From NCBI RefSeq assembly GCF_001598795.1, contig NZ_BCZP01000021.1, forward strand, positions 30,001 through 62,000: 32,000 nucleotides of DNA, in the 5' to 3' direction. A model generated the notes under the pieces. It worked only from the letters and a program-made list of their open reading frames with translations. It ran no database searches and was not told where the DNA came from. The translations under genes and the position numbers were made by a program. Numbering within the stretch: position 1 is the stretch's first letter; every line of letters begins with the position of its first letter. Below, one piece after another: positions 1-32,000 of this stretch. Source of the stretch: Delftia acidovorans NBRC 14950 (GTDB lineage Bacteria > Pseudomonadota > Gammaproteobacteria > Burkholderiales > Burkholderiaceae_C).

Positions 1-1742
1 CGGCCCTCCAGCCCCAGCGCGCCGTCCATGCTGCCCAGGCTTTTCTTCATCAGTTCGATCTCGGGGAACAGGGCCGACAGCTGCAGCCCCTGGACCTTGC
101 CCTGGAGGCTGGCCTTGGGCGGCTTGGCGCCGCTGTCCACCACGGCCTCGATGTCCAGCCGGCCCTTGGCCATGCCGAAGCGCAGCGGAGACAGGCGCAG
201 CACGCCGTTGTCCATGACGGCATGCACGCTGAAGTCCTCGATGGGCAGGGCCTGGGGGCGCTCGATGCGGTCGCTCTTGAAGCGCACATCCATGTCCATG
301 GCATTCCACTTGCTGGTGTCAAAGCGCTGCGTGGGCAGGGCCTTGCCGCTGGCCGCCTGCCGGGTCTTCTGGCCCTGCTTGGTGGACGGTGCTCCCACCA
401 CCGGCCCCAGGTCGGCCAGGCGCAGCTTGCGCGAGGCCAGATCGCCGCTGAGCTTGGGGCGCGGCTTGCCCGATGCGTAGTGCAGCGTGCCGCGCAGATC
501 GCTCTGGCCCACGCGGCCATCGAATTCCTCGTAATCCCAGACGGCGCGCCCCGGCTCCAGGCTGCCGACCAGATGGCCATTGGTGTCGAAGGGCGGTGTG
601 CGCGGCAGCAGCAGACCCGTCAGCGGGAACAGGTCGGCCATGCTGGAGCCGCGTAGGCGCACCTGCAGGTCCATGCCCTTGAGCGCCCTGGGATTGTCGA
701 GAATGCCCTCGGCCCGGGCGCGCAGGCTGCCCGCATGGGCCCACAGCTTCACGGGAAAGCGTGCCTGTTCGCTTTGCAGGTCCAGCACGGGGCCGATGAG
801 GCCCTGGGCCTCGACCGTGGCCTTGGCGATGCGCCCGGTCAGGCCGAAGCGCATGCCATACGGAAAGTCTGGACTGGGCGGCTGCACAAGGCTGTCCAGA
901 CGTGCGCGCACCGCCATCTGGCGCACGCCATCGCTCCAGCCCACCAGGCCCCCGCGCAGGCTCAATTGCGCTATCTGAAAGCGCCAGCGCGGCCCTGTGG
1001 ACTCGGGGCGCTTGAAGGTCCAGTTGTTGCTGCCATCCTTGCGCCGGGCAAAGACCAGGTCAGGGCCTTCCAGTTGCAGATGGTCCAGCAGCACATGCCG
1101 GCCCAGCAGCGGCCACAGCCGCAGGCTGGCCGTGGCGCGCGCGGCCGTGGCCATGGTGGCGGCATCGCGCGCCGGAGGCGCCAGCTTTTCGTCGGAAAGG
1201 GCGATGCTGTCGGTATCGATATCGCGTGCGGGGCGGCTGGCCTGCGCGTCCCCTTCCTTGGCCTTCGTTTTCCCTTTTGGCTGGTCCTTGCGCTGGCCCA
1301 TGGGTGGGTCTTCGGGCAGCCGGCCCTTGTTCAGATGGTCGGGCGGCGCGGGCAGGGCTGGCAGTTCGTCGCTGCCCTTGGCCGGTTCCTGCTCGACCTG
1401 CCAGCCTTCGGGCTGGCCCAGGGCCAGTTGCTCGGCCTCGATGGTCACGCCCGGGACCCAATGGCGCCAGCCCTGGTCCAGGGGCTGGGGCCATGTCCAG
1501 CGCAGGCGCAGATCGCCTTCAATGGCGAAGTGGCGGCCGGTGCTTTCGCTGACGCGTTCGTTGACCCAGGGCTTGGCCCGGTTCCAGTCGAAGGTGGCAA
1601 TCAGGACCACAACCGCGGCGAGCAGCAGCACCAGGGCCGACACCGTCCACAAAAGGGCGCGCAGCCAGCGGCGGCGGGCTGGGCGGTGGGGTGCTGGCGT
1701 GGCGGGGCTGTGGTTCGCTGTGTCGGTCGCTGTGTCTGTCAT
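1..1742 (-). CDS. AsmA family protein (N-terminal about 580 aa; the 3' end runs off the left edge of the window)
   Basis: Absent from the ORF track because there is no stop inside the window. Hand translation of the minus strand from ATG at 1742 gives MTDTATDTANHSPATPAPHRPARRRWLRALLWTVSALVLLLAAVVVLIATFDWNRAKPWVNERVSESTGRHFAIEGDLRLRW... and stays open to position 1. An N-terminal TM anchor followed by FDWN.AKPW...RVSE.TGR..I.G is the typical AsmA N-terminus. The strand shows GC3-rich codon usage. Confidence 0.8.
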   Translation of the reverse strand, partial: MTDTATDTANHSPATPAPHRPARRRWLRALLWTVSALVLLLAAVVVLIATFDWNRAKPWVNERVSESTGRHFAIEGDLRLRWTWPQPLDQGWRHWVPGVTIEAEQLALGQPEGWQVEQEPAKGSDELPALPAPPDHLNKGRLPEDPPMGQRKDQPKGKTKAKEGDAQASRPARDIDTDSIALSDEKLAPPARDAATMATAARATASLRLWPLLGRHVLLDHLQLEGPDLVFARRKDGSNNWTFKRPESTGPRWRFQIAQLSLRGGLVGWSDGVRQMAVRARLDSLVQPPSPDFPYGMRFGLTGRIAKATVEAQGLIGPVLDLQSEQARFPVKLWAHAGSLRARAEGILDNPRALKGMDLQVRLRGSSMADLFPLTGLLLPRTPPFDTNGHLVGSLEPGRAVWDYEEFDGRVGQSDLRGTLHYASGKPRPKLSGDLASRKLRLADLGPVVGAPSTKQGQKTRQAASGKALPTQRFDTSKWNAMDMDVRFKSDRIERPQALPIEDFSVHAVMDNGVLRLSPLRFGMAKGRLDIEAVVDSGAKPPKASLQGKVQGLQLSALFPEIELMKKSLGSMDGALGLEG

Positions 1743-1889
1743 GGCGCAGGGGGCCGCTAAATGGGGTTCGGTCCATCCTATCGCCATGAAACCGCTTGCC
1801 AAGGCCCGGGACGCGCTGGCGGGCAGCCGGCAGGCCCGCATACAGGAGATTGACCTACAGCGCGGCCTGCGGCGGGGAAGAGGCCGTCA

Positions 1890-3224
1890 TCACGGCGTCT
1901 CCTGGCCCTGGCGCAGCCGGGTGGATGCCAGGGCGGCCACCACCAGCAGGCCCGCCATGATGAACAGGCCGTTGCGCGTGCTGCCCGTGGCCTGTTCGAT
2001 CATCCCCATCACAGTGGGGCCGATGAAGCCGCCCACCAGGCCGCAGGTATTGACCAGGGCTATGCCGCCCGCCAGCCCCGCGCCCGCCAGCCGCGAGGCG
2101 GGAAACAGGAAGACCACGGACTGCACCACGAAGAACATCAGCGCCGTCAGGCTGAAACCCAGCAGGCCCAGGGCTGGCGAGGCCTTGCCCGCCAGCGCGG
2201 CCACCAGCAGGCCGGCGGCCATGGTGGCCAGGCCCGCCAGCAGCATGCGCCGGCAGCGCTGCGGGTGGGTGGCAAAGCGCGGCAGCCAGGCCGCACCGAT
2301 GGCCGCTGCGATCCAGGGCACGGAGTTGAGCGTGCCGATCTGCAGCGGCGAGAGCTGGCCGTAGGTGCCGATGATGCCCGGCAGGAAGAAGATCACCGTG
2401 TAGATGCTGATCTGGTGGCAGAAGTAGACAAGGATGGCCAGCCAGATCTGGCGGTCGCGCAGGCAGTCCCGGAGCGAGTGGCCCACCTGGCCGGCGCCGG
2501 CCTGCTGGTCCTGCTCGGCCTGCAGGCGTTGCAGTACCTCGCGCGATTCGGCGGCCGTCAGCCAGGGCGCGCTGGCCGGACCGTCGGGCAGCTTCTTCCA
2601 GACCACCCAGGCCAGGGCCACGGCGGGCAGGCCCTCGATCACGAACATCCACTGCCAGCCATGCCAGCCCAGGAAGCCGTCCATCTGCAGCAGCGCGCCG
2701 CCCACGGGGCCGCTGAGGATGTTGGCAATGCACACGCCCAGCAGGAAGTAGCCGATGGCGCGGGCCCGTTCCTCGCGGCCGAACCAGTAGGTCAGGTAGA
2801 GCATCACGCCGGGGAACAGCCCCGCCTCGGCCGCGCCCAGCAGCACGCGCATCACGTAGAACGAGGTCTCTCCGGTGATGAAGGCCATGCCGGCCGACAG
2901 CAGGCCCCAGGTCACCATGATGCGGGTGATCCAGAACCGCGCGCCCACCCTGTGCATGATCAGGTTGCTGGGCACTTCCAGCAGCGCATAGCTCAGGAAG
3001 AACAGCCCCGCGCCCAGGCCGTAGGCGGCCGCCGAGATGCCCAGGTCCACCTCGATGTGCGACTTGGCCAGCGCAATGTTGGTGCGGTCTATGAAGCTGA
3101 TCACATAGGACAGCACCAGCAGCGGCATCAGCCTGCGGAAGATGCGGGCGTTGAGCGCCGCGCTGGCACTGCTGGCCGCATTGCCAGGAACTGGCGGCGG
3201 CGCATGGACGGAATGGCTGGACAT
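1890..3224 (-). CDS. MFS transporter, anion:cation symporter (ACS) family (tartrate/phthalate-permease-like organic acid importer)
   Basis: ORF 1890..3242. The track start is a TTG; ATG at 3224 (MSSHSVH...) lies 8 nt after AAGGAG. About 12 hydrophobic segments. Motifs FIDRTNIALAK, LLGAAEAGLFPG and YWFGREERARA are typical of ACS-family MFS permeases. Confidence 0.85.
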   Translation of the reverse strand: MSSHSVHAPPPVPGNAASSASAALNARIFRRLMPLLVLSYVISFIDRTNIALAKSHIEVDLGISAAAYGLGAGLFFLSYALLEVPSNLIMHRVGARFWITRIMVTWGLLSAGMAFITGETSFYVMRVLLGAAEAGLFPGVMLYLTYWFGREERARAIGYFLLGVCIANILSGPVGGALLQMDGFLGWHGWQWMFVIEGLPAVALAWVVWKKLPDGPASAPWLTAAESREVLQRLQAEQDQQAGAGQVGHSLRDCLRDRQIWLAILVYFCHQISIYTVIFFLPGIIGTYGQLSPLQIGTLNSVPWIAAAIGAAWLPRFATHPQRCRRMLLAGLATMAAGLLVAALAGKASPALGLLGFSLTALMFFVVQSVVFLFPASRLAGAGLAGGIALVNTCGLVGGFIGPTVMGMIEQATGSTRNGLFIMAGLLVVAALASTRLRQGQETP

Positions 3225-3334
3225 GGTGCTTGTCTCCTTCAAGGCTTGGGGGGCGTGGGGCGGAACTTCCAGGGACCGGCCCGGCCTGCTGCTGCAGGCT
3301 CTGGTGCTATGTGCTGGATGGGGGGAAAGGGGGC

Positions 3335-4267
3335 TCAGAAGGCCACATTGGCCGCACCCTTGAGGCCCAGCATGCTGCGCGCCTCGTCAGGCGTGGCGAC
3401 GTCGACATTCAGGGCCTCGAGCACGGTGCGGATGCGGCGCACCTGCTCGGCGCTGGAGGTGGCCAGCTGCCCCGGGCCTATCCACAGAGAGTCTTCCAGC
3501 CCCACGCGCACATGCGAGCCCATGGCCGCGCCCATGGTGGCCAGCGGCAGCTGGTTGCGCCCGGCGCCCAGGATGGACCACTGGTAGTTGCTGCCCAGCA
3601 GGCGGTCGGCCGTGCGGCGCATGTGCATCAGGTCCTCCGGGTGGCCGCCGATGCCGCCCAGGATGCCGAACACCGACTGCACGAACACGGGCCCCTGCAC
3701 CAGCCCCCGGTCCACGAAATGCGCCAGGTTGTGCAGGTGGCTGATGTCGTAGCACTCGAACTCGAAGCGCGTGCCCTGGGCCTGGCCCAGGCGCAGGATG
3801 CCTTCGATATCGGCAAAGGTGTTCTTGAAGACCAGGTTGCGGCTGTTTTCCAGGTGCTCGCGCTCCCAGGCGTGTTCCAGGTTCTTGAAGCGCTCCAGCA
3901 TGGGGAACAGGCCGAAGTTCATCGAGCCCATGTTCAGCGAGGCCAGCTCGGGCTGGAACTCGGTCACGGGCCGCATGCGCTCTTGCACCGTCATGTGCGG
4001 GCTGCCGCCCGTGGTGATGTTGACGATGGCATCGCTTTCGGCCCGGATCGCCTTGAGAAAGGGGCGGAACAGCTCAGGGTCCTGCGAAGGGCGCCCGTCG
4101 CGGGGATCGCGGGCATGCAGGTGCACGATGGCGGCGCCGGCCTCGGCGGCATCGATGGCGGCGCGCGCAATCTGCTCGGCCGTCACGGGCAGGTGGGGCG
4201 ACATGCTGGGCGTGTGGATGGCGCCCGTGGGCGCGCAGGTGATGATGGCTTTGGTGCGGGTGGCCAT
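3335..4267 (-). CDS. BKACE family enzyme (3-keto-5-aminohexanoate cleavage enzyme-like, DUF849)
   Basis: ORF 3335..4282; ATG at 4267 (MATRTKAIITCAPTGAIHTPSMSPHLPVT...) is preceded by AAGGA. IITCAPTGA...P.TP.E, VHLHARDP.DGRPS, NITTGG and HVRVGLEDS are hallmark BKACE/DUF849 TIM-barrel motifs. Confidence 0.85.
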   Translation of the reverse strand: MATRTKAIITCAPTGAIHTPSMSPHLPVTAEQIARAAIDAAEAGAAIVHLHARDPRDGRPSQDPELFRPFLKAIRAESDAIVNITTGGSPHMTVQERMRPVTEFQPELASLNMGSMNFGLFPMLERFKNLEHAWEREHLENSRNLVFKNTFADIEGILRLGQAQGTRFEFECYDISHLHNLAHFVDRGLVQGPVFVQSVFGILGGIGGHPEDLMHMRRTADRLLGSNYQWSILGAGRNQLPLATMGAAMGSHVRVGLEDSLWIGPGQLATSSAEQVRRIRTVLEALNVDVATPDEARSMLGLKGAANVAF

Positions 4268-4321
4268 GGAAGGTCCTTGCAAACGGTGAAAAGGCGAGAG
4301 GAGTAGAGGAGGAGAGGGCGC

Positions 4322-5116
4322 TCAGCTCAGCGCCTGGGTCAGGCCATCGACGGCCAGCTCCTGGCCCGTGACATGGCCGGCCAGCGGGCTGGCGGCAAAC
4401 ACGGCCATGTTGGCAATGTCGCGCGCCGTGGCCATGCGGCCCAGCGCGGCCTGGTGCGTGTAGCTGCGCGTGACGTCCTCCAGCGGCATGCCGCGTGCCT
4501 GCGCCTTGGCGGCAATCACATCGCGGATGCGCGGGCCGTCCACGGCGCCCGGCAGGATGGCGTTCATCCGGATGCCGTCGGCGCCCAGCTCCAGTGCCAG
4601 CGACTTGGTCAGGCCGATCACGGCCCACTTGGACGCCGAATAGGCCGTGCGGCCCGGCATGCCCAGATGGCCTGCCGCCGAAGACAGGTTGACGATGGCC
4701 GCCTGCCGGCCCTCGCGTGCCGATTGCCGAAGCCGGGGCACGGCCAGCCGCGTGCACAGGAAGGCGCCGGTGATGTTCACATCCAGCGTGCGCTGCCAGT
4801 CGGCCAGGTCCAGCGTCTCCACCGCGCCCGTGGGGCCTGCCACCCCGGCGTTGTTGACGAGGATGTCCAGGCCGCCCAACTCGTTGTCCACGGCCTTGAA
4901 CAGGGCCTGCATCTGCAAGGCATCCGACACATCGGCAAGACGGCCGCTGGCGCCGGGCAGGGCGGCAGCCAGCGCATCCAGGCTGGCCTGGGCCACGTCA
5001 CAGACCATGACGCGCGCGCCGGCCTCGGCAAAGGCGCGGCTGATTTCCAGGCCGATTCCGGCGGCGCCCGCCGTCACCAGGACGCGCTGGCCGGCCAGAA
5101 GATCGTTTTTCCACAT
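4322..5116 (-). CDS. SDR family NAD(P)-dependent oxidoreductase
   Basis: ORF 4322..5197. ATG at 5116 (MWKNDLLAGQRVLVTAGAAGIGLEI...) follows GGAG. Has the Rossmann TAGAAGIG motif, NNAG, and the catalytic S...YSASK motif. Confidence 0.9.
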   Translation of the reverse strand: MWKNDLLAGQRVLVTAGAAGIGLEISRAFAEAGARVMVCDVAQASLDALAAALPGASGRLADVSDALQMQALFKAVDNELGGLDILVNNAGVAGPTGAVETLDLADWQRTLDVNITGAFLCTRLAVPRLRQSAREGRQAAIVNLSSAAGHLGMPGRTAYSASKWAVIGLTKSLALELGADGIRMNAILPGAVDGPRIRDVIAAKAQARGMPLEDVTRSYTHQAALGRMATARDIANMAVFAASPLAGHVTGQELAVDGLTQALS

Positions 5117-5178
5117 GCGGGGACTCCTTGGGAACTCAAACAAAGGTGAAAGGGATTCGGGTTGGGTTTGGATTTTGT

Positions 5179-5194
5179 ATCTGTGATCACAGAT
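5179..5194. promoter_or_regulatory. Perfect 16-bp palindrome ATCTGTGATCACAGAT in the divergent SDR/GntR intergenic region; candidate GntR(FadR-type) operator
   Basis: Read directly: atctgtgatcacagat equals its own reverse complement. It contains the GT-N-AC core typical of GntR-family operators. It lies between SDR start 5116 and GntR start 5255. Confidence 0.6.
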
Positions 5195-5254
5195 CAAATA
5201 TGGTGAATACCCTATGCGCCATGACAGCGGCGGCGCCGCGCTACCATCGCCGCC

Positions 5255-6010
5255 ATGGCCATCAACGAACTAGTCACCCCACTCAAACGCCAGACCCTCA
5301 GCAGCGATGTCTATGCACAGCTCAGGGAATTGCTGATCACGGGCCAGATGATTCCGGGCGAGCAGATCTCCCTGCGCACCACGGCCAGCGCGCTGGGCGT
5401 CAGCGTCATGCCCGTGCGCGAGGCCGTGCACCGGCTGGTGGCCGAGCAGGCGCTGGAACTCACGCCCAACCGCGCGCTGCGCGTGCCGTTGATGACGGAA
5501 AGCGCCTTCCGCGAGATCACGCGCATCCGCGTCAACCTCGAAGGCCTGGCCACGGAGCAGGCGGCCCGGCAACTGCCGGCCGCCGAGCTGGAACGCATCG
5601 CCGCACTGCAGGACCGCTTTGCGGCCGAGATGGCCAGCGCCTCGCCGGACGGCGCGCGGCTCATCGCCTTCAACAAGGATTTCCACTTCGCCGTCTACAG
5701 CGCGGCCGGCATGCCCATGCTGCTGCAGATGATCGAGGCGCTGTGGCTTCGCATAGGTCCCATCCTCAACCACGACATGCGCTCGGGCTCGCGCCGCGTG
5801 AGCGAACAGGTGGCGGTCGGCCACCATGCGCGCCTGGTCGAGGCCCTGCGCCGCGGCGATGCGCCAGCCGCGAAGGAGGCGCTGCGCGGCGACATCGAAA
5901 GCGCGGCCGACTACATCGTTTCGGCGGGCGTGCTGGTGACGGCGGACAGCGGGTTGAACGGCGTGAGTGGACTGAGCGGGCCAGCCTTGCCAGGTGAAGA
6001 AAGCCGGTGA
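5255..6010 (+). CDS. GntR family transcriptional regulator (FadR/FCD subfamily)
   Basis: N-terminal wHTH (SDVYAQLRELLITGQMIPGEQISLRTTASALGVSVMPVREAVHRLVAEQAL). C-terminal all-helical FCD-like domain (FHFAVY..., HHARLVEALRRGDA). Divergent from the catabolic operon. Confidence 0.85.
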   Translation: MAINELVTPLKRQTLSSDVYAQLRELLITGQMIPGEQISLRTTASALGVSVMPVREAVHRLVAEQALELTPNRALRVPLMTESAFREITRIRVNLEGLATEQAARQLPAAELERIAALQDRFAAEMASASPDGARLIAFNKDFHFAVYSAAGMPMLLQMIEALWLRIGPILNHDMRSGSRRVSEQVAVGHHARLVEALRRGDAPAAKEALRGDIESAADYIVSAGVLVTADSGLNGVSGLSGPALPGEESR

Positions 6011-6074
6011 GCCGCAGAGGAATGGAGTAAGGAAGTAAGATTTCCGTGTTTTCTCTCATTTGCAGGAGCCGGCC

Positions 6075-6302
6075 ATGCTTGCCAAATTGACGTCGAAGAA
6101 CCAGATCACCCTGCCCAAGGCCGTGGTGTCCGAGGTGGAGGCCGCAGAGTATTTCGAGGTGGCCGTGGAAAACGGCCGCATCGTGCTCACGCCTGTGCAC
6201 GTGCAGCGTGTCCAGCGCGCACAGGCCGTCCGCGACAAGCTGCAGCAGATGGGCATCACCGAAGAGGATGTGCAGGAGGCCACCTCCTGGGCGCGCAAAT
6301 GA
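6075..6302 (+). CDS. AbrB/MazE/SpoVT-family antitoxin
   Basis: ORF 6060..6302 (track start is TTG). ATG at 6075 lies 7 nt after AGGAG. MLAKLTSKNQITLPKAVVSEV is the swapped-hairpin AbrB-type DNA-binding motif. The stop overlaps the toxin start (ATGA at 6299-6302). Confidence 0.75.
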   Translation: MLAKLTSKNQITLPKAVVSEVEAAEYFEVAVENGRIVLTPVHVQRVQRAQAVRDKLQQMGITEEDVQEATSWARK

Positions 6303-6715
6303 TGCGTGTCGTCCTGGACACCAACGTCGTGCTCTCGGCATTGCTGTTCACGTCCGGCCGTCTTGCGTGGATACGCCGGGCCTGGCAGCACCAGCAGTTG
6401 AAGCCCCTGGTCTGCAGGGAAACGGCCAGCGAATTGCTGCGTGTGCTCGCCTACCCGAAGTTCAAGCTGTCAACGGCCGAGCAACAGGCCTTGCTGGAGG
6501 ATTTCCTGCCCTGGGCCGATGTCGTCACACTGCCGCAGCCCTGGCCTGCATTGCCGCTGTGCCGGGACGACAAGGACCAGGTGTTCCTGGTGCTGGCGCA
6601 TGTGGGCCGGGCCCGGGCGCTCATCACCGGCGACGGCGACCTTCTGGCGCTGCGTGACAGCTTTCCCGGCCTGATCGTGACGCCCGATGAGTGGGCAGCG
6701 CTGCACAAGCGCTGA
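6299..6715 (+). CDS. PIN-domain toxin (PIN_3 / TIGR00305-like putative TA toxin)
   Basis: MMRVVLDTNVVLSALL..., with conserved acidic residues in DTN, ETASEL, DDKD and TGDGDL. 138 aa. 4-nt overlap with the upstream antitoxin. Confidence 0.8.
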   Translation: MMRVVLDTNVVLSALLFTSGRLAWIRRAWQHQQLKPLVCRETASELLRVLAYPKFKLSTAEQQALLEDFLPWADVVTLPQPWPALPLCRDDKDQVFLVLAHVGRARALITGDGDLLALRDSFPGLIVTPDEWAALHKR

Positions 6716-6727
6716 GGGCAGGAATCC

Positions 6728-7645
6728 ATGCACAACGCCCACGACCCCAAGGTTCTTCCCATACGCGACGGCGTCAGCCCCAGCTGCGTGGTGCTGCCCA
6801 GCCAGGGCGGCGGGTTGCTGATCGATTTTCTGGCCGAGCGCCTGCCGGCCGTGGCGCGCGAGGACTGGCTGCGGCGCCTGGCGCTGCGCGAGGTGGTGGA
6901 CGAGCATGGCCGCGCCGCCGATGCAGGCACGGCCTTTGCGCCGGGCCTGCGTTACTACTACTACCGCGAGCTGCAGGCCGAGCCGCCCATCCCCTTCGAG
7001 GCCGAAGTCATCCACCGCGACGCGCATCTGCTGGTGGCCGACAAGCCGCATTTCCTGCCCGTGGTGCCGGCCGGCAAGTACCTGCAGCAGACGCTGCTGG
7101 TGCGGCTCAAGCGCGAATTCGACCTGCCCGAGCTGTCGCCCATCCACCGCATAGACCGCGACACGGCGGGGCTGGTGGTGTTTTCGGTGCAGCGCGCCAC
7201 GCGCGGCATCTACCAGGCGCTGTTCCGCGACCGCGCCATCCACAAGACCTACGAGGCCGTGGCCCCCTGGCGCGAGGACGTGGTTTTCCCGCGCACGCAT
7301 GAAAGCCGCATGGAAGAAAGCGGCCATTTCTTTCGCATGCACGAGGTGGCCGGCACGCCCAACACCCGCACCCACATGCAGGTGGTGGAGCAGCACGGCC
7401 GCTGGGCGCGCTACCGGCTGGAGCCCGAAAGCGGCAAGCGCCACCAGTTGCGCGTGCACATGGCCGCCCTGAGCCTGCCGCTGTGGGGTGACGGCTTCTA
7501 CCCTGAAGTGCATGACATGCCCGAGGGCGACTACTCGCGCCCGCTGCAGCTGCTGGCGCGCAGCCTGGCCTTCACCGATCCTCTGGACGGCCAGTCGCGG
7601 CGCTTTGACAGCCGCCGCCAGTTGCTGCCGCTGACCGACCTGTAG
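6728..7645 (+). CDS. RluA-family pseudouridine synthase
   Basis: HLLVADKPHFLPV, the catalytic-Asp motif HRIDRDTAGLVVF, KTYEAV and GKRHQLRVHMA are RluA-family signatures. Starts 13 nt after the PIN gene, behind GAGGGCAGGAA. Confidence 0.85.
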   Translation: MHNAHDPKVLPIRDGVSPSCVVLPSQGGGLLIDFLAERLPAVAREDWLRRLALREVVDEHGRAADAGTAFAPGLRYYYYRELQAEPPIPFEAEVIHRDAHLLVADKPHFLPVVPAGKYLQQTLLVRLKREFDLPELSPIHRIDRDTAGLVVFSVQRATRGIYQALFRDRAIHKTYEAVAPWREDVVFPRTHESRMEESGHFFRMHEVAGTPNTRTHMQVVEQHGRWARYRLEPESGKRHQLRVHMAALSLPLWGDGFYPEVHDMPEGDYSRPLQLLARSLAFTDPLDGQSRRFDSRRQLLPLTDL

Positions 7646-7712
7646 AGGCCTTGCCGCTGCTGGAAACCGCTGGCTTTTTTGTCCATGGCCTTGCCATGGG
7701 ATAGGCCGGTTG

Positions 7713-7750
7713 CGGACATTTAACGGACAACTTTGTCCGATAATTGTCCG
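7713..7750. promoter_or_regulatory. Nested inverted repeat with four CGGACA/TGTCCG half-sites; candidate TetR operator
   Basis: CGGACA at 7713-7718 and 7724-7729; TGTCCG at 7734-7739 and 7745-7750. Both pairs are symmetric about 7731.5. Ends 1 nt before the TetR ATG (7752). Confidence 0.6.
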
Positions 7751-7751
7751 C

Positions 7752-8300
7752 ATGACTTCCAAAAGACCCAGTGCCGATATCCGCCGCGCCCAGCTGCTGG
7801 ACGCGGCCGATGCCGTGTTTTCCGAGCATGGCGTGACCGCGCCGCTGGACCTGGTGGTCGAGCGCGCCGAGGTCGGCCGCGCCACGCTGTACCGGCAGTT
7901 TCCTGACCGGCGTGCGCTGATGCTGGCGCTGCTGGAGCGTTCGCTGGACAACATGCGCAGCGCGGCCGAAGCCATGGCCGAGGATGACGATGCCTTCTAC
8001 AAGCTGCTGTCGCGCCTGGCCGAGCGCATTGCGGTCTCGGCCCCCATCACCGATTACTGGCGCACCGTGGAGCGCGGCGACGAGGTCATCGCCCAGGCCC
8101 GCGTTGCCATGTGGCAGATCTTTCGGCCGGCCATGGACCGGGCCGTGGCCTGTGGCCATTGCCGCCAGCCGCTGACGCAGGCCGAGCTGTCCCTGGTCTT
8201 CGGCATGCTGGGCGCCTCGCTGCGCGGCGAGACGCCGCAGCAGCGGCGCACCCTGGCGCGCAAGGCGTTGCAGATCGTCTGGCAAGGCTTGAAGGCCTGA
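7752..8300 (+). CDS. TetR/AcrR family transcriptional regulator (of the downstream efflux operon)
   Basis: ORF 7710..8300; in-frame ATG at 7752 (MTSKRPSADIRRAQLLDAADAVFSEHGVTAPLDLVVERAEVGRATLYRQFPDRRAL) gives a canonical TetR N-terminal HTH. The stop is 1 nt before the MFS ATG. Confidence 0.85.
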   Translation: MTSKRPSADIRRAQLLDAADAVFSEHGVTAPLDLVVERAEVGRATLYRQFPDRRALMLALLERSLDNMRSAAEAMAEDDDAFYKLLSRLAERIAVSAPITDYWRTVERGDEVIAQARVAMWQIFRPAMDRAVACGHCRQPLTQAELSLVFGMLGASLRGETPQQRRTLARKALQIVWQGLKA

Positions 8301-8301
8301 C

Positions 8302-10077
8302 ATGGCCACCACACCCACTCCACCGGGGCCCGTGCTGCCCCCGTCGCCCCCCGTCGTCTACCTCAAGCCCCCGCCGGACTGGGAAGAGCATGAAAAGCCC
8401 AGCCTGCCGGGCTCGCCGTCCATGCCGCTGCACCAGCCGGCCGTGCGCGCCGCCTATGGCCTGATCGCCGTGCTGGTGGCGCTGACGGGTGGCCTGGGCA
8501 ATGCACTGTTCACGGCCAACCTGCCCACCATCCAGGGCCAGATGGGGCTGACGTCTTCCGAGGCCGCCTGGCTGACCGGCGCCTACGTCATGCTCAACAT
8601 GACGGCCAACCTGCTGGTCTACAAATTCCGCCAGCAGTTCGGCATGCGGCTGTTCGCCGAGATCGGGCTGGGCCTGTATGCGCTGCTGACGCTGCTGCAC
8701 CTGGTGCTGGGCAGCTACACCAGCCTGCTCATGCTGCGCGCGGCCAGCGGCCTGGCGGGCGCCACCTGCAGCACGCTGGGCACGCTCTACATGCTGCAGG
8801 CTGCGCCGCGCAAGCATGTGCTCAAGATGCTGGTGATCGGCGTGGGGCTGGGGCAGATCGCCACGCCGCTGGCCTGGATCCTTTCGCCGGGCCTGCTGTT
8901 CAACAGCGAGTGGCACAACCTCTATCTGTTCGAGGCCGGCCTGGCCCTGATCTCGTTCGCGGGCGTGGTGGTGCTCAAGCTGCCGCCGGGCGTGCACATC
9001 CGCAGCTTCGAGCGGCTGGACTTCCTGACCTTCTTCCTCATGGTGCCCGGCGTGGGCCTGCTGATCGCCGTGCTGGTGCAGGGCTACAACCACTGGTGGC
9101 TGGACACGCCCTGGCTGGCCTGGATGCTGATCGGCTCCATCGTCCTGCTGAGCGTGGCGCTGTACATCGAGCACCACCGCCGCAATCCCATGCTGCAGAC
9201 GCGCTGGTTCGTGCTGGCGCCCACGGTGCGCTTCGTGATCGGTGCGCTGCTGCTGCGCTTTCTGACCACCGAGCAGACCTATGGCGTGATCGGCATGCAG
9301 CGCATGCTGGGCATGACGGTGGACCAGATGCAGCCGCTGTTCATCGTCATCCTGCTGGGCACCATCGCGGGCATTGCCGTGTCGGCGCTGACCTTCGGGC
9401 TGGAGAACATGGGCAAGCAGATCGTGGGCTCCATCGTGCTGTTCGCGCTGGCGGCCTGGCTGGACCACAGCCGCACCAGCCTGGCCCGGCCCGAGGACTT
9501 CTTCGGCAGCCAGTTCCTCATGGCCGTGGGCGCGGGCCTGTTCATGGGGCCGCTGATGCTGATCGGCGTGGTGCAGGGCCTGAAGTTCGGCGCGCACTAC
9601 ATGCTGACGGCCATCGTCACCATCTCCATGACGCAGGCCATGGGCGCGCTCATGGGCTCGGCCCTGCTGAGCACCTACCAGATGCACCGCGAGCAGGTGT
9701 ATTCGGCCGCCATCGTGGCCGATGTCGATCCCACCGACCCCATCGTGGCCGACCGCCTGCGCCTGCAGCAGCAAAGCCTGGCCCGCGTCATCGCCGACCC
9801 GGCCCTGCGTGCGGCCCAGGGCACGGCCCAGCTGGCGCAGGCCGCACGCCGCGAGGCCAATGTGCGCGCCTACAACGACGTGTTCGCGCTCACGGCCGGC
9901 GTGGCCGTGCTCTACCTGCTGTGGATGCTGGCCCTGGCCGGCCGCGCACGCCAGCGCGCCTTCGTGGAGCGCATGCGCGCCGCCGCTGCCGATGCCTCGG
10001 CCATGCGCGGCACCGATGCCGCCGCGCCGCAGGACGCGCCGGGCCAGCCGCCCACCCAACCCGTCGCCCGCGCCTGA
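8302..10077 (+). CDS. MFS efflux transporter (DHA2/EmrB-like inner-membrane component of a tripartite pump), 591 aa
   Basis: Multiple hydrophobic helices throughout. Context is TetR, MFS, HlyD, OMF. Has a proline-rich N-terminus and a roughly 130-aa C-terminal extension with one more hydrophobic helix. Confidence 0.75.
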   Translation: MATTPTPPGPVLPPSPPVVYLKPPPDWEEHEKPSLPGSPSMPLHQPAVRAAYGLIAVLVALTGGLGNALFTANLPTIQGQMGLTSSEAAWLTGAYVMLNMTANLLVYKFRQQFGMRLFAEIGLGLYALLTLLHLVLGSYTSLLMLRAASGLAGATCSTLGTLYMLQAAPRKHVLKMLVIGVGLGQIATPLAWILSPGLLFNSEWHNLYLFEAGLALISFAGVVVLKLPPGVHIRSFERLDFLTFFLMVPGVGLLIAVLVQGYNHWWLDTPWLAWMLIGSIVLLSVALYIEHHRRNPMLQTRWFVLAPTVRFVIGALLLRFLTTEQTYGVIGMQRMLGMTVDQMQPLFIVILLGTIAGIAVSALTFGLENMGKQIVGSIVLFALAAWLDHSRTSLARPEDFFGSQFLMAVGAGLFMGPLMLIGVVQGLKFGAHYMLTAIVTISMTQAMGALMGSALLSTYQMHREQVYSAAIVADVDPTDPIVADRLRLQQQSLARVIADPALRAAQGTAQLAQAARREANVRAYNDVFALTAGVAVLYLLWMLALAGRARQRAFVERMRAAAADASAMRGTDAAAPQDAPGQPPTQPVARA

Positions 10078-10106
10078 AACCGTTCGCCCAGAGAAAAGAC
10101 AACAAC

Positions 10107-11312
10107 ATGAGTGACTCCGAAAATTCCAATGGCGGCACGGCCGCCTCTGCCTCGCCTGCGCCGGCTCCCGCTGCGGCGCCTTCGCCCTCGCCATCACCTT
10201 CGCCATCGCCCAAGCTCATCAAACCCTCGCTGCGCAGCGTGCTGGTGATGCTGGTGGTCGCACTGGCCGGCGTGCTGCTGGTGCTGCGTGCATGGAACCT
10301 GTTCCCCTTCGCGGGCACCGTGGTCAGCACCGACAACGCCTATGTGCGCGGCGCCGTCACCGTGCTCGCGCCCCAGGTCAGCGGCTATGTGACCGAGGTG
10401 CTGGTGCAGGACTACGAGAACGTCAAGGCCGGCCAGCCCCTGGTGCGCATCGACGCACGCACCTACGAAGCCGCCCAGGCCCAGGCGCAGGCCCAGCTGG
10501 CCAATGCCCGCGCACAGCTGGCCAATGCCGACCAGACCCAGGCCCAGAACCGCGCCACGCTGGGCGCCAGCCGCGCCGGCCTGGCGGCGGCGCAGGCCGA
10601 ATCCGACCGTGCGGCAGCCGAGCTGCAGCGCGTGCAGGCGCTGTCCGAGCGCGGCTCCGTCTCGCTCAACGAGCGCGACAAGGTGCGTGCCACCGCGCGC
10701 CTGGCGGCCACCAACGTGGCCAAGGCCCAGGCCGACATCGAAATCAACGCCCAGAAGATCAAGGCGACGACGGTGAACCGCGCCTCGCTCGAAGCCCAGG
10801 TCCAGATGGCCGAGGCCCAGCTGCGCCAGGCCCAGATCAACCTGGACAACACCGTGGTGCACGCGCCCGGCGATGGCCAGGTCAGCGAGGTGGGCGTGCG
10901 CCGGGGCCAGTACGTCACGGCCGGCTCCCAGCTCATGTACGTGGTGCCGCACACGCTGTGGGTGGTGGCCAACTTCAAGGAAACCCAGACCGCCCAGGTG
11001 CGCATAGGCCAGGCTGTGCGCTTCAGCGTTGATGCGCTGGGCGGCGCCCACCTCACGGGCCGCGTGCTGGAGATCGCGCCCGCCACGGGCTCGGAATTCA
11101 GCGTGCTCAAGGCCGACAACGCCACGGGCAACTTCACCAAGGTCGTGCAGCGCTTGCCAGTCAAGATTGCAATCGATCCCGACCAGGAGCTGGCCGCCAG
11201 GCTGCGCGCGGGCATGTCGGTGGTGGTGCGGCTGGATACGGCGCAGCCTGAGACCCAACCCGCACAGCAACCCGCACAGCAGCCCGCACCCCAACCGGAG
11301 GCCCGCCCATGA
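10107..11312 (+). CDS. HlyD/EmrA-family membrane fusion (periplasmic adaptor) protein
   Basis: Track ORF 8910..11312 is an artefactual N-terminal extension. ATG at 10107 gives MSDSENS..., a single TM (LVMLVVALAGVLLVLRAW), then STDNAYVRG..V.V.PQVSGYV..V.V.D...V..GQPL..ID, a long coiled-coil and ...V.AP.DG.V (EmrA-type). Confidence 0.85.
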   Translation: MSDSENSNGGTAASASPAPAPAAAPSPSPSPSPSPKLIKPSLRSVLVMLVVALAGVLLVLRAWNLFPFAGTVVSTDNAYVRGAVTVLAPQVSGYVTEVLVQDYENVKAGQPLVRIDARTYEAAQAQAQAQLANARAQLANADQTQAQNRATLGASRAGLAAAQAESDRAAAELQRVQALSERGSVSLNERDKVRATARLAATNVAKAQADIEINAQKIKATTVNRASLEAQVQMAEAQLRQAQINLDNTVVHAPGDGQVSEVGVRRGQYVTAGSQLMYVVPHTLWVVANFKETQTAQVRIGQAVRFSVDALGGAHLTGRVLEIAPATGSEFSVLKADNATGNFTKVVQRLPVKIAIDPDQELAARLRAGMSVVVRLDTAQPETQPAQQPAQQPAPQPEARP

Positions 11313-12715
11313 CCGCCCGCGCACTGGCCATGGCCATCGCCTGCGCCGCCGCGCTGGCCGGCTGCAGCGTGCCGCCGCTGAGCAACGCGCCTGAAGCGGC
11401 TCGGCCCGCCATGCCCGCCCAGTGGAGCGGGGCAGGGCAGGAGCCGGCCGCCGCCGTCCAGGCATCGTGGTGGCAGGCCTTTGGCGATCCGCTGCTCACG
11501 CGCTGGGTGGAACTGGCCCAGTCCCGCAACAACGATGTGCTGCTGGCCCTGTCGCGCGTGGATGAGGCGCGGGCCAATCTGGATGTGGCAGGCGCTGCGG
11601 GCCTGCCCCAGCTCTCGGCCACGGCCGGCGTCTCCACGGGCCGCAGCCTGGGCGCGCGGGGCCTGGCGCACACGCGCTCGGTGCAGCCCAGCCTGCAGGC
11701 CAGCTGGGAGCCTGATCTGTGGGGCCGCATCGCCCACCTGGAAAAGGCCGCCGCCCTGCGCCTGCAGGCCAGCGAGGCCGACCGCGACGCCGTGGCACTG
11801 GCCGTGGCCGCCACCACGGCCCAGGCCTATGTGGGCCTGCGCTCGCTGCAATCGCAGCTGCAAGTGGCCCAGGCCACGGCCCGCTCGCGCGAACAGGCCC
11901 TGCGCCTGGCTGACGATCAGGCACGCGTCGGCTACACCTCGCAGCTGCAGCTCACCCAGGCCCAGGCCGAGCTGCAATCCGTGCAGCAGGCCGTGGAGCA
12001 GCTGGAACTGTCGCTGGCGCGCCAGCGCACGGCGCTCCTGCTGCTGGCCGGCGGCGAGGGTGACGAGCAGGCAGCCGCGCTCATGGCAACAACCGACGGC
12101 CAGTCCGCTGCGCTGGGCGCACCGCCGCCTGCGCCGGCCGCCGGCCTGCCTTCGGCCTTGCTGCAGCGCCGCCCCGACATTGCACGGGCCCAGCTGCAAC
12201 TGGCGGCCGCCGACGAAAGCTTGGCCGTGCAGCGCACCGCCTTCCTGCCCCAGGTCTCGCTGACGGCCAGCGCCGGCAGCCTGCTGGTCAACGCCCTGCA
12301 ATACCACCCGGCCACGGTCTGGGCCCTGGGCGGCAGCGTGCTGGCGCCGCTGTTCACGGGCGGCCGGCTGCAAGGGCAGTTCGACGCCGTGACCGCCCAG
12401 CGCGACCAGGCCGCCTATGCCTACCGTGGCGTGGTGATCAAGGCCCTGGCCGATGTGGAAAACGCCCTGGTCGGCACCCGGCGCCTGCAGTCGCAGTGGC
12501 AGCACGCCAGCGAGCGCGAGGCGGTGCTGCAGCGCTCCCTGGGCTTTGCCAAGGACCGCTACGAGGCCGGCTACGCCAGCTACCTGGAAGAGCTGGACGC
12601 CCAGCGCAATCTCTTCCAGGCGCAGCAGGAGGTGATACGCCTGCGCCAGAGCCAGCTGGAAAACGCCATTGCGCTGTACCAGGCGCTGGGCGGCGGCTGG
12701 CAGGCCGGGGACTGA
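11309..12715 (+). CDS. Efflux transporter outer-membrane factor lipoprotein (NodT family)
   Basis: Lipobox LAGC in MTARALAMAIACAAALAGCSVPP. WWQAFGDP.L..WV...NND, paired TolC-like repeats, and a C-terminal LYQALGGGW motif. ATGA overlap with the HlyD stop. Confidence 0.9.
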   Translation: MTARALAMAIACAAALAGCSVPPLSNAPEAARPAMPAQWSGAGQEPAAAVQASWWQAFGDPLLTRWVELAQSRNNDVLLALSRVDEARANLDVAGAAGLPQLSATAGVSTGRSLGARGLAHTRSVQPSLQASWEPDLWGRIAHLEKAAALRLQASEADRDAVALAVAATTAQAYVGLRSLQSQLQVAQATARSREQALRLADDQARVGYTSQLQLTQAQAELQSVQQAVEQLELSLARQRTALLLLAGGEGDEQAAALMATTDGQSAALGAPPPAPAAGLPSALLQRRPDIARAQLQLAAADESLAVQRTAFLPQVSLTASAGSLLVNALQYHPATVWALGGSVLAPLFTGGRLQGQFDAVTAQRDQAAYAYRGVVIKALADVENALVGTRRLQSQWQHASEREAVLQRSLGFAKDRYEAGYASYLEELDAQRNLFQAQQEVIRLRQSQLENAIALYQALGGGWQAGD

Positions 12716-12760
12716 CCTTTCAGGAGCTGCTCCGGGCTGTGCTGGCCATGGCGGGATATG

Positions 12761-12779
12761 GCGCACTGGCCCAGTGCGC
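12761..12779. terminator. GC hairpin between convergent genes (GCGCACTG-gcc-CAGTGCGC)
   Basis: 8-bp perfect stem read directly, located between the OMF stop (12715) and the stop of the small minus-strand gene (12782). No U-tract, so its function as a terminator is uncertain. Confidence 0.35.
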
Positions 12780-12781
12780 AG

Positions 12782-13072
12782 TCAGCCGGACACAAGCGCA
12801 TATATCACCATGACGGCGAGAGCCCAAAACAGAAGTGTGCCGAACAGCTTGGTGGATGCGATGGCTGCGGCCAGTAGCGCCGCGCCCATTGCGAGTCCGG
12901 CGTGCTGTGTCTTGTACCAGCAGTAGAGGCCGGTAGCAGCACCCGCGAAAAATGCGATCAACCCACGGTCTGCCCCCGGGCTTGCGAGACTTTGCTTGCA
13001 GTCGTGATCGGGTGGCAGCGTGCCGGTGGAGCTTATCGTTCGGCCGCATTTGTTACAGGTCCATTGCGTCAT
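12782..13072 (-). CDS. Small membrane protein (96 aa): N-terminal CxxC/HxC zinc-ribbon-like segment plus about 3 TM helices; no recognised family
   Basis: Track ORF 12782..13276. The internal ATG at 13072 (MTQWTCNKCGRTISSTGTLPPDHDCKQ...) forms an ATGA overlap with the stop of the upstream gene (13069-13072 reads tcat on the plus strand). Hydrophobic segments: GLIAFFAGAATGLYCWY, AGLAMGAALLAAAIAS, LFGTLLFWALAVMVIYALV. Confidence 0.55.
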   Translation of the reverse strand: MTQWTCNKCGRTISSTGTLPPDHDCKQSLASPGADRGLIAFFAGAATGLYCWYKTQHAGLAMGAALLAAAIASTKLFGTLLFWALAVMVIYALVSG

Positions 13073-14274
13073 TGCGGGTTTCTCCCGGCCGATTGCCTTG
13101 CGTTGCTGCGCACCCAGTTCCTTGCCTCCTGAGGCGAGAGGCCTGGGGGCATGGGGGCTGCAGGAAGGGGCGCCATTCCAGGACTTGATGGCAAGGGTTG
13201 CGCTGTGCCGGTGACGGGGTGCCGGGCCATCAGGCTGCGGCGCAGCGCAAGCGCGGCCTTGTCGCTGGGCGGGCATTCCTTGATGGCCTGGTCACCGATG
13301 AAGCGCAGCACTCCCTTAGGGTCCCGCGCGAGCATGGCCGGGATGTCTTCCGGTGCCTTCGCATACCAGAAGCCATAGGTGGCATAGCTTTTGACACCGC
13401 TGGAGTTCAATTTAGGCCCATAGGTGCATTGCAGGGTTTGATGGCCTTTGTTCCCGGTTTCAACCATCCAGTGATACACATCGCCTTCGGCCAGACCGTG
13501 GAGATCGACGGCGGAGAGGCGTTGCCGCTGTTGCTCGAACAGCCGTGCGCCACCATCGGGTGCAGTGGCGGCCTGCACATCCCTGGTGGCGGCTGCCTGC
13601 GCCTGCTGTTCCTGGCCCATGCCGAGCTGGATTTCCTGTCGGTCTCTGAGCCGTTTGTACGCCTGGTAGGTCGAATCGTTGGCCTGCAGTGCCTGTTGCA
13701 AGCGGTCGGGCTGAAGTGCCGCCATCGCCATCTGGCCGTCTCGCGCCGCTCCCAGCGAAGCCCTGATGCCTCTGACCCAGCTTTCAAAGGCCGCACGGCC
13801 ATCCGATGGGATGCCGTTGTCCAAAGCGCCCCCTGTCACGCGCTCCAGTCCCTTGACGATGGATATATTTCGTTCCGAAAAGCCTTCGTTGAGGTAGAGC
13901 GTGAGGAAGTAGAGATCCTTTTCCAGCAGCAGCTTGGCGAACTCCGCTTCCGCCTTGGCTCTGGTGCCTGGCGTCCGGGCTGTTTCAAGAAAGCCCTGAC
14001 GTGCTTTGGCGATCCTGCGGTTGAACTCGGACTTGTTCTTCGTAGCCTGTTGCTGGGCCGCCAGTGCATTGGTCAGATCCTCGCGGATCACGTCCCCGAT
14101 CGTGACCCTGCCCACCCAAGTGGTTTGCGCGTGACAGGCGTGCGCGAAAGCGATTGCGGCGGCGGCCAAAGCCACGGTTGCGCCGTGCTGCCACCGGCCG
14201 CCGGGAGCCGGCTCGCGTATTGGGGTGGCAACTCGCCAGGTGCCACCAGATTGAAAGAAGGAGTCAACCTGCAT
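13069..14274 (-). CDS. Hypothetical exported protein (about 401 aa from ATG 14274; the track starts at TTG 14391), no recognisable domain
   Basis: ATG at 14274 follows GAGAGGGG. A signal-peptide-like stretch ATVALAAAAIAFAHACHA-QT follows a long N-region. The N-half is helical and charged, and the C-half holds two Cys (LQCTYGPK, IKECPPSDK) and a Pro-rich tail. Codon usage is atypical for the window (many A/T-ending codons). The start codon is uncertain. Confidence 0.55.
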   Translation of the reverse strand: MQVDSFFQSGGTWRVATPIREPAPGGRWQHGATVALAAAAIAFAHACHAQTTWVGRVTIGDVIREDLTNALAAQQQATKNKSEFNRRIAKARQGFLETARTPGTRAKAEAEFAKLLLEKDLYFLTLYLNEGFSERNISIVKGLERVTGGALDNGIPSDGRAAFESWVRGIRASLGAARDGQMAMAALQPDRLQQALQANDSTYQAYKRLRDRQEIQLGMGQEQQAQAAATRDVQAATAPDGGARLFEQQRQRLSAVDLHGLAEGDVYHWMVETGNKGHQTLQCTYGPKLNSSGVKSYATYGFWYAKAPEDIPAMLARDPKGVLRFIGDQAIKECPPSDKAALALRRSLMARHPVTGTAQPLPSSPGMAPLPAAPMPPGLSPQEARNWVRSNARQSAGRNPQ

Positions 14275-14514
14275 GTAGCGCCCCTCTCTTGGGTGTGCTT
14301 TCGAAACGTAGCGGCTTGCAGTAGCCTGCCTCGCACCCCTTGGGTGTGCAGGCTCTGCCGGGATTTCAGCATCCGCCACGAGGACCGGCAATCCCGCGAA
14401 TGGTGTCTCCTTTTGTAAATGGTGGCCCTGGCAAGACCCTTCAACTCTGCGACAACGCAGCCATTGGGCAGGGAGTGGGTCGTGTGGTGCATTGATCCTG
14501 ATGGGCTGAAGACA

Positions 14515-17500
14515 CTAGGTTTTCTCGATGCGCGCAGGCAGGCCCTGGCGCACCGCGGCGCCCGACACCCAGTCCACCCACACGTTTTTGCAGCCGGGCC
14601 GCGTGGGATCGGCAAAGCCCAGGTCGTTGAGGTTCACGCCATTGGCATGCTCGGCGTTCACCGGCATGGGCTTGCCGTCAATGCTGTGGCGGCCTGCGCC
14701 CAGCTCGCGGTGGCCGTAGCCGTGCTCGATGGCCACGGTCCCCGGCATCACGCCGTCGCGCACCATGGCCACGGCCGTCACCGCGCCGCCCGGCGTGCGG
14801 ATGCGCACCGTGTCCCCGTTGGCGATGCCCAGCCGCTCGGCGTCATCGCGGTGCAGGGACACCGGGTTGTGCGGATGCACCTGGCGCAGCCGCGAGACGG
14901 CAATCGACATGGAACTCATCAGGTTGGACTTGTACGAGGTCAGCAGCAGCGGCCATTGCTGCTCGCCGAAATGCGTGCGCATGGCGCTGCCGTCGGCCAG
15001 CCGCGCCGGGTACCAGGTGGGGCAGCCGCTGTAGCGCTCGCCCGTCATGGCGTGGCGCATGCGGGCCAGCTCCTCGCTCCACACTTGCAGGGCAGGCGCG
15101 TGGGCCTTGCGGGTGTGGCCGTCCTTCCAGGCGTCTTCGATGCGGTCGAAGCGCCCGCCGCGCGTCAGCAGCATGGCCACCTGGCGCCATTCATCGTCCT
15201 TCAGGCGCTGGCGCAGCGCGGGCACCAGCCTGTCCACGCCGGTGATGGCGATGTCGTCATCGCTGGCCGCCGGCACGGGCTTGCCGCCTGCCCAGGCCAC
15301 GTTGGCCAGGGCATGGATGAAGAAGTCCTCGGCCGAGCGCAGCGCATGGGGCTGGCCCTGGGCGTCCTTGATGGCGGCCTCGCCAAAGCCGGGCAGGCCC
15401 AGCCGTTCTGCCACGGCGAAGAGGAAGCTCTCCACGTTCACGGGCTGGCCGCCGGCCGTGCGCGCCACGGCGGGCTGCACCACGGGCCAGCGCACGGTGG
15501 AGCTTTTGGCCACCACGTCGGCCCAGGGCGCCGAGATGCCCCAGCTCTCGTAGGTCACGGTATCGGGCACGATGAAATCGGCCAGCGCGCTGGTCTCGTT
15601 GATGAAGGGGTCGATGGAGACGATCAGCGGCAGCTTCTTCGGGTCCTTGAGATCGTCCACCAGCGCATTGCGAAAGCCCGCAATGCCGTAGACGGGGTTG
15701 CTCATGTGGTTGATCCAGGCCTTGGCGCGGTAGGGGTAGCCGGCCAGCGCGCTGGCCAGCATCTCGCTGGACAGGCCGCCCACGGCCGGGTACCACGGGG
15801 CCTGGGCGGCGGGGTAGTCCTTCGCGCCCTCTGGCTGGCCCTCGCGCTTGCGCTGGAATTCCGCGCTTTTCTCGTAGGGCTGGCGGTGGCGTGACAGCGC
15901 CAGGCCGCGCGGCTTGACCTTGCCGTCGAAGTTGGCGAAGTCGTAGCGCGGGCCGGGGCCGAAGGGGCCGAACGGGCCGGCATCCAGCACCAGGCCGCCC
16001 TGCACGTTGAGGTTGCCCACCAGGGTGTTGAGCATGCTGATGGCGTAGGCGGTGTAGAAGCCCGCGCCGCTCATGGTGCCGCCATGCGCATCGGCCACGG
16101 CGCGCTTGCCATGGCTGGTGAACTCGCGCGCCAGCGCCTCGATCTCGCCGCGCGCCACGCCGCACAGCGCCGCGTATTCGTCCAGTGTCTTGAGGCTGGC
16201 CTGCTCATGCAGCTTGGCCAGCGAGGAGCAGACCGACAGCTCGGGGGCCTGGTCCGCGCCTTCGGCCTTCAGGCCGGGCACGGCCACGCGGGTGCGCACC
16301 ATCAGCTGTGCAGGCTCGGCCTGGGTGTGCGGCGCCAGGCTGCCATCGGCACGCTGCACCACGAACACGTCCTGGGCCGGCTTGCCGTCTTCGGCTGGCG
16401 CGGGCAGGGCCCAGCCCAGGTCGGCGCCGCGCAGAAAGCTGCCATGGCGCGGGTGGCCGTGCTCGTTGACCAGCAGGTGCGTGGCATTGCTCCAGGACGC
16501 CTCGCCCGCCGCCTGCATGGCGGCCGGGCCGGGCTGGGCGAGAAAGTCCGTGTCATGGCGCGCCTCGTCCAGGATGACGCGGATCAGCGCCATGACCAGG
16601 GCCAGGTCGCTGGCCGGCTTGACGGCCAGCCAGCGGTTGCCGCTGCCCGCAGCCAGGCTGGACGAGGTCGGCAGCACGGGCGAGACCACCACGTAGCGGA
16701 AACGGTTGTCCTCGCGCGAGCGGGCCTCGGCCAGTTCGCGGCCCTGGCGCTGGAAGGGGTTGCCGGACTGCGCGGGCGCCGCGCCGATGAACAGGCCGAA
16801 GCTGGCATGGCTCCAGTCCGGCTTGCCGTGCGGCATGCCGGGCAGGTCGCCCAGGGCCGCTGCCGCGCCCACGCGAAAACTCTGGCCGCAGTAGGCGCCG
16901 TGGTTGCTGACGTTCACGGTGCCGAAGGACGGCCCCGCAAAGCGGCGCAGCAGCTGGGCGCGGCCTTCGTTGGAGGCGTCGGTCACCAGCAACTGGTTGG
17001 AGCGCGGGCCGAACTCGGGGTTGTCGGCGTCCAGCGGCGTCCTGGGGTCCCAGATGGCGCGCAGGCCCTCGACCTGGCCTTCGCCGAACAGATCGCCGCC
17101 CTCGCAGACTTCCTGCACCAGCTGCTCGAAGGAAATGCTCTGCCAGCGGCCGCTGCCGCGCGGGCCCACGCGCTTGAGCGGGGTGAGCACGCGGTGCGGC
17201 GCACTCTGGTGCTCCAGCATGGACGATCCGCGCGCGCAGGCCGTGGCCCGGCCCTCCAGGCCCAGTTCCTTGCCCAGTTTGGCGTAGACCTCGCGCACGG
17301 GTTCGTCCATGGCCGCTGGCCGCGTGGTGGCCAGCGGGTGGTAGGGGTTGCCTGCCACGCGCAGGATGCGGTTGCTGGCGGTATCGACACGCACGCGCAC
17401 GCCGCACTGCGTCCAGCAGCCCAGGCAGCTGGAGGGGCTGACCACCTGGCCGGGCTGGGTGGCGAGCGCGCCCGTGGCCGGGTCGATGCGGAACTCCGGC

Positions 17501-17715
17501 GTCAGCGAATTGCCGCGCGTGGCGCTGGCTGTGGGCGTGCCCGAGGTGCCTGCGACCAGGCCCTTGGCACCGCGCGCCAGTGTTTCACCGTAGCCGGCCG
17601 CAAAGGCGGCCAGCCCACCGGCGGTGAGGCCACCGCGCAGCAGCAGGCGGCGGCGGGCGGCCTCGGCATCCAGGGAATCTTCGGGAGCTTGGGGGAGTTT
17701 CTTCTTGTCGGTCAT
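14515..17715 (-). CDS. ttrA: Molybdopterin (Mo-bisPGD) oxidoreductase catalytic subunit, tetrathionate reductase TtrA-like, 1066 aa
   Basis: Twin-arginine signal (EAARRRLLLRGGLTAGGLAAFAAG). N-terminal FeS motif C-x2-C-x3-C (SCLGCWTQC). The size matches TtrA (about 1020 aa) rather than PhsA/PsrA (about 760 aa). Gene order B-C-A as in Salmonella ttrBCA. Confidence 0.7.
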   Translation of the reverse strand: MTDKKKLPQAPEDSLDAEAARRRLLLRGGLTAGGLAAFAAGYGETLARGAKGLVAGTSGTPTASATRGNSLTPEFRIDPATGALATQPGQVVSPSSCLGCWTQCGVRVRVDTASNRILRVAGNPYHPLATTRPAAMDEPVREVYAKLGKELGLEGRATACARGSSMLEHQSAPHRVLTPLKRVGPRGSGRWQSISFEQLVQEVCEGGDLFGEGQVEGLRAIWDPRTPLDADNPEFGPRSNQLLVTDASNEGRAQLLRRFAGPSFGTVNVSNHGAYCGQSFRVGAAAALGDLPGMPHGKPDWSHASFGLFIGAAPAQSGNPFQRQGRELAEARSREDNRFRYVVVSPVLPTSSSLAAGSGNRWLAVKPASDLALVMALIRVILDEARHDTDFLAQPGPAAMQAAGEASWSNATHLLVNEHGHPRHGSFLRGADLGWALPAPAEDGKPAQDVFVVQRADGSLAPHTQAEPAQLMVRTRVAVPGLKAEGADQAPELSVCSSLAKLHEQASLKTLDEYAALCGVARGEIEALAREFTSHGKRAVADAHGGTMSGAGFYTAYAISMLNTLVGNLNVQGGLVLDAGPFGPFGPGPRYDFANFDGKVKPRGLALSRHRQPYEKSAEFQRKREGQPEGAKDYPAAQAPWYPAVGGLSSEMLASALAGYPYRAKAWINHMSNPVYGIAGFRNALVDDLKDPKKLPLIVSIDPFINETSALADFIVPDTVTYESWGISAPWADVVAKSSTVRWPVVQPAVARTAGGQPVNVESFLFAVAERLGLPGFGEAAIKDAQGQPHALRSAEDFFIHALANVAWAGGKPVPAASDDDIAITGVDRLVPALRQRLKDDEWRQVAMLLTRGGRFDRIEDAWKDGHTRKAHAPALQVWSEELARMRHAMTGERYSGCPTWYPARLADGSAMRTHFGEQQWPLLLTSYKSNLMSSMSIAVSRLRQVHPHNPVSLHRDDAERLGIANGDTVRIRTPGGAVTAVAMVRDGVMPGTVAIEHGYGHRELGAGRHSIDGKPMPVNAEHANGVNLNDLGFADPTRPGCKNVWVDWVSGAAVRQGLPARIEKT

Positions 17716-17793
17716 GAAAGGCTTTCTGTGGCGCGGCCGGCCGGTGGCGGGCCGCGCTCCGTGAATGGGTGAGGGGTCGTCAGGGCGGCGGTG

Positions 17794-18837
17794 TCAGAGG
17801 GCGCGGGCCGCGGCCGAACGCGCGGGAAACAGCTCCAGCGCCCAGGTGGCCAGCGTCACAAGCGCGATGCACAGGCCGGCCACGCCCAGCATGCCCAGCA
17901 GGCCGTCGCCGCCCAGCGGCATGTGGTAGATGTACAGGCCCGCGCCGTACTTGGGCACGCCCTGCACGCCCATGAACAGCGCCCAGCGGAAGGCCCAGGC
18001 CGCGGCGGCCAGACCCAGCCCCAGGGCCAGCGTGTAGCGCGGGCAGACCATGCGCTGCCCACCCCGCACCAGGGCCCACAGCAGGGCGGCACCGGCCACG
18101 GCCGAGCCCAGCATGCTCAGGCGCCAGACCGGAAACTGCTGCCACAGCTGCAGCGCTGCCTGGAAGGAGCGGCCCTGGCCCAGCCAGCCGGCAACGGCCC
18201 AGACCGCCACCATGGCCAGCAGGCACAGCGCCAGCGCCAGGCCCAGCATGCGCAGCGCCTGCAGGGCGCCGGCATCGGGGCGGTGGCGGGCGGGCAGAAA
18301 GCGCGCCGTCACCAGCATGCAGCCCACCGTGGCCAGCCAGCCCGTGAGCGCCAGGTTCAGCGGCACCCACAGCGTGTTCCACAGCGGGCGCGAGCGCACG
18401 GCCATCAGCTCGGCGCCGGTATAGGCGGTGATGGTCAGCGCCGACACGGCCAGCAGCGGCGCAAGCCAGCGCAGCCACTGCGGCCGGCCCAGCCACCAGG
18501 CCAGCACGAAGGCCAGCGCCAGTCCCACGAAGGCCGGCAGCAGCAGCGCGCCCACCGACATCCACGACCACGGCGTGAAGTGCGCATAGAAATGCCAGAA
18601 GCGCGCAGGCTGGTGCAGGTCGGCCAGCAGCGACACGGGCGCGGCGATGGCGCTGACGGCCAGCACCAGCACGGCGGCCGGCAGCAGGCGCGCCATGGCG
18701 CTGGCACGCGGCGCCCAGGCGCAGGCGGCGGCCAGCAGGGCGGCGCCCGTGGCAATGCCGGCCAGGAAGAAGTACTGCACGGCCCAGGGCAGCCAGGCCG
18801 ATTCGTAGGCGGGGGTCAGGAGTTCGACGATGTGCAT
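17794..18837 (-). CDS. ttrC: NrfD/PsrC-family integral membrane quinol-interacting subunit, TtrC-like (347 aa)
   Basis: Track ORF 17794..18936. ATG at 18837 (MHIVELLTPAYESAWLPWAVQYFFLAGIA...) follows AAGGAG, 16 nt after the ttrB stop. About 9 hydrophobic helices. Confidence 0.7.
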   Translation of the reverse strand: MHIVELLTPAYESAWLPWAVQYFFLAGIATGAALLAAACAWAPRASAMARLLPAAVLVLAVSAIAAPVSLLADLHQPARFWHFYAHFTPWSWMSVGALLLPAFVGLALAFVLAWWLGRPQWLRWLAPLLAVSALTITAYTGAELMAVRSRPLWNTLWVPLNLALTGWLATVGCMLVTARFLPARHRPDAGALQALRMLGLALALCLLAMVAVWAVAGWLGQGRSFQAALQLWQQFPVWRLSMLGSAVAGAALLWALVRGGQRMVCPRYTLALGLGLAAAAWAFRWALFMGVQGVPKYGAGLYIYHMPLGGDGLLGMLGVAGLCIALVTLATWALELFPARSAAARAL

Positions 18838-18853
18838 GGGGTGCTCCTTGCGT

Positions 18854-19699
18854 TCAGTGGGAAGTGACCAGCCGCACGCTGGCCTGCCCGTCCACGCCGT
18901 CGACGAAGGCGTCGGGCAATCCCAGGTAGTACACATGCGGGTCCGTGCCCATGGCGGGCTTGAGCACCTTGAGGTCCTTGGCGTGCTCGCGCATGCGCTG
19001 GCGGATCTCGCTGCCCTCGTCGTTGAGGTCGCCGATCACGCGGGCGCCGCCCACGCAGCTTTCCACGCAGGCCGGCAGCAGGCCGGCTTCCAGGCGGTGC
19101 TCGCAGAAGGTGCACTTGTCGGCGGTCTGCGTCTCGTGGTTGATGAAGCGTGCGTCATAGGGGCAGGCCTGCACGCAGTAGCCGCAGCCCACGCAGCGCT
19201 CGTTGTCCACCAGCACGATGCCGTCGCTGCGCTGGAAGGTGGCCTGCACCGGGCAGACCGGCACGCAGGGCGGGTTGTCGCAGTGGTTGCACAGGCGCGG
19301 CAGGTTGAGCATGGCCGGCGGCAGGTCCTCGTTGCCCGCGTGCTGCACCTCGTACTGCAGCACCGTGGTGCGGAACTGGCCCAGCGGCGGCAGGTTCTCC
19401 ATGGAGCAGCTCACCGTGCAGGCCTGGCAGCCTATGCAGCGGCGCAGGTCCACCAGCATGCCGTAGCGCTTGCCGGCCTCGCCGGGACGGCGCGGCGGCT
19501 GGAAACCCGGGGTGCCGGGCGCGGCCGCCGCCACGGGCAGGGCCACGGCCGCCATGGCAGCGGCCAGCAGATCCTGCAGGAAGCCGCGCTTGCCTGCGGC
19601 GGGCTGCGCATGGGCGGCGGCGCGGGCGGGGATGTCCTGGGAGGAGGGCTTGCAGCTGCAGTCGTTGCAGCCGCTGCCGGCGCGGGATGTTTTTGGCAT
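18854..19699 (-). CDS. ttrB: 4Fe-4S ferredoxin-type electron-transfer subunit, TtrB-like
   Basis: Track ORF 18854..19750 starts at a TTG; the in-frame ATG is at 19699. Cys clusters CIGCQACTVSC, CNHCDNPPCVPVCP, CVGCGYCVQACP and CTFC...C. Tat-like motif GKRGFLQDLL with Lys-Arg instead of Arg-Arg, as described for Salmonella TtrB. Confidence 0.75.
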   Translation of the reverse strand: MPKTSRAGSGCNDCSCKPSSQDIPARAAAHAQPAAGKRGFLQDLLAAAMAAVALPVAAAAPGTPGFQPPRRPGEAGKRYGMLVDLRRCIGCQACTVSCSMENLPPLGQFRTTVLQYEVQHAGNEDLPPAMLNLPRLCNHCDNPPCVPVCPVQATFQRSDGIVLVDNERCVGCGYCVQACPYDARFINHETQTADKCTFCEHRLEAGLLPACVESCVGGARVIGDLNDEGSEIRQRMREHAKDLKVLKPAMGTDPHVYYLGLPDAFVDGVDGQASVRLVTSH

Positions 19700-19751
19700 G
19701 GCCTGTCTTTCATCGTCCTGCGGCCACGGAGGGTGGTCGCTCAAACTCAAT

Positions 19752-19772
19752 AAAGCATTAAAAATATGCTTT
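19752..19772. promoter_or_regulatory. Inverted repeat AAAGCAT-N7-ATGCTTT in the AT-rich ttrB leader
   Basis: Read directly: AAAGCAT at 19752-19758 and ATGCTTT at 19766-19772. Lies downstream of the predicted ttr transcription start, so it could be an operator or a 5'-UTR hairpin. Confidence 0.4.
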
Positions 19773-19778
19773 TTATAT

Positions 19779-19800
19779 TGAATTTAATATATGAAATTCA
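19779..19800. promoter_or_regulatory. Inverted repeat TGAATTT-N8-AAATTCA overlapping the predicted ttr -10 region
   Basis: Read directly: TGAATTT at 19779-19785 and AAATTCA at 19794-19800. Confidence 0.35.
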
Positions 19801-19827
19801 GGGCCTTGGTGGCTTGATGTGAGTCAA
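19786..19827 (-). promoter_or_regulatory. Class-II FNR/CRP-family-dependent promoter for ttrBCA: FNR box TTGACTCACATCAA plus a -10 TATATT
   Basis: Plus strand 19814-19827 reads TTGATGTGAGTCAA (9/10 match to TTGAT-N4-ATCAA). On the minus strand, TATATT (19791..19786) lies 30-35 nt downstream of the box centre. That puts it at -12..-7 if the box is centred at -41.5. Confidence 0.6.
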
Positions 19828-19904
19828 GCAATGGGCTTGTAAAGCGCCACCGACTGCCTGCCATGGACAGGCGCCCAAGGCAGTCCATAGCGTGTGGCGC
19901 AGGG

Positions 19905-19921
19905 ATTAAGACGGGGTTAAC
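19905..19921 (+). promoter_or_regulatory. PmrA-box-like direct repeat ATTAAG-ACGGG-GTTAAC
   Basis: Two TTAA-core hexamers with 11-bp periodicity in the ttrB/orf154 intergenic region, 112 nt upstream of the ATG at 20033. See the findings for recurrence at 22752 and 27068. Confidence 0.45.
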
Positions 19922-19930
19922 AGGGTGACT

Positions 19931-19947
19931 GCATTCCTCGGGAATGC
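19931..19947. promoter_or_regulatory. Inverted repeat GCATTCC-TCG-GGAATGC
   Basis: Perfect 7-bp arms read directly, 10 nt downstream of the TTAA repeat and upstream of orf154. Confidence 0.35.
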
Positions 19948-20032
19948 GGGGCGCGTATCGGAAATCACCCTCTTGTTTCCGTGCGCGGCCCCGGTCTACG
20001 CTGCTTGTGTTGCCACTGCCAAGGAGTTCTCC

Positions 20033-20497
20033 ATGAACCATGCCCTGAACAGCCTTGCTTCGGAACTGGACCTTGCCGCCGAAGCCGGCGAGCATCTGAG
20101 GCTGCAATTCACACAGGCCTGCGTGGACCGCATCGCGCACCTGCTGGAAGACCCGGACGTCATCCGCTGCGCACAAGGCCTTCGCCGCTACCTGGACGGC
20201 CAGATCGACAGGCAGGAGCTGGACCGCCTGGCCCGCGAGGCGGCCAGCCTGGCCAACCATCACCAGGGATCGCGCTCCCTCGACGGCTGCGGCCATGCCG
20301 CCGTGTCCGCCACCTATGCCACGGCCCATGGGCTGGCGGGCCGGGCGCTGCAGGCGGCCGACTATGCGGCCTATGCCATGGTCTATGGCGAGGGCGGCCA
20401 CGGCGCCGTCACGGACCGCGAATCGTTCGAGCCTGAATACCAATGGCAGGCCCGCTGCCTGGCCTCGCTGGCGCAGGCCGCTCAGCAGCGCACGTAG
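20033..20497 (+). CDS. Hypothetical all-alpha protein (154 aa); weak resemblance to Imm5-type putative immunity proteins
   Basis: Track ORF 19925..20497. ATG at 20033 lies 8 nt after AAGGAG. The Ala/His-rich helical repeats (HAAVSATYATAHGLAGRALQAADYAAYAMVYGEGG ... EYQWQARCL) resemble that family, but only from memory of its pattern. Confidence 0.6.
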   Translation: MNHALNSLASELDLAAEAGEHLRLQFTQACVDRIAHLLEDPDVIRCAQGLRRYLDGQIDRQELDRLAREAASLANHHQGSRSLDGCGHAAVSATYATAHGLAGRALQAADYAAYAMVYGEGGHGAVTDRESFEPEYQWQARCLASLAQAAQQRT

Positions 20498-20898
20498 CAC
20501 CAGCCCGACTGCTGCAGCAGGGCCAGTGACTCGATGCCGCCCTGCGGCAGCACGCGCATGCCGGCAGGCGCCTCGCGGCCCAGCTTCCTGAGCGTGTTCG
20601 GGCAGACCAGCGCATGGGCCAGGGCCTCTGCATCCAGATGCTGCGGCGTGCCCGGCGCGGCGTCCAGCAGCGCCTCGACGGCCGGGCCGTTGATGACGAT
20701 GCGGACCTCGGCACCGGGCCGGTCCTGGCGCAGGTTGGCCAGATTGCTGCGTGCACGGGCCAGGGCGCCGGGCGTGGGCGCATGCAGCACGATGCGCAGC
20801 GGCGGCGCATCCGGCCTGGCGGGGAACAGGTCGCTCCAGTCGCTGGAGGATGTGGAAGCGGCGGGAGAACGGCTTGTGCTCATGGTCGACCCCGTCAT
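20482..20898 (-). CDS. DsrE/DsrF-like family protein (COG1416-type sulfur-relay-like fold)
   Basis: LRIVLHAPTPGALARARSNLANL...EVRIVINGPAVEALL...VCPNTLRKLG...VLPQGGIESLALLQQSGWCYVR matches the COG1416/DsrE-like pattern, including the conserved Cys-x-NT. The ATG at 20898 overlaps the dsbG stop (ATGA). The N-terminus is Ser/Thr-rich with no obvious signal peptide. Confidence 0.7.
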   Translation of the reverse strand: MTGSTMSTSRSPAASTSSSDWSDLFPARPDAPPLRIVLHAPTPGALARARSNLANLRQDRPGAEVRIVINGPAVEALLDAAPGTPQHLDAEALAHALVCPNTLRKLGREAPAGMRVLPQGGIESLALLQQSGWCYVRC

Positions 20899-21701
20899 TT
20901 CCTGCCACGCGGCCCCATGACCTCTTCCAGCAGGCCCGGCGGCAGGCCGGTGCGCACCTGCACCACTCCCTTGTCATCCTTCCAGACCAGGGCCGGCGTG
21001 GCACGCAGTCCCCAGGTGGACATCAGCGAGGCATGGTTGGCCAGCACCTGCCGCGTGGCCTGCGGCACCGGGGCCAGCGGCGTGGCGCCCGCGCCCTCTG
21101 CGCTGGCGCGGCCGGCCTTGGCATAGGCGCGTGCGTGCTCGGCCAGGGCCTGCTCGGGCTGGCGCGCGGTCAGCAAGGCGGCGGCCTTGCCCTCGCTGCT
21201 GGGCTTGAGGATGCCGACCAGAATGTGGCGCAACTGCACCTGGCCACTCTCCACCCAGGGCCGGGCATCGTTCCACAGCTGGTTGCAATAGGGGCAGTTG
21301 GGGTCGGTGAACACATAGACCGTGCGCGGCGCGTCGGCGCGGCCGTCCGGTATGGACTGGGCGCGCTGCACATCGCCCCACAGTTGCTCGCTCATGGGCT
21401 TTTGCACGGCGGCTTGCAGGGCCTGGGCGTTCACGTCGCGGCCCTGGGCGTCGATCACCGTGCCCAGCACCCAGTGCTTGCCGTCAGGCATGCGGTAGAT
21501 GGGCACGGGCTGGCGGTCGCGGTAGGCGGCCCAGGCCTTGAGTCCGCCCACGGCCGGCAGCGGTCCCACCAGGGTCAGTCCCTGCTGGGCCAGGAAATCC
21601 TCCGATGGCAGCTCGGACGCCGCAGCCGGCAGGGCCAAGGCTGCCGACAGGGCCAGGGCTCCTGCCAGTGCAGGCAGGGGGAACAGGGGGGAAGCGCTCA
21701 T
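20895..21701 (-). CDS. dsbG: Periplasmic thiol:disulfide interchange protein DsbG/DsbC family
   Basis: C-terminal 268-270 aa of track ORF 20895..22475; the rest of that ORF is an out-of-frame artefact. Signal peptide MSASPLFPLPALAGALALSAALALPAAAS. Active site YVFTDPNCPYCNQLW. ATG 21701 overlaps the tlpA-like stop (ATGA); an alternative ATG is at 21707. Confidence 0.85.
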   Translation of the reverse strand: MSASPLFPLPALAGALALSAALALPAAASELPSEDFLAQQGLTLVGPLPAVGGLKAWAAYRDRQPVPIYRMPDGKHWVLGTVIDAQGRDVNAQALQAAVQKPMSEQLWGDVQRAQSIPDGRADAPRTVYVFTDPNCPYCNQLWNDARPWVESGQVQLRHILVGILKPSSEGKAAALLTARQPEQALAEHARAYAKAGRASAEGAGATPLAPVPQATRQVLANHASLMSTWGLRATPALVWKDDKGVVQVRTGLPPGLLEEVMGPRGRK

Positions 21702-22696
21702 GAACATTCCTTCAGATGCTGGGCCAGGCTGGCGCGCGACAGCTCGCCCATGCGCATGCCGCACAGCCGGCCGTCGGCGCCATAGAAATAGGTGGAAGGC
21801 AGGCCTCGCTGGCGCCAGTGCCGGCCGGCCTGCTGCTGCGGGTCGAACAGCACCTGGGCCAGCGGCAGCGGGGCTGCTGCCTGCTCGCGCCGCAGGTAGC
21901 CCATCACGGTCTCGGCAGACTCGCCCTGGTTGATCCAGATGAAGCGCACATCGGGCCGCTGCTGCTGGGCCTGGGCCAGCACCGGCATCTCGCGTCGGCA
22001 GGGCGGGCACCAGGTGGCCCAGAGGTTGATGACCATGGGCTTGCCATCGGCCTGCTGCAACTGCTGCAGCGAGACCGGCTGCGCCTGCCCGTTGACCAGG
22101 GTGAAGGCCGGCAGGGCCGGTGCATCTGCGGAGGGCAGCGCCTGCAGCAGGCTGCCCAGCACCAGCAGGGCCGCCCCCGCGCCCAGCGCCAGCCCTGTGG
22201 CGCGGCGCAGCACCGGGGAGCGGCGGCTGCGCCACAGCATGTACAGCAGCGCGGCCAGCAGGCCGGCCCACAGGTTCCATCCCCCGTCGCGGATATCGAT
22301 GATGCGGCCTGCGAAGGCCGGCATCCCGCTCCAATCCCAGGGGGCCGGCGCGACCTCGGTCCACCACTGCGCGACATAGGCCAGGCGCGCCGCCAGCAGG
22401 CCGGCCAGGGTGCTTTGCCAAAGCAGCGCATCCACGGCCTGGCCCGTGCGCCTTTCGTTCCTGCGCGCCAGCCACTGCGCCAGCAGCCAGGCCAGCATGG
22501 CCACCACCACGCCCATCGGCAGGACCAGCGGCCCCAGCGCCAGGCTGGCGGGCAGGTGCAGCCAGGTGCCCAGCGCCGATAGCGCTGACGGCCCGCCAGG
22601 CTCGGCCGGTCCGGCAAGAACAGGCGAAGGCGCCAGCAGCAGGCCAGCAAGCAAGGGCAGGAAGGACGAAAGAAGAGGGGATGACCGGAGATGCAT
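21698..22696 (-). CDS. TlpA-family thioredoxin-like disulfide reductase fused to an N-terminal multi-TM domain
   Basis: C-terminal Trx fold with the INLWATWCPPCRREMP active site. The N-terminal half has 4-5 hydrophobic helices. The track start at 22702 is a TTG; the in-frame ATG is at 22696. Confidence 0.8.
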   Translation of the reverse strand: MHLRSSPLLSSFLPLLAGLLLAPSPVLAGPAEPGGPSALSALGTWLHLPASLALGPLVLPMGVVVAMLAWLLAQWLARRNERRTGQAVDALLWQSTLAGLLAARLAYVAQWWTEVAPAPWDWSGMPAFAGRIIDIRDGGWNLWAGLLAALLYMLWRSRRSPVLRRATGLALGAGAALLVLGSLLQALPSADAPALPAFTLVNGQAQPVSLQQLQQADGKPMVINLWATWCPPCRREMPVLAQAQQQRPDVRFIWINQGESAETVMGYLRREQAAAPLPLAQVLFDPQQQAGRHWRQRGLPSTYFYGADGRLCGMRMGELSRASLAQHLKECS

Positions 22697-22751
22697 GGGC
22701 AAGGAGTTTCAGCCATGCAGGCTGACAGGTCGTGGATGCTGGCAGCGGGGA

Positions 22752-22768
22752 ATTAACGGGGGGTTAAC
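22752..22768 (-). promoter_or_regulatory. PmrA-box-like direct repeat (minus strand GTTAAC-CCCCC-GTTAAT; plus strand ATTAAC-GGGGG-GTTAAC)
   Basis: Two TTAA-core hexamers with 11-bp periodicity, 50-70 nt upstream of the tlpA-like start. Has the same NTTAAC-N5-NTTAAT polarity relative to its downstream operon as the site before tsdB. Confidence 0.45.
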
Positions 22769-22781
22769 GGCCTCATGGCCA

Positions 22782-23981
22782 TCAGGCTGCGACCGGTCCA
22801 TTTCGCCCAGCCAATCCCATGGCCGCAGACAGCAGCAAGGCCGCAGCGGCCAAGCCGCCAGACAGCCAGAGCGTGGCGTGCAGCCCCCAGCCATCGACCA
22901 GTTGGCCGCCCGCCCATGAGCCCAGCGCAATACCGATGTTGAAGACGCCAACGTACAGCGCCGTGGCAATTTCCACGGCGCGTGGCGCAGCCTGCATCAT
23001 CCAGGTCATCAGGCCCACCGATACGCCGCCGTAGGCCAGGCCCCAGACCAGCAGCACGGCGCCACCACCGGTTGGCGAGCCGCCCACGGACAGGAACAGC
23101 ACAGGCGCCAGCAGCAGGCCCAGGGCGATCGCCGCCAGACTCGGCGCCGTGCGGCGCGCCGCGATGATGCCCGCCAGGAAGTTGCCCGCAATGCCCGCGA
23201 TGCCGTAAGCCAGCAGCAGCGCGCTCATCCATTGCGCATCGAACCCCGACATCGTCAGCAGCAACGGGCGCACGAAGGTGAAGGACATGAAATGCCCGGC
23301 CACCAGCAGCAGCGTCAGTGCCAGCCCGGCCTGCAGCCTGCGGTTGGCCAGCTGATGGCTGAACTGGCGCAGGCTGGCCGAGCCTGTGGCAGGCAGGGCG
23401 GGGAGAACGGCCACGTGCAGCGCCAGCACCAGTGCGCTGAAGCCTGCCATGCCACCAAAGGCCCAGCGCCATCCCGCGAAATCGCCGATCAGCGCGCCCA
23501 GCGGCACGCCCAGCACCGAGGCTGCCGCCACGCCGCCAAAGATGATGGAGGTCGCCAGGCCCATCGACGCCTGGGGTACCAGCCGTGCCGCCAGCCCGCC
23601 CGCGATTGCCCAGATGCCGCCCATGCAAAAGCCCACCAGGACGCGCGCGGCCAGCAGCCAGATCAGCGACGGCGCCAGCGCCGAGGCCAGGTTGGCCAGC
23701 ACGAGCAGGGCCAGCAGTCCGCACAGGATGCGGCGCCGGTCCATGCCGCCCGCCGCCATCACCACCAGCGGCGCGAACAGCGCGGCCAGCAGCGCCGGCA
23801 GCGAGATCATCAGGCCGGCCCTGCCCATGGAGGTGCCCAGGCTGCCGGCAATCGATGTGAGCAGGCCGACCGGCAGCATTTCCGTGGTCACCACGGAAAA
23901 GGTGGCCAGGCCCACGGCGGACACGGCCAGCCACGGGCGGCGCGCGGCGGGTTCGGGCCGCGTGGAGGAAGACGAATTCAT
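22782..23981 (-). CDS. MFS transporter, DHA1-type 12-TMS exporter (sugar/purine efflux-like)
   Basis: 399 aa with 12 hydrophobic segments. N-terminus LAVSAVGLATFSVVTTEMLPVGLL. Divergent from a TetR regulator. Confidence 0.85.
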   Translation of the reverse strand: MNSSSSTRPEPAARRPWLAVSAVGLATFSVVTTEMLPVGLLTSIAGSLGTSMGRAGLMISLPALLAALFAPLVVMAAGGMDRRRILCGLLALLVLANLASALAPSLIWLLAARVLVGFCMGGIWAIAGGLAARLVPQASMGLATSIIFGGVAAASVLGVPLGALIGDFAGWRWAFGGMAGFSALVLALHVAVLPALPATGSASLRQFSHQLANRRLQAGLALTLLLVAGHFMSFTFVRPLLLTMSGFDAQWMSALLLAYGIAGIAGNFLAGIIAARRTAPSLAAIALGLLLAPVLFLSVGGSPTGGGAVLLVWGLAYGGVSVGLMTWMMQAAPRAVEIATALYVGVFNIGIALGSWAGGQLVDGWGLHATLWLSGGLAAAALLLSAAMGLAGRNGPVAA

Positions 23982-24042
23982 GGTCCAGATCCCTTCAAAC
24001 AGGTGGGGGGTGTTGCGCCGCCGTCGCGGGACAGAGAAAATA

Positions 24043-24111
24043 CATACGCTGCGTATGAATAGAATCCTATATACATACGTGGCGTATGTAAATAATCATG
24101 CACGCCGTATG
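24043..24111. promoter_or_regulatory. Three tandem palindromic operators CATACG-N3-CGTATG (the third is imperfect) in the MFS/TetR divergent region
   Basis: CATACGCTGCGTATG at 24043-24057, CATACGTGGCGTATG at 24074-24088, and CATGCACGCCGTATG at 24097-24111. The last one abuts the TetR RBS AAGGAG. Confidence 0.65.
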
Positions 24112-24125
24112 TAAGGAGATTGGCC

Positions 24126-24713
24126 ATGGTTCGCCGCACCCGCGCCGAGATGGAAGAAACCCGCGCCACGCTGCTGGCCACGGCCCGCAAGGCCTTTGGA
24201 GAGCAGGGCTACGCCGATGCCTCCATGGACGATCTCACCGCGCAGGTGGGCCTGACGCGGGGCGCGCTGTACCACCATTTCGGCGACAAGCAGGGCCTGC
24301 TGGCGGCCGTGGTCGAGCAGATCGATGCCGAGGTGGATGAACGCCTGAAGGCCATCACCGCCCATGCCCAGGATCCCTGGCAGGGCTTTCGCAGTCGCTG
24401 CCAGGCCTACCTGGAAATGGCGCTGGAGCCTGAAATCCAGCGCATCGTGCTGCGCGATGCGCGCGCGGCTTTGGGCGGTGCGCTGCCGCAATCGCAGCGC
24501 CACTGCATTGCGTCCATGCAGGCACTGATTGCGGACCTCATGGCGCAGGGCATCGTGGCCCGGGCCGATCCGCAGGCGTTGGCATCGCTGATCTACGGCA
24601 GCCTGGCCGAAGCGGCTTTCTGGATTGCCGAGGGCGAGGACGCCGACCTGCGGCTGGAGCGCGGCGCGGCGGCGCTGGACCTGCTGCTGGGCGGGCTGCT
24701 GGCCCGGCCCTGA
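24126..24713 (+). CDS. TetR/AcrR family transcriptional regulator
   Basis: The track start at 24120 is a TTG directly after the RBS. ATG at 24126 lies 8 nt after AAGGAG. HTH: RATLLATARKAFGEQGYADASMDDLTAQVGLTRGALYHHFGDKQGL. Confidence 0.85.
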   Translation: MVRRTRAEMEETRATLLATARKAFGEQGYADASMDDLTAQVGLTRGALYHHFGDKQGLLAAVVEQIDAEVDERLKAITAHAQDPWQGFRSRCQAYLEMALEPEIQRIVLRDARAALGGALPQSQRHCIASMQALIADLMAQGIVARADPQALASLIYGSLAEAAFWIAEGEDADLRLERGAAALDLLLGGLLARP

Positions 24714-24863
24714 GCGGGCCACCTGGCCGCATTCTTGTGCACCCGCCTGCGAAATTCGGCACGCCGCCGCGCCAGCGCGGCAAATCTGCGATGCTCAGTC
24801 GCTTTTCGTTCCCGACTTGAATACAGACGGCGGGGCCTGGCGCCAGGCCCTGCGGACAACAAC

Positions 24864-25526
24864 ATGCATGTTCTCTTGGTGGAAGACAACGCGCTGGTGG
24901 CCAGCGGCGTGCGAGCCGGCCTGCAGCTGCAGGGCTTTGGCGTGGATACCGTGGCCTCGGCCGGGCAGGCGGATGCGGCCATCCGTTCCTCGCATTTCGA
25001 TGCCTGCGTGCTGGACCTGGGCCTGCCGGACGAGGATGGCCTCTCGCTGCTGGCGCGCTGGCGCGGCCAGGGCCTGCAGGTGCCCGTGCTGGTGCTGACG
25101 GCGCGCGATGCCGTGTCCCAGCGCATCGAAGGCCTGCAGACCGGCGCCGACGATTACCTGGTCAAGCCCTTTGACCTGCACGAACTGGCGGCGCGCCTGC
25201 ATGCGCTGCTGCGCCGCGCGGCCGGCCGCAGCGTGGACTGGATCGAGCTGGGCGAGGTGCGCATCAATCCCGCTGCAGGCCATATCCAGCGCCAGGGCCG
25301 CACGGTGGAGCTGTCGCGCCGCGAGTGGTCGCTGCTGCGCGCGCTGCTGCAGTCGCCGGGCCGCATTCTCAGCACCGAGCAACTGCGCGACAGCCTCTAC
25401 GGCTACAGCCAGGACGTGGAGAGCAATGCCGTCAACGTTCATGTGCACCATCTGCGCCGCAAGCTGGGCCATGAACTGGTGGAGACGGTGCGCGGCGAGG
25501 GCTATCGCCTGGGCCTGCACCCATGA
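24864..25526 (+). CDS. OmpR-family response regulator, PmrA(BasR)/QseB subgroup
   Basis: Track ORF 24735..25526; ATG at 24864 gives MHVLLVEDNALV... Receiver motifs DLGLPDEDG, VLVLTARD and GADDYLVKPF. The wHTH SNAVNVHVHHLRRKLG is almost identical to E. coli QseB SNAVEVHVHHLRRKLG. Confidence 0.85.
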   Translation: MHVLLVEDNALVASGVRAGLQLQGFGVDTVASAGQADAAIRSSHFDACVLDLGLPDEDGLSLLARWRGQGLQVPVLVLTARDAVSQRIEGLQTGADDYLVKPFDLHELAARLHALLRRAAGRSVDWIELGEVRINPAAGHIQRQGRTVELSRREWSLLRALLQSPGRILSTEQLRDSLYGYSQDVESNAVNVHVHHLRRKLGHELVETVRGEGYRLGLHP

Positions 25527-27073
25527 TGCGCAGCCTGCGCGTGCGCCTGCTGGCATGTCTGTGCCTGGCGCTGTGCACGCTGTGGGGCGGGGTGGCGGCC
25601 TGGATGTTCTCCGACATGCGCAACGAACTGCGCACCGTGCTGGATGACCGGCTGATCGCCTCGGCGCGCATGGTGGCCGGCATCGTCCACCAGTTCCGGC
25701 CTGCCCGGGAGCTGCCGCAGGACTGGAGCCCCATGCTCAACGTGATCGCGCGCGACGGCGTGGCCTGCGAGGTCAGCCTGGTGCGCGGCGAGGTCCAGCC
25801 CGTGCGCCCCGAATCGGCCCTGCCGCAGGTGCTGGCCAAGACCGAGGGCAGTCCCGTGTTCCCGCAGAGCATGCCGCTGGGCTTCTCGACCATCATCAAG
25901 GGCGGCAAGCCCTGGCGCACCTATGTGCTGGAGGACCACGGCGTGCGCATCGCCACGGCCGACCGCATCGATGTGCGCGAGGGCCTGATCCACGGCTTTG
26001 CCTACACCATCGTCCTGCCCTTCGTGCTGGCGCTGCTGGCCAGCATGGGGCTGATGTGGTGGGCCGTGACCCAGGGCCTCAGGCCGCTGGAGGCCCTGCG
26101 GCGCGAACTGGCGCGCCGCCCGCCCGGCGACGACTCGCCCGTGGCCCAGGGCCTGCAGACGCGCGAGCTGGCGCCGCTGGTGGGCACGCTCAACCAGCTG
26201 CTGCACCGCGTGCGCGCCGCCATCGACCGCGAGCGCCGCTGGAGCGACGACGCCGCCCATGAGTTGCGCACGCCGCTCACCGCCATCAAGACCCATGTGC
26301 AGGTGGCGCAGATGGCGCTGGCGGCGCCCGGCATGCCTGCCGGCCTTCTGGCCGCGCCGCCCGGCTCCATGGCCCGCGATTCGCTGGCCCAGGCGGGCGA
26401 GGGCGTGGAGCACCTGCAGCACACGCTGGAGCAGTTGCTGCTGCTGGCGCGGCTGGAGCAGCATGAACCGGGTGCCGCCAATGCGCTGGCCTGCGGCGAT
26501 GCGCCTGCCGATGCGCTGCAGGCGCTGGACAAGGCCTGGCAACTGGCGGTGAATGCCGTGAGCGCCGGAGCACCGGCGCCGGCGCAGCGCCAATGGTTGG
26601 ACACGCACCAGCAGCCCGGCAACGGCGCCTGGCCGCTGGCCATCTCCGAGCCCCTGCTGGTCTCGGCCCTGCGCAATCTGCTGGAAAACGCCCTGCGCCA
26701 TGCGCCGCAGCATGCCGTGGAACTGGCGGTGCGGCCCATTGGCGCCATGCCGGGCAAGACACAGCAGCCGGGCTCAGGCTATGTGGAGTTCACCGTGGCC
26801 GACCATGGCCCGGGGCTCAGCGCCGAGGAATGCGAAGAGGCCACGCGCCGCTTTTGGCGCAAGCGTCCCCAGGAGCATGGCAGCGGCCTGGGCCTGCCCA
26901 TCGTGCAGCGCATCGCCGAATGCGCAGGCGGCTGCCTGCTGCTGCAGCCGCGCAGCCTGTGGCGGCCCGAGGAAGGCCAGGCCAGCGGCCTGGTCGCGCG
27001 CCTGTACCTGCCGCTGGCGGACGGCCCGGGCCCGCAGGCCCCGGCCGCCGGCCCATTAGCGCCGGCCCATTAA
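25523..27073 (+). CDS. Sensor histidine kinase (QseC/BasS-like)
   Basis: ATGA overlap with the regulator stop. Two TM helices flank a periplasmic domain of about 140 aa. H-box AAHELRTPLTAI, N-box LRNLLENALRHAP, G-boxes DHGPGL and GSGLGLPIV. Confidence 0.85.
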   Translation: MMRSLRVRLLACLCLALCTLWGGVAAWMFSDMRNELRTVLDDRLIASARMVAGIVHQFRPARELPQDWSPMLNVIARDGVACEVSLVRGEVQPVRPESALPQVLAKTEGSPVFPQSMPLGFSTIIKGGKPWRTYVLEDHGVRIATADRIDVREGLIHGFAYTIVLPFVLALLASMGLMWWAVTQGLRPLEALRRELARRPPGDDSPVAQGLQTRELAPLVGTLNQLLHRVRAAIDRERRWSDDAAHELRTPLTAIKTHVQVAQMALAAPGMPAGLLAAPPGSMARDSLAQAGEGVEHLQHTLEQLLLLARLEQHEPGAANALACGDAPADALQALDKAWQLAVNAVSAGAPAPAQRQWLDTHQQPGNGAWPLAISEPLLVSALRNLLENALRHAPQHAVELAVRPIGAMPGKTQQPGSGYVEFTVADHGPGLSAEECEEATRRFWRKRPQEHGSGLGLPIVQRIAECAGGCLLLQPRSLWRPEEGQASGLVARLYLPLADGPGPQAPAAGPLAPAH

Positions 27074-27085
27074 CGCCGGCTTAAT
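27068..27085 (+). promoter_or_regulatory. PmrA-box-like direct repeat (C)ATTAAC-GCCGG-CTTAAT overlapping the kinase stop codon, upstream of tsdB
   Basis: TTAA cores at 27070-27073 and 27081-27084 (11-bp periodicity). CTTAAT is a perfect YTTAAK half-site. A degenerate third copy, CATTAG, sits 14 nt upstream (27054-27059). About 160 nt before the tsdB start. Confidence 0.45.
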
Positions 27086-27241
27086 CTCGGTTCCGTATCG
27101 TGCGGGCCTGGCTGGCCAGCCCTGCGGGCATTGCGCCTTGCGGGGCGGCGGCCGGTATCCCTATTCGATCCTGTCCGCCGCAGCCGTGCGCTCCTGGGTG
27201 CGTGGCGCGGACGCATGGCAGGGCAAATGCCTCTTCCCACG

Positions 27242-27991
27242 ATGATCCGCATGAACAAACAGACCCTGTCCCGGTCGAGCATCGCCATCGGCATCTGCAT
27301 GCTGATGGGCAGCGCCTGGGCGCAAGACGCCGCGCCCAAGGCAGCAGCGCCCACAGCTGCGGTGCAAGGCAGTGCAGCAGCCGGCCAGAAAATCGCCCAG
27401 TCGGGCACGCCCCAGGGTGCGGCGGCATGTGCCACCTGCCACGGCGCCAAGGGCGAGGGCATGGCGGGCTTTCCGGCCCTGGCCGGCCAGCACGCCGGCT
27501 ATCTGGCGCGCCAGCTCCAGCACCTGGCCGACGGCAGCCGCCAGGCCCCCGTGATGGCGCCCATGGCCAAGGCCCTGTCGGCCCAGGACCGCGCCGATGT
27601 GGCCGCCTATTACGCCAGCCTGCCGCTGCCCATCCAGCCCGTGCGCGGCCCGCTGCCCAAGGGCAAGGACGATGACGGCGCCTGGCTGGTCGAGCGCGGA
27701 CGCTGGGCGGACGGCATTCCCGCCTGTGCCCAATGCCACGGCCCGGGCGGCGTGGGCGTGGGCGCCGATTTCCCGGCCATCGGCCACCTGACGGCCGACT
27801 ACATGCAAAGCCAGGTCGCCGCCTGGAACAAGGGCCAGCGCGAGGCTGGCCCGCTGGGCCTCATGGGCAAGGTCGCGCAAAAGCTCACGCCCGCGGACAT
27901 CCAGGCCGTGGCGGCCTACTACGCCCGCCTGCATGGCGCCAGCCCCAGCACCAGCACCGCAGCCACGGCCTCCGCGCCAGCCAAACCCTGA
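27242..27991 (+). CDS. tsdB: Dihaem cytochrome c (c4-type), TsdB-like electron acceptor of thiosulfate dehydrogenase
   Basis: Track ORF 27131..27991; start at ATG 27242 or 27251 (MIRMNKQTLSRSSIAIGICMLMGSAWA-QD signal peptide). Two CxxCH motifs (CATCHG, CAQCHG), each followed by a Met-containing distal segment. Immediately upstream of the tsdA-like gene. Confidence 0.7.
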   Translation: MIRMNKQTLSRSSIAIGICMLMGSAWAQDAAPKAAAPTAAVQGSAAAGQKIAQSGTPQGAAACATCHGAKGEGMAGFPALAGQHAGYLARQLQHLADGSRQAPVMAPMAKALSAQDRADVAAYYASLPLPIQPVRGPLPKGKDDDGAWLVERGRWADGIPACAQCHGPGGVGVGADFPAIGHLTADYMQSQVAAWNKGQREAGPLGLMGKVAQKLTPADIQAVAAYYARLHGASPSTSTAATASAPAKP

Positions 27992-29040
27992 TGGACCGGG
28001 AGCCGAACATGTCCGACACACAACCCACCCGCGCCTCCAAAAACTCCAATACCGCCGAGTACGCCGTCGTCGCCTGCCTGTTCGCCGGCCTGGCGGGCGC
28101 GCTCGCCTATGGCATGTACATCAGCCAGCCAGACATGCCACCTGCGCCGGCCCGCGTGGGCGCGGTCCCCGCTGCGGCTGCCACCGCAGCCAGGGCCGAT
28201 GCAAATGCGAATGCCCAGGTCACCTCCCAGGCCGTGAAAGTGGCTGCCGACGGCGGCGCCTTCACGCCCCCCGGCGCCCGCGACATCCCCGACACGCCCA
28301 TGGGCGAGTGGATTCGGCGTGGCGAGGCCATCTTCCTGCGCACGCCGGCCAACGCAGTGGGCTTTTCGGGCAACACCCTCAACTGCGTGAACTGCCACCT
28401 GGACGCAGGCCGGCTCAAGGGCGCCGCACCCATGTGGGGTGCCTACCCGCTGTACCCTGCTTACCGCAAGAAGACCAACCACGTGGACACCTTCGCCGAG
28501 CGCGTGCGCGGCTGCTTCATGTACAGCATGAACGGCAAGGCCCCCGACGACGGCCACGACATCCTCGTGGCGCTGGAGGCCTATGCCTACTGGATGGCAC
28601 AGAAGGCGCCCACGGGCGAGAAGCTGCCCGGTGCGGGCTTCACCAAGGTGGGCAAGGCCGCGCAGGAGCCCAGCTTCGAGCGCGGCGCCAAGGTCTACGA
28701 GGCCAAGTGCGCGCTGTGCCACGGCCCTCAGGGCCAGGGCCAGGAAGTAGGCGGTGTGACCGTGTTCCCGCCGCTGTGGGGCAAGCAGTCCTACAACTGG
28801 GGCGCGGGCACGCACGAAGTGGACAAGGCCGCCAGCTTCATCAAGGGCAACATGCCCTACGGCAACCCCACGCTGGATGACCAGGAGGCCTGGGACGTGG
28901 CCACCTACATCAACAGCATGGAGCGCCCCCAGGACCCGCGCTTCACCGGCAACGTGGCCGACACGCGCAAGCAGTTCCACGACAACCCGTACTCGCTGTA
29001 CGGCACCGAGGTCAACGGGCGGCTGCTCAAGGGTCTTTGA
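27991..29040 (+). CDS. tsdA: Thiosulfate dehydrogenase TsdA-like dihaem cytochrome c
   Basis: Track ORF 27733..29040; in-frame ATG at 27991 (1-nt overlap with the tsdB TGA) or at 28009. Hydrophobic N-terminal anchor. Haem motifs CVNCH and CALCH. A Cys in ERVRGCFMYSMNG sits where TsdA/SoxA-type proteins carry the haem-ligating active-site Cys. YPAYRKK, FPPLWG..S.NWGAG and RPQDPRF are as I recall for the TsdA family. Confidence 0.7.
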   Translation: MDREPNMSDTQPTRASKNSNTAEYAVVACLFAGLAGALAYGMYISQPDMPPAPARVGAVPAAAATAARADANANAQVTSQAVKVAADGGAFTPPGARDIPDTPMGEWIRRGEAIFLRTPANAVGFSGNTLNCVNCHLDAGRLKGAAPMWGAYPLYPAYRKKTNHVDTFAERVRGCFMYSMNGKAPDDGHDILVALEAYAYWMAQKAPTGEKLPGAGFTKVGKAAQEPSFERGAKVYEAKCALCHGPQGQGQEVGGVTVFPPLWGKQSYNWGAGTHEVDKAASFIKGNMPYGNPTLDDQEAWDVATYINSMERPQDPRFTGNVADTRKQFHDNPYSLYGTEVNGRLLKGL

Positions 29041-29053
29041 GCGGATCGGACAG

Positions 29054-29085
29054 GCAACGGCAGGCCGGGCGCAGGCCTGCGTTGC
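29054..29085 (+). terminator. Hairpin after tsdA (GCAACG-g-CAGGCC / GGCCTGCGTTGC)
   Basis: 12-bp stem with one bulge and a 7-nt loop, 14 nt after the tsdA stop. No clear U-tract. Confidence 0.4.
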
Positions 29086-29191
29086 TGCAAGGGACAGGGC
29101 GCTGACAGCCGCCCTGCAAGCGCATCTGCGCCGGTGCGGCCTTTGCACCAGACGGCGTACGGTCATCGGTTTGACGGCCGGCATTTCATGA

Positions 29192-29210
29192 TTTAATAAG
29201 AATCATTCTC
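29192..29210. promoter_or_regulatory. Fur box-like site TTTAATAAGAATCATTCTC
   Basis: 14/19 identities to the GATAATGATAATCATTATC consensus (hand alignment). AT-rich island about 135 nt upstream of the DUF2325-fur-nitroreductase operon. Confidence 0.55.
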
Positions 29211-29343
29211 ACTGATTTGCCGACGCATCCGGCTTGCACCGCAGCACACCGCCTTGCCGGCAAGCCCGGCCCGTGCCGCACAGGGCCATGCGCAAAGGCC
29301 TTCGCGCGACCACCGCGCAATGCTCAGGTTTGCCGAGGAAACC

Positions 29344-29949
29344 ATGACCCAGACCTTGGACGACATTCAGCAACTGGCGCATGAGCACCAGGTGTTGCTG
29401 CGTGGCTACGGCCACGCCCAGTTGCGCAGCAGCGAGCTGCTGTGCCTTCAAGCCCAGGAAATAGAGAGGCTGCAAAGGCTGGTGATCCGCCAGCGCGCTG
29501 CCTTGATGGCCAAGGAAACCCAGCTGCTGTGGGCGCGCGAGGAGCGCGAGGCGCTGGAAAATGCCATTCCCGGCCTCTCGCGCCGCGTCACGCTGGCACG
29601 GCGCGTGGAGTCGCTGCTGGTGCGCGTGCAGGACCTGTTGCGCGAGCGCGCACGCTGGCAGCGCCAGACGGCCGCGCCCGCGGCACAGCCCGCCATGCCT
29701 GCGCGGGAGCCCGAACAGGACGCCGAGGCCTTCGAGGCCAGCCTGCGCGAGGCCGATCTGGTGATCTGCCAGACCGGCTGCCTGAGCCACGGCGAGTACT
29801 GGCGCATGCAGGACCATTGCCAGCGCACGGGCAAGACCTGCGTGCTGGTGGAGCAGCCCGATGCGCTGCGCATCGTCCGCATACACCGGGGTGCCGAAGG
29901 CGGCGACAACCCCGCCATGACACTGACACACGGAGACACCACCGCATGA
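29344..29949 (+). CDS. DUF2325 domain-containing protein with an N-terminal coiled-coil
   Basis: Track ORF 29254..29949. ATG at 29344 follows GAGGAA. The C-terminal ADLVICQTGCLSHGEYWRMQDHCQRTGKTCVLVEQPDAL matches my recollection of DUF2325. The stop overlaps the fur ATG (ATGA at 29946-29949). Confidence 0.6.
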   Translation: MTQTLDDIQQLAHEHQVLLRGYGHAQLRSSELLCLQAQEIERLQRLVIRQRAALMAKETQLLWAREEREALENAIPGLSRRVTLARRVESLLVRVQDLLRERARWQRQTAAPAAQPAMPAREPEQDAEAFEASLREADLVICQTGCLSHGEYWRMQDHCQRTGKTCVLVEQPDALRIVRIHRGAEGGDNPAMTLTHGDTTA

Positions 29950-30449
29950 CACGCAGCAAGATGCCCCTGAGCCCGGGCGGCGAACCCGAACTGCGCAGCG
30001 TCGGCCTGAAGGCCACGCTGCCGCGCATGCAGGTATTGGAGATGTTTCGCCAGAGCGAGTCGCGTCACCTGCACGCCGAAGACGTGTTCCGCCTGCTGGC
30101 CGAGCGGCGTGCCGAGGTGGGCCTGGCCACCGTCTACCGCGTGCTGTCGCAGCTGGAGGCCGCAGGCCTGCTGCTGCGCCAGACCTTTGAAAGTGGCAAG
30201 GCGGTGTTCGAGCTCAATGAGGGGCCGCACCATGACCACCTGATCTGCCTGCAGTGCGGACGCGTGGATGAATTCAGCAACGACCACATCGAGGCGCTGC
30301 AGCACCAGGTGGCCCAGGCCCACGGCTACCGCCTGGCCGACCACCGCCTGGCCCTGTACGGCCATTGCGGCGCATGCTCGCAGCTGCCACCCGAATCACC
30401 GGCACAGCCCGTGCAGGCAAGACAGCCTGCGCTGCAGGACAACGAATGA
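29946..30449 (+). CDS. fur: Ferric uptake regulator Fur
   Basis: In the frame of track ORF 29442..30449. LKATLPRMQVLEMF, GLATVYRVLSQLEAAGLL, FELNEGPHHDHLICLQCGRVDEF and LALYGHCGAC align closely with E. coli Fur (LKVTLPRLKILEVL, GLATVYRVLNQFDDAGIV, HHHDHLICLDCGKVIEF, LYLYGHC). Confidence 0.85.
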   Translation: MTRSKMPLSPGGEPELRSVGLKATLPRMQVLEMFRQSESRHLHAEDVFRLLAERRAEVGLATVYRVLSQLEAAGLLLRQTFESGKAVFELNEGPHHDHLICLQCGRVDEFSNDHIEALQHQVAQAHGYRLADHRLALYGHCGACSQLPPESPAQPVQARQPALQDNE

Positions 30450-31093
30450 GCACCAACGACAGATCCCTGACCCCCGAGCAGCGCGCCGCGCTGGACCTGC
30501 TGATGTCGCGCCAGTCACGCTGGCCGCTGCAGGAGCCGGCGCCCGGCCCTGGCGTGATCGACACCGTCATCGACGCGGCCTTGCGCGCCCCCGACCACGG
30601 CCAGCTGCGCCCCTGGCGCTTCGTGCTGGTGCAGGGCGATGCGCGCCATGCGCTGGGCGAGGTGTTCGTGCAGGCCGCCAAGGCGCGCGACCCCCAGGCC
30701 GACGTCGAGCGATTCCGCGCCAAGGCCCTGTCCGCCCCGCTGATCATTGCGCTGGGCGTGCACCTGCAGCCCGAGCACAAGGTGCCTGAAAGCGAGCAGC
30801 TGCTGGCCGGTGGCGCTGCCGCCATGAACATGCTCAACGCCCTGCACATCCTGGGCTTTGGCGGCTTCTGGGCCAGCGGCGCCAACAGCCACGATGCGCG
30901 CGTGCGCGAGGCCCTGGGATTCGAGCCCCATGACCGGCTCGTCGGCCTGCTGTATGTGGGCACGCCCGTCTCGGCCGGCCGCGAAGCCCTGCGGCCGCCG
31001 CGCAACCGCTTTGTGCGCGAATGGCAGCCCGGGCAAGACTTGGTGCAAGGCCTGGCCCTGGCCCTGTCCTCCAGCGCGGCCGACGAAGGCTGA
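30446..31093 (+). CDS. NAD(P)H nitroreductase family protein (YdjA-like)
   Basis: Track ORF 30365..31093. ATG at 30446 overlaps the fur stop (ATGA). RAPDHGQLRPWRF, KALSAPLIIAL, HKVPESEQLLAGGAA, GFGGFW and LLYVGTP parallel E. coli YdjA. Confidence 0.8.
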   Translation: MSTNDRSLTPEQRAALDLLMSRQSRWPLQEPAPGPGVIDTVIDAALRAPDHGQLRPWRFVLVQGDARHALGEVFVQAAKARDPQADVERFRAKALSAPLIIALGVHLQPEHKVPESEQLLAGGAAAMNMLNALHILGFGGFWASGANSHDARVREALGFEPHDRLVGLLYVGTPVSAGREALRPPRNRFVREWQPGQDLVQGLALALSSSAADEG

Positions 31094-31110
31094 TCCTGGT
31101 TCGCTGAAAC

Positions 31111-31139
31111 AAAGATGCCCGGCTAGACCGGGCATCTTT
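31111..31139. terminator. Bidirectional rho-independent-type terminator between convergent genes
   Basis: AAAGATGCCCGG-ctaga-CCGGGCATCTTT: a perfect 12-bp stem, A-run 5' and T-run 3', between the nitroreductase stop (31093) and the methyltransferase stop (31161). Confidence 0.8.
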
Positions 31140-31160
31140 CGTTGCGGCTGCACAATCGGC

Positions 31161-32000
31161 CTAAGCCGCCGTCTCGACCGACTTCAACTGGTAGATGGCA
31201 TAGAAGTGCACGCCAAAGGTCCAGCGGAATGCCGGCCCCACCAGCGAGTAGGGCGGGCCGTAGCCTTCCATCACCTGGTGCGCGGCCACCAGCTGCAGGC
31301 GCGGATGGGCTTGCGCCAGATCGGCCTCGCGGCGCAGGCCCCAATGGAACTGGGCCTGGGTGAGCCGGACCGAGGGGTGCTGGCTTGCGCGCCCGGCGGC
31401 CAGCCAGCACATGGCGTCGAACACCAGTTCCGAACCCGGCGGGCTGCATTGCGCAAACGTGGTCCACAGCGCCTGTATCTGCTCTTTTTGCAGGTACATG
31501 GAAACGCCTTCGGCCATCATGAACACGGCAGGCCCTGACCTGTCGGCCGGCAGTCCCAGCCGCCGCCACCAGTCGGCGTCGGCCAGGTCGAATTCGCGGA
31601 TCTCCTGGCGCTCCGATTGCCAGGGCAGCAACTGCCTGCGCAGGGCTACCACCGGCCCCAGGTCCGCATCCGTCATGCGCATCTGCCCGTTGTCCAGCCA
31701 TTGGAAATAGTCGCTGAGGCCGCAGCCCAGGTTCACCACATGGCCCTGCGGCTGGCGCCGGAGAAAGTCCTGCGCCAGCGCGCGAAAGCAGTGCGTGCGC
31801 GCCAGCACGCCGTAGATGCTCTGCCTGTCCTGAAGCCAGCGGCTGCCGTCGTCGCCCAGCTGGGTCAGCGTGTCCAAGGCGTGGGCGTCACTGACGGCCA
31901 TGCCGGGAAACAGCCGGTCGCCCAGGGCGCGGGCGGTCAGCGGAATGCGCAGCGTCTCGCTGACGTCGGACAGTTTTTCCTGCCGGGGCGTGGAGGGCGG
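31161..32000 (-). CDS. Class I SAM-dependent methyltransferase (LCM/TcmP-like O-methyltransferase family); the 5' end lies beyond the right window edge
   Basis: Track ORF 31161..31901 starts at the first Met, but the frame stays open upstream to 32000 (...QEKLSDVSETLRIPLTARALGDRLFPGMAVSDAHA...). SETL.IPL.ARA...P...DP.A is the usual N-terminal region of this family. VVNLGCGLSD is the SAM-binding motif I. Confidence 0.7.
   Translation of the reverse strand, partial: PPSTPRQEKLSDVSETLRIPLTARALGDRLFPGMAVSDAHALDTLTQLGDDGSRWLQDRQSIYGVLARTHCFRALAQDFLRRQPQGHVVNLGCGLSDYFQWLDNGQMRMTDADLGPVVALRRQLLPWQSERQEIREFDLADADWWRRLGLPADRSGPAVFMMAEGVSMYLQKEQIQALWTTFAQCSPPGSELVFDAMCWLAAGRASQHPSVRLTQAQFHWGLRREADLAQAHPRLQLVAAHQVMEGYGPPYSLVGPAFRWTFGVHFYAIYQLKSVETAA

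Follow-up and report, generated by a model that had tools for sequence, protein, structure and literature searches.

A 1.8-kb insertion between convergent operons of Delftia acidovorans carries a gene for a predicted exported protein of an uncharacterised family

Features of the locus

In the 32,000-nucleotide stretch of Delftia acidovorans DNA analysed here (the window), an inserted segment lies between two convergent operons, one of the TetR/EmrB/EmrA/NodT type and one resembling ttrBCA. The initial annotation had placed two minus-strand genes between the efflux operon and ttrA. This location is correct, both ORFs exist, and the ATGA sequence through which they overlap is real. The large gene and the small ORF make up the entire ORF content of the insert. 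The features of the locus are as follows.

11309..12715, plus strand: NodT-family outer-membrane efflux subunit, with a low-complexity C-terminal tail that is shortened by the insert
12707..14521, no strand: inserted segment of 1,815 bp, running stop to stop in place of a native 39–63 bp between convergent genes
12707..12781, minus strand: 3' end of the insert, a trailer containing the palindrome GCGCACTGGGCCAGTGCGC at 12761–12779
12782..13072, minus strand: small ORF, 96 codons, coding status unproven, with C-x2-C ... H-x-C and three hydrophobic segments; found in Delftia only
13069..13072, minus strand: ATGA overlap of the large-gene stop with the small-ORF start, read from the sequence
13072..13203, minus strand: Pro-rich linker and basic C-terminal helix of the large protein, residues 358–401 (low pLDDT at 358–380, helix at 381–397)
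13081..13086, minus strand: Shine-Dalgarno-like GGGAGA, 8 nt upstream of the ATG of the small ORF
13069..14274, minus strand: large gene, 401 aa, predicted exported two-domain protein of an uncharacterised family (from the ORF, homologues, dN/dS and AlphaFold)
13204..13566, minus strand: C-domain, approximately residues 237–357, alpha/beta, with the Cys pair C283 (C-T-Y-G-P) and C334 (E-C-P)
13567..14112, minus strand: N-domain, approximately residues 55–236, all-helical (secondary structure, pLDDT above 90, conservation over 150 sequences)
14125..14274, minus strand: predicted N-terminal export signal, residues 1–50, made up of an n-region that is long and not conserved, the hydrophobic core ATVALAAAAIAFA and CHA/QT as cleavage-type site
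14275..14514, minus strand: spacer of 240 nt from the ttrA stop to the large-gene start, containing the 11-nt direct repeat GCACACCCAAG twice
14515..17715, minus strand: TtrA-like molybdopterin oxidoreductase, whose last two codons come from the insert (...EKT-stop versus ...EKV-stop)

A crude consensus search of the spacer (14275–14514) found no sigma-70-like promoter and no intrinsic terminator, and an Rfam scan of the insert gave zero matches. The palindrome in the trailer spans 19 nt, is not followed by a T-run and has no partner elsewhere in the window. A 94-nt trailer sequence that contains it folds no better than its shuffles (z = −0.56).

Empty sites, base composition and origin of the segment

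Two Delftia loci that lack the segment (L014 and L015) were obtained through a TtrA scan of species-representative genomes. When they are compared with the window by blastn, positions 19000–14522 and 12707–9000 align. In Delftia tsuruhatensis NBRC 16741, both flanks match the window at 97–98% DNA identity, and only 63 bp stand opposite positions 12708–14521. In D. acidovorans MMO-42, the flanks match at 94–95%, and only 39 bp stand opposite the same positions. Because two close Delftia genomes have no more than this at the junction, segment 12707–14521 is an insertion. Its junctions are the same in all three insert-bearing Delftia loci compared at the sequence level (L012, L027 and L029), and the large gene and small ORF occur as a pair at the same site in L012 and in L027–L034. 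The NodT-family subunit ends in ...GGWQAGD in the window versus ...GGWQAATTPVAAPVAAPVASPAR in an empty-site strain.

The composition of the segment is also atypical. Its overall GC content is 0.623, as compared to 0.697 elsewhere in the window, and no other 1.8-kb stretch of the 32 kb is as low. GC3 is 0.714 in the large gene and 0.680 in the small ORF, versus 0.80–0.94 in the other coding stretches of the window, of which 23 were measured, the range leaving out one that was read out of frame. The claim of low GC therefore holds for both measures. The hand counts on which it had been based are exact (37, 27, 41 and 30 G+C in the four 60-nt lines of 13801–14040, or 56.3%, and 45 and 47 in the flanking lines at 15001 and 12001); however, the value of 56% is a local minimum, since it applies to part of an insert whose GC content is 0.623, and the overall dip is approximately 7 points in GC and 15–20 points in GC3. 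The empty sites together with this composition bear out the proposal that the segment was acquired horizontally, and because of them its genes cannot be regarded as core genes conserved at this locus in all relatives.

No tRNA gene was found in the window, no terminal inverted or direct repeats were found at 12707 and 14521, and no integrase, transposase or target duplication was found at the insertion. Mobility signatures are not a requirement for small islets. An integron gene cassette or transposon passenger was considered and rejected, as the segment has neither an attC-like 3' repeat nor terminal inverted repeats with a target duplication. The history that these data support is that an ancestor of one Delftia sub-lineage took up approximately 1.8 kb of foreign DNA, precisely where the stop codons of the two operons meet back to back. 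This acquisition was probably a single illegitimate event, after which the insert has been inherited together with its flanks. The dS of the insert (0.027–0.037) is comparable to that of the flanks, although somewhat lower than that of ttrA (0.049–0.054).

The opposite history, in which an ancestral segment was lost from the two empty-site strains, draws on the ttrA distances. Divergence is almost the same (1.8–2.2%) among the window, the L027 group and the empty NBRC 16741, too even to give a branching order. However, the same distances place D. acidovorans MMO-42, which is likewise empty and more distant (4.6–4.9%), as the outgroup. In both strains without the insert, the outer-membrane-factor tail is longer, the two tails are homologous to each other, and ttrA ends in the same way; GC3 falls 15–20 points under that of the surrounding genes, and the nearest homologue of the large gene, on an unrelated contig, is equally GC3-poor relative to its own flanks. 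An ancestral segment lost twice is consequently a very improbable explanation, and acquisition in one sub-lineage is retained.

The large protein and its family

A TTG at 14391 opens the frame of the large gene, but translation probably begins at the ATG at 14274, which is preceded by GAGAGGGG and is the start in all 401-aa database entries. By eye and by a hydropathy script, the N-terminus looks like one for Sec export and cleavage by signal peptidase I, with positive charge in the n-region, then a hydrophobic core, a small-x-small site and a conserved start of the mature protein (...R27...ATVALAAAAIAFAHACHA/QTTWVGRVTIGD). The hydrophobic stretch ends in ...FAHACHA/QTTW, an A-x-A-type signal-peptidase I site, and in all close homologues a hydrophobic stretch ending in A/Q stands right before a conserved W-x-G-x-x-T-I-G-D. 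Cleavage of the large protein is thus predicted at CHA/QT. The initial annotation had described a signal-like stretch ending in AHA-Q; the stretch and the type of site are as described, but the actual letters are CHA-Q.

The remainder of the protein follows the layout that had been read from its sequence, and the helical N-half, the C-half with its Cys pair and the Pro-rich tail are all confirmed. Near-invariant residues in the N-domain across 150 sequences are R92, K119, D152, G154, W166 and Y206, and both C283 and C334 are invariant among 34 homologues. An AlphaFold model built from 150 sequences reaches a pLDDT of 85.1 and a pTM of 0.67; an earlier model from 7 sequences was poor (pLDDT 65), and Foldseek was uninformative with it. 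Within Delftia, the dN/dS of the large gene is 0.18–0.28, or approximately 0.2, indicating purifying selection. The large gene is a genuine gene, because it has homologues at 40–59% identity, a family of some 400 clusters, this dN/dS and a confident model.

Neither protein had been assigned a recognised domain, and Pfam, NCBIfam, PADLOC and PHROGs indeed give no match to either. For the large protein, the best E values are 0.46 in Pfam, 0.025 in PADLOC and 0.41 in PHROGs, with none in NCBIfam, and its 34 relatives have no consistent Pfam, PADLOC or PHROG match. The model with a pLDDT of 85 finds no Foldseek match in the PDB (best E 0.7) or in BFVD (best E 0.2), and PDB sequence searches with 7-sequence and 150-sequence profiles give nothing below E 0.2. 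A literature search by accession numbers returned zero matches.

The large protein is nevertheless not the orphan that it had been called. An exhaustive HMM search recovers approximately 400 representative clusters, counted at 50% identity, at E ≤ 1e-3, with 175 at ≤ 1e-10 and 55 at ≤ 1e-30. Near-orphan status was considered and rejected, since the 6 clusters returned by a word-indexed search are a sensitivity artefact. A second profile search for homologues added only one protein. The close homologues share 90 invariant columns with the large protein. The common design of the family is a helical N-domain, an alpha/beta C-domain with the conserved Cys pair and a basic tail. Among 152 relatives, 75 have both domains, 69 have the N-domain only and 8 the C-domain only, and the N-domain is also found fused to TctC and FG-GAP regions. 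According to a hydropathy script, 114 of the 144 members that bear an N-domain have a hydrophobic N-terminus. The tails of relatives are K/R-rich and contain 0, 2, 4 or 6 Cys residues, with a single exception. The hydrophobic N-termini, the invariant Cys pair and the even Cys counts of the tails all suggest export into an oxidising compartment. The large protein is thus predicted to be exported and disulfide-bonded and would act in the periplasm or outside the cell.

The family is almost exclusively metagenomic and its members are unnamed. When 185,579 species-representative genomes were scanned by pattern, no relative of the large protein turned up, which reflects either the limited reach of the scan or a family nearly confined to uncultured organisms. 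A metagenome scan gave only 3 loci and an IMG/VR scan gave 0. Searches by tblastn with the large protein against plasmids and phages, and with a distant relative against plasmids, yielded zero matches. Absence from plasmid, phage and IMG/VR contigs fits poorly with a simple picture of mobile-element cargo. Homology between lineages at the DNA level is limited to the part that encodes the mature protein, so no element backbone is held in common.

Approximately eight gene neighbourhoods inform the reading of context. In L001, a convergent chemoreceptor (MCP) gene ends 116 nt past the stop of the homologue, a tRNA-Ser gene is nearby, and the GC3 of the homologue is 0.70 versus 0.85–0.94 in its flanks. 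An IS66 transposase and a resolvase fragment lie in the neighbourhood of L005; IS66, HigBA and an AHH toxin module lie near L039; and DUF927, AlpA, MazE-PIN and ParD-zeta, resembling a P4-like primase/AlpA island, lie near L040. The neighbourhoods of L038 and L045 look like ordinary chromosome. All-against-all BLAST of the neighbouring proteins in L005, L011 and L035–L038 revealed no neighbour in common. A linkage to GGDEF proteins was considered and rejected: a GGDEF gene adjoins two homologues, but these neighbours have only the GGDEF domain in common.

The small ORF and competing readings of the locus

Had the two genes formed a conserved module, as the initial annotation proposed, relatives of the small ORF would be expected beside homologues of the large gene. 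None was found beside the 40–59% identical homologues in L001–L004, L005–L010 and L011. Nothing like it lies downstream of the distant relative in L040, and none of the neighbours in L039 and L040, read by eye, resembles it. Among 5.8 billion clusters, the small ORF occurs only in Delftia, and a tblastn search of plasmids with it gave zero matches. Because it is confined to Delftia and absent beside the homologues checked, the two genes are not a conserved two-gene module, and the large protein does not have a conserved partner in the small ORF.

The predicted product has the layout that had been described, with C6-x2-C9 ... H23-x-C25 followed by hydrophobic segments at approximately residues 37–52, 58–72 and 75–94. 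The label "Zn-ribbon-like" is a fair description of this motif, but database support is confined to sub-threshold matches to the first knuckle (E 0.05–0.16); zinc-ribbon models (Pfam Zn_ribbon_TiaS and zf-BED, and the NCBIfam RCKP rubredoxin-like model) score 12–14 bits against cut-offs of 20–45 and cover residues 1–18 only. If translated, the small ORF would encode a small inner-membrane protein with a putative cytoplasmic CCHC knuckle. It resembles known small zinc-ribbon or knuckle membrane proteins in its N-terminal motif, its hydrophobic helices and these weak matches; unlike them, it has H-x-C rather than C-x2-C as its second knuckle, its scores fall far under thresholds, and its ligand residues are compared within one genus.

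In one reading, the islet has a single gene, and the small ORF is a frame that happens to be open in the 3' trailer and yields no functional protein. An ORF of 96 codons from a fixed ATG arises in this sequence with P ~0.14, and another frame there stays open through 110 codons; given this chance, the small "gene" is treated as an ORF with supporting features and not as a demonstrated gene. The lack of relatives outside Delftia, on plasmids or beside any large-gene homologue points the same way, as do 4 non-synonymous versus 2 synonymous differences (omega 0.66) and amino-acid polymorphisms that are 2.7 times as dense as in the large gene (Fisher p = 0.04). Against a chance frame stand the ATGA overlap and a GGGAGA at the right distance, a GC3 of 0.68 that exceeds GC1 (0.56) and GC2 (0.57) in this frame, and the absence of any disruption of the ORF across all haplotypes and eight protein variants. 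C6, C9, H23 and C25 are unchanged in these eight Delftia variants, which are all close and form one 90%-identity cluster; the variation falls in the linker (residues 28–33) or the first loop (Y53H) or is conservative in the hydrophobic segments. A Cys/His knuckle followed by three hydrophobic stretches is also a coherent, domain-like layout. On balance, the chance-frame reading is a serious contender with somewhat less than an even chance of being right, and the odds that the small ORF is translated are slightly better than even.

Readings in which both proteins act together fare less well. An envelope effector with a membrane partner had been offered as one possibility: the large protein would be a Sec-exported envelope toxin that uses its N-domain for trafficking and its C-domain for toxicity, and the small membrane protein would protect the producer against it. 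The coupling of the ORFs through the ATGA overlap and the Shine-Dalgarno-like site, the many kinds of C-terminal region joined to the N-domain, a pattern known from polymorphic toxins, the typically lineage-specific nature of immunity genes and the AHH toxin module near one relative are all compatible with such a pair. However, homologues with the same C-domain at 59% identity lack a downstream partner (L001, with no similar ORF in L005 or L011), and these stand-alone homologues weaken the idea. No known toxin domain is detected by Pfam, NCBIfam or PADLOC, no structural match exists in the searches above, the C-domain is not hypervariable but one of the better-conserved parts of the protein, and the small ORF is under relaxed constraint. 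This explanation is accordingly judged improbable. A signalling pair, in which a periplasmic sensor or ligand binder acts through a small Zn-knuckle protein of the anti-sigma-like or transducer-like kind, is less probable still. Diguanylate cyclase or chemoreceptor genes adjoin three homologues, and a Cys/His knuckle followed by membrane helices resembles the general layout of some membrane-anchored regulators, which would suit this role. Yet the insert carries no sigma factor or regulator, the small ORF is missing from all other family loci examined, neighbouring GGDEF proteins share nothing beyond that domain, and the sequence lacks H-x3-C-x2-C, the motif of zinc anti-sigma factors.

The likely overall explanation is that the islet was acquired in one Delftia sub-lineage and carries one genuine gene, whose predicted exported product would have a stand-alone accessory role. 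The large protein would work alone, because its homologues stand alone. Conservation suggests a ligand-binding or catalytic site made up of the R, K, D, W and Y residues in the N-domain, and the basic tail may tether the protein to an anionic component of the envelope. Relatives adjoin IS66 transposases, toxin–antitoxin pairs, the AHH module, the P4-like primase/AlpA island and a tRNA gene, which suggests that the gene is dispensable accessory cargo (for niche, competition or protection) and not a housekeeping gene. The best guess at its product is an envelope protein that acts alone and travels as accessory cargo. In Delftia, the large gene may be transcribed by read-through from ttrBCA, a speculative suggestion given that the promoter and terminator scan was a crude consensus search.

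Seen as a genome feature, the locus is unremarkable, being a small islet of acquired hypothetical genes. It resembles strain-specific genomic islets in its presence and absence among close strains, its atypical GC and GC3, its hypothetical-protein content, its insertion between convergent genes and its vertical inheritance after a single event. It differs from them in that the Delftia site has no integrase, tRNA or direct repeat and in that the insert overwrites the last codons of both neighbours and supplies both new stops. As in polymorphic toxin/immunity pairs, an exported protein whose N-terminal module occurs with variable C-terminal regions is followed by a small, overlapping, lineage-specific ORF; unlike in those pairs, no toxin or pre-toxin domain is recognised, the same C-domain occurs in homologues with no downstream gene, and the small ORF has no relatives and weak constraint. 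Similarity to DUF-type extracytoplasmic families, which are known solely as predictions from genomes and metagenomes, lies in the signal peptide, the conserved Cys pairs, the modular domains and the hundreds of unannotated members, whereas the large-protein family differs in having no Pfam or NCBIfam model at all and no Foldseek match.

The locus has no bearing on a long-standing open question. Its value lies in a sharply bounded insertion with empty-site controls that has rewritten the stop codons of two flanking operons, and in a sizeable, apparently exported family for which Pfam, NCBIfam, PADLOC and PHROGs hold no model. The confident predicted structure of this family has no known structural relative, and its two domains are also found independently. 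A third asset is the Delftia-only ORF that overlaps the large gene, a candidate for a gene that is young or arose de novo. A bolder and unlikely possibility is that the N-domain defines a novel class of enzyme or ligand-binding module that acts outside the cytoplasm and is found across accessory regions in Proteobacteria, most of them uncultured. In Delftia, it would have recruited a newly arisen Zn-knuckle membrane partner, and this recruitment, if true, would show a young gene in the course of being coupled to an imported one.

Composition and insertion of the segment

The segment between the convergent ttrA and NodT-family efflux genes is the lowest-GC 1.8-kb stretch of the 32 kb. Its GC content is 62.3%, versus 69.7% in the remaining window, as expected from the initial annotation, whose hand counts of G+C were exact on recount. 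GC3 is 0.71 in the large gene and 0.68 in the small ORF, as compared to 0.80-0.94 in the other measured coding stretches (an out-of-frame stretch excluded). Both minus-strand ORFs previously described there, including their ATGA overlap, were found within 12782-14391.

Open reading frames of the segment
14391 to 13069, minus strand: large ORF, open from a TTG at 14391; plausible start, ATG at 14274
13072 to 12782, minus strand: small ORF, 96 aa

The ATG at 14274 is preceded by GAGAGGGG and yields the 401-aa product found in public databases. The ATG of the small ORF overlaps the TGA of the large gene (ATGA, 13069-13072), with GGGAGA 8 nt upstream. The segment is flanked by a TetR/EmrB-like/membrane-fusion/NodT efflux operon and a ttrBCA-like operon. 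With 1353 bits, TtrA falls short of its equivalog cut-off (1750), and its neighbour, whose best match is TtrC, is likewise below its cut-off.

Empty sites were sought by a TtrA-based scan of species-representative genomes, which yielded two relevant loci, Delftia tsuruhatensis NBRC 16741 (L014) and D. acidovorans MMO-42 (L015). They match the window on both flanks at 97-98% and 94-95% identity, respectively, and lack the segment, containing 63 and 39 bp in place of window 12708-14521. In these genomes, ttrA and the convergent outer-membrane-factor gene terminate back to back (...GTCTGATCAG...). In the window, the final two codons and the stop of ttrA come from the insert (EKT* versus EKV* in the empty sites), which also replaces the C-terminal low-complexity tail of the efflux protein (GGWQAGD* versus GGWQAATTPVAAPVAAPVASPAR* without the insert). 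The collinear empty sites, together with the low GC and GC3, confirm the horizontal acquisition originally proposed. The junctions are identical in the three insert-bearing loci examined at the sequence level (L012, L027, and L029), and the same site holds the large gene and small ORF in L012 and L027-L034.

At ttrA, pairwise distances are about 1.8-2.2% among the window, NBRC 16741 (empty site), and the L027 group, and 4.6-4.9% to the empty MMO-42. Synonymous divergence is 0.027-0.037 in the insert versus 0.049-0.054 in ttrA, which is of the same order and somewhat lower. The simplest reading is a single acquisition in one Delftia sub-lineage, followed by vertical inheritance. No tRNA, mobility gene, or terminal repeats were found for the insert, which points to illegitimate recombination as the mechanism. 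As a genomic feature, the insert is an ordinary small islet.

The insert rewrites the 3' ends of both neighbours (window 12695-12720 and 14515-14526), and the efflux protein loses a repetitive, Ala-, Pro-, Val-, and Thr-rich tail of about 10-18 residues. Shortly before the start codon of the large gene, its minus-strand leader contains two identical direct copies of the 11-nt sequence GCACACCCAAG, at 14288-14298 and 14339-14349, 51 nt apart. A 21-nt leader stretch (14335-14355) is also 86% complementary to mature N-terminus codons 210 nt downstream (14104-14124). These features could reflect a regulator site, leader-mRNA pairing, or chance. Neither promoter-like nor terminator-like motifs were found between ttrA and the large gene, so the latter might conceivably be read through from ttrBCA.

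The large gene and its protein family

The main cargo of the islet is a member of an unannotated, structurally unmatched family of putatively exported proteins. The window protein has no significant match in Pfam, NCBIfam, PADLOC, or PHROGs, 34 relatives have no consistent match in Pfam, PADLOC, or PHROGs, and profile searches of PDB sequences gave no match. An AlphaFold model from seven sequences has a pLDDT of 65; with 150 sequences, the pLDDT is 85.1 and the pTM 0.67, and residues 80-350 are mostly above pLDDT 90. In this model, a helical N-domain precedes an alpha/beta C-domain with several helices and three strands; the Pro-rich linker that follows is disordered, and the chain ends in a helix. 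No Foldseek match to it was obtained in the PDB (best E 0.7, TM 0.1-0.3) or BFVD (best E 0.2). These searches bear out the earlier statement that the protein has no recognised domain.

The protein is not the orphan it was taken for. An indexed search returned only six clusters (40-99% identity, 90 invariant columns in their alignment); an exhaustive profile search of 1.84 billion representatives returned 400 proteins at E <= 1e-3, of which 175 reach E <= 1e-10 and 55 reach E <= 1e-30. According to cluster look-ups, nearly all members are metagenomic and unnamed, with one from a Rhodanobacter MAG. No relative was detected in the plasmids, phages, and IMG/VR contigs searched. Within Delftia, dN/dS is 0.18-0.28 for the large gene versus 0.11-0.13 for ttrA; the large gene is real and under purifying selection.

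Separate HMMs for residues 55-216 and 237-352, run on 152 family sequences, show the family to be modular, with 75 N+C, 69 N-only, and 8 C-only architectures. More than 150 extra C-terminal residues are present in 46 of the 69 N-only relatives. Longer relatives have additional TctC-type binding protein, FG-GAP, or Sel1-like regions. The N-domain normally starts ~35 residues from the N-terminus, past a hydrophobic stretch. R92, K119, D152, G154, W166, and Y206 are kept by at least 90% of 150 sequences, and C283 and C334 are invariant across 34 full-length relatives. Family tails are K/R-rich and, with a single exception, contain 0, 2, 4, or 6 cysteines, the even counts that an oxidising compartment would give.

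The large protein has a signal-like N-terminus and conserved Cys pairs. We propose that it is exported by Sec, cleaved after CHA, and disulfide-bonded, and that it would work by itself, either in the envelope or extracellularly. The cluster of conserved polar residues in the N-domain may be a binding or catalytic site, and the basic tail may contact an anionic envelope component. The gene itself is probably dispensable accessory cargo.

In many relatives (P0030, P0035, P0037, P0040, P0045, P0060, and P0067), the basic tail is lengthened into one to three ~40-residue repeats with a Cys at each end (e.g., RC...GC). This motif matched no known repeat; the repeats may be disulfide-closed helical hairpins. 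A single Cys-free basic helix remains of such a tail in the Delftia protein.

Coding status of the small ORF

The initial annotation treated the two ORFs as an orphan two-gene module, which the searches do not support. The small ORF is confined to Delftia (a single 90% cluster out of 5.8 billion), and in the homologue loci searched, no ORF resembling or analogous to it comes after the large gene. Effector-immunity and sensor-transducer readings of the pair are both disfavoured because the partner is missing from all of these loci.

Translation of the small ORF is supported by the ATGA overlap with its Shine-Dalgarno-like site, by a GC3 above GC1 and GC2 in its frame, and by its intactness in every variant. 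Polymorphisms spare C6, C9, H23, and C25 and sit in the 28-33 linker, in the first loop (Y53H), or conservatively in hydrophobic segments. Against translation, an ORF of such length has a chance probability of ~0.14, omega is 0.66 (from only six differences), amino-acid polymorphism is 2.7-fold denser than in the large gene (p = 0.04), and zinc-ribbon matches are far below threshold. On balance, we lean slightly toward a functional protein, and the small ORF is a candidate young ORF accompanying the main cargo.

One 21,012-bp metagenome contig encodes a single 228-aa product (P0024) in which the small ORF is joined to the C-terminal part of the large protein by a frameshift within the Pro-rich tail. 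This variant is either a natural fusion allele or an artefact of sequencing or assembly.

A 406-codon antisense ORF (13198-14418, plus strand) spans the entire large gene in the frame with coinciding second codon positions, and a comparable 301-codon antisense ORF crosses the homologue in locus L001. The former most likely reflects the scarcity of stop codons that is usual in antisense frames of GC-rich genes, yet is unusually long at 62% GC. The efflux genes are likewise overlapped, antisense or in other reading frames, by several very long ORFs of up to 767 codons (e.g., 10463-12766, minus strand), as is typical of 70-75% GC DNA. ORF length alone is therefore weak evidence here.

Genomic contexts of the relatives

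The 59%-identical homologues lie at unrelated sites. In L001-L004, the homologue lies between tRNA-Ser(CGA)/Na+-H+ exchanger and a convergent chemoreceptor. The L001 homologue (6750-7958) is 375 nt downstream of tRNA-Ser(CGA) (6284-6374) and has a GC3 of 0.70 versus 0.85-0.94 in its flanks, which suggests that the same gene independently entered this other, betaproteobacterial-looking contig by horizontal transfer. In L005-L010, the homologue separates a GGDEF gene and resolvase fragment from an IS66-type transposase. Among more distant members, that in L039 has IS66, Y1 transposase, HigBA, an AHH toxin module, and LemA/DUF2207 nearby, that in L040 lies within a DUF927-primase/AlpA island carrying MazE-PIN and ParD-zeta pairs, and those in L038 and L045 have ordinary-looking contexts. 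Between lineages, DNA similarity is limited to the mature-protein coding region. Across these lineages, only the gene recurs, in diverse and often accessory settings, with no common mobile element.

The L040 island (128-11375) looks P4-like or satellite-type, with DUF927 primase fragments, a DnaG zinc-ribbon, AlpA, MazE-PIN, and ParD-zeta. Its family member is followed by four small uncharacterised ORFs (49, 96, 135, and 90 aa), none of which looks like the small ORF of Delftia on visual inspection. L035 carries HipAB, two GreA/GreB-like genes, and many uncharacterised small ORFs. It is a perfect mirror image around ~9500, in which the genes at 1374-9095 recur inverted at 9958-16917, giving two convergent copies of the family member P0054; the symmetry probably stems from misassembly or from a large inverted duplication.

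Follow-up and report, generated by a model that had tools for sequence, protein, structure and literature searches.

A PmrA-like two-component system, together with an FNR-type regulator, probably replaces TtrSR at the tetrathionate genes of Delftia acidovorans, in a predicted tetrathionate/thiosulfate regulon that would also include thiol-repair genes. We put the probability of this reading at about 65%. The window analysed, a 32-kb stretch of the genome, contains ttrBCA, tsdBA, an operon of tlpA-like, dsbG and dsrE-like genes, and one two-component system (Table 1). Window annotation and profile searches recovered all the genes described in the initial annotation at or near the positions it had given, and confirmed that ttr, tsd and thiol-redox genes occur in one window without TtrSR. 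Every gene of the module already carries a name in public records; the computations reported here established the gene identities, the ligand residues and the conserved linkage of the genes, and showed that a shared box is present, rare and conserved in position.

Table 1. Features of the Delftia acidovorans window
Feature	Coordinates	Strand	Basis
ttrA, Mo-bisPGD catalytic subunit, 1066 aa, Tat leader	14515..17715	-	NCBIfam TtrA, Salmonella TtrA identity
ttrC, NrfD-type membrane anchor, 347 aa as annotated	17794..18837	-	Pfam NrfD, NCBIfam TtrC
ttrB, four-cluster ferredoxin, KR Tat motif, 281 aa as annotated	18854..19699	-	NCBIfam TtrB
FNR-like box, TTGACTCACATCAA read towards ttrB, between box 1 and ttrB	19814..19827	.	
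PmrA-box-like direct repeat 1, GTTAACCCCGTCTTAAT, upstream of ttrB	19905..19921	-	
hyp154, conserved 154-aa hypothetical protein, between dsrE-like and ttrB, opposite strand	20033..20497	+	
DsrE/YchN-fold protein, invariant Cys (LxCPNTL)	20482..20898	-	AlphaFold2 + Foldseek
dsbG, periplasmic thiol:disulfide interchange protein, CPYC motif	20895..21701	-	NCBIfam DsbG
TlpA/ResA-like membrane-anchored thioredoxin, WCPPC, LGT-like N-terminal membrane domain	21698..22696	-	Pfam
PmrA-box-like direct repeat 2, GTTAACCCCCCGTTAAT, 55 nt to tlpA start codon	22752..22768	-	
MFS exporter	22782-23981	-	Pfam MFS_1
TetR repressor	24126-24713	+	Pfam TetR_N/TetR_C_41
PmrA-like (OmpR/PmrA-type) response regulator	24864..25526	+	PDB match to PmrA/BasR
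Sensor histidine kinase (HK), 516 aa, own type of periplasmic domain, invariant Cys82	25523..27073	+	Pfam
PmrA-box-like direct repeat 3, ATTAACGCCGGCTTAAT, overlaps HK stop codon, 144 nt to tsdB start	27069..27085	+	
tsdB, dihaem cytochrome c4-type electron acceptor, 253 aa as annotated	27230..27991	+	PDB 5LO9 match
tsdA, dihaem thiosulfate dehydrogenase/tetrathionate reductase, 343 aa	28009..29040	+	5LO9, A. vinosum TsdA

On their own NCBIfam models the three Ttr subunits all score below the curated equivalog cut-offs: TtrA with 1353.6 bits (model positions 5-1021 of 1022), TtrB with 390.3 bits and TtrC with 198 bits. TtrA reaches 144.7 bits on PhsA, the next best model, and 53.8 bits on ArrA. 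Placement outside the TtrA clade had been named by the initial annotation as grounds for giving up the assignment; the TtrA identity is upheld by these values. The protein is 51% identical to Salmonella TtrA over 1033 aligned positions, with the CxxCxxxC and HGAYCG motifs kept, and 48-50% identical to Vibrio TtrA; its Tat motif is ARRRLLL, and RefSeq names the product 'tetrathionate reductase subunit A [Delftia acidovorans]'. TtrC matches Pfam NrfD and has nine hydrophobic segments collinear with those of the Salmonella protein. The longest open reading frames of ttrC and ttrB extend to 18936 and 19750, respectively. The TtrB translation has four Cys groups and the Tat motif GKRGFLQDL; the KR pair is present as claimed, but it is a known hallmark of TtrB (PMC6708511), seen in 59 of 80 TtrB loci, rather than a peculiarity. 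The gene order B-C-A was found in all 80 related loci, and all the Ttr-specific traits of PMC12949373 that could be checked are present. TtrBCA would be a membrane-bound, periplasm-facing molybdoenzyme that uses quinol electrons to reduce tetrathionate to thiosulfate. Delftia is usually classed as an aerobe, which leaves it uncertain what a respiratory tetrathionate reductase would do physiologically in this genus.

TsdB has two CxxCH motifs; its top PDB match is to one half, TsdB, of the TsdBA fusion from Marichromatium (5LO9, E 7.7e-33), with cytochromes c4 ranking next. TsdA matches the other half of this fusion (E 1.9e-78) and A. vinosum TsdA (about E 1e-43), and scores 30.7 on Pfam SoxA-TsdA_cyt-c, for a cut-off of 27. 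Its Cys ligand, whose absence would have spoken against the initial assignment, is aligned (RVRGCFMYSMNG versus RIGDCFERSLNG) and lies within RGCFMYSMNG; the Met is conserved as well, so that both His/Cys and His/Met haem ligands are aligned, haem 2 with KGNM. The reported stop/start overlap of tsdB and tsdA and the length of 349 aa hold only for the ATG at 27991; the publicly annotated start, the ATG at 28009 (343 aa), is served by a GGGAG ribosome-binding site and is separated from tsdB by 17 nt. As a periplasmic pair of dihaem cytochromes, TsdBA most likely converts thiosulfate to tetrathionate, with TsdB relaying the electrons to the aerobic chain. The 'bidirectional oxic/anoxic' function proposed earlier is putative, with just two features in its favour: TsdB is encoded, and an FNR-like box precedes ttrB.

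Two different views of these enzymes were considered. The Ttr-like enzyme could be primarily a thiosulfate or arsenate reductase of one of the Ttr-like clades. Ttr-like arsenate reductases and Ttr homologues with other functions exist (PMC12949373), the TtrBCA of V. parahaemolyticus also reduces thiosulfate (PMC11293645), and the subunit scores fall short of the equivalog cut-offs; the full-length identity with the characterised Salmonella TtrA and with Vibrio TtrA, the gap between the TtrA score and those on ArrA and PhsA, and the traits of PMC12949373 nevertheless make this very improbable. Alternatively, TsdBA might be mainly a second tetrathionate reductase, as is Campylobacter TsdA, which would leave a module that is reductive only, with no bidirectional couple. 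TsdA enzymes are reversible, and the K-x-N-M environment of haem 2 is that of the reductase-biased C. jejuni enzyme (PMC5146829), but MpTsdBA, the best match, also has Asn-Met at haem 2. Moreover, tsdB lies directly upstream of tsdA here; TsdB is an electron acceptor for TsdA, whereas organisms that respire tetrathionate with TsdA have tsdA alone (PMC12949373, PMC5146829), and the TsdBA of V. parahaemolyticus oxidises thiosulfate (PMC11293645). We therefore regard the purely reductive module as improbable.

The thiol-redox operon lies between ttrBCA and tsdBA as described, although a TetR/MFS pair sits between them too. DsbG scores 319.4 bits on its NCBIfam model (cut-off 124). The tlpA-like product matches Pfam Redoxin, AhpC-TSA and LGT, and its NCBIfam ResA, DsbE and TlpA scores are all under the cut-offs. 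For the third protein the label 'dsrE-like' stands at the level of the fold only: HMM searches gave no Pfam or NCBIfam match, while its AlphaFold2 model (pLDDT 90.9) matches 2PD2, YchN 1JX7 and DsrEFH 2HY5 in Foldseek. Its Cys99 is invariant in 34 homologues. The three proteins would keep periplasmic cysteines reduced against thiol-reactive tetrathionate, a protective role that we infer. The product of hyp154 had no family match in profile searches; the gene occurs in all examined Delftia loci, and the C. composti-like locus lacks it. The TetR/MFS pair is missing in other Delftia strains, where the response regulator gene and tlpA are divergent neighbours; as judged from this comparison, it is a strain-specific insertion outside the module. 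Three palindromic operator-like repeats were noted in this insertion.

The only two-component system in the window is the OmpR/PmrA-type pair at 24864-27073(+), and a tblastn search of the window with Salmonella TtrS and TtrR gave no match, as the initial annotation had claimed. The best PDB match of the response regulator, over its full length, is PmrA/BasR of K. pneumoniae (4S04, 8JO2; E 7e-51). Its NCBIfam scores are 228.9 bits for PmrA and 227.9 bits for QseB, both under the cut-offs. The base-contacting residues T187, N188, V192 and H195 of PmrA (PMC10570014) align with S187, N188, V192 and H195, three of them being identical and T187 being replaced by S. The kinase carries the Pfam domains HisKA, HATPase_c and 2CSK_N. 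With E. coli QseC and BasS, both of which lack its IARDGVACEVS segment, it shares 30% identity; its Cys82 is conserved in 100% of 118 homologues.

Direct repeats of the form TTAA-N7-TTAA occur exactly three times in the 32 kb, compared to 0.00 expected by chance. They occupy promoter positions of ttrB, tlpA and tsdB, each oriented with its operon, and are identical in other Delftia strains. Their format is that of the pmra-box, XTTAAY-N5-XTTAAY (PMC10570014), and they are predicted binding sites of the PmrA-like regulator. The box of ttrB is some 205-220 bp from the start codon and roughly 90 bp upstream of the FNR-like box, which is the single TTGAY-N4-RTCAA site in the window; the enterobacterial pmra-box, in contrast, overlaps the -35. 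No sigma-70-like -10 element was recognised beside any of the three boxes.

This arrangement was then compared with other loci. The partnership of the OmpR/PmrA-type system with ttrBCA, tsdBA and tlpA-dsbG-dsrE is conserved across Comamonadaceae. Orthologues of the system immediately adjoin ttrBCA in loci L010, L011, L012, L018, L036 and L089, and lie 2-5 kb away in L013, L029 and L038; tlpA-like homologues adjoin ttr in L006, L011, L019, L087 and L089. Besides Delftia, 12 related Comamonadaceae loci have an equivalent box upstream of ttrB, in most cases the sole such site in about 20 kb. The order of PmrA-like box then FNR-like box is kept in related loci, with a spacing of about 77-81 bp in nine of them; in Delftia and C. 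testosteroni the spacing is 94-95 bp. Equivalents of box 2 are found between tlpA and the response regulator gene in L086 and L087, and in L006 ahead of tlpA-ttrBCA; the gap between HK and tsdB in L086, from C. testosteroni, contains an equivalent of box 3. The C. testosteroni layout is dsrE-dsbG-tlpA / RR-HK-tsdBA (RR, response regulator), with boxes confined to the tlpA-RR and HK-tsdB gaps; ttrBCA is distant from the two-component system there, yet has a box and an FNR-like site. The C. composti-like locus (L087) is arranged as ttrACB-dsrE-dsbG-tlpA / RR-HK and carries boxes ahead of both ttrB and tlpA. Among 37 betaproteobacterial loci, box presence was associated with linkage to the two-component system (7/0/3/27, Fisher p = 1.2e-5, a value that overstates the support since the loci are phylogenetically non-independent), and none of the TtrSR-linked loci had a box.

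The conserved partnership and the repeats at all three operons argue for the 'differently wired' module of the initial annotation, in a more specific form than it had put forward. A PmrA-like regulator with a dedicated sensor kinase would act in place of TtrSR on the nTTAAY-N5-nTTAAT direct repeat upstream of ttrB, tlpA and tsdB, and it follows from such predicted binding that the three operons would be co-regulated. The FNR-type site would limit the reductase to low oxygen. The signal may be tetrathionate or thiosulfate. PmrB-type kinases sense Fe3+, Al3+ or low pH, and with a PmrA-like regulator the system could instead be a general sensor of envelope thiol oxidation, metal or pH stress, responding to neither compound. 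The tlpA-like gene is its commonest extra partner, and in C. terrigena (L090) the orthologous system stands alone, with no box, ttr or tsd genes within 10 kb. However, the kinase has a periplasmic domain unrelated to that of either QseC or BasS, several loci have ttrBCA as the only neighbour of the two-component system, and the box before ttrB recurs in the related Comamonadaceae, mostly as the sole site. We consider this reading, in which tlpA-dsbG-dsrE would form the core regulon with ttrBCA and tsdBA peripheral, rather unlikely. That functionally independent genes came to lie close together in Delftia by chance is highly improbable. No tsdBA was found within 10 kb in any of the 43 closest ttrB-bearing species representatives, and unrelated genes (TetR/MFS, hyp154) lie inside the block; against this, one rare box is common to all three operons, the same two-component system is joined to differing subsets of the module genes in C. 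testosteroni, the C. composti-like locus and Melaminivora, and in Vibrionaceae tsdBA lies immediately beside ttrBCA, both being co-regulated (PMC11293645).

The pairing of the two enzymes is not new, since ttrRS-ttrBCA-tsdBA of V. parahaemolyticus was shown experimentally in 2024 to form one tetrathionate-responsive circuit (PMC11293645). What appears to be new is the wiring, with PmrA-box-like repeats at ttrB, tlpA and tsdB. The shared boxes suggest that one such system controls ttr, tsd and thiol-repair genes in Delftia, whereas ttrBCA and tsdBA of V. parahaemolyticus are under the usual TtrSR pair.

The G+C content of the window is about 70%, and raw ORF lists are consequently full of spurious frames; gene calls were set by third-position G+C, Pfam and NCBIfam scans, and public gene calls. 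The annotated starts of DsbG and TtrC differ from their longest-ORF versions. Many of the frequent neighbour clusters seen in related loci turned out to be antisense artefacts within the ttr genes, and were set aside. By exact-sequence look-up, TtrA is identical to KFJ12778.1/QQB47898.1, recorded as 'tetrathionate reductase subunit A', and the other module proteins match records of those same Delftia strains; identical DNA is present in a Logan assembly. No RNA genes were detected in the window, using Rfam at gathering thresholds and ARAGORN. Every element described in the initial annotation was found in the window, as judged from Pfam/NCBIfam, translations and PDB matches.

Genes from ttrA to tsdA and predicted operator boxes, in window coordinates
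Feature	Position	Strand	Remark
ttrA	14515-17715	-	NCBIfam TtrA
ttrC	17794-18837	-	NrfD-type
ttrB	18854-19699	-	four Cys groups
box 1	19905-19921	-	upstream of, and oriented with, ttrB
154-aa hypothetical protein	20033-20497	+	
dsrE-like	20482-20898	-	fold-level match
dsbG	20895-21701	-	NCBIfam DsbG
tlpA-like	21698-22696	-	WCPPC motif
box 2	22752-22768	-	upstream of, and oriented with, tlpA
MFS exporter	22782-23981	-	
TetR repressor	24126-24713	+	
response regulator	24864-25526	+	
histidine kinase	25523-27073	+	
box 3	27069-27085	+	upstream of, and oriented with, tsdB
tsdB	27230-27991	+	
tsdA	28009-29040 (alternative start 27991)	+	

The catalytic subunit had been described as TtrA-type, and this was borne out. 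Among NCBIfam models, its full-length score with TtrA is 1353.6 bits, compared to 144.7 with PhsA, 112.8 with the DmsA family and 53.8 with ArrA. With Salmonella TtrA it has 51% identity and shares the CxxCxxxC and HGAYCG motifs; the nearest solved structures are PsrA (E = 1e-12) and ArrA (E = 3e-11). On model scores and identity, rather than on a tree, it groups with characterised TtrA and not with PsrA/PhsA, ArrA or DmsA. The NCBIfam equivalog cut-offs are nevertheless missed by all three subunits (TtrA 1353.6 versus 1750, TtrB 390.3 versus 416, TtrC 198.1 versus 314). These cut-offs seem to have been set on close relatives, mostly enterobacterial ones, and RefSeq and JGI call the proteins tetrathionate reductase subunits despite the sub-cut-off scores.

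The genes are read in the order B, C, A on the minus strand (19699 to 14515). A TtrB scan, with one genome per species, gave 80 related loci, Salmonella included, and the B-C-A order was found in all 80. TtrA identity is 63 to 72% in the Comamonadaceae and Alcaligenaceae loci, and 46 to 53% in those of Enterobacteriaceae, Vibrionaceae and Pasteurellaceae. A genome labelled Pseudomonas putida (L004) carries a betaproteobacterial-type ttrBCA (TtrB 73%, TtrA 65%, RR Tat motif), which may correspond to a horizontal transfer or to a mislabelled assembly. The Tat leader of the Delftia TtrA reads ARRRLLLRG, while that of TtrB, a protein with four cysteine groups, reads AGKRGFLQDL. This KR variant had been correctly noticed, but it is no oddity: it occurs in 59 of the 80 TtrB loci, and is a hallmark of TtrB and the textbook exception among Tat substrates (PMC6708511). 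TtrC has nine hydrophobic segments, collinear with the nine of Salmonella TtrC in a Kyte-Doolittle scan, which is approximate. The traits of Ttr given in PMC12949373 that were looked for, namely B-C-A order, Tat leaders on A and B, nine TtrC helices and grouping with Salmonella TtrA, are thus all found here; in the same work, an arsenic-binding GR motif marks the Ttr-like arsenate reductases (PMC12949373, Figure 2B).

Among solved structures, the Marichromatium TsdBA fusion 5LO9 is the best match of both proteins, TsdA (E = 1.9e-78 with the TsdA half) and TsdB (E = 7.7e-33 with the TsdB half). The next PDB matches of TsdB are cytochromes c4, and A. vinosum TsdA matches the TsdA of the window at about E = 1e-43. 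TsdA passes the Pfam SoxA-TsdA_cyt-c gathering score (30.7 bits for 27) and has the haem motifs CVNCH and CALCH. The TsdA/SoxA-style Cys pointed out earlier does align with the known distal ligand of haem 1 (Cys96 in A. vinosum, Cys138 in C. jejuni), RVRGCFMYSMNG being matched with RIGDCFERSLNG (4V2K) and RIQGCFRYSMN (5LO9). The haem 2 Met is conserved as well, FIKGNMPYG being aligned with FIKHKMPLG (Met209 in A. vinosum, Met255 in C. jejuni), and where A. vinosum has Lys208, the Delftia protein has an Asn, which it shares with the enzymes of C. jejuni and M. purpuratum (PMC5146829). TsdB is a dihaem c4-type protein whose gene, ending at 27991, lies directly upstream of tsdA. The overlap of the two genes and the 349-aa length given for TsdA hold for an ATG at 27991, but not for the annotated start at 28009, which has the better ribosome-binding site.

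Taken together, the identities assigned to the Ttr and Tsd enzymes are very probably correct, and both halves of the thiosulfate/tetrathionate couple are encoded in this stretch, as had been proposed. TsdA enzymes are reversible, and tsdB is missing from the tetrathionate-respiring users of TsdA (PMC12949373, PMC5146829). The presence of a TsdB partner points to thiosulfate oxidation as the probable direction of catalysis.

The thiol-redox operon encodes a DsbG (NCBIfam equivalog, 319.4 bits for a cut-off of 124) with a CPYC motif, and a TlpA-like protein with a WCPPC motif, probably a membrane-anchored thioredoxin, which is above the Pfam cut-offs for Redoxin and AhpC-TSA, and below those of the NCBIfam ResA, DsbE and TlpA models. 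In C. testosteroni (L086, 7732-9135), the orthologue of the latter is a 467-aa protein in which DsbD_N is fused ahead of an LGT-like membrane part; this fusion hints at a role of the TlpA-like family in a transmembrane or inter-domain electron relay. Since the DsrE-like protein had no match in Pfam or NCBIfam even at E = 5, fold prediction was applied. The model (pLDDT 90.9) retrieved 2PD2 (E = 7.5e-6, TM 0.78), YchN 1JX7 and DsrEFH 2HY5 with Foldseek, so that the predicted fold is that of the DsrE/YchN superfamily. Cys99 of this protein is invariant.

In other Delftia strains, the module forms a compact 13-kb block devoid of the TetR/MFS pair and of the hypothetical genes found 3' of ttrA in the window; both are therefore taken as insertions of the window's strain. 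The divergent TetR/MFS pair (22782-24713) is missing from four other Delftia assemblies; it was considered as part of the module and rejected, being an insertion specific to the window's strain and placed between the response regulator gene and tlpA. In the intergenic region of the pair (23982-24125), the palindrome ACATACG-N4-CGTATGT occurs three times, probably as the operator of TetR. The region 3' of ttrA (12782-14391) has a lower G+C content, 0.62 as compared to about 0.70, and codes for a 401-aa hypothetical protein with no family match and a 96-aa ORF with weak zinc-ribbon-like matches; in other Delftia strains, an OEP gene lies directly 3' of ttrA. In the compact block L082, the spacer between the response regulator gene and tlpA is 807 bp long (7194-8000), has AT-rich segments and a 60-aa hydrophobic small ORF, and carries box 2 at its tlpA-proximal end.

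The gene of the 154-aa hypothetical protein lies antisense between dsrE-like and ttrB, and shares 16 nt with the 3' end of dsrE-like. All the Delftia loci examined have this gene, the C. composti-like locus lacks it, and one source names its product 'putative immunity protein'. The remaining genes of the window are unrelated: AsmA, an MFS transporter, BKACE, SDR, GntR, a VapBC-like pair (6060-6715, a MazE/AbrB-type antitoxin and a PIN-domain toxin), RluA, a TetR-MFS-MFP-OEP efflux set, and a DUF2325-Fur family-nitroreductase operon (29254-31093), which lies directly 3' of tsdA and is kept in other Delftia strains.

The usual regulators of ttr genes, TtrS and TtrR, had been reported as missing, and this was confirmed: with queries taken from a Salmonella locus and verified by NCBIfam, tblastn gave no match in the window, and in the Delftia loci the 10 kb on either side of ttrBCA contain no TtrS or TtrR either. 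The GTGG-N4-CCAC box of Vibrio TtrR is likewise absent from the window. A TtrSR pair hidden in the lower-G+C stretch past ttrA was also considered, and rejected, as neither the 401-aa nor the 96-aa ORF has similarity to TtrS or TtrR. TtrSR adjoins ttr in all Enterobacteriaceae, Vibrionaceae and Pasteurellaceae loci. Among the 43 closest betaproteobacterial-type ttr loci, it is adjacent in 9 and absent from 34, and its absence is therefore a feature of the clade, not a Delftia peculiarity.

Homologues of the response regulator (56 to 61% identity) and of the kinase (43 to 59%) were found near ttrBCA in related genomes. In five of the TtrB-derived loci (Comamonas jiangduensis, Acidovorax defluvii, Diaphorobacter caeni and two metagenome-assembled genomes), the pair directly adjoins ttrBCA on the same strand, and in three further loci it lies within 2 to 5 kb. 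A second, independent sample of loci, started from kinase homologues, gave several arrangements. In C. testosteroni, the dsrE-like, dsbG and tlpA genes are divergent from an RR-HK-tsdB-tsdA series (45 to 83% identity to the Delftia proteins), and the same scaffold carries ttrBCA at a distance of 190 kb. In the C. composti-like contig, ttrBCA follows tlpA, dsbG and dsrE on one strand, and the pair is divergent from them. Melaminivora (L089) has the order ttrBCA-RR-HK-tlpA, and C. terrigena (L090) has the two-component system alone, with no box and no ttr or tsd genes within 10 kb. The two-component system is the constant element, and its partners come from the same three gene sets; the synteny survey proposed earlier shows it to recur beside ttrBCA, tsdBA and tlpA-dsbG-dsrE in related genera.

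The best solved relative of the response regulator is K. pneumoniae PmrA (4S04, 8JO2; E = 7e-51 over residues 1-217). Residues S187, N188, V192 and H195 align with the base contacts T187, N188, V192 and H195 of PmrA (PMC10570014), three of them being identical and T187 being replaced by S. The regulator remains below the NCBIfam equivalog cut-offs (PmrA 228.9 versus 330, QseB 227.9 versus 345), as does the kinase (QseC 135 versus 475, PmrB 130 versus 314), which is 30% identical to E. coli QseC and BasS. The conserved periplasmic motifs of the kinase, IARDGVACEVS, KGGKPWRTYV and TADRxDVRE, are missing from QseC and BasS, and its single periplasmic cysteine, Cys82, is invariant in 118 homologues (46 to 98% identity).

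The pmra-box is defined as XTTAAY-N5-XTTAAY (PMC10570014), and the intergenic regions read GTTAAC-N5-CTTAAT upstream of ttrB and GTTAAC-N5-GTTAAT upstream of tlpA. The TTAA-N7-TTAA direct repeat occurs exactly three times in the 32-kb window, compared to 0.00 in 100 shuffles. In other Delftia strains, these three boxes, which fit the pmra-box format and are predicted sites, have the same sequence. The 21.7 kb of C. testosteroni contain only two boxes, in the tlpA-RR and HK-tsdB gaps; the C. composti-like contig has them upstream of ttrB and in the tlpA-RR gap, and Melaminivora has one, upstream of ttrB. In the TtrB-derived loci with a G+C content of at least 0.55, 15 boxes were found in 646 kb, of which 12 are at most 450 bp upstream of ttrB and one is upstream of a tlpA-ttrBCA operon. 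A box was present in all seven loci having the two-component system and upstream sequence, and in 3 of the 30 without a nearby two-component system (Fisher P = 1.2e-5, uncorrected for phylogeny). None of the TtrSR-linked loci has a box. A scan of 13000-29500 for sigma-70 and terminator consensus sequences gave nothing above chance, and no -10 element beside the boxes.

Within the 3' end of the kinase gene (window 27040-27085; L082 4950-5010) lie 14-bp units, GCCGGCCCATTA(A/G)C, every one of which includes a half-site, TTAAC or TTAGC. The window has two such units and L082 three, and kinase length is 507 to 516 aa among Delftia strains. The final unit provides the distal half of box 3 together with the stop codon.

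The sole FNR-like site (TTGAY-N4-RTCAA) of the window, at 19814-19827, lies between box 1 and ttrB. The distance from the PmrA-like to the FNR-like box upstream of ttrB is 77 to 81 bp in nine Comamonadaceae loci and 94 to 95 bp in Delftia and C. testosteroni; in the C. composti-like L087, both sites are present, about 130 bp apart. The FNR-like box alone was found upstream of ttrB in Achromobacter, Bordetella and Alcaligenes loci (the FNR-only loci being L014, L022-L024, L027, L030, L031, L042 and L043), and the ttrBCA loci of these genera have neither TtrSR nor the PmrA-like system within 10 kb. The Achromobacter loci have ccmC, ccmE and ccmF 3' of ttrA; these genes were considered as regulators and rejected.

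We propose that the PmrA-like two-component system, together with an FNR-type regulator, would control ttrBCA, tsdBA and the thiol-repair operon. We put the probability of such a shared regulon of three operons at roughly two in three. The initial annotation is supported in its main lines: its suggestion of a different wiring agrees with a PmrA-like system linked across Comamonadaceae and with boxes shared by three operons. Tetrathionate or thiosulfate as the signal is a more tentative proposal. A thiol-based response of the kinase to tetrathionate is attractive and unproven. Tetrathionate would modify Cys82, which belongs to the IARDGVACEVS motif, by thiosulfonation or by an inter-protomer disulfide, and thereby switch the kinase; TsdBA would make the signal from thiosulfate, and the DsbG and TlpA-like reductases, being under the same control, would return the sensor to its initial state and also mend further thiols of the periplasm. 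That the kinase is a new cysteine-based periplasmic tetrathionate sensor in such a self-contained redox circuit seems unlikely to us; if true, the circuit would rely on a chemistry different from that of the ligand-binding TtrS, and could serve as an orthogonal tetrathionate biosensor.

Tetrathionate respiration and the TtrSR sensor are central to gut-inflammation biology, and TtrSR and ThsSR are used as engineered inflammation reporters. The Delftia genes themselves are ordinary and already annotated; what is added is a specific, testable regulatory model. The replacement of TtrSR by a PmrA-like system, with its own operator, and the presence of tlpA-dsbG-dsrE in the module appear to be unreported, and a literature search, partly too broad, found no publication on a Delftia or Comamonadaceae tetrathionate reductase. 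If the PmrA-type system senses tetrathionate or thiosulfate, the same metabolic module would have been rewired to an unrelated regulator class, providing a defined operator and a second, orthogonal sensor chassis. Tetrathionate metabolism would also be tied to dedicated periplasmic thiol-repair proteins, a tie not reported for TtrSR-controlled systems in the literature covered. The model would further explain the control of many Burkholderiales ttrBCA loci without TtrSR, the Comamonadaceae group using the PmrA-like system and FNR, and Achromobacter, Bordetella and Alcaligenes showing an FNR-like site only.

The closest known arrangement is the ttrRS-ttrBCA-tsdBA locus of V. parahaemolyticus, in which TsdBA turns thiosulfate into tetrathionate, TtrS senses tetrathionate, and TtrR activates both operons via GTGG-N4-CCAC (PMC11293645, 2024). 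A module that joins the two halves of the couple is thus established biology in another lineage, and ttrBCA and tsdBA are directly adjacent in Photobacterium L054 and Vibrio L068. As in V. parahaemolyticus, the Delftia module combines both enzyme systems with a TsdB partner and with control by one two-component system, which is a prediction here, and a low-oxygen context is implied for Ttr. It differs in having an OmpR/PmrA-type regulator and a different kinase, instead of a NarL/FixJ-type TtrR and a binding-protein-like TtrS, and a TTAA-N7-TTAA box; it also includes the tlpA-dsbG-dsrE operon, and its two enzymes are 7.5 kb apart and divergently transcribed.

With Salmonella ttrRS-ttrBCA, the module shares the B-C-A order, the KR Tat motif on TtrB, and protein similarity (65% identity for TtrB and 36% for TtrC, besides the 51% of TtrA), as well as an FNR-type site upstream of ttrB, in keeping with the known Fnr dependence of the Salmonella genes. 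Unlike Salmonella, Delftia lacks TtrS and TtrR, both in the window and in the 10 kb around ttrBCA of the Delftia loci, whereas it has both TsdBA, which Salmonella lacks (PMC11293645), and a linked thiol-redox operon, also lacking there. The regulator resembles PmrAB (BasRS) in its full-length similarity and XTTAAY-N5-XTTAAY site format, and the kinase has the HAMP-HisKA-HATPase core and 2CSK_N-type N-terminus of PmrAB/QseBC. However, the scores are below the cut-offs, the kinase is only 30% identical and has its own periplasmic domain with Cys82, the predicted targets are sulfur-redox genes and not lipid A modification genes, and the ttrB box is far upstream of the start codon instead of being at -35.

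Finally, the Delftia TsdA has the His/Cys active-site haem and the conserved haem 2 Met of M. purpuratum TsdBA and of the A. vinosum and C. jejuni TsdA enzymes, and TsdB is a c4-type dihaem partner, as in 5LO9; tsdB and tsdA are nevertheless separate genes, and not a fusion as in M. purpuratum. The Asn at the position of Lys208 sets the Delftia TsdA apart from that of A. vinosum, but not from those of C. jejuni and M. purpuratum, and its N-terminal hydrophobic anchor and Ala/Pro-rich linker are further differences from these known enzymes.

Follow-up and report, generated by a model that had tools for sequence, protein, structure and literature searches.

The window analysed here (the whole stretch of DNA, 32 kb) carries three direct repeats with a TTAA core, each beside a sulfur or thiol operon and close to a two-component system. 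The locus raises the question of whether these repeats are regulatory sites of that system and which genes they serve. We propose, with a probability of about 0.8, that the three repeats would act as operator/promoter elements for the adjacent DsbR-type regulator, an OmpR-family protein of the PmrA/QseB/BqsR clade. The motif, its orientation, phasing and conservation, and the family assignment were taken from the data, and binding, activation and signal were inferred from them.

The repeats and the promoters they face

An exact count gave 10 TTAA copies in the window (7720, 19758, 19784, 19906, 19917, 22753, 22764, 27070, 27081, and 29193), six of which formed three TTAA-N7-TTAA pairs with 11-bp spacing. 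The pattern TTAANNNNNNNTTAA had three exact matches in the window (19906-19920, 22753-22767, and 27070-27084) and none in 100 dinucleotide-preserving shuffles of it. Outside the AT-rich ttrB promoter region, the window contained no extra site with one core mismatch or fewer. The oriented 16-mer TTAAC-N6-TTAAT matched all three sites without mismatch; sites 1 and 2 read on the minus strand and site 3 on the plus strand. The full 17-mers were as follows:

19905-19921, minus strand: DsbR-type box 1, GTTAAC-CCCGT-CTTAAT, facing ttrBCA (motif scan, conservation)
22752-22768, minus strand: DsbR-type box 2, GTTAAC-CCCCC-GTTAAT, facing dsbE-dsbG-dsrE-like (motif scan, conservation)
27069-27085, plus strand: DsbR-type box 3, ATTAAC-GCCGG-CTTAAT, facing tsdBA (motif scan, conservation)

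Site 1 was located between the starts of ttrB (19699, minus) and orf154 (20033, plus), and site 2 in the gap from the MFS stop (22782) to the dsbE/tlpA-like start (22696, minus). Site 3 overlapped the kinase stop codon (TAA, 27071-27073), and the tsdB ATG (27251) was 166 bp further on. A preliminary description, made by eye, had claimed three rare direct repeats, about ten TTAA copies with six of them paired, and positions in non-coding DNA or at a stop codon, all of which the computation bore out. Its coordinates agreed for sites 1 and 2, but it began site 3 one base early, at 27068. The reading NTTAAC-N5-NTTAAT, given there for the last two sites, held for all three when each was read towards its operon.

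Exactly 10 bp past each box there was a −10-like hexamer of the form nAnnnT:

19889-19894, minus strand: CACGCT, after box 1 (hexamer pattern)
22736-22741, minus strand: CAGCAT, after box 2 (hexamer pattern)
27096-27101, plus strand: TATCGT, after box 3 (hexamer pattern)

Judged from sequence, the order of box, 10 bp and hexamer is the geometry of an OmpR/PhoB-type activator that would substitute for the −35 element. Transcription starts were predicted near 19882 (minus, the DsbR-dependent start for the ttrB side), 22729 (minus, box 2) and 27108 (plus, box 3). At this distance, the second base of the hexamer was A and the sixth was T in 16/16 curated oriented sites. Among the new sites, the phasing was kept in 8/8 for tsdB, 5/5 for dsbE, 23/23 for dsbD, and 8 of the 11 listed for ttrB. 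The three ttrB misfits were upstream pairs of tandem arrays, and in these arrays the pair nearest the promoter fits (that of L133 fell outside those listed). As an internal control, the opposite, regulator-facing orientation fitted in only 2/36. Several of the hexamers were poor (CACGCT and CAGCAT), which counts against the proposal.

The genes served and the conservation of the boxes

The three units and the ttrB upstream region comprised the following features:

14515-17715, minus strand: ttrA, molybdopterin catalytic subunit (NCBIfam TtrA, full-length match of 1354 bits, cut-off 1750; next-best family PhsA, 145 bits)
17794-18837, minus strand: ttrC, NrfD-type membrane subunit (NCBIfam TtrC 198 bits, cut-off 314; Pfam NrfD); translation probably begins at the ATG at 18837, and the open reading frame runs on to 18936
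18854-19699, minus strand: ttrB, Fe-S subunit (NCBIfam TtrB 391 bits, cut-off 416; Pfam Fer4_11)
19786-19791, minus strand: −10 hexamer TATATT of a putative promoter (read from sequence)
19814-19827, minus strand: FNR/ANR-type box TTGACTCACATCAA upstream of ttrB (sequence, conservation)
20482-20883, minus strand: DsrE/YchN-fold protein, third gene of its operon (alignment, profiles, fold match)
20895-21701, minus strand: dsbG (NCBIfam DsbG, passing the 124-bit cut-off with 319.5 bits)
21698-22696, minus strand: dsbE-like, membrane (LGT-like) domain plus TlpA/redoxin thioredoxin domain (Pfam)
27251-27991, plus strand: tsdB, dihaem cytochrome c (Pfam Cytochrom_C, two matched stretches)
27991-29040, plus strand: tsdA, thiosulfate dehydrogenase/tetrathionate reductase cytochrome, start approximate (Pfam SoxA-TsdA_cyt-c and Cytochrom_C; synteny with L081)

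The architecture of the dsbE-like gene matched that of P. putida dsbE in L005, and tsdB was 75% identical to its C. testosteroni neighbour. In the DsrE/YchN-fold protein, the CPNT cysteine was invariant (alignment A3), the profile matches were 1l1s and 2pd2, and the AF2 model (pLDDT 77.5) gave Foldseek matches to ST0148, YchN, and DsrEFH. Upstream of ttrB, an FNR-type TTGAY-N4-RTCAA was found in 12/12 loci examined; in the window, TATATT starts 29.5 bp from its centre, which is class II FNR spacing. The predicted minus-strand starts in this region were about 19882 or 19779. At ttrB, the box may assist the FNR promoter from upstream as a co-activator site instead of forming a promoter of its own.

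The 80 loci retrieved via their sensor domains contained 96 exact boxes, of which 84 lay upstream of the regulator, dsbD, dsbE, ttrB, or tsdB at a distance of up to 300 bp; the density was 1.73 per kb there vs. 0.011 per kb elsewhere. A box was present at every ttrB whose upstream DNA was readable: it was within 320 bp in 13/13 metagenome loci and in L082, L088/89, L090, and L095, with conservation noted in these and in L105, L107-L111, L118, and L133. At tsdB it was found in 13/18 metagenome loci plus L081 and L092-94, and wherever tsdB opens an operon; the position between the kinase stop and tsdB was shared by L081, L092-94, L102, L104, L105, L109, L121, and L133. Equivalents of box 2 preceded dsbE or dsbD in L081, L082, L092-94, L119, L128-L174, and Pseudomonas L005/L008, the last two having the layout dsbG<-dsbE<-dsbD<-[two sites]->RR HK of the DsbRS paper. 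A point against the proposal is that the tsd or ttr genes beside the system in L001 and L006 had no box at their own promoters. Depending on the locus, the genes were divergent, in tandem, or in one continuous ttrBCA-RR-HK-tsdBA-dsrE-dsbE string, yet the box stayed with them; in Alicycliphilus, Melaminivora, and L105-L133 the system was embedded inside the ttr operon. Across many rearranged loci the boxes kept company with the two-component system and with dsb, ttr, and tsd genes, so that comparative genomics gives good support to a small local regulon. This agreed with the regulon suggested in the preliminary description.

The two-component system and the rival explanations

The system and its surroundings consisted of four features:

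22788-24721, no strand: cassette of an MFS transporter (22782-23981, minus) and a TetR gene (24126-24713, plus) (Pfam; absence from Delftia contigs L100 and L101)
24782-24795, plus strand: conserved element AAATCTGCGATGCT upstream of the regulator gene, with a putative extended −10-like TGcGATGCT
24864-25526, plus strand: DsbR-like OmpR-family response regulator (Pfam, alignment, NCBIfam scores)
25523-27073, plus strand: DsbS-like sensor kinase; Cys82 (RDGVACEVS) is periplasmic, and the H-box histidine is His246 (comparison with DsbS)

The regulator shared 64% identity with the dsbDEG-linked regulator of Pseudomonas. It aligned without gaps to PmrA of Klebsiella pneumoniae, whose base contacts T187/N188/V192/H195 corresponded to S187/N188/V192/H195. 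However, it was below both NCBIfam cut-offs, PmrA (230 vs. 330 bits) and QseB, and was rejected as an orthologue of either. The earlier label of a PmrA/QseB-type regulator thus stood for the DNA-reading head, which is of PmrA type, and not for orthology. The kinase cysteine aligned to DsbS at residue 82, and the H-boxes were identical. By homology, the two-component system is a member of the published DsbRS family (PA2479/PA2480).

The element AAATCTGCGATGCT was 13 bp from a box in L081, L082, and L092-L094. The MFS/TetR cassette leaves the window regulator operon without an adjacent box, and autoregulation as in Pseudomonas may therefore not apply in the window. The cassette is strain-variable and lies outside the regulon, inserted with box 2 on one side and the regulator promoter on the other; the insertion hotspot was 19 bp from box 2.

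In the proposed mechanism, the phosphorylated regulator would bind NTTAAY-N5-CTTAAT as a head-to-tail dimer at about −39 to −23, stand in for the −35 element and bring sigma-70 RNA polymerase to the weak −10 located 10 bp downstream. Three units would be switched on: ttrBCA (tetrathionate reductase), tsdBA (thiosulfate dehydrogenase), and the dsbE-dsbG-dsrE-like operon, which may provide periplasmic thiol reduction/repair and a sulfur-carrier-like protein. With the FNR-type class II promoter downstream of its box, ttrBCA would integrate anaerobiosis and the two-component signal. The kinase is a DsbS-type sensor whose sole conserved periplasmic cysteine, Cys82, would be the sensing residue. Given the ttr and tsd connections of this sub-family, the cue here may be periplasmic thiol oxidation, with tetrathionate (or the thiosulfate/tetrathionate couple) contributing; the sole demonstrated ligand, copper, is known from Pseudomonas alone. 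We predict that an OmpR-family, cysteine-based sensor system governs tetrathionate/thiosulfate turnover in Comamonadaceae and relatives, replacing TtrSR.

The signal is the part for which another explanation has the most weight. It is possible, although less likely than not, that the sensor is strictly copper-specific, with ttr and tsd induced as a copper-stress response (for example, managing thiosulfate, a copper reductant and complexer) and tetrathionate not sensed. Copper binding by the DsbS sensor domain and the need for Cys82 were shown experimentally in P. aeruginosa, and the cysteine and its surrounding motif are conserved in the window kinase. Against this, the substrate is the usual inducer of a respiratory reductase operon that is also under an FNR-type site, the system sits within the ttr operon in the loci named above, and the ttr- or tsd-linked sensor domains are just 35-38% identical to those of dsbDEG-only Pseudomonas-type loci; none of these points is decisive.

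The other explanations concern the boxes themselves. Another PmrA/QseB/BqsR-type paralogue encoded elsewhere could bind them, the neighbouring system being incidental, as PmrA (XTTAAY-N5-XTTAAY) and BqsR (TTAAG-N6-TTAAG) share the core and spacing, as do QseB-like paralogues, which makes cross-regulation possible, and Comamonadaceae kinases ~50% identical to the window kinase occur in unrelated contexts (L084 and L086). This is improbable: exact boxes were absent from those two paralogue loci, whereas they were ~150-fold enriched beside the system and its neighbours and accompany the regulator-kinase pair in over 20 loci that differ in arrangement. The preliminary description had given site 1 to the divergent ttr/orf154 region, and control of orf154 or of both genes has in its favour the 112 bp from box 1 to the orf154 ATG and the self-complementary TTAA core. 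However, orf154 matched no family (Pfam, NCBIfam), the NTTAAY-N5-CTTAAT orientation and the nAnnnT hexamer at +10 bp face ttrB, and the box precedes ttrB also in L082, L088, L090, L095, and L105-L133, which lack orf154. On these grounds of orientation, phasing and conservation, site 1 is assigned to ttrBCA and not to orf154, for which the chance appeared slight. An origin by chance or from a TTAA-targeting mobile element could draw on the known use of TTAA as a transposon target and on the hotspot near box 2, but it was effectively refuted by the shuffles, the fixed 11-bp spacing, orientation and −10 phasing, and the conservation across genera; neither terminal repeats nor transposase genes were present.

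Comparison with known systems

The PmrA/PmrB (BasRS) system of Enterobacteriaceae shares with the window system the gap-free regulator alignment, the conserved base-contact residues and a half-site arrangement that takes the place of the −35 element. It differs in that the window regulator is under the PmrA equivalog cut-off, the kinase sensor domain is not PmrB-like, and no lipid A modification genes are present. BqsRS/CarRS of P. aeruginosa likewise has a tandem TTAAG-N6-TTAAG box over the −35 element and an autoregulated operon, but BqsS senses Fe(II) via an RExxE motif and the BqsRS regulon covers cation stress and polyamines.

In Salmonella, Shewanella, and Vibrio, ttrBCA is controlled by the two-component system TtrSR and by FNR. 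The logic proposed for ttrBCA here is the same, as with Fnr and TtrR in Salmonella. However, TtrR is of NarL/LuxR type and the sensor of TtrS is periplasmic and solute-binding-like; neither protein is homologous to the window system, and no TtrSR-type genes adjoined ttrBCA in the window, L082, L088, or L095. A Halomonas neighbourhood of a 'qseB'-like regulator, kinase, tsdB, tsdA, dsbG, and thioredoxin gene (PMC9237845) is the same as that found here and corresponds to L007; that paper ascribed it to quorum sensing and gave neither a binding site nor a link to DsbRS.

The likeness to P. aeruginosa DsbRS (PA2479/PA2480) extends to an OmpR-family regulator with a QseC-like kinase, the conserved periplasmic Cys82, the site and a linked dsbE/dsbG thiol-redox operon. 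The study by Yu et al. reportedly appeared in Science Bulletin in 2022. In the preprint version, footprints and ChIP-seq gave TAA-N7-TTAAT / TTAA-N7-TTAA, Cys82 of DsbS was essential for sensing, dsbDEG was activated, and dsbRS-dsb pairs with the motif were already described as widespread (Yu et al., bioRxiv 10.1101/2020.08.17.255257). Because this site, the sensor cysteine and dsbDEG activation have been published, box 2 before the thiol-redox operon is an already known kind of site, and the new role claimed earlier for this regulator class applies to ttrBCA and tsdBA only. The window dsb operon differs in having no dsbD and a gained DsrE-fold gene, the sensor domains diverge to 35-38% identity, and in this strain the cassette parts the dsb operon from the two-component genes. 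Neither ttrBCA nor tsdBA was among the Pseudomonas DsbR ChIP targets, and the word "tetrathionate" is absent from the paper (bioRxiv 10.1101/2020.08.17.255257). Boxes preceding these two operons were not found in the literature searched, whereas they occur here and in many beta-proteobacterial relatives; the presence of the same element before the tetrathionate reductase and thiosulfate dehydrogenase genes of this bacterial group thus looks new.

TTAA repeats and gene content of the window

The window contained exactly 10 TTAA tetranucleotides in a sequence of ~69% G+C, and six of them formed three TTAA-N7-TTAA pairs (19906-19920, 22753-22767, and 27070-27084). Dinucleotide-preserving shuffling of the window, repeated 100 times, yielded no such pair. 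The repeats were real and highly non-random, which confirmed the preliminary description in its count of TTAA copies and in its three pairs. That description had also placed the repeats in non-coding DNA or at a stop codon; they lay outside coding sequence, with box 3 containing the kinase stop codon, and only the start of box 3 had to be moved by one base, from 27068 to 27069. In the orientation of the genes they face, all three sites matched the 16-mer TTAAC-N6-TTAAT exactly (- strand for sites 1 and 2, + strand for site 3). A 14-bp tandem duplication, CGCCGGCCCATTA(G/A), at 27047-27074 formed the last kinase codons and provided the first half-site of box 3.

The 17-mer boxes of the window
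19905-19921, - strand, box 1, faces ttrB, non-coding
22752-22768, - strand, box 2, GTTAAC-CCCCC-GTTAAT, faces dsbE from 56 bp before it, non-coding
27069-27085, + strand, box 3, faces tsdB, includes the kinase stop codon

Genes of the window, mapped by Pfam and NCBIfam searches
14515-17715, - strand, ttrA (TtrA 1354 bits, equivalog cut-off 1750)
17794-18837, - strand, ttrC (TtrC 198 bits, equivalog cut-off 314)
18854-19699, - strand, ttrB (TtrB 391 bits, equivalog cut-off 416)
20033-20497, + strand, orf154, no family match
20482-20883, - strand, orf133, 133-aa DsrE-like protein (by fold comparison)
20895-21701, - strand, dsbG (NCBIfam 319.5 bits, above the 124-bit cut-off)
21698-22696, - strand, membrane-anchored TlpA/redoxin protein (dsbE-like)
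22782-24713, MFS transporter and TetR regulator
24864-25526, OmpR-family response regulator
25523-27073, histidine kinase, 97% identical to a Delftia acidovorans protein
27251-27991, tsdB
to 29040, tsdA

TtrA, TtrB, and TtrC were by far the best families for the three ttr genes, which were arranged in the order BCA, and all three scores lay under the equivalog cut-offs. Neither orf154 nor orf133 gave a match in the Pfam and NCBIfam searches. The orf133 profile matched 1l1s (E = 2e-5) and 2pd2, and Foldseek matched its single-sequence structure model (pLDDT 77.5) with 2pd2, 1jx7, and 2hy5. Its Cys94, in a CPNT motif, was invariant in the alignment. The modeled fold of orf133 is of the DsrE/YchN type, its cysteine is conserved, and its earlier designation as dsrE-like was retained.

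The orf154 reading frame was coding-like (GC3 0.81), was found only in Delftia-type loci among those examined, and overlapped the DsrE-like gene by 16 bp at its 3' end. Upstream of orf154 (19919-19974), AACAGGGTGA...TCACCCTCTT formed a nested inverted repeat that enclosed GCATTCC-TCG-GGAATGC. The dsb operon of the window contained no dsbD; its dsbE-like gene and dsbG adjoined the two-component system. The N-terminal membrane domain of the DsbE-like proteins matched the LGT family in the window (21698-22696), in the C. testosteroni locus L081 (7732-9135), and in the related locus L005 (6572-7456). In the Comamonas protein a DsbD_N domain was fused ahead of this membrane domain, and the DsbD transmembrane gene was missing from the operon. 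A stretch of lower GC (0.62) at ~12800-14500 separated the end of ttrA from an outer-membrane efflux gene, and its long ORFs had no Pfam match.

The MFS+TetR cassette (22788-24721) was strain-variable. Two Delftia metagenome contigs (L100 and L101) lacked it and carried ~570 bp of low-GC DNA in its place, and a third Delftia contig (L096) had ~490 extra bp at the cassette junction. This junction was 19 bp from box 2 and parted box 2 from the regulator promoter. In the divergent MFS/TetR intergenic region (24038-24114), a ~23-nt unit (ATACATACG-N3-CGTATGnAA) occurred three times; each copy was an inverted repeat and is probably a TetR operator. Upstream of the regulator gene, an element AAATCTGCGATGCT (24782-24795), which resembled an extended -10 (TGcGATGCT), was conserved in L081, L082, and L092-L094, and was 13 bp from the box in the Comamonas-type loci. 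No box was adjacent to the Delftia regulator operon, and therefore the autoregulation reported for Pseudomonas may have been lost there.

Identity of the regulator and the kinase

The preliminary description proposed that a PmrA/QseB-type system controlled tsdBA, the thiol-redox operon, and the ttr/orf154 region. The regulator aligned without gaps to K. pneumoniae PmrA, in whose DNA complex (4s04/4s05) T187, N188, V192, and H195 read the TAA bases; the window regulator had S187, N188, V192, and H195. Specificity for TTAA half-sites, 11 bp apart and read in the PmrA manner, was therefore expected, and this supports PmrA-like action, not membership. The regulator scored 229.8 bits against a PmrA cut-off of 330 and 228.7 bits against a QseB cut-off of 345, and the kinase scored 130 bits against 314 for PmrB and 135 bits against 475 for QseC. 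An orthologue of PmrA or QseB was ruled out by these NCBIfam equivalog scores. The TtrSR type did not fit either: the output domain was Trans_reg_C (OmpR-type), not NarL/LuxR, and the kinase N-terminus was 2CSK_N/QseC-like, not periplasmic binding-protein-like.

In the closest loci from other taxa, among them a beta-proteobacterial MAG, Hydrogenophilales, P. putida, Halomonas, Vreelandella, and Salinisphaeraceae, the system always had dsbE- and dsbG-like neighbors, and the regulators were 57-66% identical. The layout of the Pseudomonas loci was dsbG<-dsbE<-dsbD<-[ATTAACCGAGTGTTAAC and CATAATCCTGGCTTAAT]->regulator-kinase, and loci of this dsbDEG type were also recovered by a search with the sensor domain alone. 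Cys82 of the kinase, in an RDGVACEVS motif that was invariant across 20 homologues, lined up with that of the P. putida kinase linked to dsbDEG, which served as the Pseudomonas reference in this alignment. The H-box was DAAHELRTP with His246, and the +4 position was Thr250, not Ser, as in P. putida too. In P. aeruginosa DsbS the phospho-acceptor is His235; Yu et al. (bioRxiv 10.1101/2020.08.17.255257) describe the phosphatase residue, Ser239, as conserved "to a lesser extent". By sequence comparison, the window system is a DsbRS system like that of P. aeruginosa (PA2479/PA2480), not PmrA or QseB. The substance of the proposed regulon held as a prediction, and its filing under PmrA/QseB did not.

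A profile scan of genome contigs with the full-length kinase alignment and a generic H-box pattern returned mostly distant QseC-like kinases; the ten closest loci were L001-L010. The kinases of C. terrigena and Acidovorax (L084 and L086, ~50% identical) were set aside as paralogues in unrelated contexts without an exact box; in L084 the regulator gene was preceded by no more than a site with one mismatch.

Conservation of the boxes and promoter geometry

Layouts of related loci (RR, response regulator; HK, histidine kinase)
L081 and three Comamonas-type loci (L092-L094): dsrE-like<-dsbG<-dsbE<-(box)->RR-HK-(box)->tsdBA
L082 (kinase 67% identical): ttrACB<-(box) dsrE-like<-dsbG<-dsbE<-(box)->RR-HK
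L088-L090 (Melaminivora, Alicycliphilus): (box)->ttrBCA-RR-HK-dsbE
L095: (box)->ttrBCA, system 2 kb away
Metagenome loci L105, L109, L110, L133: (box)->ttrBCA-RR-HK-(box)->tsdBA-dsrE-like-dsbE, on one strand
Metagenome loci L107, L108, L111, L118: (box)->ttrBCA-RR-HK
Six Delftia contigs (L096-L101): all three boxes kept

A contig scan with the sensor domain alone returned 80 metagenome loci. In these, 84 of 96 exact boxes lay in the 300 bp ahead of the genes for the regulator, dsbD, dsbE, ttrB, or tsdB, a zone that made up 4.4% of the sequence. All 13 ttrB genes and 13 of 18 tsdB genes were boxed, and the conservation upstream of orthologous operons that the earlier proposal called for was thus borne out. 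Among the five unboxed tsdB genes, four were distant homologues (36-43% identical) and one, in L119, lay inside a dsb operon; there (860-3150) one box apparently drives an operon in which tsdB is joined to dsbE, dsbG, and the DsrE-like gene, which would tie thiosulfate oxidation directly to thiol-redox genes. Kinases of ttr- or tsd-linked loci were 41-100% identical to the window kinase, whereas those of Pseudomonas-type loci, with dsbDEG only, were 34-39% identical; the linkage therefore tracks a sub-family. In L001 and L006 the search found no box at the promoters of ttr and tsd; in L007 it found neither a separate box at tsdB nor one at the dsbE promoter, and the dsbE promoter of L010 had none either. 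In L007, tsdBA is probably co-transcribed with the directly preceding kinase gene.

Ten bp past the promoter-proximal half-site, boxes 1, 2, and 3 were followed by the hexamers CACGCT, CAGCAT, and TATCGT. An A at position 2 and a T at position 6 of this hexamer were present at all 16 curated sites (the window and seven related loci), whose consensus was D-TTAA-Y-N5-C-TTAA-T (NTTAAY-N5-CTTAAT). The rule also held in the further metagenome loci at tsdB (8/8), dsbE (5/5), and dsbD (23/23), and at 8 of the 11 ttrB sites listed. The three misfits were upstream pairs in tandem half-site arrays (L105, L107, and L133), and the promoter-proximal pair was seen to obey the rule in two of these loci, L105 and L107. 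Identical boxes read toward the regulator gene served as an internal negative control and fitted in only 2 of 36 cases. A box that ends 10 bp ahead of the -10 and replaces the -35 element is the layout of PhoB- and PmrA-type activators. A palindrome (ATTAA-N7-TTAAT) recognized by a symmetric dimer was rejected as a reading, because the proximal half-site never departed from TTAAT and kept a constant distance to the -10, and the distal one often broke the symmetry (GTTAA, TTTAA). Arrays of 3-4 TTAA half-sites in strict 11-bp phase were observed upstream of ttrB in L010 (9081-9119), L105 (2811-2839), L107 (3959-3987), and L133 (4030-4069).

Because its orientation and -10 phasing faced ttrB, site 1 was assigned to ttrBCA and not to orf154. 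The orf154 gene was missing from all non-Delftia ttr loci examined, which kept the ttrB box, and the view of site 1 as a shared ttr/orf154 element was abandoned. Every ttrB upstream region examined also carried an FNR/ANR-type box, TTGAY-N4-RTCAA, with a -10 about 22 bp later (in the window, 19814-19827 with TATATT at 19786-19791). The centers of the FNR and DsbR boxes were 75.5-77.5 bp apart in ten loci, 92.5 bp in Delftia, and 130.5 bp in L082. Since both boxes are present at ttrB, ttrBCA is predicted to combine an anaerobic signal with a two-component signal, in the manner of Fnr and TtrR in Salmonella. The -10 phasing suggests that the DsbR box has its own upstream promoter; the fixed spacing and an IHF-like site suggest a distal co-activator of the FNR promoter. 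A conserved AT-rich stretch lay between the two boxes in L105, L107-L109, L111, L118, and L133, and the IHF-like sequence WATCAANNNNTTR occurred there in several ttrB loci, an arrangement that recalls NarL-IHF-FNR promoters.

Possible signal and comparison with known systems

Motif, orientation, phasing, conservation, regulator reading head, and family assignment were all shown by the sequence analysis. In the proposed mechanism, the kinase would sense through Cys82, and the phosphorylated regulator would bind the direct repeat and activate the three units. Tetrathionate is a specific thiol oxidant, and it would harm periplasmic cysteines of the kind that DsbE and DsbG are thought to repair. 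Cells that form tetrathionate via TsdBA or respire it via TtrBCA would need this repair, which would explain the co-regulation whichever signal is sensed. Because the system is embedded in ttr operons that also bear FNR sites, tetrathionate is a plausible, if still tentative, inducer. The sole demonstrated DsbS signal is copper, in Pseudomonas only (bioRxiv 10.1101/2020.08.17.255257).

We speculated, with a probability of roughly 0.3, that the DsbS-type kinases of this sub-family are sensors of tetrathionate or of wider periplasmic thiol oxidants, acting via the lone Cys82 and driving ttrBCA, tsdBA, and DsbE-DsbG. Tetrathionate would S-thiosulfonate or oxidize Cys82, paralleling copper binding in Pseudomonas, and the modified residue would block phosphatase activity. 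The blocked phosphatase would turn on ttrBCA (together with FNR) for tetrathionate respiration, tsdBA for thiosulfate/tetrathionate interconversion, and DsbE/DsbG for repair of oxidized periplasmic cysteines. If so, the tetrathionate-responsive two-component systems would gain a third class with no relation to TtrSR, and DsbRS would be recast as a thiol-stress sensor that is not copper-specific. A system sensing tetrathionate would also supply a new compact biosensor part for this gut-inflammation marker. The copper specificity of the recently described DsbRS family is called into question by a large branch wired to tetrathionate/thiosulfate enzymes and a DsrE-fold protein.

Among enteric and marine gamma-proteobacteria, TtrSR is the known controller of tetrathionate respiration. 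Comamonadaceae and other beta-proteobacteria commonly carry ttr and tsd genes, and we know of no regulator assigned to them there. From the boxes, a regulator can be assigned in concrete and testable form, along with predicted promoters and with predicted transcription starts near 27108 (+ strand), 22729 (- strand), and 19882 and/or 19779 (- strand), the last of which should depend on FNR/ANR. The search of the literature on DsbRS, tetrathionate, dsbG, tsdA/tsdB, and copper found no link of DsbRS to ttr or tsd; it yielded only a note on Halomonas genomes, in which a 'qseB'-kinase-tsdBA-dsbG synteny was ascribed to quorum sensing (PMC9237845). Annotations as QseBC and that published inference are corrected here in favor of a DsbRS-type system.

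In P. aeruginosa, DsbR activates dsbDEG, DsbS senses copper via periplasmic Cys82, the DsbR footprints share TAA-N7-TTAAT, and ChIP-seq gives TTAA-N7-TTAA (Yu et al., bioRxiv 10.1101/2020.08.17.255257). The same study found motif-bearing dsbRS-dsb pairs to be widespread and named as targets the intergenic regions dsbD-dsbR, dsbB-pa0539, and opdT-pa2506, together with pa4803, hxcU, hxcP, pa2911, pstS, pa3398, and dnr; it made no mention of tetrathionate. The window shared with DsbRS the sensor Cys82, the box before the linked dsb gene, and the dsbE-like/dsbG linkage; it differed in an operon without dsbD. Since the motif and the dsb target are published and Cys82 was aligned here, box 2 with its thiol-redox target and the pairing of regulator and motif were already known. 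What appears to be new is that the predicted regulon also reaches tetrathionate reductase, through a promoter coupled to FNR, and thiosulfate dehydrogenase, an extension for which comparative genomics gives strong support.
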